Of a stretch of 64,000 nt of DNA, positions 1-64,000 are shown piece by piece. Positions within the stretch are counted from its first letter, which is position 1, and every line of letters begins with the position of its first letter. The DNA is from Methanobacteriota archaeon (GTDB lineage: Archaea; Halobacteriota; Bog-38; Methanoflorentales; Methanoflorentaceae): the NCBI GenBank assembly GCA_963720465.1, contig OY970393.1:704001-768000 (forward strand), given 5' to 3'. The notes beneath the pieces are model-generated. The model did not search any database and was not told where the DNA came from. It worked only from the letters and a program-made list of their open reading frames with translations. A program made the position numbers and the translations under genes.

Positions 1-191
1 AGGAGCAAAAATGCTGTGAAAACCAAAATAAGCGCAACATAATAGAGCGGATTGAACACGGATTGTGGATTGTTGAACGCTTTGATGTCCGATGCTTGAA
101 ACGGGTTAGCCAATAGAAGCGCGATAACCTGGATTGCGATGATGAAGAGCACCATGGTAAACGGCGAAATGCGCTTCAGTATATCATTCAC
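1..191 (-). CDS. Presenilin-family intramembrane aspartyl protease (PSH), N-terminal part; runs off the window edge
   Basis: Manual minus-strand translation ...IQVIALLLANPFQASDIKAFNNPQSVFNPLYYVALILVFTAFLL matches the archaeal PSH N-terminus. Divergent from fen. Start codon uncertain. Confidence 0.65.
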   Translation of the reverse strand, partial: MNDILKRISPFTMVLFIIAIQVIALLLANPFQASDIKAFNNPQSVFNPLYYVALILVFTAFLL

Positions 192-506
192 GAAAAGAAA
201 CCCCCAAACCACCGACTGCTACAAACTTGATCGCCAAAATCAGCACAATGTGGCCCCACTTCTACCGTGGCCGTATGCGCTTCTGATATATAGAGTTGCG
301 CGCACCAGGCGTCCTCTTGGCTTTGGAACTCGAGAACGCGATGGAAGGATCCGTGAAGCGCGAGGAGGAAACTAATAAACGTAAGATAGAGACGACTGCT
401 GCTTAATGTGAGGCGTTATCTTTCACTAGTTGGGTTCGGCAAAGTTTATCCTTACGTAGGTTTAATGTGGCAGTTCGCATAGCAACAAATGCACTGAGTT
501 GATAAC

Positions 507-1511
507 ATGGGGGTTCCAATCGGAGAGCTTCTTCCGCGGACCAAGATAGACCTTGAACATATCGACACTGTCGCCATTGACGCGTACAATGCGATATACC
601 AGTTCTTAAGCATCATTCGACAGAGGGACGGGACGCCCTTGATGGATAGTACTGGGAGGGTTACCTCTCACCTCTCGGGGCTGTTTTATCGAACCGCCAA
701 CATCATAGAAGCCGGAGTCCGCCCAGTCTACGTTTTTGACGGCGAACCGCCAGAAATGAAAAAGGACACCGTGATTAGGCGTAGGGAAACGCGCGAGCGT
801 GCGACGCAAGAATGGGTACAGGCTCGAGCAGAGGGAAGAGCAGACGCTTTTAAATACGCTCAAGCGTCGGCTCGAATTGATAACCAAGTGCTTGAGAGCT
901 CAGTTGCCTTGCTACGTTACCTAGGGATCCCCGTAGTTCTTGCTCCGAGCGAAGGAGAAGCACAAGCGGCGTATATGACAATCAAAGGAGACGTCTCGTA
1001 CACCGGATCTCAAGACGCGGACGCGCTGCTTTTTGGCACACCTCGGCTAGTCAGAAACCTCACCATAACTGGACGGCGCAAACTGCCGGGCAAGAATGTT
1101 TACGTGAGTATCAGTCCTGAATTGTTCGAGCTCGACGACATTCTCTCCTCTTTGGAGATTACTCGAGAGCAGCTCATTGAGGTCGGCATCCTTGTCGGCA
1201 CTGATTACAACAAAGGCGTAAAAGGGATCGGACCAAAAAAAGCCCTGAGAATGATTAAAAGCTTTGGCATTGCAGAAGCGCTGGATAACCTTGGAGCGAG
1301 CATTGACTATGGCCCTATCAAACAATTCTTCCTCGAGCCTGACGTTACTGACGAATATAGTTTAGCGTGGACCCCGCCAAACGAGCAAGAACTTTTCAGT
1401 TTCCTTTGCGACGAGCACGGTTTTTCGCGAGATAGGGTTGAAAACACGTTAAAGAGGATCGCTACCGCTCACCAGGGTGCAGATCAGAGGTCACTCGCCC
1501 AATGGCTGTGA
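507..1511 (+). CDS. fen: Flap endonuclease 1
   Basis: MGV start, DAYNAIYQFLSIIRQ, VFDG, APSEGEAQAAY, SQDAD, GTDYN-GVKGIGPKKA and C-terminal PIP box QRSLAQWL. Confidence 0.97.
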   Translation: MGVPIGELLPRTKIDLEHIDTVAIDAYNAIYQFLSIIRQRDGTPLMDSTGRVTSHLSGLFYRTANIIEAGVRPVYVFDGEPPEMKKDTVIRRRETRERATQEWVQARAEGRADAFKYAQASARIDNQVLESSVALLRYLGIPVVLAPSEGEAQAAYMTIKGDVSYTGSQDADALLFGTPRLVRNLTITGRRKLPGKNVYVSISPELFELDDILSSLEITREQLIEVGILVGTDYNKGVKGIGPKKALRMIKSFGIAEALDNLGASIDYGPIKQFFLEPDVTDEYSLAWTPPNEQELFSFLCDEHGFSRDRVENTLKRIATAHQGADQRSLAQWL

Positions 1512-1526
1512 AGCTAACCTGTGCGC

Positions 1527-2186
1527 TTAGAAACGGAAGCGATTCGCTCGCCCACTGTCACGCGCTTCACCAAACCCATATTCGCCGACAAGCAAGACGA
1601 AAGCAACGCCCCCGTGCGCTTCCTTAGTTATCTCGTGGTTCTTGCAAACTAAGTATAGTTCTTGGAGCTCTCTTCCCAACGGTATTACCATCCGACCCCC
1701 AGCTGTCAGCTGTGCAAGCAACGGAGGCGGAATGTCCGGAGCCGAACACGTCACAAGAATCCTGTCGAACGGAGCTTTTTCCGCGAACCCCAACGACCCG
1801 TCGCCAGTGTTAACGACCACATTCGAAGGCACACGCTTCCTCGCTTCTTGGGCTAACTGCTCAAATCTTTCAATCGTGTAAACAATTCCGTCTCCCACAA
1901 GCTGCGCTAGCACAGCAGCGTGATAACCCGAACCGGTTCCTACCTCAAGTACATTTGACGACGGCTCAACGCTGAGGAGGTCACACATTATAGCAACCAT
2001 ATGGGGAGCAGAAATCGTCTGCCCGTTTCCAATTGGCAGCGGCTCATCGTCGTATGCATAATTGCGCCAGTTGTGAGGGATATAATCTTCGCGCTTGACC
2101 GTGCTCATCGCGCTTACTACTCGCTCACTTATACCTCGGCGCTTTAAGCTCTGCAGCAGCGATATTCGTTCCGGCTCCAAGGACAT
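1527..2186 (-). CDS. pcm: Protein-L-isoaspartate O-methyltransferase
   Basis: AYDDEPLPIGNGQTISAPHMVA, VLEVGTGSGYHAA, GDGSLG, APFDRI. Start placed at MSLEPER. Confidence 0.95.
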   Translation of the reverse strand: MSLEPERISLLQSLKRRGISERVVSAMSTVKREDYIPHNWRNYAYDDEPLPIGNGQTISAPHMVAIMCDLLSVEPSSNVLEVGTGSGYHAAVLAQLVGDGIVYTIERFEQLAQEARKRVPSNVVVNTGDGSLGFAEKAPFDRILVTCSAPDIPPPLLAQLTAGGRMVIPLGRELQELYLVCKNHEITKEAHGGVAFVLLVGEYGFGEARDSGRANRFRF

Positions 2187-2193
2187 TGTTTGC

Positions 2194-2835
2194 TTACCGC
2201 CTGAACTCCGACTTGCGAGCTCTGGGGTGGGCTGACCTGTATCGCTCATTTCCCCTCGACCCTTTGACATAGACCCTCCCAACGTCTTTCGCCTTAGCGC
2301 TTTGCCCTGCGCGGTCAAGAACGGGCCCCCCCTTGACCTTAACCCGCGCAATTTTTCCAAGTTGTTCTTCGTGCCCGACGACAAATTCCTTTTCGCCGTC
2401 AAACGGCACTCTATGTGATCTTGTGATACCGCCTGTGTGAACCGCGACCTTAACGACTACCTTATCGATCTTTTGCGCCCAAACCGCTCTAATCGTCTCA
2501 GCCACAGCTTCAGTCGCTCGCACTCCGTCGCTAAGTTCAATGGCAGTGATCCGCACGGCGTCAATTGACCCATTTTCCACGATCATCTCGTCTCGCACGC
2601 GCAATCGCTCAACCACCCCCACCTCAAACCATCGCACGTATGATTGATCGTAATCGCTCACGACGACCTTGAGCCTCACCATCGGGGTGCGATCCGCTGG
2701 TTCAGCTTGATGCGTTACCTGGCACCTCGCGCAGCGAACCACGAGTTTCTTACCGCTGTGCAGGACTTCGTGCAGCACTTTTTTATCTGGCGAGCACGAG
2801 TAGCATTCAAGGTTGATCTCTTGACTCATCGCCAT
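2194..2835 (-). CDS. HVO_0476-family zinc-finger protein
   Basis: N-terminal CYSC...HEVL...VRCARCQVTH; conserved neighbour of pcm in Euryarchaeota. Confidence 0.75.
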   Translation of the reverse strand: MAMSQEINLECYSCSPDKKVLHEVLHSGKKLVVRCARCQVTHQAEPADRTPMVRLKVVVSDYDQSYVRWFEVGVVERLRVRDEMIVENGSIDAVRITAIELSDGVRATEAVAETIRAVWAQKIDKVVVKVAVHTGGITRSHRVPFDGEKEFVVGHEEQLGKIARVKVKGGPVLDRAGQSAKAKDVGRVYVKGSRGNERYRSAHPRARKSEFRR

Positions 2836-2872
2836 CAACCCATACTTGCACAGGGGAGTATAAATACAAGAC

Positions 2873-3295
2873 ATGACAAGCGACACTATCCGAGCCAAGG
2901 GCCATTGCAATATCACAGCGAGGCACAAAACGACCCTTCAAATCACCAAAGACGCACATATCTCAAAAAGGGCAGATTGTGTTGTCGGAGTTTTAGCCGA
3001 CAAAGCTTTAGGCGATCTGACCAGCGAAGTCAAAGCTGCCTTGAAGACCAACGCCGCTAAAGTCCGCCTTGAGATACACGCAGGACACGCGAGCGAAGCT
3101 ATCACAGGTTTCGGAAGCGCTCATTTAGCGCAATCCGATGCGAACGACATGGTTGTCAGAAAGAGTGGGTTCACCTCTGGGCGCACGCTTATGATCGGTG
3201 CAGACAAGGCAGCAGCGGATCTCGATCGCCGGTTTGTCGAAAAGTTGAAAAAGTCTGAGAACATACTTATAATTGTGGAAGTTGATTTTGAATAG
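2873..3295 (+). CDS. DUF371 protein
   Basis: GHCNITARHKTTLQITKD, ADCVVGV, MVVRKS, RTLMIGADKAAADLDR. Confidence 0.9.
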   Translation: MTSDTIRAKGHCNITARHKTTLQITKDAHISKRADCVVGVLADKALGDLTSEVKAALKTNAAKVRLEIHAGHASEAITGFGSAHLAQSDANDMVVRKSGFTSGRTLMIGADKAAADLDRRFVEKLKKSENILIIVEVDFE

Positions 3296-3436
3296 CACCA
3301 ATCGAGCGTGCAATTTGGATTTAGTGCAATTTTGCGAATCTTTGCCGATTATCAGCATATAGATAGGTTTAAATAGAAACGTAAAGAACTAGAGAGTGTT
3401 TACTGGTTTTTGTTTACTATTTGCTGAGGACTTAAA

Positions 3437-4072
3437 ATGACTAATGTCGATCACTATAAAGGCACGACTACAATAGGCATAGTCTGCAACGACGGTGTTG
3501 TGCTCGCATCAGAAAGCCGCGTGTCTATGGGCAATTTCATATCCAGCAAAGAAGGCAAGAAGATTTATCAGATTGATAATCTCGTCGGGATGACGATCGC
3601 TGGGGGCGTAGGCGATGCGCAGAGCCTTGTGCGTACCATAACTGTAGAGGCTAAATTATATAAGATGAGACAGGGCAAACCGATGACCGTCGGAGCAATA
3701 GCAACTTTGTTGTCAAACATTCTGAACAGCAACCGTTTCTACCCGTATTTTGTGCAGCTTATGATAGGCGGCTTCGATAAGAACGCCTCGTCGCTGTATT
3801 CTTTGGACGCCGTAGGAGGTCAAATTGAAGAGCGCTTGGCTACAGCGCAGGGATCGGGATCTCCAATAGCTTTCGGCGTCATCGAAGATCGATACAGCGA
3901 AGAGATCTCCGTCGAAGAGGGTGTAGACCTCGCTATTAGAGCGCTTTCGTCCGCAATGAAGAGGGATTCGGCTTCTGGCAACGACATGCGGATCGTGCGG
4001 ATCACTGCAAAGGGATATGCCGAAGTAAACAAGGATGAGATAGACAAAAGAAAAGCCGCTCTAGCAATCTAA
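3437..4072 (+). CDS. psmB: Proteasome beta subunit
   Basis: Propeptide followed by G|[21 protein letters not shown] and RDSASG. Confidence 0.97.
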
Positions 4073-4133
4073 ACAATCTGTTTCTTACCAACTTTTCTTT
4101 TCGTATTTTTTTTGTTTTTCTGGAAGTCGCACA

Positions 4134-6038
4134 ATGCCTGTTGAAGAAGCACTTATTGAGCTGACACAGCGTGTCAAAGAACGATTACCTTCTAACATCA
4201 AGATTACCGAACTTGAGTTTGAAGGGCCTGAAGTCGTGATCTACACTGACGATCCTAGGGCGTTCGCAGACAACGGAGAGATAGTTAAAAAACTCGCCCG
4301 AGAACTGCGTAAACGCATAGTAGTAAGGCCAGATCCCCGCGTTCTGGCAGACCCCGAAAAGTCAATAGAAGAAATAAGCGATATCGTGCCCGAAGAGGCG
4401 GGTATTACAAACCACTATTTTGACTTAGACACCGGTGAGATCGTTATTGAGGCCAAAAAACCGGGACTTGTAATCGGAAGGCACGGCGCCACACTCCGAG
4501 AGATTACAAAGCAAATAGGGTGGACGCCACGAGTGGTGCGAACCCCTCCAATCGAATCGGTTACTGTGAAGGAGATACGCCAGTACTTACGCTCTTTCAG
4601 CGACGAGCGTAAAGAGCTTCTTAAAGCGATGGGCCGAAAGATTCACAGGGAGATCACCTCGAAAGACCAATGGTTACGGGCGACTACTCTTGGCGGATGT
4701 CGTGAAGTCGGTAGAACCTCTTTTGTGCTCTCGACGCCTGAATCGAGGATACTAGTCGACTGCGGTGTTAACGTAGGATCGGAAGATAATGCAACGCCTT
4801 ATCTTTACGCGCCTGAAGTGAGCCCCCTCGACCAGATTGACGCAGTTGTCGTCACGCACGCACACCTCGATCACGCGGGGCTGGTTCCGCTCCTATTCAA
4901 GTACGGATATGAAGGTCCGATATATTGCACGCCGCCAACGCGTGACCTAATGTCGCTTCTACAACTCGACTACATTGATGTGGCTGCCCGCGAAGGCCAT
5001 AGGATCCCCTACGATTCAGCCAAGATACGGGAAGTCATAAAACACTCGATTGCATTGAACTATGGCGGAGTCACCGATATAGCCCCCGACGTACGACTGA
5101 CGTTCCACAATGCAGGACACATCCTAGGGTCATCCATAGCTCACTTTCACGTGGGTGAGGGGCTCTATAACGTCGCTTTCACTGGAGACTTCAAGTACGA
5201 ACAAACTAGGCTGTTTGACGCAGCAGTTAATAGCTTTCCAAGGCTCGAGGCGTTGATAATGGAGGCGACCTACGGAGGACCGCACGACCAAACGCCGTCG
5301 AGACGAGAGGCTGAAAACAAGCTGTACTCCATCATACGCCAAACGCTGTCAAAGGGCGGCAAAGTACTCATACCGGCGTTCGCAGTGGGACGAAGCCAAG
5401 AGGTTATGATCGTTCTCGAAGAGGGGATTCGCAAGAAGGTAATTGACGAAATACCTGTGTACCTCGACGGGATGATCTGGGAGGCGACCGCTATTCATAC
5501 GACGTACCCCGAGTACTTAAACAATGACTTGAGAAACATGATATTTCACGAGGGGATGAATCCGTTTCTCTCAGACAGTTTCGTGCGAGTAGAGCAAAAC
5601 ATGCGCGACGACATTGTGCGGGGAGAGCCGTGTGTAATTCTTGCGACGTCAGGCATGCTCAACAGTGGCCCCGTAATGGAGTATCTGAAAGCGCTTGGAC
5701 CACAGGAGAACAATACCTTAGTCTTTGTAGGGTATCAAGGAGAAGGGACGCTCGGGCGGCGCATACAGAAAGGGTGGAAAGAGCTGCCGATGTCAAACAA
5801 CGGCAAAACTGCGTCCATGCAAATGAATATGAATGTCGAGACGGTTGATGGATTCTCTGGACATTCGGACCGACAACAACTAATTGAGTACGTCAAGCGG
5901 CTAAACCCCCGGCCGGAAAAGATCGTAACAAGCCACGGCGAGGAAAACAAATGCATAGATTTGGCGAGCACCATATACAAGAAATTCAAGATTGAGACCA
6001 GAAGCCCTATGAATCTTGAAACCGTCCGATTTATGTGA
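4134..6038 (+). CDS. fttA: beta-CASP ribonuclease aCPSF1 (transcription termination factor FttA)
   Basis: N-terminal KH domains ([10 protein letters not shown]), [21 protein letters not shown]; conserved adjacency to psmB. Confidence 0.96.
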
Positions 6039-6042
6039 CGCG

Positions 6043-6738
6043 TCAAGAAGTGTTATTGGCGCCGCAAGACGTCGCTTGGTAGTAGTCACACAAATCCGTA
6101 AGCGGGCACTTCCAGTGCTGCGGCCCCCGCGCGACGCATATTTCTCTGCCTAATCTAATTAGCGCTATATGGGCGAACTTTCGTTTTGCAGGCGGTATTT
6201 CGCCTTCTAAAGCCATCTTAACTGCACCATAACCTCCTTTTTGCGGAGCCAGCCCGATACGTCGCGACACTCTAAAAACGTGCGTGTCGACGGGGATGAT
6301 TTCAAAATCGCGAGCAAAAAGAAGGACTACATCTGCCGTCTTTGGCCCAACGCCCGAGACTTTCTGGAGCCGTTCTCTAGCAGATTGATAGCTGCCACCG
6401 ATGAAAGACCAGGTATCGCCTTCGTATTTTTCTAGTATTTCACGTGTTACCGCGCGTATGCTTCTCGCTTTCGTCTCGTACAATCCCGCCTGCTTAATTG
6501 CGCGCTCTATGTCTTGAACATCTGCCAAAGAGACGGCCTCAACTGTTTGATATTTGGAAAGAAGACTCCGAAAGGCTGCTCGGGAATTCGCTGAAGAGGT
6601 ATTCTGGGATAAAATCGTCTCTGCGATTAACCAAAAAGGCTCGTTTTGTTCTCGCCAATAATCGTCGTCGAACTTAATGTTGCCGAACAGCGACTCGAGT
6701 CGCTGTATAACAAGCTCTCCTTTCGTGACACTAGCCAT
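6043..6738 (-). CDS. nth: Endonuclease III (HhH-GPD DNA glycosylase)
   Basis: ILSQNT, GVGPKTA, PVDTHVFRVSRRIG and C-terminal C...HWKCPLTDLC cluster motif (second Cys replaced). Confidence 0.9.
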   Translation of the reverse strand: MASVTKGELVIQRLESLFGNIKFDDDYWREQNEPFWLIAETILSQNTSSANSRAAFRSLLSKYQTVEAVSLADVQDIERAIKQAGLYETKARSIRAVTREILEKYEGDTWSFIGGSYQSARERLQKVSGVGPKTADVVLLFARDFEIIPVDTHVFRVSRRIGLAPQKGGYGAVKMALEGEIPPAKRKFAHIALIRLGREICVARGPQHWKCPLTDLCDYYQATSCGANNTS

Positions 6739-6810
6739 GGTTATCTCGGAACATGTTAGCTGAATGCCTTTAAATTACTTCTAAGCATCTATGGGGGCCT
6801 GCTAAAGCAC

Positions 6811-6858
6811 TCGCCTTCGTACGGCGGAGGTCGCGGGTTCGAATCCGACCGAGCGCAT
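6811..6858 (+). mobile_element. tRNA-derived att-like site A (degenerate tRNA-Val 3' half) at the left edge of the accessory region
   Basis: TCGCC-TTCGTAC-GGCGG AGGTC GCGGG-TTCGAAT-CCGAC CGAGCGCA gives anticodon arm, T arm and acceptor 3' strand. No D arm. The upstream GCTAAAGC matches the sequence before the site at 25533. Confidence 0.75.
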
Positions 6859-6909
6859 TGATCTCTTTTTGCGAGGCTGAAGCGGTCGTCGGAAAAAGAA
6901 TTGCACAAA

Positions 6910-7401
6910 TCACGTGTCACGGGCTTCTTTTTCCTCCGAGGCAGGGGAGAATTCACTCTCGCTCATCAACTTCGCGCGATAGCGCTTCTCCGCTTCCTCC
7001 TCTACCTTAAACTGAAGCTCGAGGAAGTCAGTAATGACTTGCCCTGCTTGCGGGTCCCCGCTACAGATGTCAAATATTACCTCGTGTTCTCTCTGGATCT
7101 TTTCCCAGTCCTTAGCTTGCGCCTTTGCCGCTTCCACGAGCGGAAGGATTCCAACGCCCTTTGCCGCGATATATGCCAAAGCTCGGCCCTTAGCCACGTC
7201 TTGACTTTTCGTGGCATTGCGGACAAGAGATACTGCCTCCTCGAAGATTGTGACCACGTCACTCGGTCCTTCAAGGCGAATAGGGCTCAAGATAGGCGCT
7301 GCATTCTCGGCGTCTGCCTGACGCTGCGCTTGGCGCTTCTCCAGCCTGCTAATCTTCGATTCGTGTTGCTTTGTGCTAATCCTCGATCCATATTGGCTCA
7401 T
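6910..7401 (-). CDS. Hypothetical helical protein (mobile-element type)
   Basis: 163-aa ORF translationally coupled (ATGA overlap) to the upstream ORF. Confidence 0.6.
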   Translation of the reverse strand: MSQYGSRISTKQHESKISRLEKRQAQRQADAENAAPILSPIRLEGPSDVVTIFEEAVSLVRNATKSQDVAKGRALAYIAAKGVGILPLVEAAKAQAKDWEKIQREHEVIFDICSGDPQAGQVITDFLELQFKVEEEAEKRYRAKLMSESEFSPASEEKEARDT

Positions 7402-7703
7402 TTAGATTGCTCCTCGAGCGCGGCTATCCGCTGTCCTTGATTCGTGATCTCAACGACCCGGAGGCCGATTTCCACGGCCCGTAACTTGATTCTCAACTTG
7501 GCCTCAAGGGCCAGCAAAGAGCCATCGGCGTTTCGCGCCTCGGCGACGACCTCGTTGACGAGGCCGCGAAAATCTTCAGCAGTCTCAAGTTGACGCGCGG
7601 TTAGCCGTGTGTCAATACTTTTTTTCGTCAATCCCTGGGCCCGTTGCATCCGCTTGTATGCCTTGTTATATTCGCGACGTCGTTCGGGGTTTGCGTAGGG
7701 CAT
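7398..7703 (-). CDS. Hypothetical basic protein (virus/plasmid type)
   Basis: MPYANPERRREYNKAYKR N-terminus; GAGG upstream; operon-like packing. Confidence 0.6.
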   Translation of the reverse strand: MPYANPERRREYNKAYKRMQRAQGLTKKSIDTRLTARQLETAEDFRGLVNEVVAEARNADGSLLALEAKLRIKLRAVEIGLRVVEITNQGQRIAALEEQSK

Positions 7704-8259
7704 TTACTGATCGCCTCGCTCTGTTCTTACTCCTATTCTTTCAAAACACGCTCCTTCCAGACCGAGCCCTTGGACGTCGGTGGATCTCCACAAGGGAGGG
7801 ACAAGTTCGTCGATCGTAACCGACGTGGTATTCTTATGTTGTTGTAGCATGTTAACACCACTCATGGATTCAGCAAAGCGGGTATATATACCCCATGACG
7901 CGAAAACGCCATATTGGGCTCCGTTCATTTTTTTTATAAAAAACTGCTAACCACTGGGTCAACTGCTTCATGCACGCAGCCAAAACGACGTTGCGGGGGC
8001 GGCTTGTTCACCTTTTAAAAAAATGTGGCAATCTTAACCAACGGCCGAGCGGCACACTTTCGGCACGCGCTCAGGAGACATTCATTAGTCGCCGGTCGTT
8101 GATAACAATACTAAATGGCAGCACGATTCTTGGCACAGCATCTTCTGTGCAGAATTTGAAAGAAATTCAAATTAAACAAATAGCAAGGAATAACTAGACT
8201 GCATATTGTTATCAATTTGTCTAATTTACAATGCGCACTGGATCGTTACAGGTCTTCAA

Positions 8260-8796
8260 ATGAAGAAGGAAACTTCACAAGTCGCTGGCGAGCTCATCGA
8301 ACGCCTAGACTCCCACTTAGACGACGAGAGGATAGGCAACCCCTTTTTCCCTGAACGAGGGGTACAGCCTTTCCCACTCACGCCTAGCGGATTCAAGATC
8401 ATCCAACGCCTCGATTCCGACAAAAAAACGGCGTTCGTTGATGGCGGCAATCAAGAGATACTAGGAGCGCCCAACTTTTCTGTCCAACTCAACCGGGTCT
8501 ATTTTGGCGTTTGGAACGGAAACACAAGGATACCCGAAAGGTCCATCCCCAAGCGGGTCGAGTTCTTCGCAGCGACGTTCTCCGACTTTACCGAGGATTT
8601 GAAGAACATGACTATTCCAACGTTGGTCGTACACGGCGATGATGACCAGATAGTACCAATTCAAGCTGCGGCGTTGCGTACTGTTGAAATCGCGCCGCAG
8701 GCGACACTGAAGGTTTATCCGGGCGCACCGCACGGTCTGCCGACTGTCTGCCAAGATCAGTTGAACGCGGATCTGCTTGCCTTCATCAGGGCCTGA
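8260..8796 (+). pseudogene. Chimeric ORF: NurA-like nuclease N-terminus fused to a non-heme haloperoxidase (alpha/beta hydrolase) C-terminus
   Basis: [10 protein letters not shown]...FSVQLNRVY, then [39 protein letters not shown]. Confidence 0.7.
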
Positions 8797-8864
8797 TGAT
8801 ACTCAAGTACAAAGCGCTGAATTTTCACTTTTTTTCATTATTTTAGGAACACACATGCGCGGCG

Positions 8865-9842
8865 CTATCGAGTGTTGTGCGGTGCACCCAGGTAGGGGAA
8901 TTCATGCAGCAGGTCAGTGTGCGGTCCACACTTGTCCGATGTCAACTTGCCATTGTACACGGTCAGAAAGAGGTCTTTCGAATCATCCGTGGGCACGCGC
9001 CCGTTTCCGGGATAAGCCGCGCCCTTCTTGGGGTCGTACGGCAAGACGTCAGGCAACAGGCTTCTGGCCGCTGCCTGCGCCCCTTCTGGGGTGTATCCGC
9101 CGGTATGCTCCAAGACATGCGTGAACATAGCCACGAATCTCTCGTCCTGCGCCGGCTCGCCTTCGAGGTACGCCTCTTTTTCGGCGTCAGTCATGAAGGG
9201 AGTCTGTGTGGGCCGCGCCCCGCGATCGGCTTGCGCCCAGCTACCGTTAACTTGCAAGAGGGACCGGCCCCACAGGTTCACCTTCACTCCGCCGCCAAGG
9301 GCGCTAAGGGGCAGCTCCAAGGCTATGCTGCAAACATCCTTGTCAGCGAACCAGTCCGTCCCTGTGAACTGCATGTTGTTCTGAGCTCCAGCCAGGTCGA
9401 AGAAGAACGGGTCGCTTCGCCAGCCGACAAACATGCGATACGCTCCAGACTCCGTTATCTGCGCCTCGCGACCCATCGAGACGGGCGCTCCCTGAAAGAT
9501 GACTTTTCCCTCCTCGCCTCTGCCGGCGGCCTCGGTCCCCTCCGCGCGACGCACGGTCGCGGTCATTGCATTATTGCCACTGCGGAAGAAGCGCACTCGA
9601 TAAGCGATGTCCGCGACTAGGTCCCCGTTCGTATCGACTCTTAGCTCATAGAGACCCCCCGGCGCGAAAGGTTCAGCGGTTGTTGGTCCAGGTGGATTTA
9701 GCCCAAATGAAGGATGCACGTCCATAATGACAATCGACTTGCTGGCATCATCGGGTTTGGGGAACGCGAAAAGGTCAGTGAGGTCCAAGCGGGCGTCTCC
9801 CCGCGCAAAGCCGAAATTCGGTCCAGAAAAATGGTGTGTCAT
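8865..9842 (-). CDS. DUF4331 family protein
   Basis: HHFSG..DARLDLTDLFAF, FVGWRSDPFFFD, YPGNGR.PTDD, FPYLGAPH. Confidence 0.85.
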   Translation of the reverse strand: MTHHFSGPNFGFARGDARLDLTDLFAFPKPDDASKSIVIMDVHPSFGLNPPGPTTAEPFAPGGLYELRVDTNGDLVADIAYRVRFFRSGNNAMTATVRRAEGTEAAGRGEEGKVIFQGAPVSMGREAQITESGAYRMFVGWRSDPFFFDLAGAQNNMQFTGTDWFADKDVCSIALELPLSALGGGVKVNLWGRSLLQVNGSWAQADRGARPTQTPFMTDAEKEAYLEGEPAQDERFVAMFTHVLEHTGGYTPEGAQAAARSLLPDVLPYDPKKGAAYPGNGRVPTDDSKDLFLTVYNGKLTSDKCGPHTDLLHEFPYLGAPHNTR

Positions 9843-10064
9843 TTTCTTAACCCCTTAAGATACTATTTTTTCCTCCGTGGCACGAGAGAGGTGCCCTATG
9901 TCAGCCCGTAGCTCTTGCTCATTCGGCTAAATGCCTTGTCCTGCGTATCCGTGATCCGGGTAGGGATTGAGCACTGTTCGAGTGGTTGCTCTAATTTGAC
10001 AGCGAAGAGAGGGAGAAGACGACGTTTACCGTGATGCGCCTTAGACGGCTGACTGATCTTTGAA

Positions 10065-10260
10065 TTATCCCGCGTTCAGGTTCACGTCTTTCCAGCACTT
10101 CATGTTAACATCATCAAGCGTGCTCCGACATGGGATGTTTGTAATGTGACTAGTCAACGCTGGACACGCCGTGAGTAAGGATGTAGGCTCGATTTGACTG
10201 ATCCCAGCCGATTATATCGCCGTGTAGCTCGGCAAATTTTCTTAGATCTCCGAGAACGAA
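10065..10260 (-). pseudogene. Tyrosine recombinase C-terminal remnant (copy B)
   Basis: Manual translation FVLGDLRKFAELHGDIIGWDQSNRAYILTHGVSSVD*SHYKHP; homologous to the copies ending at 36648 and 44834. Confidence 0.9.
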
Positions 10261-10465
10261 AGCACGTGTTCCGTTTACCCCCCCTCATCTCCTAGCTCGT
10301 TATTTCTTTTTTCGATTTGCTTAGATTTTTGGGCCCGTTCACCAGCTGACGCAGAAGTCATAGAGTGACGGCCTTGGAGCTGCCGGTAGGACAGACTAAC
10401 TCGACTGCTAAACTATGCAGACCTGGACTCAGGAGACCATATCCTTCACTTGCTAAGAGTGGGGG

Positions 10466-11107
10466 CTATAATGTCGGGATGCGCTGCGTGAGTTCGGCCC
10501 AGTCGCTGCCGATGGCGTTTTTGATGAGCTCCTTTGTTGAGGCGAAGACAGGCTCAGGCATCATCATTTGATATATGTGTACCATAGTCTCACGATCGTC
10601 CAGTCCCAGCAGCGGAAACAGCCACGCAACCAGTTCCGAGAATCGTTCCTGCGGAACCTTGCTTACCATGATGCCAATAGCCTTCCCTTGCTCGGGTAAG
10701 GAGACTCGTTCCTTGAAAATCCGGTAGTGGGTATCCTCCTTATCCAGGTGGATATCGAGATGAAAACGGAACGCAGCGGTGGCCCGGGCGGTTGCTAACG
10801 GGTCGTGTGAAGCATAGGACCTACTCAACTCGTCAAATGCTGCATCCAAACCACGATGGTCCTTCACATAGGCTTCAGCAACCAACGGGGCGACATCTTC
10901 AAGTCGGGGGAACACAGCCTCCTCTTCGCCGTCTGCGTGCCAGACCAATACTTCGTTGAAGAAGCGGAAACGCTCGACGGTGGCGGCAAGACCCTCCTTT
11001 CCCCGTGCTGCGTCCAGCGCTGCAGCATCGATACGCTCCATGTCATTCCTGAGCGCATTGTGAGAAACCCGTATCACATCGAGTGGTTGAGTCATGATCG
11101 TTGCCAC
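10466..11107 (-). CDS. Hemerythrin/HHE domain protein
   Basis: HNALR..HADGEEEAVFP..DH..HLDKED. Confidence 0.85.
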   Translation of the reverse strand: MATIMTQPLDVIRVSHNALRNDMERIDAAALDAARGKEGLAATVERFRFFNEVLVWHADGEEEAVFPRLEDVAPLVAEAYVKDHRGLDAAFDELSRSYASHDPLATARATAAFRFHLDIHLDKEDTHYRIFKERVSLPEQGKAIGIMVSKVPQERFSELVAWLFPLLGLDDRETMVHIYQMMMPEPVFASTKELIKNAIGSDWAELTQRIPTL

Positions 11108-11525
11108 GAAGTCCGCTCATAAAAAGCTTGCTCTGCCATTGCAGCGGCTGTTACGCTTTTTACCAGCTAAAGCGATCTTTATCGCTTTTCACAGTCCAAA
11201 GCGAAGCGCGTAGAGCATTCTCAAGTAAGTAGCAAAATATGAGCTGGGCGACCCAAGGAAAAGATTCGGAAATTATGTCCAATGTAAATATAAAGATTCT
11301 TAATCCGTTAATTTCCTGATGTAGATGTAGAGGTTCGTCGAATATGCAGAATACATCGCCTGAGATTCATCAGACAGCGTGCTTATGAATCCGCACTCAG
11401 AAAGTTCAAAAGTGGTCGATGGACAGGCGTAACGCCAATTTTGGTCAGCGCCGCGCTGACGTTATCGACGGAATTTAGAACGAATCGGAACGAAAATCGG
11501 CGCTGACCGCGTAGACGAAAGAAGT

Positions 11526-11744
11526 TCAGCGGCACCAGCAGCACCCGCACGTTCGCCGACCTCCGCTGAGCTCGTAGTCAGTGTACAGCGGGCAGCCCGG
11601 GCAATTACACCCTTGCATCTCTGGGTTTAATTCACTCGAGCTCATGGAGCAAAACACGCCACCCACGAGGCTGTTCTTGATAAACGTGAGACAGCTCTTG
11701 CAGATGCACTTTGCTTTTGTCTCTGCGTTCAAAGGAACTTTCAT
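11526..11744 (-). CDS. DUF2769-like Cys-rich small protein
   Basis: CICKSC..GVFC..GCNCPGCPLYTDYELSGG; GGAGGTGA Shine-Dalgarno upstream. Confidence 0.7.
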   Translation of the reverse strand: MKVPLNAETKAKCICKSCLTFIKNSLVGGVFCSMSSSELNPEMQGCNCPGCPLYTDYELSGGRRTCGCCWCR

Positions 11745-11814
11745 GTAGGAATCACCTCCGTCACGCTTTTCAAGCACACTGGATGCTATGGCCTAAAAAT
11801 TCTTTCGCATTTGC

Positions 11815-11997
11815 CACGTTTCGGGAGCACCAGAAGGGCTACGAGGCTGAGCCAGAAAAACCCGAAAGATAGGAATACGGTCATCCCGAACGTGTTCTTC
11901 TTCTTCTTCCACTCCACGATCCCTGCAATGACCTGAGCGAGACTCCGTAGAAGATTTCCATCCGAGGATCATCGAACCGAGGGCAAAGTACCCCGCT
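11815..11997 (-). pseudogene. Acetate transporter SatP/YaaH (GPR1/FUN34) internal fragment
   Basis: Manual translation with frameshifts: GYFALGSMILG..IFYG.LAQVIAGIVEWKKKNTFGMTVFLSFGFFWLSLVALLVLPK. Confidence 0.8.
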
Positions 11998-12060
11998 TGC
12001 TTAAGTTAAGAAGGACTGTCGTTATCCCGAGGCCGTGAGCCGAGAACACCGTGGCGGCTC

Positions 12061-12111
12061 CTCCTTACGGGCAGTGCTGCAAACTGCCGGGGTCGCGACT
12101 ATGGCTTCGGC
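12061..12111. repeat. Two-hairpin noncoding repeat, copy 1 (copy 2 at 54586-54639)
   Basis: CTCCTTACGGGCAGT..AACTGCCGG.GTC...TATG.CT.CGGC is shared by both copies. Confidence 0.75.
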
Positions 12112-12295
12112 TCCACTTTTATCCGCATGCGGCCGAACAATTGTCGGGTTGTCCGACGATTTGATCTTGTAGATGTGCACGAATAAACGCGGAAAATGAC
12201 AACCATCTGCTTTACAGGTTGGAAATTTTGACATACTTTCGGCTCGGTTAAGTAGTGGTAACGCCGATTACGCTTTTTGAAGAGATCTGTGACCT

Positions 12296-13171
12296 ATGCC
12301 GGTATTGAGCATAATTTCTTGTGGAATGCTAGAGGACGAGCTGACGCATGTACTTTCTGAAGACAAAGAACTGAATCATCTGATTTTAGTTGATGCAGTA
12401 GAAATTTATGGGCTCGCACGGAAGCTAAGAGCCCAAAATCGGCCGTTTCTTACAGCAGACCTAACTCAGATCCCGAATCTGTTGAAGAAACAGCACGACG
12501 CTACTTCATTTTCGCGCGTTCCTACGACGAGGACACGTATTGCGGACGCCGTGCGTCGACTCCGGCACGGAAGGAGTATGAGCGATGCTGTTGTCGCGAA
12601 CGTTCTCAAAATGGATCTGCACGGAAGTCCTGAACAACTAAAAAAAGAAGTATATAGAAACATCGAAATCATGTCCAGCTTCTCGGATGGGATCCTCGTG
12701 CTATATGGGCTGTGCGAGTCTCTCAGAGACCTCGAACGTGATTTTGCTGAATGCCGGCCCCCACTTTACTTCTTGGCTGATGAGTGTGGAACGAGGGTAG
12801 ACGACTGCATCGCACTAGCGCTTGGAGGGAACCAGTCCTTTTGGCAGACGTCAAGTATCCATAGTAATATCGTATTCTTCTCCACTCCGATGTGGGCATC
12901 GAACTGGCAGAGCCTGAGCGAGCATTCAAAGTTGGACCAAAAACTAACCCAAAGCGTAGAGAAAATGTTGAAACATGCACGTTTCAAATTGAGATTGAAA
13001 GTTGCTAAAGTATATACAGGTCTTCGATATGAGCCTAATTTTGACGAAAATACTCGTGACTATGCACGGCAGAAACAAATAAACGTCATTCAACTGAGGG
13101 GAAATACGGACATTGTGGAGAGATGCTACCAGAAAGCGAAAAGTAGCGTCCGTAAGAGGATAGCTGAATAA
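12296..13171 (+). CDS. DUF1638 domain protein
   Basis: SIISCGMLEDE, LHGSPEQLK, ILVLYGLC, VDDCIALALGG, FFSTPMWA. Confidence 0.85.
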   Translation: MPVLSIISCGMLEDELTHVLSEDKELNHLILVDAVEIYGLARKLRAQNRPFLTADLTQIPNLLKKQHDATSFSRVPTTRTRIADAVRRLRHGRSMSDAVVANVLKMDLHGSPEQLKKEVYRNIEIMSSFSDGILVLYGLCESLRDLERDFAECRPPLYFLADECGTRVDDCIALALGGNQSFWQTSSIHSNIVFFSTPMWASNWQSLSEHSKLDQKLTQSVEKMLKHARFKLRLKVAKVYTGLRYEPNFDENTRDYARQKQINVIQLRGNTDIVERCYQKAKSSVRKRIAE

Positions 13172-13259
13172 AAGAGAGTTTAAGCTTTAACACGGTTTCT
13201 AAAACTCATTGGTCTTGTGTCGTCAGCGCGGCGGTTCTGGGCCATGATTTGGCCCGTTG

Positions 13260-13680
13260 TCAGACTGTTTCCCACAAGCGGTTTTCCTCACCCGGGTCAA
13301 AGATGAAATCCGTTAGTCGAAACGCTTTTCCTCCTTTAATATCGATTACAGTTACGCCACTATTTTTGCCCGCTCGTCCGTCGCGATTTGTAAGTTGAAC
13401 GTCCCAATGTATAGCAGCTGTATTGGTTCTCAAACCAAAGATGCTCTTGACATAGATGTCTTTAATATCGAAGTGAATACTCTGGAATTGGTCGAACCAC
13501 TGCCTGAGCCATCCTTCGATAGCAGCCTTTCCCTTGAAAGTGCCACTTCCCGGTACTTCGCCGGGATAGATTACCGTCGCGTCATCTCGGTAGGATGACA
13601 TAACCTTGGGCAAGTTATGTTGATTCATGGATTCGAAACTTTCTTTTATCGTTTTTTTTGATTATCAATCCTGCAATCAT
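13260..13680 (-). pseudogene. SnoaL/NTF2-like protein; 5' end out of frame at a homopolymer run
   Basis: DDATVIYPG..GTFKGKAAIEGWL..NSGVTVIDIKGGK. The start MIAGLIIKK at 13680 is shifted at an A8 run, possibly a sequencing error. Confidence 0.75.
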
Positions 13681-13851
13681 TATCTCTCCTTTCAAACTAA
13701 CGGATGACGTTAGTTTTTTGAAACTGGTAAATATTCGCTCTTTTTTAATAAAACTTGCTGTAACGGAGCGGTGTACGTCAACGCAGCGCAATCATCACTT
13801 TCTTGCTACTTTTTGCGAACATTATTGGACCTCGTCGCTATCTGGACCTAT

Positions 13852-13962
13852 GTGAACAACGACTGCACAGAAATCGCAGAGCTGTTGCTGCAGCTAGCGG
13901 ACTACAAAAACGACTTTGCCGACATGGCCGCCGGGCACTGCTTAAAAGTCACACGTTCATAG
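13852..13962 (+). pseudogene. Fragment paralogous to 38290-38547
   Basis: VNNDCTEIAELLLQLADYKNDFADMAA vs MNNDCIEVDELILEIADFKNDYADMAA. Confidence 0.75.
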
Positions 13963-14012
13963 CGATAGCAACCGCCGTTTTTAACAATTTGAAAAAAAAG
14001 AGATGCAGGTCA

Positions 14013-14330
14013 CTAGGCCTGCATCGCCGCAGCTGCCTTCTTTCCAGCTTCCATCGACTGGTCGACGCTGAGTATGGGGAAAACTTCAAACTCTATGAGC
14101 GGCATCCGCGTGAGCAAGATTGCGAAAATCTCTGATTCGCTTAACTCGCTAATCGCGTAGCCTTCCCGTCCGTTGCTGAACTGCCCCCAGTCAGTATATT
14201 TGCCCGCGCTCAAGTCAGCCTTTATCATTTCGAGAAATCGCGACATGAGCTTCACAACCTCTTGCGGTGTATCGGGGGCTTTCGCGGTGTTTACCCACCA
14301 CTTAATAAAGAATTTGGTCATATCTTTCAC
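14013..14330 (-). CDS. DUF3303/GYD-like small ferredoxin-fold protein
   Basis: KFFIKW..DWGQFSNGREGYAISE..IEFEVFPILS; AGGAGGTGA Shine-Dalgarno. Confidence 0.7.
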   Translation of the reverse strand: MKDMTKFFIKWWVNTAKAPDTPQEVVKLMSRFLEMIKADLSAGKYTDWGQFSNGREGYAISELSESEIFAILLTRMPLIEFEVFPILSVDQSMEAGKKAAAAMQA

Positions 14331-14470
14331 CTCCTTTCGCGTTGGCGGCGGTGGTAGTGACCGCCGTTTTTTTCTAAAACATGTAAAAAGGCACTCTAAG
14401 GAAATAAATGTTGTTGTTACAGGCGCTTGTCACGGCGATATGCAAACGTGCCGTTTTAGCTTAGAGGCGT

Positions 14471-14502
14471 AAAAAAAGAAAAAGGAAGCGTGAACGCTTC
14501 CT
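14471..14502 (-). terminator. Hairpin plus U-tract terminator of the 14517-14849 gene
   Basis: Inverted repeat AGGAAGCGT/ACGCTTCCT, followed on the minus strand by TTTTCTTTTTTT. Confidence 0.65.
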
Positions 14503-14516
14503 AGGTTTACCCAGAC

Positions 14517-14849
14517 CTACCGCTTCATCGCTGCCATCTGCTCTGCTTGGGCTTTGAGAACCTGCCGTGCGATTGCCTTTCCTGTCTCGTAGTCTATGAT
14601 TTCGTGCACTTCAAGCAGAATCCACGGGAAGTCCGCGAACGCCGTTATGAACACGTCTTTGACTTCGCCACTGAAAATTGCGTATCCTGAGGTTCCGTTT
14701 GGAAAAAGGCCAAACTCAAGTACGAGGCCACTCTTTATTTTTTTGTCCACCTCTGCGAACACCATCTCAAACCACTGCGTAGCGGCAGCAGGGTCCGTCG
14801 GCCACGGCCCGCTCGGGTTGAATCGCCAAAGGCCCATATACTTCGCCAT
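14517..14849 (-). CDS. DUF3303/GYD-like small protein
   Basis: KYMGLW..EFGLFPNGTSGYAI; paralog of 14013-14330. Confidence 0.7.
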   Translation of the reverse strand: MAKYMGLWRFNPSGPWPTDPAAATQWFEMVFAEVDKKIKSGLVLEFGLFPNGTSGYAIFSGEVKDVFITAFADFPWILLEVHEIIDYETGKAIARQVLKAQAEQMAAMKR

Positions 14850-14933
14850 ATTTTTTACCTCGTTTTATGTTGGCGACTGACAGTCAGCGCCGCCTTTTGA
14901 CGGTTCATTCCGTCATGAGAAAGATACAAGCCA

Positions 14934-15257
14934 TTAGGCCTGCACCAGCACCTGTGCCAATTCTTCCCTTGTTATGCACGGCCACAAGTCCCAATCGTAC
15001 ATATCGAGCACTTTCTTCATCGGCGGTTCCATACAGTATGCCATTAACGCCTCAAAATTTGGAGCATCGTACACGATAACTTGAAAGTGCTTGGGATGCA
15101 CAGTCCACGAACCCACTATTTTGATTCCGTGCTTCTTTGCGAGGTCTTCCATCTGGGGCATGCCTTCGAGCACCGCTTTCCTGTAGTACTCGTTGTGCGC
15201 GGCACATTCTGCTGCACCGTGTCTAATAATCGACAAAAATAACGCCATTTCGTTCAC
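14934..15257 (-). CDS. GYD-like small protein
   Basis: LFLSIIRH..ECA..GIKIVGSWTVHPKH..VYDAPNFE; shares an upstream leader with the 14330 gene. Confidence 0.7.
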   Translation of the reverse strand: MNEMALFLSIIRHGAAECAAHNEYYRKAVLEGMPQMEDLAKKHGIKIVGSWTVHPKHFQVIVYDAPNFEALMAYCMEPPMKKVLDMYDWDLWPCITREELAQVLVQA

Positions 15258-15599
15258 CTCCTTTCGCGTTGGCGGCGGTAGTTTCCGCCGTTTTTCTAAA
15301 GCGCATAAAAGGGTACTCTAGGGGTATAAGTGTTGGTGTAACAAGCTCTCGTCACGCCGACCGCCCTCAACGCCGCCGCCTCCACGGCAAGCGTTAATGC
15401 CACTAAGAACTTCACCGTCAAAGCCTATGAGCAGTCTTGAGGTAACTCTCCTTGAGTGCGGCCATTGACCTGTTGAAGTTTGCTTAACGCTCTTAGCGGT
15501 GAATAACGGGCATTTAGAGGCTAATATGGCAATCGGAAAAATGCGATTATGCTATAAAGTCATGTGTTCATGTAAGAAATACCGACCAGGAGGGAGAAC

Positions 15600-15851
15600 A
15601 TGATTCAAAATGGACTAATCTTAACTGGGACCGATGCGGAGATACTGAGCCAGGCACTTTTAGAAATGAAAACAAAAGCCTATGCCGAGTCCGAGACTAG
15701 TCTAGACGATACCCAAGCGCTTACAGCGCTCGTCTCGTGTGCGGAGAAAGGAGGGCAAGAGAAGGAAGAGCATCACCCGTATCGTAACCTCCTAAGCAAG
15801 CGCCTCGTCTTAGGCACTCTTGTCGGCAGGGCTAGCGCGGAAGAAAAATGA
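15600..15851 (+). CDS. Hypothetical protein; paralog of 39702-39863
   Basis: GGAGGGAG Shine-Dalgarno; LILTGTDAEILSQALLEMKTK..SLDDTQAL. Confidence 0.6.
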   Translation: MIQNGLILTGTDAEILSQALLEMKTKAYAESETSLDDTQALTALVSCAEKGGQEKEEHHPYRNLLSKRLVLGTLVGRASAEEK

Positions 15852-16018
15852 TGCGTTGAACCGGCTAGCAGCTTCGATACTATATAGTATAGCCTAGCAT
15901 TTCAGCGAGTGACCGGAAGGCCCCCGTAGCTCTTATTTCATGCTTCAAATTGACAAACCACACGCACCAATAAGCCCGTTCAAGTGTGAACCCGTTTACC
16001 TAATCGTTTACCCCGGTT

Positions 16019-16144
16019 TCACGGCCCTAAGGACTGCTCACCAAGCAACCCCTCGACCTTCTCTCGCAGCACGTTAGACGTGACAAGTCGAATCCGCCCT
16101 TGACGCCCTTTATAGAGTTTCTTTGAGTTGACGAGTCCCAGCAT
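16019..16144 (-). pseudogene. Cdc6/Orc1-like winged-helix C-terminal remnant
   Basis: Manual translation MLGLVNSKKLYKGRQGRIRLVTSNV resembles the Cdc6 motif MLGxxNxxxxSKGRxGRT. Confidence 0.55.
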
Positions 16145-16531
16145 TGGGGGTTAGCCGTCTGTGCTCAGAAACCTAAAGCTGCATCGGTAATCAGAAGAGA
16201 AAAAGGAATAGTCGAGTTTATACATTCAGAAATAAGCACCAAATTTTTAACATCAAATTATTGCTTCGCTACGATACGATTCCCGTTTTTCGGAAGGGTC
16301 TAAGCCGCAGCACCGTCCGTTATTTTTTCGCCTTTTTTGTGGGTGGAAAATTAACCTAGTTGTGGAAAATGCCGCGATGAATCTTCACAGTGACATAAAA
16401 TAAGCCCGCGGCGCGGACCTTTGAAGGGGGCGCGCACGGGAATAAGATGCGCTTAACTCAAGTAGGATAAGAAAAGTCTCGATATCGAAGGTAGCAAGCC
16501 CGGACGGGCCGCATCACCAGGGCACCGGGGC

Positions 16532-16654
16532 TTACTTCTTGCGTGGCTTCCTCTTTTTGGCGCGCTGCTTCTTCAATAAGAACTCATCGACTGACATAGT
16601 GCCAGTTAGCGGCTTAACGGTTGTCGGTTTCAGCGTATCTTTAGCTTTAGCCAT
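16532..16654 (-). CDS. 40-aa basic microprotein
   Basis: MAKAKDTLKPTTVKPLTGTMSVDEFLLKKQRAKKRKPRKK; below the ORF-track length cutoff. Confidence 0.4.
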   Translation of the reverse strand: MAKAKDTLKPTTVKPLTGTMSVDEFLLKKQRAKKRKPRKK

Positions 16655-16834
16655 TGAAAAAGGGGTTTCTATGCTACCCTTCTTTTTTCCGGAAATGCTG
16701 CCTCGGCACAATTCAGCGCCTCATTGACTGCTTCATCCTGGGTTACTAGTTGCTCACGCTGACCAATCAGGTTTGCGACATACTTCTTGAAACGGTCGCG
16801 CGTTCGTTTGCGTCTGCTCGTTTCTTAAGCCAAT

Positions 16835-17077
16835 TCAGCTTACGACGTTTTGCATAGCTAGTTTAACGAGCGCGACCAGCAGTGCTATAGGCGTGCCTAT
16901 TGGAATCTGTGTAGGGTTAAGCTTGCTTTGCCAGAACTTGTAAATGGCTGCGATTATGAAGCCCACACCGCCTTGATTGGCTGAGTTACTCGCTTGACGG
17001 GCCGATACGACGGACGTTAGGGACATCGTGCTCACGAGGACTGCACACAAAACCAGCGCAACTAGTGTCTTTCGCAT
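16835..17077 (-). CDS. Small secreted/membrane protein
   Basis: Signal peptide MRKTLVALVLCAVLVS; GAGGAGG Shine-Dalgarno. Confidence 0.6.
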   Translation of the reverse strand: MRKTLVALVLCAVLVSTMSLTSVVSARQASNSANQGGVGFIIAAIYKFWQSKLNPTQIPIGTPIALLVALVKLAMQNVVS

Positions 17078-17199
17078 TGCGTTTCAACCTCCTCATTAGT
17101 TCGGTGATGCAAGACGTGGACGATGGCTTAATGGTTCCCATTTGGCTGCGCGGTGATGTGCTGCGATGCACGGCCTATGTATAAACGACTGACCCGCGG

Positions 17200-17352
17200 C
17201 TATTCTTTATACGCCATTTCGAGAAGCGCCCTCACTACGTCCTCTTGGGTCTGGACTTTCCCCCTCTTGGCGCTCAATGTGGCGCGGTACTCTTCGAAAT
17301 CAGCATGCGTCTTCTTGCTTACGCTTATGGTAGCTCGGTCGCCGCGTTTCAT
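17200..17352 (-). CDS. Ribbon-helix-helix DNA-binding protein (50 aa)
   Basis: MKRGDRATISVSKKTHADFEEYRATLSAKRGKVQTQEDVVRALLEMAYKE shows the RHH pattern; divergent from the N-domain ORF. Confidence 0.7.
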   Translation of the reverse strand: MKRGDRATISVSKKTHADFEEYRATLSAKRGKVQTQEDVVRALLEMAYKE

Positions 17353-17420
17353 CTAAGGTTCATACAATTCATAATTGACAAATAGTTTGCTGGTTTCTAG
17401 CATAGCGGAGATGAATCAAA

Positions 17421-18560
17421 ATGGTAACCAGCACATCATCTGATTTCAGCCAACTACCCGTCTTGCAGGAAATCTACCAAGGTACAATCAGGGCGCACCA
17501 CGCAAAGGCGGGATACGACTACCCGACAATCCGCCTTCCGTTCACGTTCTCAGGGCTTATAGGGCTGCCGACGTGCATCTACCAAAGCGTTCACGAAGGG
17601 GCGCTTGCGTTCCTTGTCGTTATCTCATCGGGTTCTCGACGCGGACGCGACAACTCAGTTTCAAACGCTGACCAACGCCTTCACACGGCGGAGGTCGGGA
17701 GTTCAAATCTCCCCGGGCCCATCTTATTTTACCAATCGGACGCGGTAATGATGGCGGACGACGAAGAAGAAAAGTTGCCAACTTCCAAAAAGTTGCCAAC
17801 TTCTGAAGGCGGCGAAGAAACAAGGCAGAAGGAAAACCCGAAACAGTCATCGTCGATTATGGCGGCGGGATTATCGTTCATCACAGACTGCCCGACGGGA
17901 GTCTCGATGTAGGCCATGAATTTGACGATGCCGAGCTGGTTCCAGACGGAGCCATTCCCGATGAAGACGAGCGGTGCATAAAGACGGTCGACATTGACAC
18001 GTTAATAGCCATTCAAGATATTTTAGAGGCAGATAAAAAACCAATTTTCGGCGATGAGGGCGATGCAAAACCGCGTGCGAGCGGCACTTCAGGCGAGTTC
18101 ATACTTCACTTCTTTCAATCTGAACTGACCAATTTCGTGGCGGGTCGAAAAGTTGGCCTCGCTAAAAAGTCTACGGACTGGATTGACCGGGCATCAAACT
18201 TGCTGTGGGAATCGACAAAAGGCGAGGTATCGAGCCGCACGCTAACAGCACTGCGTGAACAAGTTCTTGCTAAATACAAATCTGCAGATTCACATTCTAA
18301 AGTCCTCAACTTCGCTGTTAGCTTTCTAAAGTTTTTGGCGAAAACAAAAATGGAGCCGCGATACGCATCCTTCGACGCATACTTGGAAATGCCCAAAGCG
18401 GTGAAAGAGCGGAAAAGCATAACGAGCCGAATCGTCACGAAAGACGACATCGAAAACATTCAGATATATCAAACAGGCTGAAAATAAGGGAAAAATTGAC
18501 TCTAAACGGTCAGCTCAGTATTCAGCTTTTATCACTTTGGCGCATTCACCGGTCAGCAGT
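17421..18560 (+). mobile_element. Split-type integrase module C: N-domain, att (17676-17721) and truncated tyrosine recombinase
   Basis: AHHAKAGYDYPTIRLP N-domain reads in frame through the tRNA-Val 3' half (HTAEVGSSNLPGPI). Then GLAKKSTDWIDRA..KERKSITSRIVTKDD..GAFTGQ, truncated. Confidence 0.85.
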
Positions 18561-18948
18561 TTAGCGGAGTGAAAAACAGATCGGCGCGCGGGCGCCGTCG
18601 ACCCCTTCCACTTTAAGCAGCACTCTTTCCGTCAACAAATCGTAGTTTCATTTTTCTTGCGATAGTAATCTGCCCGCTTCTGTTCATTGCCACAAACAAG
18701 CATTTCAGGAAGAAGTTTACGACACAAATACTGCCCTTCTGCTCGCACGGCACGAGCCTCTTTCCGGCATCGAAGCCCGTGAAGGCCAACGTGTCTTCGA
18801 TATCTTCGCACGCCTTCTGGCTCTTATTTCAAGTATGGAATCGTGCGCCACTCTTTGTTGACGATGAGGAGCCAGCATCATCCTAATCAGTCAAGAGGAG
18901 GCGACCGACACTCATATATATTTAAACGTTCCTCTAGCGTGACTACGT

Positions 18949-19512
18949 ATGAGCATACTCGACTGGATCATTATCGCGATCATTATCGTTATTATCATCA
19001 TTGTCCTCCTCTGGGCAGTGCGGAGCTACAATCGGTTTGTAAGGCTCAAAAAAGCGTCTGAAACAACCCTCGCCCAGACCCAGGTCGCCATGAAAAAGCG
19101 GCTCGACCTGATAGGCGAGCTAGTCGACGTGGTCAAGAGCTACGCGCAGTTCGAAAAGGACACCCTCACCAAGGTCACGGAAATGCGCGCGAGCGTCGGG
19201 AACGCAGCGCCAAGCGACCTCAACAAGGTCGAAGCCGAGACCCGACCGATGTTAGGCAATTTGTTTGCTGTTGCCGAGAACTACCCTGACCTCAAAACCT
19301 CGACGGAGGTTACGAACCTTATGGGAGCGGTGCGCACGAACGAGGACGACATCGCCCGCCAGCGCTACACGTTCAACAACATCGCTCAAGAGTTCAACAC
19401 CAGGCGCGAAACTATCCCGTCGAGCCTCATCGGCCGGTTGATGCATCTCGCGCCGATCGATTATCTCAAATTCGAAGAAGCGATCGAAACCCCGCCGACC
19501 ACAACATTCTAG
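18949..19512 (+). CDS. lemA: LemA family protein
   Basis: N-terminal TM, YNRFVRL, KKRLDLI, AVAENYPDLK, RYTFN. Confidence 0.93.
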   Translation: MSILDWIIIAIIIVIIIIVLLWAVRSYNRFVRLKKASETTLAQTQVAMKKRLDLIGELVDVVKSYAQFEKDTLTKVTEMRASVGNAAPSDLNKVEAETRPMLGNLFAVAENYPDLKTSTEVTNLMGAVRTNEDDIARQRYTFNNIAQEFNTRRETIPSSLIGRLMHLAPIDYLKFEEAIETPPTTTF

Positions 19513-19521
19513 GAGGGTTCC

Positions 19522-21342
19522 ATGAGCGAAACGCGGCAACTCGCCACTATCGTCGGGATAGGCCTTGTCCTTGCCATTATAGCGCTCATTATCGTTAGTG
19601 TAGCGGGCCCCGCCACCGCCGGGAGCCTGTCCGTGAGCAACTATGACGCGACACTGACGGCGAACGGAACGCTCACCGAGAAGATCACGTACAACGTCGC
19701 GGCCAGCGACACTTACCGCTCACTCAACCGCTGGTGGGAGGCGCCGGTTACGAACAACAGCTCGCAGCCGTACATCCGGCTGACGTCCATCGCGCCGGCG
19801 GCCGGCACGGAAGCGTACCTCGTGAACGCCAGCGGCCACGTTACTGTATGGGCGAACGATTACAATGCGTTATCTGCGATTGAGAGCAATGCCAATAACA
19901 ATGAGGCGGGAATGTACAACGGGAACTACTACGACGCCGGCCTGTACACGGGCACCTACACGTGGGTCGTCCACCCGCCGCTCGAGTACGACGCTGCGGC
20001 AAACCTGACGCACCTCGACCTGCTCCTTGCTGGCGACTCACACGTCACGTACGATAACGTCAGAATCACGATTCCCGCAAACAACATCACGTGGGTGTAC
20101 GCATACCCGCCTACGCTTTACACCGAAAAGGTCAACGACACATACGTCATTACCGGCAGTTTAGCAGCAAACGAAAACCTCGCAGTCGAGGAGCTCGGAA
20201 CACCCGCCGCGTTCAGCCAGCTTAACGGCTTTCAGACGAATGTGTCCAACGTGCAGGGACTGACAGCGGCCGCGGCGTCCCAATATGACTCCGTCTATTC
20301 CTTGGCAAACATCCTCAACGAACTGGGCAGAATTGCGGTCATCGCAGTCCCGCTCCTATTAGTCGCGCTCTACGTGGGCTTCAGTCGGGAAAAGTCGTTT
20401 ACCGTGCCCGACTACCTGAGCACGATGCCGGAAATGACGCTCAAGCCGTGGCAGGTAAACCTCCTATTCAAGGCTGATCCGCTCGATTTCGACAAGGACG
20501 GGTACTACGCCACGCTCCTCGAGCTGCACCGGCGCAAGGTCATTGAAATCTCGGGAGAAGGCGCAAACATAAAAATCCGGATCCTCTCCCGTGACGTCTC
20601 AGATCCATACGAGCAGCGTGTACTCGCGTTTATTGATGCGATCTCTGCAGATGGCTTCCTTGACTCCGAATATATCACAAGCGTTCAGCAGCAGGCGTTG
20701 ACCGACGAGAGCGCTAAAAATACCGCCGCCTCGTGGAGGAAATCGATCAACGAGGTGACAAATACAGTCGATCCGTCAATCGCGCGTGACTACGTCACCT
20801 CAGGCAAACGCAGGTTTCGGCTTCCGTTGCTGATCAGTGGCGCGCTCGGCGTCTTTTCGATCCTTTTTTACGTTTCTTACCCGGACGTGCAGTACATCTT
20901 AGGCGCAGCCGCGATCTTCTGGATCGTCGTCTTCGTACAGTTCCTCGTCGCGCGCTTTGCCCCGTCAACGCTCTTCGGGCGCTGGAAAGGCGATCATTAC
21001 AAGGAGAAGCTCGAGTGGGATTCGTTCAACCACTTCCTCAAGGACATGGCGAAAATTGGCAAGTCCCCGCCCAAGGACGTGTCGATATGGGGCGACTGGC
21101 TCATCTACGGAACCGCGCTGGGCGATGGCCAAGCGGTGGAAGAGGCGATGCAGAAGTTTAACGTCAAGCTGGTAGATGCTGGAATGCCGGACAGGATGTG
21201 GAGTATGAACACGGCAATGGACACGACATTCTATACTATGATGACCTTTGGCGGCGACTCCGGCGGCGACTCCGGCGGCGGCTCCAGCGACGACTTCGGC
21301 GGCGACAGCGGCTTCGGCGGCGGCGGAGCGGGGGGATGGTAA
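19522..21342 (+). CDS. DUF2207 membrane protein
   Basis: Follows lemA; TM helices, WGDWLIYGTALG, Gly-rich tail GFGGGGAGGW. Confidence 0.88.
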   Translation: MSETRQLATIVGIGLVLAIIALIIVSVAGPATAGSLSVSNYDATLTANGTLTEKITYNVAASDTYRSLNRWWEAPVTNNSSQPYIRLTSIAPAAGTEAYLVNASGHVTVWANDYNALSAIESNANNNEAGMYNGNYYDAGLYTGTYTWVVHPPLEYDAAANLTHLDLLLAGDSHVTYDNVRITIPANNITWVYAYPPTLYTEKVNDTYVITGSLAANENLAVEELGTPAAFSQLNGFQTNVSNVQGLTAAAASQYDSVYSLANILNELGRIAVIAVPLLLVALYVGFSREKSFTVPDYLSTMPEMTLKPWQVNLLFKADPLDFDKDGYYATLLELHRRKVIEISGEGANIKIRILSRDVSDPYEQRVLAFIDAISADGFLDSEYITSVQQQALTDESAKNTAASWRKSINEVTNTVDPSIARDYVTSGKRRFRLPLLISGALGVFSILFYVSYPDVQYILGAAAIFWIVVFVQFLVARFAPSTLFGRWKGDHYKEKLEWDSFNHFLKDMAKIGKSPPKDVSIWGDWLIYGTALGDGQAVEEAMQKFNVKLVDAGMPDRMWSMNTAMDTTFYTMMTFGGDSGGDSGGGSSDDFGGDSGFGGGGAGGW

Positions 21343-21495
21343 GCCCATTGAGCGGCGTGTTATGGGAGTCATCGCCCGTTTCAGACGGAGGTCACATCAA
21401 GCGCCCTGTTAGAGCAGTGGCTGCTCATTTAGATAAAACGGCGATTATTGTAGTAGGTCTGTACTCGCTATATACGAATTATTCCCTTTGTTAGG

Positions 21496-21756
21496 TCAGA
21501 ACGTTGGTTGCGATCTGTATTTCACCGATAACGCTGTTATTAGTGCCCACGCCCCCGCATCGATAACGCCGCCAAGTACCGCTAACGGTAGACTGAGTGT
21601 CGCGTACACGCAAGTTAACACGACGAGAAAAGAGCACGTTGTCGCGCTGGAGAGCAGGTTCATACCTGTCTTTTCCCTATGCATGTCGCGTATTTGAGGG
21701 ATAAGAAGGAACCCGAAGACAAGGCTACAGAGGAGGATTACCGTGTCCTGCCACAT
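21496..21756 (-). CDS. PQ-loop/SemiSWEET-like 3-TM protein
   Basis: FLLIPQI motif, three hydrophobic segments. Confidence 0.6.
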   Translation of the reverse strand: MWQDTVILLCSLVFGFLLIPQIRDMHREKTGMNLLSSATTCSFLVVLTCVYATLSLPLAVLGGVIDAGAWALITALSVKYRSQPTF

Positions 21757-22074
21757 CGTTGTTATTTATCTCCTATTGCCATAAGCGCGGGTTTATTAAC
21801 ACGTTAAGGATTAAGGCCGCTATGCGTGAATCCTCTTTTTTCTCCTCTTTGCTTTCGTATTGCTTCGGTTGGGTTTAGCTTCTGAATCGGGTTTTTCGTC
21901 ATCCTTGTTACTTTTTCAAGATAAGCGGTTGGTTGTGGTCTTAACGAGTGCTAATCGAGACAGGACCAAGCAGCCGCACACTTATAGACTTGATATGTGG
22001 CGATGTTCGACAGAGATCCGGAGAAGTTCGCTTAAGCCCTGGATCGCGCCAGACTACCGAACTGCCAGCCGCGC

Positions 22075-22395
22075 TTAGAAAGTAACGATTTTGTCGCACT
22101 CCTTCACTATTTCGTACAAATCTGCAAGCGTTGACATTGGACACGTTTCCGAACTCGTGGATTGGCGGATTTTGAGGCAGGTGCCACAGGCAAATATAGC
22201 GCCGCCACCCTCAACGAAAGAGCGAATCTGCTCCGTGACCTTGAACGTGTCAGTATCAAGGGTTTCACTCTCTACACCTTTACCACTGAGGAATGCCTTC
22301 ACCTCGTCACCCGCTTTCAAGGCGTAGTTTCCGAACCGGAAGGCGTTCCATACGGTCTCTGGATCATTTGAATAGACGATCAATCCTAGTTTCAC
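22075..22395 (-). CDS. DsrE family sulfur-relay protein
   Basis: ETVWNAFRFGN, FLSGKGVE, FACGTCLKIR, CPMSTL. Confidence 0.88.
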   Translation of the reverse strand: MKLGLIVYSNDPETVWNAFRFGNYALKAGDEVKAFLSGKGVESETLDTDTFKVTEQIRSFVEGGGAIFACGTCLKIRQSTSSETCPMSTLADLYEIVKECDKIVTF

Positions 22396-23039
22396 GTTTT
22401 TTCCTCCCTGTATCCAGTAATGAGCGCAAACCCCCCCTGCCCGTGCCCCTCTTTGACCGGATCGACGGCGGTCATCTCTTCGGTAAACGCGAAGAGCGTT
22501 TGACACGTTCGTATAGCGCTGAATCCCACCGTTTGCAGCCACGCGATCACCTGCGTTACTGAATGAAAGTGGGCGTATCGATAGAACACGCCCTTCTGCT
22601 TTCGCCGTTCATAGGACTCCCCGAGAGGGGTCTCGCGGTCAATCATCCCGATTACGATGCGCCCTCCGGGTACAAGAACTCTGTTCGCTTCTCGAAGGGC
22701 CTGCTCTGGGTCGTCGGTAAAACAAAGCGTGGTAACCATCACGACAAAATCAAACGACTCATCGTCGAACGGGAGCTCTTCTGCGCTCGCCTCGTAGACG
22801 TCTATGCCTCGTTGCCGAGCTATCGATGCCATAGCGTGCGCCGGTTCCACCCCGACTTTGATGCCAACTCGAGAAGCAACGCGTCCTGTCCCGACGCCTA
22901 CATCCAACCCTTTGCCACCCCGCGGGAGAAGGCTTCGCATTGCTACCACTTCTGACTCGTAGGCATAGGCGTGAGTCTCAAACCACCGATCGTATTCACG
23001 AGCGTGCTTCTCAAAGACGCGGATGTTATAATCTGACAT
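22392..23039 (-). CDS. Class I SAM methyltransferase
   Basis: YDRWF, LDVGVGTG, AEELPF, RVLVPGG. Confidence 0.9.
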   Translation of the reverse strand: MSDYNIRVFEKHAREYDRWFETHAYAYESEVVAMRSLLPRGGKGLDVGVGTGRVASRVGIKVGVEPAHAMASIARQRGIDVYEASAEELPFDDESFDFVVMVTTLCFTDDPEQALREANRVLVPGGRIVIGMIDRETPLGESYERRKQKGVFYRYAHFHSVTQVIAWLQTVGFSAIRTCQTLFAFTEEMTAVDPVKEGHGQGGFALITGYREEKT

Positions 23040-23110
23040 AAGCTATATGTCTGTGTACTAATGCGAAGATTAAATTATAACGCACCAGGCGCTCCCTCTA
23101 GCGTGTAACC

Positions 23111-23347
23111 ATGGAAATCGACATCAACATCGTAGCTCACGATCTCCTGTGGAGGCGTATGTCTATTGGAAGAAAGCAGGAATACGTCAAGAGTTGGGGC
23201 GCTTTAAAGGACGAGATAATTGAGAAGGAGATGGCACGACTTATTGACGACGGGTATGCCGTTCAGCACGACAACGTTCTCGAATTAACGTCAGAGGGCA
23301 ACGGCCTCTACAAAAGAATGACGAGCCGGTGCCCCAAGACGGAGTAG
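23111..23347 (+). CDS. Small winged-helix-like hypothetical protein
   Basis: RLIDDGYA..LELTSEG pattern. Confidence 0.5.
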   Translation: MEIDINIVAHDLLWRRMSIGRKQEYVKSWGALKDEIIEKEMARLIDDGYAVQHDNVLELTSEGNGLYKRMTSRCPKTE

Positions 23348-23352
23348 CGCAA

Positions 23353-23637
23353 ATGAAAGCGTACGACGTGAAGACGTTGCGCCCGTGCCGAAGCGGCGGA
23401 ATAATTGTAGAGGGACATTTCAGCAATGAATTTGCCATGCACGAGTTATGTTCATTATTACACGGTGTAGCAAAGTGCTCGGAAAAATTAGGGGTCGCAC
23501 GGTTTTCCCACGAAGGGTGTGACATTACTATCTACAGAACTGGGCGAGTTGACGTGCACGGGGTTACTTCTGAAGAAGAGGCAATTGAATTTATCAACGA
23601 CATAAAACTCATTGTCGAAGATGCTTTTGTCGATTAG
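23353..23637 (+). CDS. Hypothetical protein
   Basis: CSEKLGVAR..ITIYRTGRVDVHGV..EEAIE; coupled to the upstream ORF. Confidence 0.55.
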   Translation: MKAYDVKTLRPCRSGGIIVEGHFSNEFAMHELCSLLHGVAKCSEKLGVARFSHEGCDITIYRTGRVDVHGVTSEEEAIEFINDIKLIVEDAFVD

Positions 23638-23648
23638 TTCTCTCTAGA

Positions 23649-24093
23649 CTAGATCAGCTTTTCAATGATTTCAACCGCATCCCGGACAAACGCCGGACAT
23701 AGTGCCATGACGACTTTGTTCTTTTTTGCCTCAGCAACTTGTTGCGGGTCTGCCAGGTTGTATCCAAGCAGTCCTGTGCATTTCACTGAGCCATTACGCA
23801 GCTTAAATTGCCTGAGAAATTCGCCGACTACCGCATAGGTCTTTTCTTTTGCAGCTTTGTCTTTCGCCGTGATCCTGCCGTATCGCAGCCCGATGACCAT
23901 AATCGCGCCTGAGACAGCGCCGCAGATGTCATCTGGTGTAGGTTATTCCAGCACCAAACCCCTGCGAGATCCGAAGAGCCAGAAGAGCCAGATCCGGATC
24001 GAGCCCGAAGTCCTGTGCAAAGACCGAAAGCACAGCCTGTGAACAGCTGAAACCGTGCTGAAAAAGAGTGACCGCCTCATCTGCTTTCGACAT
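23649..24093 (-). pseudogene. C_GCAxxG_C_C family redox protein, frameshifted
   Basis: MSKADEAVTLFQHGFSCSQAV..GFGAGI / DDICGAVSGA..SVKC..LC. Confidence 0.8.
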
Positions 24094-24309
24094 ATGCAGC
24101 AATCATGCAAGGACAGCAATAATGATTCCGCTCGCGCTAGAACCACAGCGTTGCTCGCTAACGATCCCTAAAGCCGTTGCCAATGCCCTCCCCAAACCTC
24201 ACAGCAGAATGGCACATCAGGGCAGAGGATATTTCTGAATTTGCACGCCGAGCGAGGTAAAAGAGTGGACAATCACCTCATGTCGACTCTTTTATTGGCA
24301 ATACCTTGA

Positions 24310-24984
24310 CTAGATCATCCCCGAGCCAAAGTTACTGCCCATGTGCTCCTGCATTTCCTGCTGCATGTCGGTGCGTGTGTTCGCGTTCGGCCCGTAGCCC
24401 ATGTACGGCCCCATGCCATAGCCATTTCCGCTAAGCCTGTGCATATCGTTCCACATGTCCCGCCACATGTTTTGCTGGTACGGTGCTTGCCCGACAGCAC
24501 CGCCGGTGATGACCATGCAGTAGTAAGGCATGAGCGGTGAGCTGCCATATTCCACGGCCGCCCCTCTCTTGGCACTCGCGTTAAACCCTGACCACGCCGA
24601 CGCATTCTGCTGCACTGCAGCGTACCCTTGCCCCATAAACAATGTTCTCATCGAAACGAACTGTGCTTGCGCCATTGATGCATTATTGCACGCTTGGACG
24701 CTCACGGTGTAGGTGCCGTTGCTATCGCTCACCGTACCGTTGTACACTGCAATCCCTGCTTGTGGACTGGGTTGCAGTGAAAACGGCGTTACCACCGTGA
24801 AGTTTAGCTGTTGCATCGTGGTCGCGAGGTACTGAGCGATGGCTTGGTCTTGTGCAGCCGAGGTTGTCGTGCTGGTGCTTGGAGTCGCCGTAGGGGAAGA
24901 CGTCGTAGGGCTCGTGCAGCCCGCAGCGAGAACAGCTGCGAGCATCACTAGCGCTAACGCGCCTGCCACAAACGATTTTTTCAT
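24310..24984 (-). CDS. Lipoprotein with Met/Gly-rich C-terminus
   Basis: Lipobox LAAGC, Thr/Ser linker. Confidence 0.75.
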   Translation of the reverse strand: MKKSFVAGALALVMLAAVLAAGCTSPTTSSPTATPSTSTTTSAAQDQAIAQYLATTMQQLNFTVVTPFSLQPSPQAGIAVYNGTVSDSNGTYTVSVQACNNASMAQAQFVSMRTLFMGQGYAAVQQNASAWSGFNASAKRGAAVEYGSSPLMPYYCMVITGGAVGQAPYQQNMWRDMWNDMHRLSGNGYGMGPYMGYGPNANTRTDMQQEMQEHMGSNFGSGMI

Positions 24985-25298
24985 TGTAAAACCTCGTAGT
25001 TACTCATAATGATGCCGGTAATGTATAGCTCGGAGCTTTAAGCATTGGGTGTATCATGCACCGCGCTGGAGCTGAGTATGGCTTGAAACCGCAGGAATAT
25101 TGTTTCGTATCGAATAGGGAAGCGTATGCCACGTCCGGCATTGAGGTTTAAGCGTGAACAGCCAAACTCCCTTTGCGAAACGCTTTGCGTACTCATTTGT
25201 GCTTGGTCGCAGAAGGCTAATCATAACGATTAAGGTGCAGCGACGACTTTGCACGTGTTATGCTAGCCACTGAACATTACCGATGCTACGATGTTACG

Positions 25299-25562
25299 AT
25301 GCCAAACCACGAGCTGTTGGAAGTCCATCACTCCAAAATCTCGCTTCACCACGCAAAAGCAGATTATACCTACCCAACGATACGATTACCACATACATTC
25401 TCAGCGCTTGCAGGACTATCGACGCAAATCTTTCAAACTGTGCACAAAGGAGCGCTTGTCTTTCTTGTGGTCGTGTCATCTGCAAACGTTTCCAGAAACA
25501 CTTTCGAGCGATCTAAAAACAGCGGTGCTTGCGCTAAAGCCTCCGTCTTCACACGGCGTTAA
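25299..25562 (+). mobile_element. Integrase N-domain D ending at a truncated att core (25543-25558)
   Basis: HHSKISLHHAKADYTYPTIRLPH..GALVFLVVV..SVFTRR*; CCGTCTTCACACGGCG|TTAATTT. Confidence 0.85.
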
Positions 25563-26367
25563 TTTAGACGATAAAAACTCTCCGGAATTCCCTGCTGAGG
25601 CTCACTGTTAAGGGCTTTCACCTTCGTGGCGATCTGTCCCGTGCCTTTCAGCATCCTGAAGCGTTGCAGACCCTCCACGACAATGTGATTCTCCCAGAAA
25701 AGGAGCTCGCGCTTAAGTCTTGATATTGTCAACAAGAAATCTCATTATATGAGAGACTACCTTCCCTGACTGTCCTCACAGATTTCGAGCCCAGAGATCG
25801 CAAGCTTTTCCGCGTCGTATGCGCACATCACCTGCTGCAACGCGTCAATGATCAGGCGAAGAGGCGGGGGTGCCCTCTTCTGCGATCGGGGGGCTATGCG
25901 GCCCTGCTACAATCGATGCGACCATTACTGCAAGGTCTGGGCAAGCTGCTCTTTCAACTCAACGGCAAGCGTTCGTAAATACGATCCTTCGAGCCGTTCG
26001 GCTCTGGCGAGGCAAGCTGCACGCCGCTCCGTAGATTACCACGTACCTTAGTTGGGCGTCTCGCCGAGAGCGTCCCACCATCTCTATCAGCTTTCCAGCG
26101 GTACTGTGTGAATGTAGGCAGCAAAGAGGTTGTAGAGCGCTTGTTTCTTGTCGCTTGTAACGGTCTCGGAATATATTGCTTGCACAAGGCTTGAATTTGC
26201 ACTTCAGGTGATATTTGAAATGCAAGAACGTGTTGAAAGGAAAAGGAAAGAGGTGAAGAGGATACCGAACACCCCTTCACAATCCCCACAAGGCCAGTAT
26301 CGCTCTGATCAGTGCTGCATCGCCAGTAACCGCCTATGCTGCCTTCTTCATTACAATGCGTTACGGC

Positions 26368-26772
26368 TTAGAGTATGTGTAGCCCAAGGGAAAAGACACC
26401 TGGGGATTCGAGCAGACTCGGATTGAGCGTACCCGTGAGGACTAGACAATCGCCCTTACTGGGAACGCCAGAGGCGATGAACGTAGCACCAGTGCTACCG
26501 GACCGGGCGTATTGCAGCAAGTATGTCGTGCCGGGTTTCATCCCGTGGTCATAGCAGACGCACACGAAGTGACCGTTATAGTTGTCAACGATTATTATGC
26601 CGCCAACTTTGCCATCTGGAGCGATAACGGTGAAAATGGAAATGGGCGATTTGCTCACCTGCACTCCTTTGGGGGCAACCGGCACAGCACCCGCAGGGAT
26701 CGCACCAATGCTGGTTACCAGCAGCAGGCACGCGAGGCTTGCCAGTACTACAGCTCTCATATTAATTCTCAT
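26368..26772 (-). CDS. Secreted hypothetical protein
   Basis: Signal peptide; GAGGTGA Shine-Dalgarno. Confidence 0.65.
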   Translation of the reverse strand: MRINMRAVVLASLACLLLVTSIGAIPAGAVPVAPKGVQVSKSPISIFTVIAPDGKVGGIIIVDNYNGHFVCVCYDHGMKPGTTYLLQYARSGSTGATFIASGVPSKGDCLVLTGTLNPSLLESPGVFSLGLHIL

Positions 26773-26925
26773 AACTTCACCTCGATTCGGGTTTTTAAAA
26801 CCGATTAGCGTAGGCTATCATAAGATAAAAAATTGCCCTTTTTGACACGCTTTGTGAGAGTGCCCGACGCGCGAGATTCAGCGTAAATCGCAACGGTTAT
26901 GCGCACACGGGAGATAATGCAGCGC

Positions 26926-27182
26926 ATGCAATCGATCTGCACGCATAAGATAAGCATCCAAAGCTCAAAGCCATCTCATGCCTGCCCCATTGTCAGGCAC
27001 CCACCTGAGTTTGGCGAACTGGCGGGAACACGCGCAGAGATCTATCAAACAAGCTATGACGATGGGATTGCTTTTTTAGTGAAGATCATCGATCGTTCTA
27101 AAAAGAAGCTCAGCAAGGGCTCCAATTTCGAAAAGGAGCCTTCACACTGCTGAGGTCGCCGATTCGAATCCGGCCGAGCCCA
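26926..27182 (+). mobile_element. Integrase N-domain E plus att (27138-27182)
   Basis: HKISIQSSKPSHACPIV..EIYQTSYDDGIAFLVKI; GCCTTCACACTGCTGAGGTCGCCGATTCGAATCCGGCCGAGCCCA; closely similar to 43540-43795. Confidence 0.85.
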
Positions 27183-27488
27183 TCGTTCTTTTGTCAATCG
27201 GAAACATTTAAGCCGTTTACTAGGCATTTGTCCAGTACGAGAATAATGGCAAAAAAGAAGCACAAGAAGGACAAAAAGTCGCACAACCCATCCTTTGCGT
27301 GTTCGAGAAAACGTGACTCGATCCTTAGACGGCACTACGTAGGCTTGTCGCGTCAACGTGACAGGTGCTTTTCAGCACTATTGTCGAAAAAAGCAAAGAA
27401 AATCAGAAGAACTATGCACATTGAGGGCGTGTCTGCAACCGAGTGCTGCCGTTAGCTATCGGAATTCTTAAAGAACATAAGATTTGCA

Positions 27489-28283
27489 ATGCAAAAAAGT
27501 AGCGTCGTGATAATAGCCGTTATAGCGCTCATAGCAGGCGCTACAACAGCGTATGCATTCACCTCAGGCCTTCAATCTCAGACGCTGCATGGCAGCTCGC
27601 AACAGGGCGTGCTCTTTCAAGCGTCGACATATAGCGCCCTACAAGCAGGCGACTATAATGGAAATGTGACTCTTAAAGATTTACGAGCCCACGGCGATTT
27701 TGGCTTGGGCACCTTTGACGCCCTCGACGGCGAGATGATCCTCTTGAACGGCACATTCTATCAGATCAAATCGGACGGCAGTGTCTCTGTCGCCAACGAT
27801 TCGATGAAGACTCCTTTTGCAGACGTGACGTCATTCGAGCCTACTAGTCAAATGGTACTCGCCCCCAATAGCCCCTTGAACTATTCTGAGCTGCAGTTGT
27901 ACTTAGACGGTCAACTGCCCACGAAAAACATCTTCTACGCGGTAAAAATAACAGCAGAATGTTCCTATCTCGAAGTTCGGAGCCCGCCGAAACAGGCTAT
28001 GCCGTATCTGCCGCTTTCCGAGGCGTTAAAAAACGAGTCGATCTTTGAACTGCACAACGTCACAGGAACATTTGTGGGCTTTTTCTCTCCGCAGTACGCA
28101 AACGGAACCTGCGTTCCCGGTTGGCACTTTCATTTTCTCACCGCTGATGATGAACATGGCGGGCACGTATTAGACGCGACACTTCAAAATGCAACGATAC
28201 AAATAGATGACTTGACGACGCTCTCTGTAGCGCTCCCCGACACAACCTCCTTTTACGCGCTGAATCTGACGAGCAACGCCTGA
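27489..28283 (+). CDS. budA: Alpha-acetolactate decarboxylase with N-terminal signal/anchor
   Basis: HGDFGLGTFDALDGEM, TPFA, GWHFHFL..GGHVLD. Confidence 0.9.
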   Translation: MQKSSVVIIAVIALIAGATTAYAFTSGLQSQTLHGSSQQGVLFQASTYSALQAGDYNGNVTLKDLRAHGDFGLGTFDALDGEMILLNGTFYQIKSDGSVSVANDSMKTPFADVTSFEPTSQMVLAPNSPLNYSELQLYLDGQLPTKNIFYAVKITAECSYLEVRSPPKQAMPYLPLSEALKNESIFELHNVTGTFVGFFSPQYANGTCVPGWHFHFLTADDEHGGHVLDATLQNATIQIDDLTTLSVALPDTTSFYALNLTSNA

Positions 28284-28560
28284 TTGAACGAAACGGAAAG
28301 CTGGGTCTGTCTCACGGCTTATTAGCGTAGTGTGCCCAGCAAGATTATGTTGCCAACGGAGTTAGATTATGAGGTCAACGTTGCCCCATACTGCATATGT
28401 CCTCCACGTGCTCTGGCAGCGGATGCCGATAATTCGTCCGCGCTACCCCCCGTCCCAGTGCGTGAGAAGATAGGCGCGGTGCGACTCATTCCGCCCGATG
28501 AGGTCACCGTGATGCTCGGCAATTTCTCGTAGATCTGCTGTGACAAAGTAGCGGCGCGCT

Positions 28561-29634
28561 CTAATTGACCGAAACGCTCAGGTTGTACTGCTGTGCCGCC
28601 TTTCGTAGCACGATGTCCTGTAACCCGCCCACAGTCGGAATACCAACGAGCTTGCCCTTTAGATCTGCGATTGAACGTATACCTCCGTTAGGTTTCACAA
28701 CGATCGCCGATCCGCCGTGATTAACCTCTGATATGATTTGGATCTTCGCATTGTCGTTTACCCGTGCTTCTATCGTAGGGACTGCGCCTACGTACCCCGC
28801 GTCAAGCGCACCCGTTTTGAGGTCTTTCATCATGGCCACGCCGTTGGGATACTCTTTGAAGTGAACCGTTAATCCGCAGGCGCTGTAATATCCCTGGTTC
28901 TGAGCAACAATACTTGCGAGCCTTGTGCTGTCTGCGGTTAAGAATCCAACGTTGATAGTGGAGTTTACGACCGGTGGTTTCCAGTTCGGGTCTCTCGAAA
29001 GGTTATCATTCACCTCTTTCGAGTAATTCTGTATGACGAAGCTGTTAAAGAACTGACTTTCGTTTGCATACCCTAGATCCGTAACGCTTTTGTTTAGGTA
29101 TGACGCGTTGTTTAGCTCATTGTAGCAGTCCCTGATTGAGTTAGGATTATTATCACCGACGTATTGTACGTTCTTCAAGGAATCATTCGCTGCCTGCAAT
29201 GAGACGCCTGAATCGTTAGCTATGTACTGCACGACCGTGTCGTGGTTGTTCGGATCGTTTATGAAGTCTGTTCCTTTGACGTGAGCCCAAATCAGGCATA
29301 ACAGCACATTTCGATTGAGCTTCTGCAAAGAGCTGTTTGGTATGGCGATCACGTCACCAACGTGTTGCGGCCAAATCGCATCCGAATTTGCGAGGATAAC
29401 ACCCGTTCCGTTGAGTTGTGCCTGCGAGACGATGGGCTCCCAAGCGACAAAGGCATCAATCTTCCCTGCCTCTAATTGATTTGACATATCTTTCACATTC
29501 AAGACGGTTTCATGCACGGCCCCGCTAACCGAGGCCGTTTGATTCGAGGCTGTTTGGCTTGTGCATCCTGCGGTTAGCACTGCCGTGGCGAGGGATACAA
29601 TAACAAGAACCATTAACTGCTGCTTTCGCGTCAT
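28561..29634 (-). CDS. ABC substrate-binding lipoprotein, SsuA/THI5 type, circularly permuted
   Basis: Lipobox LTAGC; GKIDAFVAWEP precedes the GYY..GLTV..LDAGYVG..IRSIADLKGK block. Confidence 0.85.
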   Translation of the reverse strand: MTRKQQLMVLVIVSLATAVLTAGCTSQTASNQTASVSGAVHETVLNVKDMSNQLEAGKIDAFVAWEPIVSQAQLNGTGVILANSDAIWPQHVGDVIAIPNSSLQKLNRNVLLCLIWAHVKGTDFINDPNNHDTVVQYIANDSGVSLQAANDSLKNVQYVGDNNPNSIRDCYNELNNASYLNKSVTDLGYANESQFFNSFVIQNYSKEVNDNLSRDPNWKPPVVNSTINVGFLTADSTRLASIVAQNQGYYSACGLTVHFKEYPNGVAMMKDLKTGALDAGYVGAVPTIEARVNDNAKIQIISEVNHGGSAIVVKPNGGIRSIADLKGKLVGIPTVGGLQDIVLRKAAQQYNLSVSVN

Positions 29635-29993
29635 TATATCCTCCTTCTTGAATCAACTTTGATACACGTTTTTCAGGCGTGCGTAACGGCGCTTGGGTCA
29701 TTCGACTTAAGAAAGCATAAACTTGTACTATCTGATCTCACAAAGGCGAATCGCTAACCTACAAGTGAGATGCGATTAAGAGCGTCCACCAGATAAAGTT
29801 CCTTTTCATGGCCTCATACAATCGTCCGCGCCGCTATTTACTAAATTAAATAGCCTACCTATTCGTCTATAAATGATAAATGTTGCAGCATTTGAGCGCG
29901 TTTCTAGGGAAGGGAGCGGCAAACGCCCCTTATTTTGAATTCCTGTGATGCTTGCAGTGCCGTGAAGGTTTCCGACTTATGGAAGCCCCATGA

Positions 29994-30145
29994 TTATTTC
30001 AAGTCCTTCTGCTTCTGGGAACGTTTTAAGGTCTCTACGTTTACCGTTCCGAAGCCGCCGAGCATTAACAGGGCTTTTGCCATTGCCTCGTCGCTGGAGG
30101 CCTCAGCAATTACATCCCTATCGTACCTTCCGAAGGTAAAGTAGA
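29994..30145 (-). pseudogene. GYD domain fragment duplicating the 3' part of 31266-31559
   Basis: YFTFGRYDRDVIAEASSDEAMAKALLMLGGFGTVNVETLK. Confidence 0.8.
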
Positions 30146-30217
30146 TGGGTCTGAGTAGTCCAATTGCTAAGAACACACAGCACAATATTTTTTTAAGTCG
30201 AACCCCCACCATTAACT

Positions 30218-31049
30218 GTGATCTGCGAAATAGGCGATCTTAACATTTATTATGAGACTCGCGGAGAAGGCACTCCGCTGCTTGCGATCCACGGGTATTA
30301 CGTTGATCAACCACGTTATGACTGGCTGCCTCGAACCGATCTTTTCACGTCGCCCGGGATGGAAGCGCATTTACATCGACTTACCGGGCATGGGCCGCAC
30401 CCGTGCTCCCAGTTGGTTGCACAGCGCAGATCAGATGCTAGACGCAATCGTCAAGTTCTGTGAAAACATTCTTCCTGAGGGCCAGTTCCTAGTCGCAGGT
30501 GAATCTTACGGAGGTTATCTTGCCCGAGGCTTTGTCCGTTCCCTACCCGAGCGTCTCAGCGGAGTTCTTCTCATCTGCCCCGTTATTATAGCCGATCGAA
30601 ACCGGCGCGACCTCCCTCCTCGGCAGGTGTTCGCCAAGGATGAACCTTATTTGGCGAGTGTCGCATCGAGTGAGCAAAAGGATTGGCTTGAGCGCGCGCT
30701 AGCGGTGCAAGACAAGCGGCGATGGGAGCGTTTTACTCAGGACACCATAGGAATGAACGCGAAAGATGAGGCGTTTATCAAGCGATTTGAAACCTCCCCC
30801 GGTTATAGCTTTTCCTTTGATGTGGATCAGCTACGGCATCCATTCGACCGACCTGCACTCATCCTTGTTGGCCGCCAAGACGCGTTTGTCGGGTATCGTG
30901 ACTCGCTGAAACTGGTTGCGAATTATTCCCGAGGGACTTTCGCGGTGCTTGATAGGGCCGGGCACGGCTTGGAAGTCGAACAAGAAACTGTATTTAACTG
31001 TTTAGTCAATGAGTTGCTCGACCGGGTGGAAGAAGCCCAGCGCTCCTGA
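30218..31049 (+). pseudogene. Alpha/beta hydrolase with one frameshift near 30310
   Basis: YYETRGEGTPLLAIHGY / YIDLPGMG..GESYGG..LDRAGH. Confidence 0.85.
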
Positions 31050-31265
31050 GATGCGTTAGCGATCTGTGCAAAAATAGAGATATCTACTAAGATATCGTGT
31101 TCTGTTCAGAGAGACTGGAGATATGCATGGGGCGGGTTGGAAGATTGGAGTGATAGCTTCGTAGAGGATATCTTCTTCGCAACAGACGGCAGATCAGCCA
31201 CCTAATTGATGTGCTTATTGAGAAGTTCGGGTGAATCAAGAGAGACGCTCAGCGATGTGCGAGAA

Positions 31266-31559
31266 TTAAGGAAGCTCCTTGATTATCTCTAACCCTTCTT
31301 TTTCCGGAAACGCCTTTAAGGTCTCTACGCTCACCGTTCCGAAGCCACCGAGCATGAGCAGCGCTTTTCCCATTGCCTCGTCACCGGGAGCTTCAGCAAT
31401 CACTACTTTGTCGTACCTTCCGAAGGTAAAGTAGAGGGCTTTCAGCTCTCCGTTAACAGACGTTAATATGTTACGAAGGCGTTCAATTCGTTGGGCATCG
31501 TCCTTTATCTGCTGTATTCCCGCTTGTGTCCATTTCATAAGCATAATGTAGCTAGGCAT
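31266..31559 (-). CDS. GYD domain protein
   Basis: MPSYIMLMKWT..LYFTFGRYD..ETLKAF. Confidence 0.9.
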   Translation of the reverse strand: MPSYIMLMKWTQAGIQQIKDDAQRIERLRNILTSVNGELKALYFTFGRYDKVVIAEAPGDEAMGKALLMLGGFGTVSVETLKAFPEKEGLEIIKELP

Positions 31560-32064
31560 AGTTGTGTTACCTCCTTTTCGTTACAAGGTGGCAAAAGGCG
31601 CCATCTATTTAAAGCCATATATTGCTTGGCACTTTTTGTAATAAAACTGGCAGGAAGTAAGTACTCACAATCCTGGGGTGACTGCCAGAACATAGTTACA
31701 ATAGGGGATAAGCGTCACGATGCAGCTATGGTTAGCAGGTTTTGCTCCTTACGGCTGCCGGTTTGTGTTGAGACCAATCCACGCTGGCCTCGCAATGCAT
31801 ATAGACGACACACGCTCACAAAATCAAGGAATTTCTGACTCTCTACCATCTTCTCTCGCGTACAGCCAGCATAGTGTGTCGCCGTAGCAAATTGCATCGC
31901 ATCTGGAACTCGTTTGTCCGTGTGCTCGTCAATAGCTTCTGGCCGTGGCAAACGTCTGTCGCTCCCCGCAAATCACAACAATTAAGTGTCGGTATCCATT
32001 CTGCACTCCTATGTTACTTGCTAATTATGATTCAAACAACCTCGTTGGATTTACAAAGGGCGAA

Positions 32065-32289
32065 ATGGGCCTTTTGGAGACTTATCGCAGCAAAATCTCT
32101 CTTCATCGCGCAAAAGCGGGTTATAGCTATCCTTTGATCCGACTGCCGCACATGTTCTCTCTGCTTGCGGGGTTACCCACAAGAATCTATCAGACAGTTT
32201 ACGACGGAGCACTAGCCTTTCTCGTGCTTGTTTCACCTCAAGAAAAGACCTCAGAAAGTTTCAAATCCTCCGTCTTCACACGGCGTTAA
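32065..32289 (+). mobile_element. Integrase N-domain F ending at a truncated att core (32270-32285)
   Basis: YRSKISLHRAKAGYSYPLIRLPH..SSVFTRR*; same junction as copy D. Confidence 0.85.
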
Positions 32290-32695
32290 TTTAGGCCGCA
32301 AAACCCTTTGAAGCCCCCTGCTGACCATTGGATCACTGTCGCTCATAACGATCCTATCCGTGTCTTTCAGTACCCCGAAGCGCAGACCTGAATGACAATT
32401 TGATCCTAGCTAGTAACTTTTTTTAACTTTTTTTTGACGGAAAAATTAATCGGCGTGATAGCGTAAGTGCTGTCGTTTCGCTGCGGCCGCTCTTTTGCCG
32501 CGTGATCGCTTGAAAAACAAGGGAGTTATCAGAACTACCTTAACCTGTGCATTGCACGTTTACACATTGAGATAAAAACCGTCTGAACGGTCGCGTGCGT
32601 TTCCTTCTTTTTCATGATTCTAGCTGATAACCCTGTGATATTCAGCATGATTCATGTATCTGGTGCAGAACATGGAGAGGTAAAGGTTTTCTCTT

Positions 32696-33313
32696 ATGAT
32701 TGGGCTCTTCGTCTTCGATCTCGGCAACGTCATCCTTCCCTTCGAGCACAGACAAATTACGGTGAAGCTCCACGAAGTCTCCCGAATACAGAACCGTTTT
32801 ACACCTGATGACCTTTTCAGGTTTCTCTTTGATAAAGATCGGGGTTTCGTAAATCCCTACGAAGAAGGCCGCATATCGTCACTGGATTTTTTCGCGAAGA
32901 TCAAAGAGAGATACAAACTGGATCTGAAATTTGAAGAATTCAAAGACATATGGAGCAACATCTTTGAAGAAGATCCCGAAGTTAACGCGATTATTACACA
33001 TCTGAAGAATAAAGGCTACCCGGTTTTTCTTCTCAGCAACACCAACGAACTCCATTTTTCCTACGTTATGGAACGTTATCCCATTATCCATTCCCTCGAC
33101 GAGTGGATTCTCTCATATGAGGTAGGCGCAAGAAAACCTAAGAAAAAGATATTTGATGTCGTCTTCGAGAAGACAGATATCGCACGGGAAGAAACGCTCT
33201 ATATTGATGATATTAAGGCATACGTGGAGGCCGCAAAGACGTATGGTCTTCAGGGTATGCATTTCAAAAACTCAAAAGATTTGTGGGAATTGCTGAAAGA
33301 AAAATGCATGTAA
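32696..33313 (+). CDS. HAD-family phosphatase
   Basis: FDLGNV, LLSNTN, RKP, YIDD. Confidence 0.92.
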   Translation: MIGLFVFDLGNVILPFEHRQITVKLHEVSRIQNRFTPDDLFRFLFDKDRGFVNPYEEGRISSLDFFAKIKERYKLDLKFEEFKDIWSNIFEEDPEVNAIITHLKNKGYPVFLLSNTNELHFSYVMERYPIIHSLDEWILSYEVGARKPKKKIFDVVFEKTDIAREETLYIDDIKAYVEAAKTYGLQGMHFKNSKDLWELLKEKCM

Positions 33314-33322
33314 GTAACAGAT

Positions 33323-33550
33323 TCAGGTGTTATTTTTCAATATCAAGCACTGAACGACGCGATACCAAACAACTAAATTCTTAAGCGCGTCTAACAGTGC
33401 TTTCCGCTCAACTGAGTCAATCGGGTATATGTAAAAATCGACGCCTTCGCCCCTACCGCATCCTTTTCGTTCTATCTCAACGTAGGCATATAATTCCAAC
33501 TCAGCAATGAGTGGGCTCACTCGCTTTAATAAGCAGGTCGCTAAGATCAT
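33323..33550 (-). pseudogene. Cdc6/Orc1-like winged-helix C-terminal remnant
   Basis: KRVSPLIAELELYAYVEIERKGCGRGEGV resembles the Cdc6 motif RVSxLIxELxxxGxxxxxxxGxGRG. Confidence 0.55.
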
Positions 33551-33580
33551 TCGTCGAAGATCGATAGCGAGACGCGGTCA

Positions 33581-33613
33581 GAAAATGCCTCTAAAAACGC
33601 TAAATCCTCCGTC
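33581..33613 (+). mobile_element. N-domain 3' end G, broken at the start of the att core
   Basis: GAAAATGCCTCTAAAAACGCTAAATCCTCCGTC resembles the AAATCCTCCGTC end of copy F and the TCTAAAAAC..GCTAAA end of copy D. Confidence 0.5.
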
Positions 33614-34383
33614 CATATCAGGCGAGGGCCTCATCCTCACGGAGATCTAGCTAACGGAAATTCAAGAGCGAACAAAGTCCCCTTTTTTATGTAAACCTAA
33701 ATTCCAGCGCGATAGCGCAACGGCGCCAAGTGCTAGCGCAACCCCCCACGCGGGCCACGCTACCGGAGCTTGCTGTTCAGCTCGGCTCAGCTCGGAGCGA
33801 CAGCATTGAGCATCGTTAATCGAATCACATATCGTGCACTTAGCATCCCCATTCGCTGCCCCTTCTTGGATACCGGCGCTCACTTCGCTCGGATCACTAT
33901 ATGGCGGCGTATTGCTTGATTGCTTGAACTATCTCGTCTCCGTCGCTGTCTTTGTTGCTGTCCGCAGAGTTATGTCTGGCTGTCTGTTATCTCGGCCGTT
34001 CTAATATCCACTGTAAGTCCACATAACTATCCGATGAGTACTATAGAGCTTACCGATAGGGGCGACGAATCCTGCCGGGCCCACTATCCTTTTTTGCAAA
34101 ACTAGACGTGCGTAATGTTGAACTTGAGTAAAGCCCTGTAGCTAAAGACATAGAAGAAATGCTTAGCGAGGACGAAGAATAGAGCTGGCGTTCTTGCTAG
34201 CCGATGAATTGGACCTGACTCTTGTCTTCAGATTGAGATTAAGAAACAAACCGGGCCTAGCGCATAGCACCTGCGACAAGATTGCAGAGAATCTCATGCG
34301 GGCTGCGGTTACGATATATTTGCAATCCAGCTCGCAGGGGGTATCCTCTACCCGTTTAGGGTTGTACTCACGCCCAAATGCTT

Positions 34384-34950
34384 CTACCAGATATCTTCCG
34401 CGGTCTCTTGTGTCGTCGACCCGTTCTCCCCCGCACCGTTCGCGCATGCATCAAATGCCGACATCCCCAGTATCGAGCGGTTCTGCCGTGTGCCGTGCGC
34501 GTACGCGCCAATTTCGTTGGCGATTGGCCCAAGCGCCTTTGCCTTTGAGACGATCTTATGCATCGTTTCGGTGAACTTGATTCCCTCTGATGCGGAAATC
34601 TGATCCCAATAGAGCCGTTCGGGATTGATGCCGATTGCTTGTAAGTAGGCTTTGAGATAGGTCGTGCGCATATCGCACGCGTAGTTCCCTTTCAGGTAAT
34701 GGCAGTCGCCGAAGTGACAGCCGAGCACCATGACCATATCGGCGCCGGAAAGGAACGCTTTGACGATGAACAGCGGGTTTATTCGTCCCGTGCACATCAC
34801 CCGAATAACGCGCGCATTCGGCGGGTCCTGCATGCGCGCGGTACCCGCCCCATCCGCGCCCGCGTAAGAGCACCAGTTGCAGCAGAAGGTCAAGATACTA
34901 GGTTCCCATTGCCGCTCGTCCATTTCCGTAGCGTCTTCAGCTTGGCTCAT
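34384..34950 (-). CDS. mvhD: Hydrogenase iron-sulfur subunit MvhD/FlpD
   Basis: FCCNWCSYAGAD, RVMCTGR, GCHFGDCHY, ISASEG. Confidence 0.92.
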   Translation of the reverse strand: MSQAEDATEMDERQWEPSILTFCCNWCSYAGADGAGTARMQDPPNARVIRVMCTGRINPLFIVKAFLSGADMVMVLGCHFGDCHYLKGNYACDMRTTYLKAYLQAIGINPERLYWDQISASEGIKFTETMHKIVSKAKALGPIANEIGAYAHGTRQNRSILGMSAFDACANGAGENGSTTQETAEDIW

Positions 34951-36116
34951 GCTTTCACCTCGGCAATTTTGGACAGAGGTATCGCGTCAGCCGTCGACTG
35001 TCCCGGCACATATCCCAGCGTCCCTTGAACCGACGATTGTACCATATGGGTGATCGTGGCAAGCGGGATCTTCTTCGGACACACGTTCTCGCACTGGCCG
35101 CAGTTCACACACGACGGACTCACGTGCATCAATCGCGTAAGGTGGAACATCGGGTCAGGCGGCACTGTGTCTTTAGGCACCACGAACTCTTGCTTCGTAA
35201 AGCATTCAACACACGAGCATATCGGGCACACGTCGATACACTCCCGACAGCCATCACACTTATCAAATTGGGCGAACAGTCTCTCGAATTTGTGCTCGCC
35301 GTCAAATTGGGCAAATTGCGTCGCCATGGCTTTGCGTGCCATCTTCACCATGATGCCGTCCAGCTTCTCGCGTAGGGCTATACCTTGCGGTGGCGCGTCC
35401 TTCAGCGTGATCGCGCCCGCTGCAATCGCAGTATCGAGGAGCTTTTGCCCCTTTTCCGTGCGCACTTCGACAAACGTGACTTTTCCTGCGTCGTCACCGA
35501 TGACGCCCCAGTTGCCGCACGCCAGATCGGCCATGCGCGGTATGTTGTATTCGCATCGTTGGCAGTTCGTGCGTCGGCCGTAACCCTCGGCTTCCAAGTC
35601 ATCGATGGAGAGCTCTTTGTGTTGGCCGTCCTTGGTTATGATGATGAGCTTTCCCTTATCGATCTCCTCTTTTACCACGTCCTCGGGATCAATGTCGAAG
35701 AACTGTCGAATCATCTCACGGGCAGGCCCGGGTAACATCGTCCCGCCGCAGTTGACGCCGATCATATAGACGTTGTCGAGATCGATCTGATTACGTTTGC
35801 TCAACTCGATAATGGCACGCGCGTCACACGGCTTACACGTCACCGCAATGCGCAAATCACGCGCACCATTGAAATCATTCTTTATCAATTTCGCGCTCAG
35901 CGTTGGGGCGCAGTGCAACGAGCCGGCAGCATCCGTTATCTCCTCTTTGGTGGTCGCAAAATAAGGAGCACCGTCATAGATGCTTTCACCTCTTTTGATC
36001 ACCAGCGCTCCGTCCACTAACTTCTGCTCTACCGCGGCTATGAGCACAGCGGTAATCACGCCCCCGCATTCTCCCTGTTCTTGTACTAGCTTATCTGTGG
36101 CTCTTCCGTAATACAT
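34947..36116 (-). CDS. fdhB: Formate dehydrogenase beta subunit (FrhB-like plus ferredoxin)
   Basis: GECGG, AGSLHC, KPCD, GVNCGGT, GRRTNCQRC, ADLACGNWG, CVNCGQCENVCP. Confidence 0.9.
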   Translation of the reverse strand: MYYGRATDKLVQEQGECGGVITAVLIAAVEQKLVDGALVIKRGESIYDGAPYFATTKEEITDAAGSLHCAPTLSAKLIKNDFNGARDLRIAVTCKPCDARAIIELSKRNQIDLDNVYMIGVNCGGTMLPGPAREMIRQFFDIDPEDVVKEEIDKGKLIIITKDGQHKELSIDDLEAEGYGRRTNCQRCEYNIPRMADLACGNWGVIGDDAGKVTFVEVRTEKGQKLLDTAIAAGAITLKDAPPQGIALREKLDGIMVKMARKAMATQFAQFDGEHKFERLFAQFDKCDGCRECIDVCPICSCVECFTKQEFVVPKDTVPPDPMFHLTRLMHVSPSCVNCGQCENVCPKKIPLATITHMVQSSVQGTLGYVPGQSTADAIPLSKIAEVKA

Positions 36117-36249
36117 ATGAGTCGCCTGATTATAATAAAAAATTATATATAATAATATATATATAATTAGTTGCTTTAAAGCTTTTCGATGCCAACGCAC
36201 CGCACTATGAGCTTTTACAAAAATTTAAAACGCGTAATAGTGAGAAGAG

Positions 36250-36648
36250 CGTTGGTTCCGAAAAGCCAGTGCTGCAGGTCGAATCCTCCTAAGACAAAAT
36301 CCGAATGGAAAACTACGTACCTTTGCACCCACAGGTCGTTTCAGCTATTGAAGCTATGCTCGGCGACCGCAAGAACGAAGACCGCGCAGTTGGATATAAC
36401 AGCTTCCAAATGTGGATGAAGCGCCAAGAAATCCCTATGAGTCACTTTGAAGGCATTTTTTGCCAAGCGACTTGCGGAAATTCGCGGAGCAGCACGGCGA
36501 CACAATCGAATGGGAGCAGTCTAATCGAAAGTACGTGCTCACTCACGGCGTCGGAGGGGTAGATTGGAGCCATTACAAGCACCCTCTTCCCGAATCGGTG
36601 CATGATATTTATATGAAGTATTGGGGAGACGTGAGCTTGAAAACCTAA
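36250..36648 (+). pseudogene. Tyrosine recombinase C-terminal remnant (copy H)
   Basis: DKIRMENYVPLHP..DLRKFAEQHGD..WEQSNRKYVLTHGVGGVDWSHYKHP. Confidence 0.9.
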
Positions 36649-36921
36649 CTGAACTGGCTTTTTTTTTGATTTTTTTTAGCTACAGTAAATGCTCTCGGCC
36701 AAACGCAGAAGTCCGGTGCAGTTTGTAAATTATCGTGCGTTTGACCACGGAAGGCATATTAGTCTATATTCTGTCCCTTATTTTACTTCGGTCAGTTGAA
36801 CGACTAGACCGCGACCTTCACGGTTAGGCTGAATGCCTCGCGGCGCGTGGAGCTGCCAGCGCAATAGCGCGACTCAAGCTCCAGCGGCGCATTAATAAAT
36901 CCTTTTTAACCAACGACCCGC

Positions 36922-38187
36922 TCATTGTCGGTATGTCTTCATCACGTAAGCGGCGATAACGAGTCCGACAATAACCAGTCCGACAATAACCAGTCCGACG
37001 ATATTGAGTTCGATAAAAATGGGCGTGACCTCAAAGCCGGACGTCGCATCTTGACTTGGGACCGCGGCTGCGTTGCTGATGGCGTAGACGTTGCCGTCAT
37101 TACTCCCCACGTAAATTACTGGGCTGACGACGGCAGGAGAAGAGAGCACGACGTTTGCGGTCGCGTAACTCCACAGCTTCGCCCCAGTGGTAGCGTTCAG
37201 GGCGTAGACGTTGCCGCCATCACTCCCCACGTACACCGTCCCGTTGGCAACGGCGGGGGATGAGTCAACATAGCTTCCGGTCGTGTAGTTCCACAGCTTC
37301 GCCCCAGTGGTAGCGTTCAGAGCGTAAGTGTTGTTATCATCGCTCCCCACGTAAACCGTGCCGTTGGCGACGGCGGGGGAGGAAGCAACCACATTTCTGG
37401 TCGTGTAGTTCCAGAGCTTCGCGCCTGTGGTGGCGTTGAGAGCGTAGATGTTATGGTCATTACTCCCTACGTAGACCACGCCGTTCACGACGGCAGGGGA
37501 GGAAAGCACAGAGTTTCTGGTCGTGTAGTTCCACAGCTTCGCAGCGGAGGTAGCGTTGAGAGCGTAGATGTTATGGTCATTACTCCCTACGTAGACCACG
37601 CCGTTCACGACGGCAGGGGAGGAAAGCACAGAGTTTCTGGTCGTGTAGTTCCAGAGCTTCGCTCCTGTGGTGGCGTTGAGAGCGTAGACTTTGCCATCTT
37701 CGCTGCCGACGATGACCACACCGTTCACGACGGCGGGGGAGGAGTGAACGTAGCTTTTGGTCGTGTAGTTCCAGAGCTTCGCGCCTGTGGTGGCGTTGAG
37801 GGCGTAGATGTTATGGTCATTACTCCCTACGTAGACCACGCCGTTGACGACGGCGGGGGAGGAAAGCACAGCGTCTCCGGTCGTGTAGTTCCACAGCTTC
37901 GCAGCGGAGGTAGCGTTGATAGCGTAGATGTTATGGTCATTACTCCCCACGTAGACCACCCCGTTGACGACGGCGGGTGAGGAACCCACATAGCCTCCCG
38001 TCGCGACGCTCCACGTCAGAGGGCCATTCGACCTCCCTGCCACAGGACAGTAGTCGCCGCTATGCGCCGCATTATACCGATATTGCATTGTATCGTGCTG
38101 TGCCACTGCAGGAACCGAAGAGCCTGCGAGCAAGACGGTAATGAGAAGAATGACTGCAGCAAATGAGACGATTTTGGATACGCGCAT
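36922..38187 (-). CDS. Secreted PQQ-like beta-propeller repeat protein with C-terminal anchor
   Basis: About eight 40-aa repeats SSPAVVNGVVYVGSNDHNIYALNATTGAKLWNYTT (120-bp DNA repeats); signal peptide; SGFE plus TM tail, PGF-CTERM-like. Confidence 0.92.
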   Translation of the reverse strand: MRVSKIVSFAAVILLITVLLAGSSVPAVAQHDTMQYRYNAAHSGDYCPVAGRSNGPLTWSVATGGYVGSSPAVVNGVVYVGSNDHNIYAINATSAAKLWNYTTGDAVLSSPAVVNGVVYVGSNDHNIYALNATTGAKLWNYTTKSYVHSSPAVVNGVVIVGSEDGKVYALNATTGAKLWNYTTRNSVLSSPAVVNGVVYVGSNDHNIYALNATSAAKLWNYTTRNSVLSSPAVVNGVVYVGSNDHNIYALNATTGAKLWNYTTRNVVASSPAVANGTVYVGSDDNNTYALNATTGAKLWNYTTGSYVDSSPAVANGTVYVGSDGGNVYALNATTGAKLWSYATANVVLSSPAVVSPVIYVGSNDGNVYAISNAAAVPSQDATSGFEVTPIFIELNIVGLVIVGLVIVGLVIAAYVMKTYRQ

Positions 38188-38289
38188 TGTTCTTAGAACG
38201 TTCGTTGACGCACCGAGAACGTGTCAGACATACGATAAAGGCTCCGATTTGAAAGCGATAGGAGAGGCAGCACTTAAGGAAATCTGCGC

Positions 38290-38547
38290 TCACGACTGTT
38301 CATACGCATAGCCGTATTCGCGAGCCTGACGTATTTGCACTTGTATCCTTTTGATAATCCGCCGCAACTGCTGACGTGTGCTGTCAGGAAGCGACGAGTC
38401 GTGCACGCGGTCTTGCAGGTACCGGTAAGCTTCCCAACTGGTCGAGCACTTCCTAAAAAGTTTTTCGGCAGCCATATCGGCATAGTCGTTTTTAAAGTCC
38501 GCAATTTCAAGAATGAGTTCATCGACCTCTATACAATCGTTATTCAC
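38290..38547 (-). CDS. Small hypothetical protein (family with three copies in the window)
   Basis: NNDC..KNDYADMAAEKLFRKCSTSWEAY; fragments at 13852 and about 62455-62600. Confidence 0.65.
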   Translation of the reverse strand: MNNDCIEVDELILEIADFKNDYADMAAEKLFRKCSTSWEAYRYLQDRVHDSSLPDSTRQQLRRIIKRIQVQIRQAREYGYAYEQS

Positions 38548-38834
38548 GGTGTGAGATAGCGGGTTTATCTGGGTAATTGTTAGCTAGAAGTGGAGCGAAA
38601 ATGTAGTCAAATTCAGGCCATTGTGCACGACGTTTTAAAGCACGCAACAACGGCCTTTATTTGCCATCGCGCCGATTCTGGTAATCAGTTACTTAGTAAG
38701 CACATAACGCTGCATAGCGCCACCATGCTGGTGATAGTACGCGTGAAGAAGAATGGAAAATAGGACGAGACGAACCCGAAGGCGGAAACTCCCTTGTAAG
38801 AGACGAACATAAGATCGCCAAACAGAATGAAGAA

Positions 38835-39431
38835 TTGTGGGACTCGAGAGCCGAAACGTATGACACCCGTTTTAGTTTTACACGCTGGACACAGAAGAAA
38901 CTGGTCTCTCTACTGCAGTTGGGCGATAATCCTTATCTTCTGGACCTTGCGTGTGGCACGGGCTGGGCTCTCCAGTATGCTGCTAATCGAACCAATGGGC
39001 AAGGCGAGTTTTACGGCGTCGATAATTCATCAAAGATGATTGCACAGGCACAAGCCAAATCTCAAAGCTGCGGCAGCCTGCATTTTTATAAAGCAAGAGT
39101 TGAGGCGCTCCCCTTCGACGACGACTTCTTCCATGTCGTTATGTCTTCCAACGCCTTCCATCACTTTTCAAACCCCGAAAAGGCACTTAGAGAGGCGAAC
39201 AGAGTGTTGAAGCCGAAAGGTAAGCTATACATTTTGGATATCACAGCCAACAACCCCTTTATGAGGCTCTTGGACAGATTCAGCCGTAAGGTGGAGCCAG
39301 CCCACGTCAAACTGTATTCAAGAAAGGAGTTTGAGGCCTTATTTGGAAGAGCCGGGCTATGTTATATTACGAGTAAACGCATCATTCCAGCAATCGAAGT
39401 TCATATAGCTGAGAAATCAAAATGTCTTTAG
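38835..39431 (+). CDS. Class I SAM methyltransferase (UbiE-like)
   Basis: LDLACGTG, GVDNS, EALPF, NAFHHF, RVLKPKG; start uncertain. Confidence 0.88.
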   Translation: MWDSRAETYDTRFSFTRWTQKKLVSLLQLGDNPYLLDLACGTGWALQYAANRTNGQGEFYGVDNSSKMIAQAQAKSQSCGSLHFYKARVEALPFDDDFFHVVMSSNAFHHFSNPEKALREANRVLKPKGKLYILDITANNPFMRLLDRFSRKVEPAHVKLYSRKEFEALFGRAGLCYITSKRIIPAIEVHIAEKSKCL

Positions 39432-39701
39432 TTTTAAAGGAGTGAGAAAAAATAAATTGCGAAGAGAAACTAAAAATCCTGATGGATGCTTGCGAGCAGG
39501 CATTAATGTACGGTTGGGAAGATAATTTCAATTGGAGAGAGGACAAGCCTAGTGCTTTTTGGGATGAAAAAGAAGCTTGGACAATCATAAAAGAAGCGTT
39601 TGTTAAGGTTGAAGACGACAAAAAATGATAGCGCCATAACGTGTGAAAAAGGCGTTTGCTCAATGGGTTAACAGATATTTGACGTGTTTCCTTATCCGGT
39701 T

Positions 39702-39863
39702 CTACCTTCTTCCTTCCCTGAAATGTGAAACAAGAGCGTTGAGAGCTTCCACATCATCTAGGCTAATCTGGCACTTTTCAAAGGTTTTGGTTTTCACTTC
39801 TTCAAGCACACGGCTTAGCAAGTCAGCTTCGCCGTCTGTCAGAACTAACGCCTTGGTGAGTAT
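39702..39863 (-). pseudogene. Paralog of 15600-15851 with ATA at the start position
   Basis: GGAGGGAG Shine-Dalgarno, then ILTKALVLTDGEADLLSRVLEEVKTK..SLDDVEALNALVS. Confidence 0.65.
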
Positions 39864-40351
39864 TTTCTCCCTCCCACTCGGTGCTAATCACATGGATTGC
39901 ATAGCATATTGCATATTTGCTTTGTTCTGATGGCCTTTCTGTCGACAAAGCGGCCTCTATTTTAGCCTCGAGAAGCTTGAAGCTTTCAAATTTAAATGAA
40001 TCAACACAAGAAGCTCTGAATAGTCGAGAACGTCTGTAATGTAAGCAATATGGAACATGCTTTCTATCGCCGCGCAATCTGCAGCGAGTGTAGTTTCCGC
40101 ATCTCTTGCAGTTCACCGAGGGTGCATCCCTTGACGAACGACGCCACCTTGTCCAGTTCGTGATAGACGTTCTGCAGAGCACAGCGCAAAAAGACCATGC
40201 TGCGCGCGGTGTGAAACTGAATTTGTGATAAAAAAGAAGAGACTCGCAGGCGATTACGGGCGCTTCCTTCAATAATTTGAGAAAACTTCTTAAATGCACA
40301 AGTCTTTATAAGCAAATCCAGCGCGGCTGGTCAGCAAAGCAGGTGATTAAG

Positions 40352-40771
40352 ATGAAATTCAACTTAGATGTCGTTACGATTCTGTCGCACATCGATGAAC
40401 TATCGAGAGTCCACAGTACGATTGTGATGGCGGGATTAGCCGATACCCTTAAAAATGCCCAAGGGATTACGCTTTTTGCTCCTGAGAACGAAGCATTCGA
40501 TAAGCTTCAAGGAAGCACGATAATGAGTGCGCTCGAAGACGCTGACAAAGCGAAGAACATCTTGACCTATCACGTCGTTCCAGAGAGGCTTGTGGCCTCG
40601 AACTTGCGCAAGGAAAAAAGCGTTACTACCATGCAAGGCGCAACGCTCAAGATTGAGGAGCAGCGCTGGTTGCGCCACGGCATAAAGGTCAATGACGCGG
40701 TGGTAAAAGAGGCCGATATTGAAGGCAGCAACGGTGTCATCCACATTATTGATACTGTCTTAGTGCCGTAG
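40352..40771 (+). CDS. Fasciclin (FAS1) domain protein
   Basis: TLFAPENEAF, ILTYHVV, NGVIHIIDTVL. Confidence 0.92.
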   Translation: MKFNLDVVTILSHIDELSRVHSTIVMAGLADTLKNAQGITLFAPENEAFDKLQGSTIMSALEDADKAKNILTYHVVPERLVASNLRKEKSVTTMQGATLKIEEQRWLRHGIKVNDAVVKEADIEGSNGVIHIIDTVLVP

Positions 40772-41309
40772 TATCGTGGCTTTACTCTCTCCTGCCGGGG
40801 CTAAAACACATGGACCGCATGACATGTTTCATGTGTGATTTTTTCTAATGGCGATATTAGCGTCAAAATGGCCGCCGGGTTAGTCTCTGATATAGCGCGG
40901 GGGCTCTACAGCGTCAAGGTGCGCTCGCGGCCCTGCTAGAATCGACGTGACAAACCCAGTGAGGGTCTGGGCAAGCTGGTCTTTCAAGCGCAAATGTGCG
41001 CAAATACGATCCTTTTGAGTTTATCCAATGAGTCGCTATATTTCACCCATGCAACCAACCGCTCCTTGGTTTTACCACGCCTGCTTATACTCATAAAATT
41101 GTGAAACCTTAAAGCGCCATAATCTGACAACTACGCATATATCTTTGTAACAGCGCTTTGTTACAACGGCCTGTCTGCAGGGTCGCAATTGACGAAAGAA
41201 GGCAATATTGACGAGATTAAGCAACACAAGCTATAAGAGCGAGCAACTCATAGCTTTTGCTAGGAAGCACGGAACTTCGGTTGCTCGAACGCGTCAAGTG
41301 GCGATTCTG

Positions 41310-42200
41310 ATGTCCACATCCGACTTCGGGCCGGTCTATACCGACGCTACTCTTTTTGATACACTATGCCAAACGCTGGAATCAGATCTCGCGAAAGAAG
41401 CGTGCAAAACTCTTAAGAAAGCTGTCGCTGATCCAATTTGCGCTGCTGTTAAACAGAGCATCCGCGATTCATTGCGCACTGAAGACGCGCACGACGGCAC
41501 AACGCATTATAGCGCTGAAACAACCCCCGCTCGGTTCGGCACCACGTTCGAGAACACGATATCCCGTGCAGTGTGTGCGGCGCTCAAGCAGGCGATGGAC
41601 GACACCGCGTGCAGCACTCTTAAGAGCACAATTCACCACAGCTTCGAGCTCGCGCTCGGGAGAGAGCACATAGAAGACGTGCGTTTCGTCCCCTCGATGA
41701 CTCCCCAACTTATCGACTCTTTCTGCACATCTCTTGAACAGATCACGGGAAATGCCGTATGCGCTGCATTGAAGCAGGCAATGGACGACACTGTTTGCGC
41801 CGCTCTTAAAAAGGGCGTCCAAAGCTCGTTCGCGCAGCTAGCGGGCCACAATCGCCGAGAGGATGACATCGCCGAGATTCCGGAGCTGTGGCTCGACCGC
41901 GAATTTACGTGGCGAGCGGCGGCTGATGACGATGGCGCTACAGACGCATTTGGCAGGGTAGAGGACGCCGTCGTTAAAGTGGTCTGCAATCGACTAAAAG
42001 CAGCAGTGACGAGCACGCTCTGCAGACTTCTCCAACAAACGATCAAAGATACTGTCGAAAAGCACTCGACGGAATGCAAGGCAAAATGTCAACGAGACGT
42101 TGAGCAGCCTAGGGCCTACGAACGATCACGAATACCCATGCGTCGATTGCACTCGTTTTTACGGTTGGTTTGGTCGTCGTGTTGCTTGCTGCCATACTAG
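41310..42200 (+). CDS. Cys-periodic helical repeat protein
   Basis: Four blocks with Cys every 12 residues (CAALKQAMDDTxC). Confidence 0.7.
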   Translation: MSTSDFGPVYTDATLFDTLCQTLESDLAKEACKTLKKAVADPICAAVKQSIRDSLRTEDAHDGTTHYSAETTPARFGTTFENTISRAVCAALKQAMDDTACSTLKSTIHHSFELALGREHIEDVRFVPSMTPQLIDSFCTSLEQITGNAVCAALKQAMDDTVCAALKKGVQSSFAQLAGHNRREDDIAEIPELWLDREFTWRAAADDDGATDAFGRVEDAVVKVVCNRLKAAVTSTLCRLLQQTIKDTVEKHSTECKAKCQRDVEQPRAYERSRIPMRRLHSFLRLVWSSCCLLPY

Positions 42201-42616
42201 CTCCAGGCGCTCTTCCCCCCACTACCGTTAGTAGCTCTAGCAGCCCCAATCCTCCTAGTAATAATATTATCCTAAGAAACCCCAGTGCCCCCAGGCCTCC
42301 CAGTAATGCCACTGCTACTGCCACTCCTACTGCCACGCCTACTGCCTCGCCCGTGATATAAGCGGCTGTCGAGATGCCTGTTAAGCACGTGTTAGGCGCT
42401 AATTTCAGCAATGGCAGGTGCAATGTTCCTTTGGCTGCCGACCTTTCATCCTGTTGGGATAGAATCACAAGCAATCAAGTAGCTGAACAAGTAGCGCTTA
42501 AATTATAGGCTCCCCCTTCCCTGGTAACCAGTGCGAGATTGCTTCTAGCAAAAAAACCTAATAGCATCGGGCAAACTAAACGCTTTATCTTGTCGGATGC
42601 ATTCTTTTTAGTTGTT

Positions 42617-43343
42617 ATGACCATCGCGATAGGAATTAACTTCGGAACCTACGTTTTGCTAGCTGCAGATACTCGCGCTAGTGGCTACAATCTGCATCGC
42701 AACGAAGAACAATGAAGATGATCAAGAGGAGATTTGTTGTACAAATATAGGAATAGTTAGTGGGGTAGGGAGCATCGAACTTCTTGAGCCCGTGAATGCT
42801 AAATTCAACCAGATAGTCGAACTGAGCTCTTCCGATGTACTCGAGAGAATCGTGCGCAAGGAAAGACGTCGTTTCTCAATGCGTTACCCGCAAGTTCCCG
42901 ATGAATACGCCGAGCAAGTCAAAAACACGTGGTGGATTTTCAGTTGTCGACAGCTTAATTATGACAAGAGAGAGCTTACGCTCGAGCTGCGTGTTATAGA
43001 TCTTCTCTCGAAACTTCTGAGGGCGGATAAAAAGAATCATCCTTATTTGTTGCCCGCATTCGGGGCGACTAAACAAGATTTACTTGATATTACAGGTTCT
43101 CTTAAGGGATCGATAAAATCTTATGAGGACTTTGAAAGCTTACGAGATAGCATCGAGTATCACTGGAAAAAAATTCACCTTCTAATACAAGACATTCACC
43201 CCAAGTTTTCTAGTATCAGCTCCTGTAGCCAGGTAGGTTTCTGTACGATAGACGGCATTATAAACAAGTCTAGGATTGCGAAAAATATTGATGGGATTCC
43301 ATCCTTGACAAAGGAACTGATTGCAGCGCCACGTCAAGCTTGA
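42617..43343 (+). pseudogene. Ntn-hydrolase/proteasome-beta-like protein, frameshifted
   Basis: MTIAIGINFGTYVLLAADTR from 42617; the body continues in another frame (IGIVSGVGS). Confidence 0.6.
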
Positions 43344-43539
43344 CCAAAAATAAGAGAGTCAGAAGCTGCATTTTTTGTCAGTTAGCTGATCGCCTTCGCG
43401 ACGACGCACTTCAGCGGGAGGAGCATACCTCATAGAGGCAAGCGCTACGCCAAAAGCACGTTGGTATAGCACAAAAAGCCCTTGAAACGCAGCGGCAGAG
43501 AATCATAACGGTTATGTTTGACGGCACCTCCAGAAACGC

Positions 43540-44834
43540 ATGCAACCGATCTGCACGCATAAGATAAGCATCCAAAGCTCAAAGCCATCGCATGCCTACC
43601 CCATTATCGGGCTCCCTCGTGAGTTCCGCGAACTGGCTGGTGCAACCGCAGAGATCTATCAAACAAGCTATGACATGGAATCGCTTTCTTAGTGAAGATC
43701 GTCGATCGTTCTAAAAGGAAGCCCATCAAGGGCTCCAATTCAGGAAAGGAGCCTTCACACGGCGGAGGTCGCCGGTTCGAATCCGGCCGAGGCCATCGTT
43801 CTTTTTGGGATTTAGAAGAAGCAGCAGTCTCCATCGAGTTTCAAGATTCTGGGTGCAAGTTGTCTACTTCGAGCGAAAAGTTGTCTACTCCGCCTGTAGA
43901 TGGTCACGCCATCATTAGCAACATTATTACTTGATTTTAAGATCGGCAAACTATGTAGCTACACAGAAGCACGTGCAATAGGTTTGGCTCGGAAATCTGT
44001 CGATTGGATCAATCGCGCTTCAAAGATCTTCTAGCGAGCTACACACAGAAAGATCACTAAGGTTTCAATGGATCGTCTTCGGTCTTATGTGTTAGAGAAA
44101 TACCAGAGCTCGTGGTCAAAGAGTAAGATTCTAACTTTCGCAAAAGCATTTTTGGCATATCTCACGAAGACGCGGCTTGATACCTCGTATCAAGCTTTCA
44201 GCATCTTCCTTGAGCTGCCCAAAGTGGTCAAAGAGCGAGAGAATGTGACAAGCAGGATTGTCACTAAAAAAGACGTAGAGCGGATTCTTGACCATATACA
44301 TCGCGCAGAGTGTCACGGAATTATTAGCACGTCGAGAGCGGAGCAGTACACGGCATTCACTGTTTTTGGCGCATTCACAGGCCAGCGAAGCATGGCAACG
44401 ATGATGAAGCTCCCGTTGGCCAATTGGGCGAGGCCTTACGGGCTCCGAAACCAGTGCTGCAAATAGAGCCGTCTCAAGACAAGATTCGCATGGAACACTA
44501 TGTTCCATTGCACCCACAGGTTATTGAAACTCTTCAACCACTGCTCGACGGGCGGCATGATGATGAGCTGATGTTCCGCCACGGTTCGTTCTGGATGTGG
44601 GCCAAACGGCAGCGAATCCTCATGTCGCAGTTCAAAGGCCATTTCGTGCTCGGCGATCTTCGCAAGTTTTGCGAGCAGCATGGCGACGCCATCGGCTAGG
44701 ATCAGTCGAACCGCGCATATATTATGACGCACGGGGTGAGCGGCATCGATTGGAAGCACTATAAGCATCCGCTTCCTGAGAACGTGTATGACGTGTATAT
44801 AAAGCATTGGCAAAATACCCAGCTAGGCAACTAA
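43540..44834 (+). mobile_element. Full-length but disrupted integrase module I: N-domain, att (43751-43795) and tyrosine recombinase
   Basis: GAFTGQR (Arg), DKIR (Lys), DLRKF, MTHG and WKHY (Tyr); several stops and frameshifts. Confidence 0.9.
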
Positions 44835-45186
44835 GTCTCGGCAATGTTCAGCAGCTAGCATAATACTTGTGCGTTGAACTCTGAGCACTTAATCGTTCTG
44901 ACTAGCCGCGCGCGGCTTAGCACAAATTATATGTTATGATCATAATCTCCTCGAAACGCTGCTGTATCAGTCACCACTTGAAGTGGTAAGATCTCAGCAT
45001 CAATTCAAGAATGTGAGTACCACATTAACACGACGGCAGTTTATCCAAGGCTCAATGATCAGGGCCTGCAGGACGTGCGGATGAGCCGGGCTAACGTCGT
45101 CCCTTAATTTTTTATATCGTTAATCCGAATGACAATTCATCAACCGGAAATGGAGAATTCAAGATACTTGATTGAGGGATGAGGAT

Positions 45187-45669
45187 ATGGCAGAAGGCAC
45201 TTCGAAGGCAGGCAGCACCAAGGTGTTGCTAAACACCAGCATGGGGGACATCACCCTGGAGCTTTTTAATGACATGCCCATTACCGCAGGCAACTTCCGA
45301 AAGCTGGTGGAGAAGGGATTCTACGACGGCACCATCTTCCACCGGATCATCGACGGTTTCATGATACAGGGCGGGGACTCCACGGGCACTGGCCGGGGTG
45401 GACCGGGGTACGCTATCAACGATGAGTTCTCTCATCACAACCGCAACGACCGGGGGACCATTGCCATGGCCAACGCCGGTCCGAACACGGGCGGCAGCCA
45501 GTTCTTTATCAACCTGGTAAACAACAACTACCTGGACCAAGCTCATCCGGTCTTCGGCAAGGTTATTGCGGGAATGGATGTGGCTGAGAAGATGGGCAAA
45601 GTGAAGACTGACGCTATGGACCGGCCGGCGAAAGAGGTGAAGATAATAGGTGCGAAGATCGCAGATTAA
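45187..45669 (+). CDS. Cyclophilin-type peptidyl-prolyl isomerase
   Basis: FYDGTIFHRIIDGFMIQGG, IAMANAGPNTGGSQFFI, HPVFGKV. Confidence 0.96.
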   Translation: MAEGTSKAGSTKVLLNTSMGDITLELFNDMPITAGNFRKLVEKGFYDGTIFHRIIDGFMIQGGDSTGTGRGGPGYAINDEFSHHNRNDRGTIAMANAGPNTGGSQFFINLVNNNYLDQAHPVFGKVIAGMDVAEKMGKVKTDAMDRPAKEVKIIGAKIAD

Positions 45670-45874
45670 TTTTTTTAAGCTAGAAATAGGGCGTGTACTT
45701 TCTTGACTTGATATTTATCCGTTACTGCCGCTCGTCATAGGTTTGGGAGCAGCGATGGATTCCAGTCTTTGTGCATCGAAATCTTGGCGTAGGCAGCAAA
45801 GGAACTGCGATCGGCCCATAAGGCGTCGCAAGATATTATTACGAGAACGGTAACTCCCCTTCTGGAGGACGCAC

Positions 45875-46201
45875 ATGAGAAAGCTCAATGAGAAGGATGT
45901 GGAGATCTTAAGGAAGCTTGCCCCGGAGGCGAGCATACCCACCCATTATCGCTCCATCCTGCCACCGGTCTCCATGCATTTTGCAGCCGACGATGAGGAT
46001 TTACAGGACCGGCTAAAGAGGCTCTCAACAGAGGACCTCAAGTATCTGGCCGACCGCATCCTGGACGGCTCAGAGTGCTTGTTGTGCATCTCCCCAGAGG
46101 CTGCCGGGACGTTTCTAGACCTGCTGGAGGAGAGACTGCCCGGCGATACTGCGAAAAGCATAAGAGAGCAGTACAATTCGGCCACAGGATATGATGTCTA
46201 A
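45875..46201 (+). CDS. Hypothetical protein
   Basis: GGAGG Shine-Dalgarno; YRSILPPVSMHFA..GSECLLC. Confidence 0.7.
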   Translation: MRKLNEKDVEILRKLAPEASIPTHYRSILPPVSMHFAADDEDLQDRLKRLSTEDLKYLADRILDGSECLLCISPEAAGTFLDLLEERLPGDTAKSIREQYNSATGYDV

Positions 46202-46841
46202 AGGATCTCTTTTCTCGGAAATCCTACGCGGCTCTGATACTGGGACCAAACCAGGATTTGAGAGCGATGGATACGTCAAAGATGCTCAGCCTCCGTCTTT
46301 ATAATTCGGGTCTGGGTCATTCCCCGTTCGAAAATGCCATCGATGCAGTCTCCCACTTGGGTCACGTTTTTCCCGACGGGCCCGCGCCGAGGCGCTCCGC
46401 GCTGCACAGCTTGCAGTCAAAGCGAAGTACCCTGATCCCTACTTCTGGGGGGTGTTCATCTGTCAGGGTGATCCCGCTCCACTCTCGTAAGAGGATGATC
46501 AAGCGACAAGCCTATTTTTCAGACCGAATGAAAACGATCCATATACAGGTAGATCACGTGCCCGGGTGCGAGACAAATTAGCCAACCGCGTTGGAAAGTT
46601 GATCTGACCATGTGCGTTGATCAAGATCCTTTATACGGCGTCTCGCAGAAGGAGCGAGTAAACTTAGTACTTGGCTGAAGAATGTATTGGCTAAAATACG
46701 TAGACGGATTCTGCTCACTTGGGTTAGACGTTGCATGTGCACCAACAAAGGAGAAAAACGCATCAGGTCATGTTCTCGAGCACAACTAGCAGCTGGACTA
46801 GTAAACAATTTGAATAAAAAAAGCGGGTTAAGGAGGTTAAT

Positions 46842-48263
46842 ATGACCAATAAGTTCCGCAAGGAGACAGATAGTTTAGGTGAAGTTAACGTACCTTCTGA
46901 CAAGTTGTGGGGGGCGCAAACACAACGTTCGTTGGAGCATTTCAGTATCGGCGGCGACTTAATGCCAAGAGAAATGATTGAATCCTACGCTATATTAAAA
47001 AAGGCAGCGGCTATAGTGAATTTCCAGCTCGGCCAGCTGACTGAGGACCGCCGGGATTTGATAGTCCAAGTGTGTGATGAAATTCTAGCCGGTCAACATC
47101 AGGATCAGTTTCCTCTTTATGTGTGGATGACTGGAAGCGGGACTCATTTCAACATGAATGTGAATGAAGTAATTTCCAATCGCTGCTCACAGTTAACGGG
47201 AAATCCGCTGGGCAGTAAAATGCCAGTGCATCCCAATGATCATGTTAATAGGTCCCAGTCTTCAAATGACTCATTTCCATCTGCCATGCATGTCGCCGCA
47301 GTAAAAAACATAAATCAACGATTGATACCGTCCGTGAAACATTTACGTGATTCATTGCACGCCAAGGCAGAAGAATGGAAGAAGATTGTAAAGGTTGGTC
47401 GTACCCATATGCAGGATGCTACTCCCATCACTTTGGGACAGGAATTTTCTGGTTATGCGGGTCTGTTAGATGGTAATCTAGAACGTTTAGAGAATAACAT
47501 GCAAGACGTGTATCATTTGGCTTTGGGAGGCACTGCTGTCGGGACGGGAATTAATGCCCCTCCGGGATTTGATAAAAAAGTGGCAGCTGAAATCGCAAGA
47601 CAAACTGGCCTTCCCTTTATAACCGCGCCCAACAAATTCGCCGTTCAAGGTTCTCATGATGCTCTGGTTATGCTGAGCGGCAGCCTAAAAACCCTGGCAA
47701 TCTCTCTATTTAAAATTGCTAATGATATTCGTATCTTAAGTTCTGGGCCGCGTTGTGGGTTAAATGAACTCAATATTCCATCTAATGAGCCCGGGTCTTC
47801 CATCATGCCCGGGAAAGTCAATCCGTCCCAATGTGAAGCTCTGGCCATGGTGGCCATTCAGGTGATGGCTAATGATACGGCAGTGGCTTTTGGCGGAGGG
47901 GGTGGTTATCTGGAGATGAATGTCTATAAACCGCTGATAATCCACAACATCATGCATTCCGTCCGAATTATGGCAGACGCATGCCATAACTTCCGGTTGT
48001 TCCTGGTGGAGGGGACTGAAGCTAATAAAAAGCAGATCAACAACTTCTTAGAACGATCGCTCACGCTAGTGACTGCCCTTAGCCCTGTTATTGGTTATGA
48101 CAAAGCATCAAAAGTGGCCCACTATGCACTGGATAATGATCTAACGCTTAAGGAAGCTGTTTTGGAGCTTGAATGTCTTCAGGAGGACGAATTTGACCGT
48201 GTGGCCGATCCAGGGAAGATGGTGTATCCCCGTGTCGCTCAGTATGGAGGCGAGGATAAATAG
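46842..48263 (+). CDS. fumC: Class II fumarate hydratase
   Basis: [43 protein letters not shown]. Confidence 0.97.
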
Positions 48264-48337
48264 ACGGTGGAAACGGTCAAAAACGTTTATTCAATAATGA
48301 TGAGTCCTTTTTTCGCGTTGAAAATGGGGGTCTTATA

Positions 48338-50041
48338 GTGATTCATCGCCACGATGTTCTCATCATCGGAGGAGGATTAACTGGACTTCGAGCTGCCCTG
48401 CGTGTCTCAGATGCCGGTCTAAACGGGGCGGTAGTTTCCAAGGTCCATCCGTTGCGTTCTCATTCGGTGGCAGCCCAGGGTGGGATGAATGCCTCACTGG
48501 GGAATGTCAAAGGCGAGGACGGTACGAAGGACAGCTGGAAAAACCACGCTTATGATACGGTGAAAGGATCGGATTATCTAGCCGACCAGGACGCCGTTGA
48601 ACGCTTGTGTCGTGAGGCCCCTAGCGCCGTCATCGAACTGGAACACATGGGAACGGTGTGGTCAAGACTGGCAGACGGAAAAATTGCACAGCGCCCTTTC
48701 GGAGGGGCAGGATTTCCCAGAACGTGTTACGCAGCAGATCGCACCGGTCACAACGCGCTCCACACCCTCTACGAGCACCTATCGGGTCGGCAAATCCCGG
48801 TCTATGAAGAGTTTTTTGTAACATCACTAGTAACTAAAGACGGACGTTGCATTGGATGCACGGCTTTGGAGCTCATGACCGGCCAGGTCCACGGCTTCCT
48901 CGCAAAGGCAGTCCTTATGGCCTCTGGCGGCTTTGGCCGGATATTCAACAAGTCGACAAACGCGTTAATTAACACCGGAGACGGTCCGGCACTAGCGCTC
49001 CGTGCGGGTGCACTACTCAAGGATATGGAGTTTGTCCAGTTCCATCCTACCACCCTCTATGGGACGAACATTTTAATCACAGAAGGGGCCCGCGGCGAAG
49101 GAGGTATCCTCCTCAACCAGAATGGAGAGCGGTTCATGGAACGCTACGCTCCCAATTCGGTTGACCTTGCCCCGCGTGATGTGGTGGCACGGTCTATCGA
49201 ACAGGAAATCGCAGAGGGAAGAGGTTATGATGGAGGTTATGTACACCTTGACCTGCGCCATCTGGGTGCTGATCGGATCACGGAACGGTTGCCAGGAATA
49301 AGGCAGATAGCCATGGATTTTGCGGGTGTCGATCCGATCCAAGATCCGGTACCAGTCCAGCCTGGTCAGCACTACTCAATGGGCGGTATTGATGCGGATA
49401 TCAACGGCGCAACCGCGCTTCCGGGTCTCTATGCTGCAGGTGAATGTGCCTGCATCAGTGTCCATGGGGCCAACCGGTTGGGTGGAAATTCTCTCGTGGA
49501 AACGGTGGTATTCGGACGGCTAGTGGCCGAGAAGATCATTGAGGATGTAGAGGAGATGACCCTTGCCAATGATGAGCCGGTAAAAGCCGCCATAAAGAGT
49601 ACAAATGATAGAATCGAAGGAATACTTCGACGTGAAGGAGGAGAACCCGTCTTTAGGATTAAGGATATGATGACCAATACCATGTCCAACAAATTCGGAA
49701 TATTCCGTGAAAAACAGAAGATGCGGGAAGGTCTCGACGAGATTAAAAAAATACAGGAACAAGTTGGTCACGTTTCAGTCCAGAATAAGGAGCGCAAACT
49801 AAACCAGGCACTTATCAGGTTCTTAGAGCTGGAGGGAATGCTCCTGCTGGCTGAGGCAGTCGCGCGTGGTGCGCTTGCCCGGGAGGAGAGCCGAGGTTCC
49901 CACAAGAGGACCGATTATCCTGAACGTGACGATCTTAACTTCCTAAAACACACTCTGGTGGGATTGCGAGACGACGCAATACATGTTTCATATAAGCCCG
50001 TTACGTTAGGCGTGTTTGAGCCAAGGGAGCGCGTTTATTAA
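48338..50041 (+). CDS. sdhA: Succinate dehydrogenase/fumarate reductase flavoprotein
   Basis: GGGLTG, RSHSVAAQGG, QFHPT, TEGARGEG, HYSMGG, HGANRLGGNS. Confidence 0.95.
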   Translation: MIHRHDVLIIGGGLTGLRAALRVSDAGLNGAVVSKVHPLRSHSVAAQGGMNASLGNVKGEDGTKDSWKNHAYDTVKGSDYLADQDAVERLCREAPSAVIELEHMGTVWSRLADGKIAQRPFGGAGFPRTCYAADRTGHNALHTLYEHLSGRQIPVYEEFFVTSLVTKDGRCIGCTALELMTGQVHGFLAKAVLMASGGFGRIFNKSTNALINTGDGPALALRAGALLKDMEFVQFHPTTLYGTNILITEGARGEGGILLNQNGERFMERYAPNSVDLAPRDVVARSIEQEIAEGRGYDGGYVHLDLRHLGADRITERLPGIRQIAMDFAGVDPIQDPVPVQPGQHYSMGGIDADINGATALPGLYAAGECACISVHGANRLGGNSLVETVVFGRLVAEKIIEDVEEMTLANDEPVKAAIKSTNDRIEGILRREGGEPVFRIKDMMTNTMSNKFGIFREKQKMREGLDEIKKIQEQVGHVSVQNKERKLNQALIRFLELEGMLLLAEAVARGALAREESRGSHKRTDYPERDDLNFLKHTLVGLRDDAIHVSYKPVTLGVFEPRERVY

Positions 50042-50805
50042 TGAAACTCAAAGTGTACCGATACCATGAGGGAATGGCTGCGCCCCGTTACGATACCTTT
50101 CAGCTGGTGCCAAGTCCAGCAATGACGGTGTTAGAGGCTTTAGTCCAGTTCCAGGAAAAACTCGACGATTCGCTCGCATTTCGTTATTCCTGCCGTGGAG
50201 CAGTCTGTGGAACTTGTGCGATGTTAATCAACAGAGTCCCCCGGCTTGCGTGCCGTACCCAAGTGGAATCTCTCCTGAAGGGAAATCTCAAGGTCGCTAT
50301 TGCCCCATACCCGGCTATTGGGGAAACTGTGCCCTGGGACCCCGAAGAAGAGGTTTTAGTAGAGCCCCTCCCCCATTTGCCTGTAATTAGGGATCTCATT
50401 GTGGACATGGGCATATTTTTCCAGTACTACCGGTTCATAGCACCAGTCTTCCGACCATCGGATCCAGATCCTGAAAAGGAGCGAATTATGGATCCTGCTG
50501 CAGTTAAGAAGCTAGAGACGTATACCAACTGTGTTCTCTGTGCCGCTTGTCACGCGGCCTGTCCCGTTGTAGGACAAAATCCCGAATACCTTGGACCTGC
50601 TGCCCTAGCCAAACTCTACCGGTTCCACGTTGACCCTAGGGATGTTGATGGAGACTCAACACTAAAACGAGCAGATATCCCCAATGGGTGGTGGGCCTGT
50701 GACTTGTATGGGAACTGTAATCGGGTGTGTCCCAAAGGCGTTCCCCCGAGAACCGCTATCGAAAAAGCTGTGGCAGCACTAAACAAAGAAAAAAAAGAAG
50801 CTTAA
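50041..50805 (+). CDS. sdhB: Succinate dehydrogenase/fumarate reductase Fe-S subunit
   Basis: SCRGAVCGTC, CVLCAACHAACP, CDLYGNCNRVCPKG. Confidence 0.93.
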   Translation: MKLKVYRYHEGMAAPRYDTFQLVPSPAMTVLEALVQFQEKLDDSLAFRYSCRGAVCGTCAMLINRVPRLACRTQVESLLKGNLKVAIAPYPAIGETVPWDPEEEVLVEPLPHLPVIRDLIVDMGIFFQYYRFIAPVFRPSDPDPEKERIMDPAAVKKLETYTNCVLCAACHAACPVVGQNPEYLGPAALAKLYRFHVDPRDVDGDSTLKRADIPNGWWACDLYGNCNRVCPKGVPPRTAIEKAVAALNKEKKEA

Positions 50806-51081
50806 TAGACAAAATTTGTCCCAAAAAAGATCCTTTTCGAAATGGAATCTATCCTTATTTTCATTGATTTGGCAGGAAATCTGAAATGAAATAACGCGTA
50901 TGAAATGCCATCTTTTTGTTTATAATGCGGAAAGGAAGATCAAAAAATGAACCTTAAACCCGGCAGTAAGGGGAGGATATTCCAGATACCTACCGTGCTC
51001 TGTCTGCGGAGCAAAATCCTATCTGCATCCAGTTAGCAATGACAGAGTCTCCGCAAAAAGGGTGGACAAGGGGGGAAACCT

Positions 51082-52133
51082 GTGGAAAGGGATTTGACTT
51101 ATTACCGTCATCGAGCCAGGGAGATGCTCGCTCGCGTGTGTGGTGTTTACCCAGTGTGCGACGGTGACCCGGATCATCTATGCACCGGACAAAAATATGG
51201 AGCGCCTATCGGCTTAGGGGGCGCAGGACAGGCCAAGACATTTGAGGCAAACTATAGAGCCCTGCAACAGTACCGGCTGAAAATGCGGGTGATCAAGGCC
51301 CATCACGAACCAGAAATGTCCGTTTCAATCTTTGGGAAGGAGCTCGCCGCCCCGGTTATGGGGGCGGCCATCTCCGGCGTGAAAAACAACATGAATGATG
51401 CCATGCCCGAAGAAGAATTTTATTGGGGTCTGTTAAAGGGAGCTCAGGCGTTCGGGACTATCGGCATGGTGGGAAACACCCCTACCAGTCCCGAAGACTT
51501 GGGGGTCACCACCGTAGGGAAGAACGAGGGATGGGGAATCCCATTCTTCAAACCCCAGTCCCAGGATCGGTTAATTAAGCTCTTCCAGCTGGCAGAGAAA
51601 CTGGATGTGATTGCCATTGGCGTTGATCTGGAAGGTGCGGGGTCTACTTCTTGGATCACTCCCGAGAAAAGGGTTTACCGGAAAAGTGAGGATAATTTAA
51701 AGGAATTAGTAGAGTGCACCAGTAAACCCGTGATCTTCAAGGGTATTATGAGCACGGAAGACGCGGTTAAGGTGGTGGATTCCGGTGCCAGTGCATGTTA
51801 CGTATCTAATCACGGGGGCAGAGTCCTAGACTGCGGCCAGGGAGTGGCAGAGGTACTCCTGATATAGCAGAGGAGATTTCAGGAAAGATCCCTATACTGG
51901 CGGATGGAACGGTGCGAACGGGATTTGACGTCCTCAAGATCAGGGCGCTTGGCGCGGATGTAGCCCTGATCGGCCGGCCCCTCGCACAAGTGTGTATTGG
52001 TGGGGGATACATGGCCGTGAAGATGTATTTTGATTATGTTAAGGATGATCTTCGCCGAGCCATGCTATTGACAGGATGCGATACGCTCAAAGACGCAAAC
52101 ATGAGTATTTTGGATAGATTGGGGCATCTGTAA
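51082..52133 (+). pseudogene. FMN-dependent alpha-hydroxy-acid oxidase with one frameshift near 51860
   Basis: PVIFKGIM..VSNHGGRVLD / ILADGTVRTGFDVLK..GRP. Confidence 0.85.
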
Positions 52134-52424
52134 TCCAATATTCAAAGAACGTTTTGTTTCTTTGAAAGAATCTATTCCTGAGATGTGACTCGGACACAGT
52201 CTCGCTGTCCGGCTTATCAAAGACATTCGGACAACTTACCGTCGTCGTAACCGTTCAAACGAAACGGGCGTAAGGTGTAGCACAAAGTCGCAAAAAAAGC
52301 AGGCGCAATATAGATGCGTCCCGCAGCGGCTTTGATGGCGGGATGATGTAGTCAAGGTATTGCCAGTGAAAGGGTGGACAATCACCTCCTGTCCACTCTT
52401 TTGCATCGCTCAGCACGTGCCAAT

Positions 52425-52632
52425 TCAGAAATACCCTCTCCCACCGTCTATGAAAAAAATGGCGATGGTAGGTATGAACGTCTCAGGGAGGGCCGTACCG
52501 ATTGCAGCTAGTATATCCCACCACACTCTCCGAGAGCTTGAATTTGCGCCCGATCCACTCGATCCCGTTGGTGGAGAGATCACAGCTGATGAAGACGAGC
52601 AGAATGCTGATGAGGAAGAGTGCAATATTCAT
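52425..52632 (-). pseudogene. Na+/Ca2+ antiporter (CaCA) N-terminal fragment
   Basis: TNGIEWIGRKFKLSESVVG / ILAAIGTALPETFIP. Confidence 0.75.
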
Positions 52633-52801
52633 GCGTGCCCCTCTATGATGCAACCTCCAGTTAAATAGCTTTCTCGCCTCTGAACTGAAATTAGGAGCAG
52701 GAATGTAGACTAACGATGATTCGGCGGGCAAACTTGATAAAACGAGCAATACATGACTAGACTCTCGAAGTTGCGCAGAAATCTCTCTTGGAGAAGCAAA
52801 A

Positions 52802-53236
52802 ATGAAAAAACACGCAATCTTAGGAATCTGCGTGATCGCAGCGATCTTGATCGCCGGCTGTACGCAAAGTACGCAAAGCGGACAGACGGCAGGATTGGGA
52901 AATCATGTTATCAGCACTGCGAATCAGAACAACGTCACCGTCAAAAATTATCAGTTTAATCCTCAGTTCTTGACGATTCCGCAAGGAGCAAACGTGACGT
53001 GGATCAATCAGGATTCGTCGAGTGGTGCATACGGCGGATCAACTTCGATTCAGCATCAAATAACCTCAAATAATTCGGCGTTTGCACAGTCAGCGCCTCT
53101 TAACAACGGAGACAGTTACACGGTGCAGTTCAATCAAACCGGGACGTTCCCGTATCATTGCGCGATTCACACCTATATGACGGGAACGATCACCGTCGTC
53201 GCAAGGAACGTGACAACGACAACAGCGGCAATGTAA
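52802..53236 (+). CDS. Cupredoxin (plastocyanin/halocyanin-like) lipoprotein
   Basis: Lipobox LIAGC, FNP, VTWIN, H..YHCAIH.YM.GTI. Confidence 0.9.
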   Translation: MKKHAILGICVIAAILIAGCTQSTQSGQTAGLGNHVISTANQNNVTVKNYQFNPQFLTIPQGANVTWINQDSSSGAYGGSTSIQHQITSNNSAFAQSAPLNNGDSYTVQFNQTGTFPYHCAIHTYMTGTITVVARNVTTTTAAM

Positions 53237-53743
53237 AGAGATTAAGAAAGAAATGGTCGGATTAAGATTCGTCCCTCACGGCGGGGGTGTTAAGCGACGT
53301 CAGATGGCTCAAGTCTCTGGGATTCGATTCCTCGCCATAATCACGCAAATGGATGGTATTATGAGCACGCAAGACGCGCAATCATCGTCGAAAACGCTAT
53401 TGCTTGACGTATGTTGGATACGAACTGCAAGCGGAGATATTGATTAAGGAGGGCATAGGGGAGTCTGTTGACGGAACTATGCCACAATGCTATCATTTGA
53501 GACCACCACTAAGTGAAGCAGGGCAAAGGATAGGGTTGGTCAAGCATATATGATTGACCCGATGCGAGAGGACGTTTTTAGGACAATTTTACATGTTTTG
53601 AGAAGTGATGGCCGCGGCCACAACGCTGGTTGATTTTCAACTTTTACGGTTAGTAGTATCGTAACAAGAGAGCGCGGCCAAAACAAATAGAAGCAATATG
53701 TGGCCGCTGCGAAGTCACGCCGCTTTTTCTTAAGGTTGCTCCT

Positions 53744-53756
53744 CGTCTTCACACGG
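53744..53756 (+). mobile_element. att core remnant J
   Basis: CGTCTTCACACGG is identical to the D and F cores. Confidence 0.45.
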
Positions 53757-53784
53757 TAGTGACACGTTTCGTATCCCTGCTGTC

Positions 53785-54357
53785 TTATCTGCCAAACTGG
53801 TCGGCGAACTGTCGAACAATGCCATCAGATAGAATATCAGCCAGCTCAATGATCTGCAACAGAGCCTCATCGAACTGTTCAATGTCGGCTGTATAATCGC
53901 CAGAGAGTCTCTGCTCTGCTTCATTTTCCGAAAGGCGCAAGTGCTCGTACAACATGTCTTGCGTCTCCTTCTCAGGCCAGTACGGATTAACGCCGCTCAG
54001 GAACGTGGCGATCTGATCGGCGTTCAGGTACCATCGTCGCTCGGCGTCTTCTGCCTGTGAGGTGTTCTCTGTCTTGACCACCTTGAACACTGCAGCCGCT
54101 TGAATGGTATGTTCGAGAAGCAGCCCTTTGAGCGTATTGCCCACGGCCTCTCCGTAGAAAGGCTTCAGAGCGTCGCCGATTTCCTCCTGATTCGCACGGA
54201 TACGCTGTACAGTAGCATCCAGATCTCTCAAATCAGCGGCCACGCTTATGATGTAGCACCGCGCCCAGACGACGTGATCTTCCCAGAGCTTCCGCATCAT
54301 GAGCCGTAGGTCAAGTTCAGCCTCTGTGAGCATCCCTCCAGTTGCAATCGTAGCCAT
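53785..54357 (-). CDS. Hypothetical four-helix His-containing repeat protein
   Basis: RKLWEDHVVW..LLEH..WYLNADQIA..LYEHL. Confidence 0.75.
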   Translation of the reverse strand: MATIATGGMLTEAELDLRLMMRKLWEDHVVWARCYIISVAADLRDLDATVQRIRANQEEIGDALKPFYGEAVGNTLKGLLLEHTIQAAAVFKVVKTENTSQAEDAERRWYLNADQIATFLSGVNPYWPEKETQDMLYEHLRLSENEAEQRLSGDYTADIEQFDEALLQIIELADILSDGIVRQFADQFGR

Positions 54358-54585
54358 GATCCTTCCGTTCGGGCTTTATTTTGTTCCTCATTTGGATTTG
54401 TAATTACCCCAACTAATCAGCATCTGACGACGTCTGCCTCGCTCAGACCACGGTCTTTAGTACTCGAACTGAGCGCATGTCTTGCGCATTAGGGGGCGGT
54501 GTCGGCTGGAAGCTCGCAAGCGCGCGTGGAAAGAAACACTTATGTCACCTCGCGCCACCGTACCCCCGCAACACCACGAACGCTT

Positions 54586-54639
54586 CTCCTTACGGGCAGT
54601 GGTGTAGCAAACTGCCGGAGTCATGTCTATGACTCCGGC
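54586..54639. repeat. Two-hairpin noncoding repeat, copy 2
   Basis: Stems GGCAGT/ACTGCC and GCCGGAGTCAT/ATGACTCCGGC. Confidence 0.75.
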
Positions 54640-54763
54640 GCCCGTTATTTAGCCCACATTAGGCCGGGACGCTCAATATCGAGCATATACGTTTGATGGA
54701 AAAAACGTGTAATTATCGGCTTCGACGCGGCTGCAGATGCTTTTTCGCAGCTGTGGCAAAAAC

Positions 54764-54970
54764 TCAGCGTCTTCGACGTAAAAGGCGCCGCAGGCGGAAC
54801 AGAAATTTTTTCTTTGCTTGAGTGGGAACGATCTGAGGAGGGACGATCTCGAGTTTGTTGCCGCAGTTATGACAGAACTTCGCCTCTTGAACATGCGCAA
54901 CGCCACACGCCGGACAGATGTACCTATCTTGATCTAAAGCTATTTCAGCGTCGCGCAAGCTGTCGTCCAA
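54764..54970 (-). pseudogene. Double zinc-ribbon protein, probably frameshifted
   Basis: CPACG..KFCHNCG; another frame continues FCSACG..EDAEF. Confidence 0.6.
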
Positions 54971-55389
54971 TGCACCTCACCTCGCACAGAACTTAGCATC
55001 ATCGCTGACTTGCTCATTGCAGGAACGGCAGATTTTGGCAGTCATCCGACATCAGTCCGAATTTTGTCCTGAGAACTGTATGATGGCATTGACAAGATAA
55101 AAAGTTCTCTTCTCGTCTCTTTGCTGCATGATTTTCTTGGTATCATCTACAACGTCTACCGCTAAATTATACGGCGGCTACTGCTTCGAACAAACGGCAA
55201 ACTGACGATGAAACCCCCTCCATAAATAACGACGTACATTTCGGCCTGCGGCGAAGGTAAAGGCTCCGGAGCTTATCATACTCCACCGGTCGCTCCTGAA
55301 GGCGCGAGGACTCCACCGTCGCGTAAGCAGATCTTCAATCAATATGCGTTGCAGCTGGTTTTTCCATAACGAACCTCAAGATGCGAGGT

Positions 55390-56490
55390 CTATTTCTCAA
55401 CACCCCACGCCTTGTAATGTATCTCACGCAGCGTTTCCGGCTTGTCAGCAAGACACTGAGGCGCGCGAAACGAGCCGGTCACCCCCATCGCTTCATCGGT
55501 CTTCCGGATTGATTTCCACGGATCTTTCTCGAGTTCGGCCACCGCGCGAATGCAGTCAACGTTCTCTAAGACGATGTCGGCCTCTTGATGAATACCTTGC
55601 ATATAGAAGACTTCGTTGCCGACAACGTTGACGCTCTCCTCCCAGATCGCTATCTCCCATAAGTCGTAGCGCGGACGCCCCATATCTCTCGCAAGCTCCA
55701 TAATTTCTGCCGTCGATCCTAGGCCGTCACTTGCCCGCACGAGCATGATGCGGCGCAAGCCGTAGAACTCAGTTAACAGGTCCTCCTTGGATAGCGGGCG
55801 CTCAACTTCGACCATGACGTTGTGCTGATGCATAAGCGTGGTCGGCACCAAAACCGCCATCGTCGTGATGTCCCATCCGGGCATGACGGTATTCACGTCT
55901 GGCCCGTGATGCGACGGGACTGTTGACGGTTTTGGGATGATGGCGTTGATCGGCCCCTTCTTCACTTGCACGGGGTCTGCTGCCCCTCGGACGAGGACCA
56001 CCCTAACTTTTTTGATGCCAGCCGCTTTGTCCACCGCGTATAACGTTCGACAGAGCCCCGTGGTGTTGCAGGATACCACCCGCACGTAATCCTTGCCGAT
56101 CGCGCTTTCATAGTTACAATACGTGTTGAACGAAGCGCCGATGGCCGCGTGCTTCTCACCGCCTTCAAAAATGGCCTTGATACCCGTCTTCTTGTACCGG
56201 TCTTCGAGATTCTTCGCACCCGTTCCTTCGGGAGTAGCGTCAACGACTACGTCTGCCTCGCGGAGCATGTCTGTCGTCGTACCCGCGACGTCTAAGCCTG
56301 CCGCCCTGAAAGACGCGATGCTGGCTCCCTCGGCGACGTAAAGAGGGTACCCTTTCATTGCTGCGACGTAGGCCTCAAAATTCGGGTGAGTTTTCGACAC
56401 GCCGACGAGTTTCATATCGTCCTGTTTCGCAACCGCGTCAGCGACGCGCTTACCAAGGTTTCCGTACCCATTTATCGCAACGTTAACCAT
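55390..56490 (-). CDS. gap: Type II (archaeal) glyceraldehyde-3-phosphate dehydrogenase
   Basis: [39 protein letters not shown]. Confidence 0.95.
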
Positions 56491-56792
56491 ACGCCGACCT
56501 TCCTAGCTATGCTAGCGTCACCGTGAGCTTCGATAAACCTTCCTCGCCCAAAAGCAGATCTCACGTTCGAAAAACCTTCTTTGGAGTGCTCGCGCCTCGC
56601 ATTAATGAACGGTGATTGTCAGAACGCTGCTCGTTGAAGCGCCGTACGTCGCAGAGCCGGCTTAGGTGACCTTCAGTCGAACGTCCGTTGGCGCAAGTGG
56701 CGTGAACCCGTGTGAGACGTATCTGAAACTATCCGTCGTCCTTGTGGCAAAATTTATCCACGGTGCGCGTCAAAGGACAAACGACATTGACG

Positions 56793-58088
56793 CTAAACAA
56801 ACGTAAACGAATCTATTACCTCTTGCGCTTGTGACAGGTACTTATCAAAGTCGTTAGGCACCGCTTCGTAGGTAATCCCGTACCCATTTTTATTGTTTAT
56901 GACAAAGACCTGCATCGCCTTGACTTGCGTATCATTGAGCCGAACGGGAATGGTTGCTTGCCAAACTACTCTGGAGGCGCGGCGATTCGCGAAGGTAATC
57001 TCTTCACTTGAGATGAGTGTGAAATCTTTGAGATTCGTCAAATTTTCGAGGTTAGAGTTGATGAAGTCGTCAAGAGTCGCGCCTGGCATAAGGTCGGCGG
57101 TCTCGATGTTGATGGCGCCCACGTTGGCGTGAGCTGCGTAGATGTAGAGTTTGACGGCCGTGGATGGATCAGTCGTATCGATCAACCATTCCCCGGGATA
57201 GGTAACGCTGAATCCTGTATCGCTCGAGAATGTCATCTCGTGTTCGCCTGTTTGGTTCGCGAGCAGAGTCTCGTCTCTCAGGAGCGTGAGCATCCGCAAC
57301 ATCGCATAGTTGGTCAGAGGTCCGGTATAATGCAATACATAACGCACTCTGGAAGAAAACAACTTTTGGAGTTCTTCGTCGGTCTTTAGGTCTGCCACAG
57401 AGAAGGGGCCATATGCCCAAATGACGTTATTAAGCGCCCCGAGGAATCTCAGAATGCAGTAGTATGTGCAGGCGGCGAGCGTATCTAAAGAGATGTACTC
57501 ACGATCGAGTTGCCTGCAGATGGTCTCGATATCGTTCAGGTCATGCGCTGATAAAAAGCCGCCTCTCAGGAAGTAGTCCTCACCATAAATTCTTAGTCCT
57601 ATTTTTTGCCACTCTACGAGATCTCTAAGGCTATATCCCCTAGCTTCGTGCTCTTTTATGACGTCTGCCACCTCAGGCCGTTCAATTGCGTCTTGTATCT
57701 TCTTTCCCAGCGTCGAATGGTCAAAGATGACGGCAAAAAAGAAGCCAGCACCCCCATAATCACGGTACCCTAATTCAAGTTCCTCATCAGATGTGATTGC
57801 CGTGTATATGTTTTGCATCCTCTCCGAGGTTATTTCCACGTCTTCGGAATACGGCGCATTGCGCGATTTTGATGGCAAGAAGCGACGCAGTAGGGTTTGT
57901 ATTTGTGGCCGATCTAATGCGATTGTCCTGAGGACGTGCGAACGCACATACATATGCGTAAAATCATAGAGGTCTCCTATCCTGTTCTCCTTTTTCCATT
58001 TATCAACAAAATACGAGCTTTCAGGTCCAAGGAGTTGAATTTGCGGCACGATCATTATGTCCCTCGGTCCTTGCATTTTCTGGCTCAT
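56793..58088 (-). CDS. Hypothetical protein with C-terminal PsbP/DcrB-like domain
   Basis: GFSVTYPGEW..GYGITY..FDKYL..EVIDSFTF. Confidence 0.7.
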   Translation of the reverse strand: MSQKMQGPRDIMIVPQIQLLGPESSYFVDKWKKENRIGDLYDFTHMYVRSHVLRTIALDRPQIQTLLRRFLPSKSRNAPYSEDVEITSERMQNIYTAITSDEELELGYRDYGGAGFFFAVIFDHSTLGKKIQDAIERPEVADVIKEHEARGYSLRDLVEWQKIGLRIYGEDYFLRGGFLSAHDLNDIETICRQLDREYISLDTLAACTYYCILRFLGALNNVIWAYGPFSVADLKTDEELQKLFSSRVRYVLHYTGPLTNYAMLRMLTLLRDETLLANQTGEHEMTFSSDTGFSVTYPGEWLIDTTDPSTAVKLYIYAAHANVGAINIETADLMPGATLDDFINSNLENLTNLKDFTLISSEEITFANRRASRVVWQATIPVRLNDTQVKAMQVFVINNKNGYGITYEAVPNDFDKYLSQAQEVIDSFTFV

Positions 58089-58315
58089 TGTCGCCTCCAT
58101 CATCTTTTTCGGGCCCAAGCATCGCATTGCGCTGTCAAATGTGCTATCGCTTCGTCAAGGGAAACCTTCTCGCCTCTCTCGTCCTGAAGCCGCCGCCATG
58201 GTGGTCGTTATTGCAAGCCCCCAAGTGATAACTCCTCGATTTGTGGCCACATGGCTTATAGCCAAGGGTGTCGCGTTTCACCCGTTCGAATTTCAATTAC
58301 CTTGAGTTACAAAGG

Positions 58316-58867
58316 TCATTCATGTACTTGGGTGGTTCTTAAAAACCCGACGGAGTCGTTGTATCTGAGCCCAAAATCCCACTTTATATTATCACTTGTC
58401 AAATCGGGAATACTGCTGCTTGTCAGATCGAAAGTAGTTGGAAGCTTACCTGTCTCTCGTAGTTCGCGGCTTCCCGTTGTATCTGTAACGCGGCACTTGT
58501 TATGATACGAAAGCTGGTAAGGAGAGACACCTACACATATCTCATAGAAAAACTCTGGATAATCTGCAGAATGCGCCTTATTTTTATTAACGTCACGCAA
58601 TAAGCCGGAGAGTTTAACAGTGATAGACGCACGGTAATGAGCCTCGCCTGAAACGGATTTTTCGCTACTCGTAACGCTTGCCGGCGTGTGGCGCGTATCA
58701 AGTTCTACTTTTAGCTCGTTAAGTGCAGGAATGATGATAGCGTCAAGTATAGTCTTGGCTTGCGCGCTGTTTTTTTCGAATTTATTTTCTTCGACTGCTT
58801 TTTCTGTTGGTAGGCGCCTGATTTCGTCCGTTGTCTCGATTATTAACGACTTCCATTCCTCATCCAT
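58316..58867 (-). CDS. Hypothetical protein
   Basis: 183-aa ORF with GGTGA Shine-Dalgarno. Confidence 0.6.
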   Translation of the reverse strand: MDEEWKSLIIETTDEIRRLPTEKAVEENKFEKNSAQAKTILDAIIIPALNELKVELDTRHTPASVTSSEKSVSGEAHYRASITVKLSGLLRDVNKNKAHSADYPEFFYEICVGVSPYQLSYHNKCRVTDTTGSRELRETGKLPTTFDLTSSSIPDLTSDNIKWDFGLRYNDSVGFLRTTQVHE

Positions 58868-59770
58868 AAAATCACCATGAGTACAACGAATTTACTTATA
58901 TATTGACATAAGTTGACGCCCGAGATTTTGTGGCACCAAAACAATGGGTGTTAAAGCCTGAAATTTTGAATACTCACTCGCAACTACATTTTAAAGGTTT
59001 TTCGAATTTTTGCAAAACGAAGTAAACGAACTGAGCACAACGAAATCAGAAAAAACCTCTGCACGTTGTCTTTCATCAAATTTTTTTTTCTGAGCGTGCA
59101 CTTTTCAACTTTTCAAGGATTCGCGGCTAGGGCTCGTATGTCGCAAAGGTCGCCAATACAGATAGCAGCGACATTTTTTAGGTTTCCTTTTTCACCATCT
59201 GTTAACTTTTTAACTTTTCAAACCTTGTCGAACCCTCTTCTATCGGCACGTGCTCTGCTATCTCATCCATTTAATTTTTCTGTATCTTGAGTTCAAGCAA
59301 TTTCCTGTAAGCACTCCTTCTTATCGCTCTCGACTGCCTCACGCGTCCTGATTTCGGTGAACGGCCTGCTCTCTTTGTTTTAGTTGACATGGTGCCCCCC
59401 TATCTTGGAGCTTGGAGGTTTAGTTTTTACACATATGGACGTGGAGGTGCGGTCCACGCAGCCTTTTTGATGCAGTTCTTTTCATGAAATATGATGCTGG
59501 GGCAGCATATTGAGCGGCTCCATGAAGGCGCACACACTCATACATTACGACAATATCATCTAGATGGTAATGGCGACCATAACCTTGTAGAAGGAGATGC
59601 GTCAAAAAGCTGATTGCTATCGTGAATGTAGAAAACTCCTAACACCGACTTTTTCTGTATCGGCCTGTAACAGTACCTATAAGGTACTCTCACGCGGGTG
59701 CATTCTGCAAACAAGGAGCTAGCACTGCGCTGAGGCAGTTCCATCAACTGTTTTAAAGAGTGTGTTCGAT

Positions 59771-60814
59771 ATGAAAAAAAGTGACAAATCAAGAGGCGCA
59801 AACGAGGAAGAAGACCTCGTCATAACGCCAGCAGGGCCGATGCCAAAGGACCGGGTTCATGCAGTCGGACAGGATGAGGCAATCCGAGTAGAGAAGTCTG
59901 GAAAAGCGGTTATCACGTCCCGCGAAGAAGCGTCGTCTCCCAAGGACGTAGCAAATGATTTCGTCTTGACTCCTGGCGGCTGGCGGGCTAGATTTCTTGT
60001 CCACTTGATCGAGCCCGATCATGTCCTAAGGGTGGAAGACGGACTGCTACAGAAGCGTGACCCGTCTGGAAGGGTCGTCGCTGAATTTGGACAGATCCAA
60101 CCCAGCCAGACGGAAGAGCCTTTAATGCCTAGAAACGTAGCCCTCAAGCCTTGGGAAGTTTCCGCACTCGGAAGCGGTTGGATTGAGTATGCATTTTGGA
60201 ACAACAACACTGGAACCCCCGTATCACACTTCGAGGTTACATGGACCGTCCCACCAGCGCCATCGGCACAGGAGGGCCAAACGATCTTTCTCTTTAATGG
60301 AATCCAGAACTCCACAATGATCTATCAGCCTGTGCTGCAGTGGGGGGTATCGGCAGCAGGGGGCGGTAAATATTGGTCAGTGGCAAGCTGGTACGCGGGC
60401 CGCCAAGGACAAGCATTCTACAGCACACCTGTCCCAGTTAACCCGGGTGATGTCTTAGTCGGGCTTATCCGCATTACCACGCGAAATCCGACCGGGACCT
60501 TCGACTATCTCTGTCAGTTCTCTGGGATTGCTAACGCCGATCTTCCCGTACAAAACGTCCCAGAGCTCACATGGTGTTGTGTAACTCTGGAAGCCTACGG
60601 GCTTACCTCGTGTTTGCAATATCCAAAAGTTTGTACGGTATTCCAAGGGATTAACGTTCAAACCGGCACGACGCACCCAGCGCTGACGTGGACGCCGCAA
60701 ATCAGCTGCAACGATTGTGGACAAGATGTCATAGGGCTGAGCAACACAAACCCTGGCGGCGGGATGAATATGTGCTACGGAAAGTCTTTGCCTCCTCGAG
60801 CCACCCCATCTTGA
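59771..60814 (+). CDS. Putative glutamic-peptidase-like (G1/neprosin-fold) proenzyme
   Basis: Duplicated prosegment motif (VITPAG / VLTPGG), SGWIEYA, WTVPPAP, IYQPVLQWG, TLEAY. Confidence 0.6.
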   Translation: MKKSDKSRGANEEEDLVITPAGPMPKDRVHAVGQDEAIRVEKSGKAVITSREEASSPKDVANDFVLTPGGWRARFLVHLIEPDHVLRVEDGLLQKRDPSGRVVAEFGQIQPSQTEEPLMPRNVALKPWEVSALGSGWIEYAFWNNNTGTPVSHFEVTWTVPPAPSAQEGQTIFLFNGIQNSTMIYQPVLQWGVSAAGGGKYWSVASWYAGRQGQAFYSTPVPVNPGDVLVGLIRITTRNPTGTFDYLCQFSGIANADLPVQNVPELTWCCVTLEAYGLTSCLQYPKVCTVFQGINVQTGTTHPALTWTPQISCNDCGQDVIGLSNTNPGGGMNMCYGKSLPPRATPS

Positions 60815-60997
60815 CTGCCCCCGCCTCGATCTCGAGAGCCACTCAGCTAGGGTTGTTGCGTCACTCGAAAAAAGAAAGACGAGGAGCGCTTCAGCTCAAC
60901 GCCGTGAACGCGAAGCAATGATCCCTGTCGATCCGGTGAAAGAGGGCACGAGACAGGGAGAGTTTGCGGTAATTTCAGCGCAAAAGGAGGTGATAAC

Positions 60998-61318
60998 GTG
61001 AAGATAGGCATCATCATCTATTCAAATGACGCGGAAACAGTGTGGAACGCCTTCCGATTCGGCAATTACGCCGTGAAAGAGGGGGATAGCGTAGCAACGT
61101 TCCTCATTGCCAAGGGCGTGGAGAGCGAAACCCTTGATACCGACACATTCAAGATCACGGAACAGATGCGCTCCTTAATTGAGGGCGGCGGCACGATATC
61201 TGCCTGCGAGACGTGTCTCGCCATCCACCACTTGGGGGGCTCTGAATTGTGTCCGATATCAACGCTTACAGATTTGCACGCTATAGTGAAGGAGAGCGAC
61301 AAGATCATTACTTTCTAA
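60998..61318 (+). CDS. DsrE family protein; paralog of 22075-22395
   Basis: ETVWNAFRFGNYA..GVESETLDTDTFK. Confidence 0.88.
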   Translation: MKIGIIIYSNDAETVWNAFRFGNYAVKEGDSVATFLIAKGVESETLDTDTFKITEQMRSLIEGGGTISACETCLAIHHLGGSELCPISTLTDLHAIVKESDKIITF

Positions 61319-61517
61319 GCGCGGCTGGGACGTGATTGACCCTTAGGTAATCGGGTCAGTTTTCGGGTTTTTTGAGCTGCGATGGCCACTCGGCAGCGCC
61401 TTTTATACAGAAGTAACCTCCCTTGAGGTCGTAATCAACATACACCTGACATCCGGGGCCGTTGCATCCCTGCATCGCAGCCGTCTTTTGACTCTTGCCC
61501 GTGGTGCAAAACACCAC

Positions 61518-61731
61518 GTGAGATTCCGACGACATTAGAAAATGTGATGAGGTGTCTCTGCTGTAAGACCTGCCCGACGTTCAAGCACACCCTCTGTGGG
61601 GGGCGTATTGCGCGACGGGCAAAAACGAAACGACACCCGAAAAGAGGGAATGCGACTGCCGGAACTGCCTCATCTACCTACAGTACGCGCTCACTGGGGA
61701 CTACTTTTGTATTTACGGCGCGTCAGAATAG
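61518..61731 (+). pseudogene. DUF2769-like protein, frameshifted
   Basis: CLCCKTCPTF / CATGK..ECDCRNCLIYLQYALTGDYFC. Confidence 0.65.
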
Positions 61732-61832
61732 CCGTGGAGGCAACGAAAAAAGATAACATACGTTCTCAGCAGCTGGAAAACGCGTGATGACTTTTTATAC
61801 GATCGAATGGAGCTTCGTAATAGGGGTTCTCT

Positions 61833-61949
61833 ATGGACGCAAAAGATGAGAAGAAGGAAGAGTACTACAAGGGCAAGGAAGTAAAGGGCAAGCTCGAGAA
61901 AAAGAAGGAAGAGTACTACAAGGGCAAGGAAGTCAAAGGCGAAAAATAG
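61833..61949 (+). CDS. 38-aa charged microprotein with an internal duplication
   Basis: MDAKDEKKEEYYKGKEVKGKLEKKKEEYYKGKEVKGEK; 51-bp repeat period. Confidence 0.5.
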   Translation: MDAKDEKKEEYYKGKEVKGKLEKKKEEYYKGKEVKGEK

Positions 61950-61970
61950 CCGTCTGCGTAGGCGAAGAAC

Positions 61971-62342
61971 GTGACTAACGACGACAAACCCGGCTGGTAC
62001 TCGGTCAGTGTCGAGTACAAGCCCATTCCGTCAGAGCTGCGTCCAGGTCGCGGTGAGTGGTACTTCCAAGCTACGCTCATACACGAGTATCGCGATCCAT
62101 CGGGCGGGATACAGACCGAAAAAACGCCGCTCGGCAGCATTGATGTCGACCACATTGATTCGGTCGAACTGCGGCAGGCATTCTACGCGGCAACTGAAGA
62201 CGCGCTTGACGCGCTACAGTTACCGCACGAAACGCGCGAGCAGATCGCTGCCGAACTTAGGCTCGTGGTTCGGCCGCCTACTGAAGATACCGGGAAGCGG
62301 CCGCGAATAGGATTAGGTGCGCTGCTACCTGACGAGAAATAA
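61971..62342 (+). CDS. Hypothetical protein
   Basis: 123-aa ORF with plausible composition. Confidence 0.6.
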   Translation: MTNDDKPGWYSVSVEYKPIPSELRPGRGEWYFQATLIHEYRDPSGGIQTEKTPLGSIDVDHIDSVELRQAFYAATEDALDALQLPHETREQIAAELRLVVRPPTEDTGKRPRIGLGALLPDEK

Positions 62343-62717
62343 AGGCGTTGCCTTCTCACGGGCCGTCTGGGCTAAAATAAAAAGGCCCGAGCCGAAGCTT
62401 GCGCCATTAGAACGCAGATCATTTCGCGGGCTTTGTGCAGTCAGCTGACGTTTGCCCCGCGTGCACTGTACAGGCATTGTAGGCCTCCCAGCTAGTAGAG
62501 CACTTCCACAAAAAGTTTTTCGGTGCCCACGTAGCCAGAGCGCGAGTAAAGTATTAAGACTTTCAGCTGAATTAATAGTAGCTACGCTGTCTGCGGCACT
62601 TTGGCAGCGAGAGAAGCTTATCGCGCCTCCCGTATTTTAGGGCGTTGCTTTAACCGGTTGCTAGCAGCCCTGAGCGATCTTCGATTGCTCCTAGCTGCGG
62701 GGGGAGAGAGGGACATA

Positions 62718-63116
62718 ATGGAACAATATGAGTTTTCATCAGACTCTACGAGCAGCGATTTAATCCCAATCGCATTGGCAGTTCACGCCGTATTAGGCGG
62801 CCTGCCCGTTACGATGCGAAGCCAGAACCATCGCGGCGTTCAAATTGAAGACGGCAAAGTGAAAAGTCGGAACTATACGGGCCCTATACTCGAACGAGTT
62901 CTTGCCGAGAACACATTGATAAAGACGCGGCCGCAAGCGGGGGAATACACGAACGTACCGGTCATAGTTGCCCCCATTCAGGACAGTAGAGGTTCGGCAA
63001 TGGCTGCCATTGGCGTTGTCGATGTCACTGGAATATTCGACCTGGCGGATGCTATGAGCCAGCAATCGCAGATCATCAACCAACTGCGTTATTGCGCCGT
63101 GCCTGCGAGCAAGTAA
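62718..63116 (+). CDS. DUF2111 protein
   Basis: AVHAVLGGLPVTMRS..GVQIEDG..YTGPILE..PVIVAPI..AIGVVD. Confidence 0.85.
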   Translation: MEQYEFSSDSTSSDLIPIALAVHAVLGGLPVTMRSQNHRGVQIEDGKVKSRNYTGPILERVLAENTLIKTRPQAGEYTNVPVIVAPIQDSRGSAMAAIGVVDVTGIFDLADAMSQQSQIINQLRYCAVPASK

Positions 63117-63198
63117 AGGAAAGAGGCGGTTAATATCCCCTAACATCTGCTGGGCGCGACCCTACACAACCTGCGGCCCCCAACGACGAGACGCAGAT

Positions 63199-63903
63199 TT
63201 ACTCCTCAAGGGGCGTAACGAAGCAGGATGCCAGCTTGCTGTTAATGAGCTTCTGTTCGTGGAAAAGGCGCGCTGTGAGGTGGTACATGCCTTCTTCACT
63301 CGCGTAAAGCTCGCTTGCGAATCGCTTCGTGCCGCCTTTTGCGATGAAGTCGACATCGATCACGTCCATGAGCGTGTGGGCTTTCGACGGGGGAGTTGCG
63401 GCGATTTCGAGCCGTAGCTTTGACACGTCGCGGTGGGCGTACACGACCGTTTCCGTCTCGATTGTTTCTTCGTATGCCCAGTAGGGCCGATTCACGAAGA
63501 AGGTCTGGATCTCGGCGGGATCTTCAATGATTCGAACCTCATGATGGGGAGAGTACCAGCTCACGAAAGCACCGTAGCGGTACGCCGTGACGTGCAGATA
63601 GACCCATCCAGTGTGGTTGGCAAAAACGTGAAAGTTGAGCGTTGCCGTGTCTTGAGGGCGCAACTCTTTCACGTAATGAAACGAGCCGCTTGGCAAAATG
63701 TCGATATCGTGCGAGTTAGTGGTATACAGCGTCGCGCTTACGTCGACGAGGGAGTCCGTTGACACGTTCTTCAGCTGGACGGTGATCCAGTGGCGCCCCC
63801 GTTCGAGCACCTTGGGCGTAACGATTGCCTCGAAGGCATACTTGCGTTGTTCTTCTCGTTCTTTCGCGGCGATTCTCTTCTCTTTTTTCTTTTCGTCGGC
63901 CAT
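63199..63903 (-). CDS. Hypothetical protein with two Ig-like domains
   Basis: 234-aa ORF with a beta-rich pattern. Confidence 0.65.
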   Translation of the reverse strand: MADEKKKEKRIAAKEREEQRKYAFEAIVTPKVLERGRHWITVQLKNVSTDSLVDVSATLYTTNSHDIDILPSGSFHYVKELRPQDTATLNFHVFANHTGWVYLHVTAYRYGAFVSWYSPHHEVRIIEDPAEIQTFFVNRPYWAYEETIETETVVYAHRDVSKLRLEIAATPPSKAHTLMDVIDVDFIAKGGTKRFASELYASEEGMYHLTARLFHEQKLINSKLASCFVTPLEE

Positions 63904-64000
63904 AGTATCATCAAATTACGTAGCGCATGGAAGGTAATAAGACATACGCAAGGAAAAAACAGATGACGAAGGAGAAACACGCTGCGCTATCATAGCAAGC

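What the first reader, a model, noticed from the sequence alone, without database searches (positions are those of the whole stretch)
6800..53760. Co-oriented array of tRNA-Val-derived recombination sites and split-integrase parts partitioning about 47 kb of cargo, with no tRNA gene present
Seen: tRNA-Val(CAC)-derived sites at 6811, 17676, 25543, 27138, 32270, 43751 and 53744, plus an N-domain end at 33581, all on the + strand. Five sites are directly preceded by the same small ORF family. Tyrosine recombinase bodies (FTGQR/DKIR/DLRKF/THG/HY) lie at about 18.1, 36.3 and 44 kb, with one inverted at 10.1 kb. Unrelated cargo lies between them. Established: SSV1- and pTN3-type archaeal integrases carry attP inside int and are split on integration into a tRNA; tandem integration rebuilds intN-att-intC hybrids. 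Inference: this is a serially accreted and possibly reshufflable array in which any two direct att sites could excise the cargo between them, behaving like an integron. It appears detached from its parental tRNA, because the first site abuts the nth upstream region and has element-type sequence upstream.
Basis: partly seen in the sequence, partly recalled or inferred. Interest (0 to 1): 0.88.

Follow-up and report, generated by a model that had tools for sequence, protein, structure and literature searches.

The report
Decayed tandem array of integrase elements
This stretch of a peat-methanogen chromosome is a graveyard of mobile elements that inserted one after another into a leftover half of a valine tRNA gene, carried by a previously undescribed integrase family, and nothing shows that it still shuffles genes like an integron.

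Summary
The sites are real and non-random. There are four 45-nt copies of the tRNA-Val 3' half (6813, 17677, 27138, 43751), two anticodon-arm-only copies (25545, 32272) and two scraps (33580, 53745), all on the + strand. Five are directly preceded by one small-ORF family. No tRNA gene lies in the window. The true tRNA-Val(CAC) is 519 kb away on the other strand.

The recombinase bodies number five, not four: three on + and two on -. All are broken.

They belong to a family with no Pfam model. Its core is a lambda-Int/Cre-like two-domain fold. Its attP lies inside the reading frame, between a small N-terminal domain and the core, which is the SSV-type "suicidal" architecture, but it lacks the Pfam domain shared by all known suicidal integrases.

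The att half-site beside nth is conserved in at least four congeners. Each has different DNA to its right, and two have their own co-oriented arrays, so this is an old orphan integration hot spot rather than a recent detachment.

Serial accretion with hybrid intN-att-intC junctions is supported. Integron-like reshuffling is not: every resident integrase is dead, some sites are mutated, and cargo module borders do not match att sites.

I rate it a new variant of a known kind, of moderate interest.

The parts
6813..6857 (+). att1: degenerate 3' half of tRNA-Val (anticodon mutated to CGT, T-stem mismatched). It heads the variable region, 74 nt from the nth start codon.
   Evidence: It is 90% identical over 50 nt to the true tRNA-Val(CAC) 3' half. 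It is shared with G009, and homology ends right after it.
7405..8597 (.). Module paralogous, in inverted orientation, to the DNA lying about 2 kb downstream of the true tRNA-Val(CAC) gene, next to a large-terminase gene there. I read it as a proviral remnant.
   Evidence: It is 89.8% identical over 1199 nt to genome 189903-188709. TerL lies at genome 189906-191816. No TerL remnant is left in the window.
10117..10278 (-). Integrase-core scrap (residues about 244-297 of the 310-aa core), inverted, with 1 stop.
   Evidence: tblastn with 4 intact cores from this genome.
17421..17676 (+). Integrase N-part (small-ORF family). Its ORF runs in frame through att2 and 55 codons of integrase linker, to 17912.
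17677..17721 (+). att2: tRNA-Val(CAC) 3' half whose T-arm and acceptor differ from the host gene. ARAGORN's 'tRNA-Leu' is a false call on it.
17772..17802 (.). Two copies, 18 nt apart, of a 13-nt palindrome (AAGTTGCCAACTT) inside the linker coding region. Possibly a protein-binding site.
   Evidence: 6 matches in the genome against 0-3 in 5 shuffles. A second pair lies just downstream of tRNA-Val(TAC).
18086..18559 (+). Integrase-core remnant: core-binding domain up to the TGQR motif (residues 4-162), with 4 stops.
25260..25542 (+). Integrase N-part copy.
25545..25558 (+). Short att: anticodon stem-loop only, followed by a non-tRNA flank (TTAATTTAG...) shared with 32272 and with genome 1286513.
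   Evidence: (D10).
26926..27137 (+). Integrase N-part copy (second subfamily), 89% identical at DNA level to 43537-43805.
   Evidence: (D3, D4).
27138..27182 (+). att4: tRNA-Val 3' half with 2 core mismatches.
28396..28562 (-). Integrase-core scrap (residues about 243-298), inverted.
31945..32269 (+). Integrase N-part copy. This was the query for the exhaustive protein search.
32272..32285 (+). Short att (anticodon stem-loop only).
33580..33613 (+). 34-nt scrap of the element-side arm, ending in AAATCCTCCGTC.
   Evidence: (D8).
36170..36645 (+). Integrase-core remnant: catalytic domain (residues 150-310), with a stop and a frameshift. Together with the neighbouring propeller gene it is missing from the closest relative, G009.
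43540..43750 (+). Integrase N-part copy (second subfamily), frameshifted.
43751..43795 (+). att6: best-preserved tRNA-Val(CAC) 3' half.
43912..44825 (+). Near-complete integrase core (residues 3-308), broken by one frameshift and two stops.
46805..53487 (+). Cargo module: fumarase, fumarate-reductase-like flavoprotein and Fe-S subunits, FMN dehydrogenase and cupredoxin. Its similarity to relatives is discordant with that of the flank.
   Evidence: Pfam. It is 97.8% identical to G002 (nth flank 93%) and 84% to G011.
53745..53756 (+). 12-nt att-core scrap.

Best explanation
The window holds the decayed remains of several integrative elements, plus a proviral scrap. They inserted one after another, by site-specific recombination, into an orphan copy of the 3' half of tRNA-Val that sits next to nth.

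The elements use a tyrosine integrase whose attP (about 45 nt, identical to the tRNA-Val 3' half) lies inside the int reading frame. It sits between a small N-terminal domain of about 85 aa and a long acidic linker, which is followed by a lambda-Int/Cre-like core-binding plus catalytic core of about 300 aa.

Each integration splits int. The core ends up just right of one att copy. The N-part ends up just left of the next att copy. All att copies point the same way.

Repeated insertion into any surviving att copy builds a co-oriented array with hybrid N-part/att/core junctions. A junction that rebuilt a working gene would excise, so only mismatched or broken junctions persist. Deletions, local inversions and exchange of modules have since eroded the array.

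Shown: the sites, their orientation, the N-parts, the broken cores, the conserved orphan att, the different content in relatives, and the reading-frame continuity across att.

Inferred: the order of events, that integration (rather than rearrangement) brought every unit here, and the selective loss of working junctions.
For: Sites and parts:
- The sites are far above chance and all on +.
- 5 of 5 N-part copies are on +, each 30-60 nt upstream of an att.
- N-part/att/core junctions lie at 17421-18559 and 43540-44825.

Architecture:
- In this genome a 508-codon frame runs out of tRNA-Val(TAC) into an intact core.
- In relatives, 10 loci have tRNA-Val or tRNA-Asp directly upstream of the core. 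In 7 of them the core's frame is open from inside the tRNA.
- The N-part ORF continues in frame through att into the linker or core in window 17421-17912, in loci L160, L107 and L164/L162, and in proteins P0126, P0131, P0181 and P0256.
- In L024 a 3.1-kb element has its core and its own N-part in the same frame relative to att. The neighbouring element's N-part is in another frame. The two atts are 95% identical over 44 nt.

Fold:
- The core model has pLDDT 81.5. Its best PDB matches are lambda Int, Tn1549 Int, Cre and XerH (E 3e-4 to 3e-3, probability 1.0).

Hot spot:
- The left flank is syntenic in 12 of 12 same-genus genomes, and synteny stops at att1.
- G011 and G010 have an att at the same place, followed by their own co-oriented att, N-part and core sets.
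- G009 shares the degenerate att and diverges right after it.

Clustering:
- 5 of 28 genome-wide N-parts lie within 26 kb (simulated P = 0.006). 22 of 28 are on + (P = 0.004).

Precedent:
- The literature describes split int genes and hybrid junctions for suicidal integrases (PMC7253208 and PMC8371274, passages read).
Against: - No full-length N-part + core gene was found anywhere. That is 0 of 55 core ORFs in relatives' loci and 0 of 97 N-part sites in 79 metagenome loci.
- The best 150 of 216 N-part protein clusters are all 65-254 aa long.
- No homologue is longer than 543 aa (the tool itself calls this weak evidence).
- There is no match in viral contigs, phage records or plasmid records.
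- Junction frames are mixed. By my count over, about 8 are in frame and 7 out of frame. That is not significantly above the one-third expected if the small ORF were a separate gene.
- Two core scraps are inverted.
- The cargo includes conserved metabolic genes (fumarase, fumarate reductase, and a GAPDH just outside the array), with no replication, capsid or transfer genes.
- The one module with clear borders ends at 46805 and 53487, not at att sites.
- The whole 6.8-64 kb region is scrambled relative to every congener examined. Rearrangement, not only integration, has therefore shaped it.
Confidence: 0.68

Rival explanations
1. Active, integron-like cassette system. An integrase supplied in trans, from one of the intact core genes elsewhere in the chromosome, still recombines any two direct att copies. 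Cargo blocks would then be excised, reinserted and reordered.
For: - The att copies are co-oriented.
- Three core ORFs without stops exist elsewhere in the genome: genome 1560186-1558660, 2103999-2105225 and 2298613-2297501. A fourth, at 329679-330953, carries one in-frame TGA at its end.
- The core alone has both the core-binding and catalytic domains.
- Content at the nth-att junction differs in every congener.
- The fumarase module is more similar to G002 (97.8%) than the flank is (93%).
Against: - All 5 cores in the window are broken.
- att1 and att4 carry core mutations, and two sites lack the whole T-arm.
- Module borders do not coincide with att.
- Cargo genes lie on both strands, with no common promoter logic.
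- Each unit carries its own int remnant, unlike integron cassettes.
- The relatives compared are different species (79-96% flank identity), so the differences need not be recent.
Confidence: 0.1
2. Mosaic assembled mainly by rearrangement. Dispersed att, int and other repeats act as substrates for homologous or integrase-mediated inversions and translocations, as described for Thermococcus. These brought att-bearing junctions and ordinary chromosomal segments together. Few of the units would have integrated where they now lie.
For: - The window is non-syntenic with all 10 congeners searched, and its pieces are scattered over their genomes.
- Two core scraps are inverted.
- A 1.2-kb repeat, 90% identical, lies in inverted orientation next to the true tRNA-Val(CAC) 519 kb away.
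- tRNA-Val(CAC) and the nth-att are on opposite strands in G000 but on the same strand in G011.
- Conserved metabolic genes lie between the att sites.
Against: - Random rearrangement would not leave 7 of 7 att copies and 5 of 5 N-parts co-oriented.
- G011 and G010 have co-oriented arrays at the same junction.
- The N-part/att/core order at the junctions is exactly what tandem integration predicts.
Confidence: 0.2
3. The small ORF is not part of the integrase. It is a separate small gene, for example a regulator or directionality factor, whose 3' end overlaps attP. The integrase would start just after att, at the recurrent (M/V)xDDE position. That would be a classical type II module, for which tandem arrays are already known.
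For: - No fused full-length gene exists in any database searched.
- Gene callers start many homologues at M/V-x-D-D right after att.
- N-part reading frames across att vary: three frames are used.
- The frame through the tRNA half is open anyway, so 'open from the tRNA' is weak evidence.
Against: - Eight independent in-frame read-throughs from the N-part into the linker or core use three different att frames, each matched downstream.
- The cognate halves of the L024 element share a frame, while the neighbour's N-part does not.
- The (M/V)xDDE start is not conserved in all homologues.
- In the tRNA-Asp subfamily, the same 317-nt segment is read in one frame both after an N-part and before a core.
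Confidence: 0.22
4. Assembly artefact that concatenated repeat-bounded contigs.
For: The genome is a metagenome-derived single contig. The four runs that hold 97-98% of the sampled words of 17001-27000 come from one study and may be the source itself.
Against: - The repeats are short (45-270 nt) and diverged, with 63-89% identity between copies. That is too dissimilar to collapse or chimerise an assembly.
- Relatives show the same kind of array at the same junction.
Confidence: 0.02

Closest known systems
Type I ('suicidal') archaeal integrases of SSV1, pTN3 and pT26-2 (She et al. classification; Badel et al. 2020, PMC7253208; review PMC8371274)
   Same: - attP is a 40-50 nt piece of a tRNA gene lying inside the int reading frame.
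- Integration leaves int(C) beside the tRNA or att, and int(N) at the far end of the element.
- Hybrid junctions occur, and att is read in different frames in different subfamilies.
   Different: - There is no PF16795 match (0 of 44 members), only weak PF00589 hits (13 of 44).
- There is no sequence match to any solved structure.
- The hosts are mesophilic peat and wetland methanogen-lineage genomes, not hyperthermophiles.
- The N-part is a discrete small domain, joined to the core by a linker of up to about 200 aa.
- Copy number is very high: 28 N-parts and about 18 core remnants in 2.3 Mb.
- Tandem arrays are present, whereas Badel et al. report 0 tandem integrations among 73 suicidal integrases (passages read).
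Tandem integrated elements at tRNA genes with classical (type II) integrases in archaea and bacteria (cited in PMC8371274 as Krupovic et al. 2010 and 2019; I did not read those papers)
   Same: Repeated integration at one att gives direct att repeats separating unrelated elements. tRNA gene fragments mark old events (PMC9897764, passages read).
   Different: Here the array is headed by an orphan half-tRNA conserved across a genus, not by the functional tRNA gene. The integrase also appears to be split by integration.
Integrons
   Same: A row of co-oriented recombination sites with unrelated genes between them.
   Different: - There is no resident intI/attI/Pc platform.
- The sites are tRNA halves, not attC.
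- Each unit brought its own integrase.
- Cargo lies on both strands and includes multi-gene blocks.
Int-pTN3-driven chromosomal inversions in Thermococcus ('Flipping chromosomes', PMC5495485; seen as a search listing and as cited in the review)
   Same: Many dispersed copies of integrase-related repeats sit in a genome whose gene order is scrambled relative to close relatives.
   Different: No inversion end point was mapped to an att here. The link is an inference only.
Lambda integrase (three-part layout: arm-binding N domain, core-binding domain, catalytic domain)
   Same: The core model matches lambda Int 75-356, bound to core sites, best. A separate small N-terminal domain precedes it.
   Different: The fold of the N domain is unassigned: the best Foldseek hit has E = 0.8. 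attP lies between the coding regions of the N domain and the core.

Membership tests
Type I (suicidal, SSV-type) archaeal integrase | attP lies inside the int open reading frame | tested here: met
   The N-part ORF reads in frame through att into the linker or core in window 17421-17912, in L160, L107 and L164, and in P0126, P0131, P0181 and P0256. The cognate halves of the L024 element share the frame. Caveat: about 7 other junctions are out of frame.
Type I (suicidal, SSV-type) archaeal integrase | Integration leaves int(C) next to the tRNA gene and int(N)-att at the other end | tested here: met
   tRNA-Val(TAC) is followed by an intact core in one open frame. tRNA-Val or tRNA-Asp lies directly upstream of the core in 10 relatives' loci. 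N-part-att pairs occur at 5 window sites.
Type I (suicidal, SSV-type) archaeal integrase | [quoted passage not shown] | tested here: not met
   0 of 44 members match PF16795 at E <= 0.1, and 0 of 3 at E <= 1.
Type I (suicidal, SSV-type) archaeal integrase | An intact full-length gene exists on the free (episomal) form | tested here: not met
   None was found. Absence from these collections does not prove absence in nature.
Tyrosine recombinase superfamily | Core-binding plus catalytic two-domain fold | tested here: met
   The AlphaFold model has pLDDT 81.5. Foldseek probability is 1.0 to lambda Int, Tn1549 Int, Cre and XerH.
Tyrosine recombinase superfamily | Conserved catalytic residues (Arg, Lys, Arg, His/Trp, Tyr) | tested here: inconclusive
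   R162, K194, R254, H277 and Y287 are invariant in 44 sequences. Their assignment to catalytic roles is by analogy and from recall; I did not superpose them.
Tyrosine recombinase superfamily | Match to Pfam Phage_integrase (PF00589) at the curated cut-off | tested here: not met
   13 of 44 match weakly. The best E is 0.0014, and all are below the 27.1-bit cut-off.
Integron | Resident integrase with adjacent attI and promoter, followed by promoterless cassettes ending in attC | tested here: not met
   There is no intact integrase in the window. The sites are tRNA-Val halves. Cargo ORFs lie on both strands.
tRNA gene (ARAGORN call at 17630-17721) | Complete cloverleaf recognised by covariance model | tested here: not met
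   Rfam finds no tRNA match in the window, even at E <= 1. The 5' part of the call lies in N-part coding sequence.

The most novel reading that the evidence does not exclude
The integrase core left behind after integration is a complete core-binding plus catalytic recombinase. Integration removes only its N domain, so it is not dead. Expressed from the three uninterrupted core genes in this chromosome, it could still recombine the roughly 20 dispersed tRNA-Val half-sites. The att arrays would then be exchangeable cargo blocks, and the core would drive the extreme gene-order scrambling seen in this methanogen family. That would be a second, independent origin of the 'suicidal' gene layout, outside the PF16795 superfamily, working as a genome-wide shuffling system.
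Probability: 0.13. Interest if true: 0.8.

Novelty: new variant of a known kind. Interest (0 to 1): 0.5.

Why it matters
Suicidal (self-splitting) integrases are described as a single-origin group (PF16795), found mainly in hyperthermophiles and never in tandem (PMC7253208 and PMC8371274, passages read).

This locus and its relatives point to a Pfam-less integrase family with the same gene layout in mesophilic peat methanogen lineages. In the 301 genomes sampled across the phylum, it was present in 23 of 23 genomes of the window's family other than G000. In most of those, all 7 scored candidates matched, out of up to 85 first-look candidates. In other families it was found in 20 of 277 genomes, usually with 1-3 matches. 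In the window's family it forms tandem arrays.

If confirmed, this would widen the host range and the origin story of this architecture. It would also offer natural material on how hybrid integrase genes arise. And it identifies a major source of genome plasticity in methane-producing archaea of peatlands, including movement of metabolic modules such as fumarase and fumarate reductase.

Tried and rejected
No read evidence exists either way.
- The fold of the N domain could not be assigned. The model has pLDDT 62.9 overall and about 80 for residues 50-96 (strand-strand-helix-strand-strand). Foldseek gave nothing significant: best E = 0.8, with MazE only at rank 8 (E = 1.6). The protein atlas gave no usable hit. 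Pfam gave none. My first guess of an AbrB/MazE-like fold is therefore unsupported.
- Full-length integrase hunt. 'Longer' homologue searches found nothing. Of the five regions I fetched for the longest open frames in relatives, only two frames passed my script's filter (L183, 532 codons; L187, 489 codons), and neither holds the N-part motif.
- Viral contigs, phage records and plasmid records hold no relative of the core.
- I considered that site 6813 derives from tRNA-Thr(CGT) because of its anticodon. I rejected this: the real tRNA-Thr(CGT) is unrelated in sequence.
- I looked for an orphan T-arm that would mark an insertion splitting the short att sites. None was found. The short att sites with shared non-tRNA right flanks remain unexplained.
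- I considered a single inversion between the two 1.2-kb repeats (window 7405-8597 and genome 188709-189903) as the cause of detachment. I rejected it as a sufficient explanation. Either arrangement leaves one att cluster inverted relative to its head, and the nth-att junction predates the split from G011 and G010.
- Supplementary tables of PMC7253208 and PMC8371274 (lists of integrases, including Methanosarcinales ones) could not be seen. They may bear on whether relatives of this family were already catalogued.
- Searches for prior descriptions. 'Methanoflorens' + 'integrase' gave 0 papers. Two broader searches returned only the papers cited here.
- She et al. 2001/2002 are cited from recall and from the passages of the two reviews. 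I did not read them.

Full report
SETTING. The window is positions 704001-768000 of a single-contig genome of 2,313,764 bp and 51.7% G+C. Related loci come from metagenome-assembled archaea that their records label Methanobacteriota, Euryarchaeota, Methanomicrobia or Halobacteriota, from bog, fen and peat.

OBSERVATION: THE SITES.
- The 20-nt core of the tRNA-Val(CAC) anticodon arm and variable loop occurs four times in the window with at most 3 mismatches. All four are on the + strand, at 6813, 17677, 27138 and 43751. The expectation is 0.01.
- The element-type 12-mer GTCTTCACACGG occurs three more times, again all on +, at 25545, 32272 and 53745. The expectation is 0.02.
- The four long sites continue through the T-arm and acceptor strand to the discriminator, 45 nt in all.
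- The sites at 25545 and 32272 keep only the anticodon stem-loop. They then share a non-tRNA flank with each other and with a third copy at genome 1286513.
- 33580-33613 and 53745-53756 are scraps.

OBSERVATION: N-PARTS, tRNA GENES AND CORES.
- tblastn shows that five sites are immediately preceded by members of one small-ORF family, all on +.
- The window has no tRNA gene. ARAGORN's 'tRNA-Leu' at 17630-17721 is a false call laid over att 17677 and the coding sequence before it. Rfam finds no tRNA even at E <= 1.
- With intron-aware ARAGORN on the whole genome, the real tRNA-Val(CAC) is at 191891-191964 on the minus strand. tRNA-Val(GAC) is at 61928 (+) and tRNA-Val(TAC) at 1560128 (-).
- Using four intact cores from the same genome as queries, the window holds five integrase-core remnants:
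  - 10278-10117 (-);
  - 18086-18559 (+; residues 4-162, four stops);
  - 28562-28396 (-);
  - 36170-36645 (+; residues 150-310);
  - 43912-44825 (+; residues 3-308, one frameshift and two stops).

THE INTEGRASE FAMILY.
- The conserved core of about 310 aa has no Pfam family. Of 44 members scanned, 13 give sub-threshold hits to PF00589. None hits PF16795, the domain that the review PMC8371274 assigns to all known suicidal families.
- Neither a single sequence nor a 44-sequence profile finds any solved structure by sequence.
- An AlphaFold model (pLDDT 81.5) matches two-domain tyrosine recombinases: lambda Int bound to core sites, Tn1549 Int, Cre and XerH, at probability 1.0. The 'body' is therefore a complete core-binding plus catalytic unit.
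- R162, K194, R254, H277 and Y287 are invariant. Reading them as the catalytic set is by analogy.
- The family is large in metagenomes: 666 proteins at E <= 1e-5.
- In a sample of 301 genomes of the phylum (G000 included), it occurs in 23 of 23 genomes of the window's own family other than G000. In most of these, all seven scored candidates matched, out of up to 85 first-look candidates. Elsewhere it occurs in 20 of 277 genomes, usually with one to three matches.
- No relative was found in viral contigs, phage records or plasmid records.

IS THE SMALL ORF THE INTEGRASE N-TERMINUS? EVIDENCE FOR.
- At tRNA-Val(TAC) in this genome, a 508-codon frame runs from inside the tRNA into an intact core.
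- Ten loci of relatives have tRNA-Val or tRNA-Asp directly upstream of the core, and seven have the frame open from inside the tRNA.
- The window's own ORF 17421-17912 runs from the N domain through att into 55 codons of the conserved acidic linker.
- Metagenome loci L160, L107 and L164/L162 carry single ORFs of 308-390 codons. These run from the N domain through att and the whole linker into the first helices of the core-binding domain.
- Proteins P0126, P0131, P0181 and P0256 do the same.
- Three different att reading frames are used, and each is matched downstream.
- In locus L024 a compact 3.1-kb element lies between two 44-nt att copies. Its core and its own N-part are in the same frame relative to att, while the neighbouring element's N-part is in another frame.
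- In the tRNA-Asp subfamily, a 317-nt segment is read in the same frame after an N domain and before a core.

IS THE SMALL ORF THE INTEGRASE N-TERMINUS? EVIDENCE AGAINST.
- No complete fused gene exists in any collection searched: 0 of 55 core ORFs and 0 of 97 N-part sites.
- The best 150 of 216 N-part clusters are all 254 aa or shorter.
- The 'longer' searches found nothing.
- About half of the junctions I could score are out of frame.
- Badel et al. (PMC7253208, passages read) describe the same picture for known suicidal integrases: att translated in different frames, hybrid junctions, and the expectation that a junction rebuilding an intact gene excises and is not seen.
- I put the split-gene architecture at about 75%.

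GENOME-WIDE CONTEXT.
- The genome has 28 N-part copies, 22 of them on + (binomial P = 0.004), and about 18 core remnants.
- The N-parts form clusters:
  - four next to tRNA-Val(GAC) at 62-86 kb;
  - four at 173-183 kb near tRNA-Val(CAC);
  - three around tRNA-Asp;
  - five in the window, the densest (P = 0.006 for five within 26 kb);
  - others elsewhere.
- Element-type or orphan att copies number about 18.
- The window's array is therefore one instance of a genome-wide and family-wide phenomenon, not a singular device.

COMPARATIVE EVIDENCE FOR AN ORPHAN-att HOT SPOT.
- The left flank up to nth is syntenic in 12 of 12 same-genus genomes, at 79-96% identity. Homology stops at att1.
- G011 and G010 have a well-preserved att at the same place, with an element-type left arm. 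G009, the closest relative (96% flank identity), shares the degenerate G000 version. In all four, the sequences diverge immediately after the tRNA 3' end.
- To the right, G011 carries a large-terminase gene, two further atts, an intact core and two N-parts, with the atts, core and N-parts all co-oriented. G010 carries an N-part, an att, a terminase gene and a core. G006 and G002 also have a terminase gene there.
- G000 has lost the terminase gene. It keeps a 1.2-kb neighbouring module (7405-8597) whose paralogue, 90% identical and inverted, lies beside a terminase gene just downstream of the real tRNA-Val(CAC).
- At that real tRNA gene, synteny with five relatives runs from upstream exactly to the tRNA 3' end, then stops. 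That is the classical signature of a tRNA integration site.
- The nth-att junction is therefore an ancient half-tRNA that has kept acting, or at least marking, as an insertion point across the genus. The 'detachment' is old.
- The tRNA gene and the nth-att lie on opposite strands in G000 but on the same strand in G011. At least one inversion separates the two genomes, but I could not place its end points.

CARGO.
- Between the sites lie genes for hemerythrin, DUF1638, SnoaL, LemA plus DUF2207, two SAM methyltransferases, acetolactate decarboxylase, a binding protein, hydrolases, FlpD plus an FrhB-like protein, a PQQ-type propeller, fasciclin, cyclophilin, fumarase, fumarate-reductase-like A and B subunits, an FMN dehydrogenase and a cupredoxin. 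They lie on both strands.
- No replication, capsid or transfer genes were seen in the window.
- Everything from 6.8 kb to the window's end is non-syntenic with ten congeners. Pieces map to scattered places.
- The fumarase module 46805-53487 is 97.8% identical to G002, whose flank is only 93% identical, and 84% identical to G011. It has the same left border in both. It behaves as an exchanged module, but its borders are not at att sites.
- Relative to G009, the core remnant at 36.2 kb plus the propeller gene is an insertion or deletion.

MECHANISM AND VERDICT.
- The best-supported reading is serial site-specific integration into surviving att copies. This gives co-oriented att repeats and hybrid junctions. 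Persistence of only defective junctions, and later erosion by deletion, local inversion and module exchange, would follow.
- Active integron-like shuffling is not excluded, because three uninterrupted core genes remain elsewhere and the core is a complete recombinase fold. Nothing observed requires it, however, and the direct test with reads could not be run.
- Relative to the literature I could read, two points are new. First, the integrase family has a suicidal-type layout without PF16795, in mesophilic methanogen lineages, hugely expanded in one family. Second, these elements occur in tandem arrays, which Badel et al. report as never observed among 73 suicidal integrases.

LIMITS.
- The relatives are different species, not strains.
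- The order of events is inferred.
- The N domain's fold is unassigned.
- Supplementary tables of the two key papers were closed.

Noticed in passing
window 17772-17802; also genome 1560011 region: Two copies, 18 nt apart, of a 13-nt palindrome (AAGTTGCCAACTT) lie just right of att2, inside the linker coding region. A similar pair lies right after tRNA-Val(TAC). In homologues the spot is conserved as the repeated peptide EKL..S. It may be an arm-type binding site.
   Followed up: partly
window 25545 and 32272; genome 1286513; second group at genome 72134, 178030 and 556151: 'Short' att sites have an N-part, then only the anticodon stem-loop, then a non-tRNA flank. That flank is conserved within each of two groups (76-79% over 160-400 nt for the first). 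No orphan T-arm was found that would mark a split site. The origin is unexplained.
   Followed up: partly
genome 189906-191816 (L101 9906-11816): An intact large-terminase gene (phrog_7579, E = 1.8e-62; Pfam Terminase_6N and 6C) lies 75 nt from the 3' end of the real tRNA-Val(CAC). Homologues (50-62% identity) sit next to the nth-att in G011, G006, G002 and G010. A head-tailed provirus family therefore uses the same att.
   Followed up: partly
window 46805-53487: The fumarase/fumarate-reductase/FMN-dehydrogenase/cupredoxin block is 97.8% identical to G002, although the conserved flank is 93% identical. It is only 84% identical to G011. This suggests recent exchange of a metabolic module between congeners.
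   Followed up: partly
genome 1277699-1278313; also 62372-61947 and 347542-347147: A further N-part subfamily reads antisense into the tRNA or att from its 3' side. At genome 1277965, two N-parts converge on one att from both sides.
   Followed up: no
window 38290-38547 (-), 11526-11777 (-), 15600-15851 (+), 25954-26289 (-): These small ORF families are present in 15, 10 (DUF2769), 9 and 5 copies in the genome. Several recur in relatives' variable regions. They are likely further mobile-element genes.
   Followed up: no
window 22065-22482 versus 60911-61328; 24221-24338 versus 52323-52442: There are two pairs of inverted repeats. One has arms of 176-229 nt, 75-79% complementary, 38 kb apart. 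The other has arms of 25-58 nt, 78-89% complementary, 28 kb apart. The first pair covers a 4-copy small ORF family.
   Followed up: no
window 37077-38096: Seven 120-nt tandem units lie inside the 421-aa PQQ/BamB-type beta-propeller gene (36922-38187, -). These are the blades of the propeller, not a separate repeat element.
   Followed up: yes
window 17200-17352 (-) and L024 5096-5389 (-): A 50-aa ORF, divergently placed just upstream of the N-part gene, has a close counterpart at the same position in the compact element of L024. It has no Pfam match, and may be a regulator of the element.
   Followed up: no
genome 2276458-2276562 and relatives' loci L041, L075, L082: ARAGORN calls an intron-containing 'tRNA-Stop(tta)' in a Lys-Trp-His tRNA cluster. 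In L041 and L075 an integrase core lies just downstream of it. The call was not checked with another tool.
   Followed up: no
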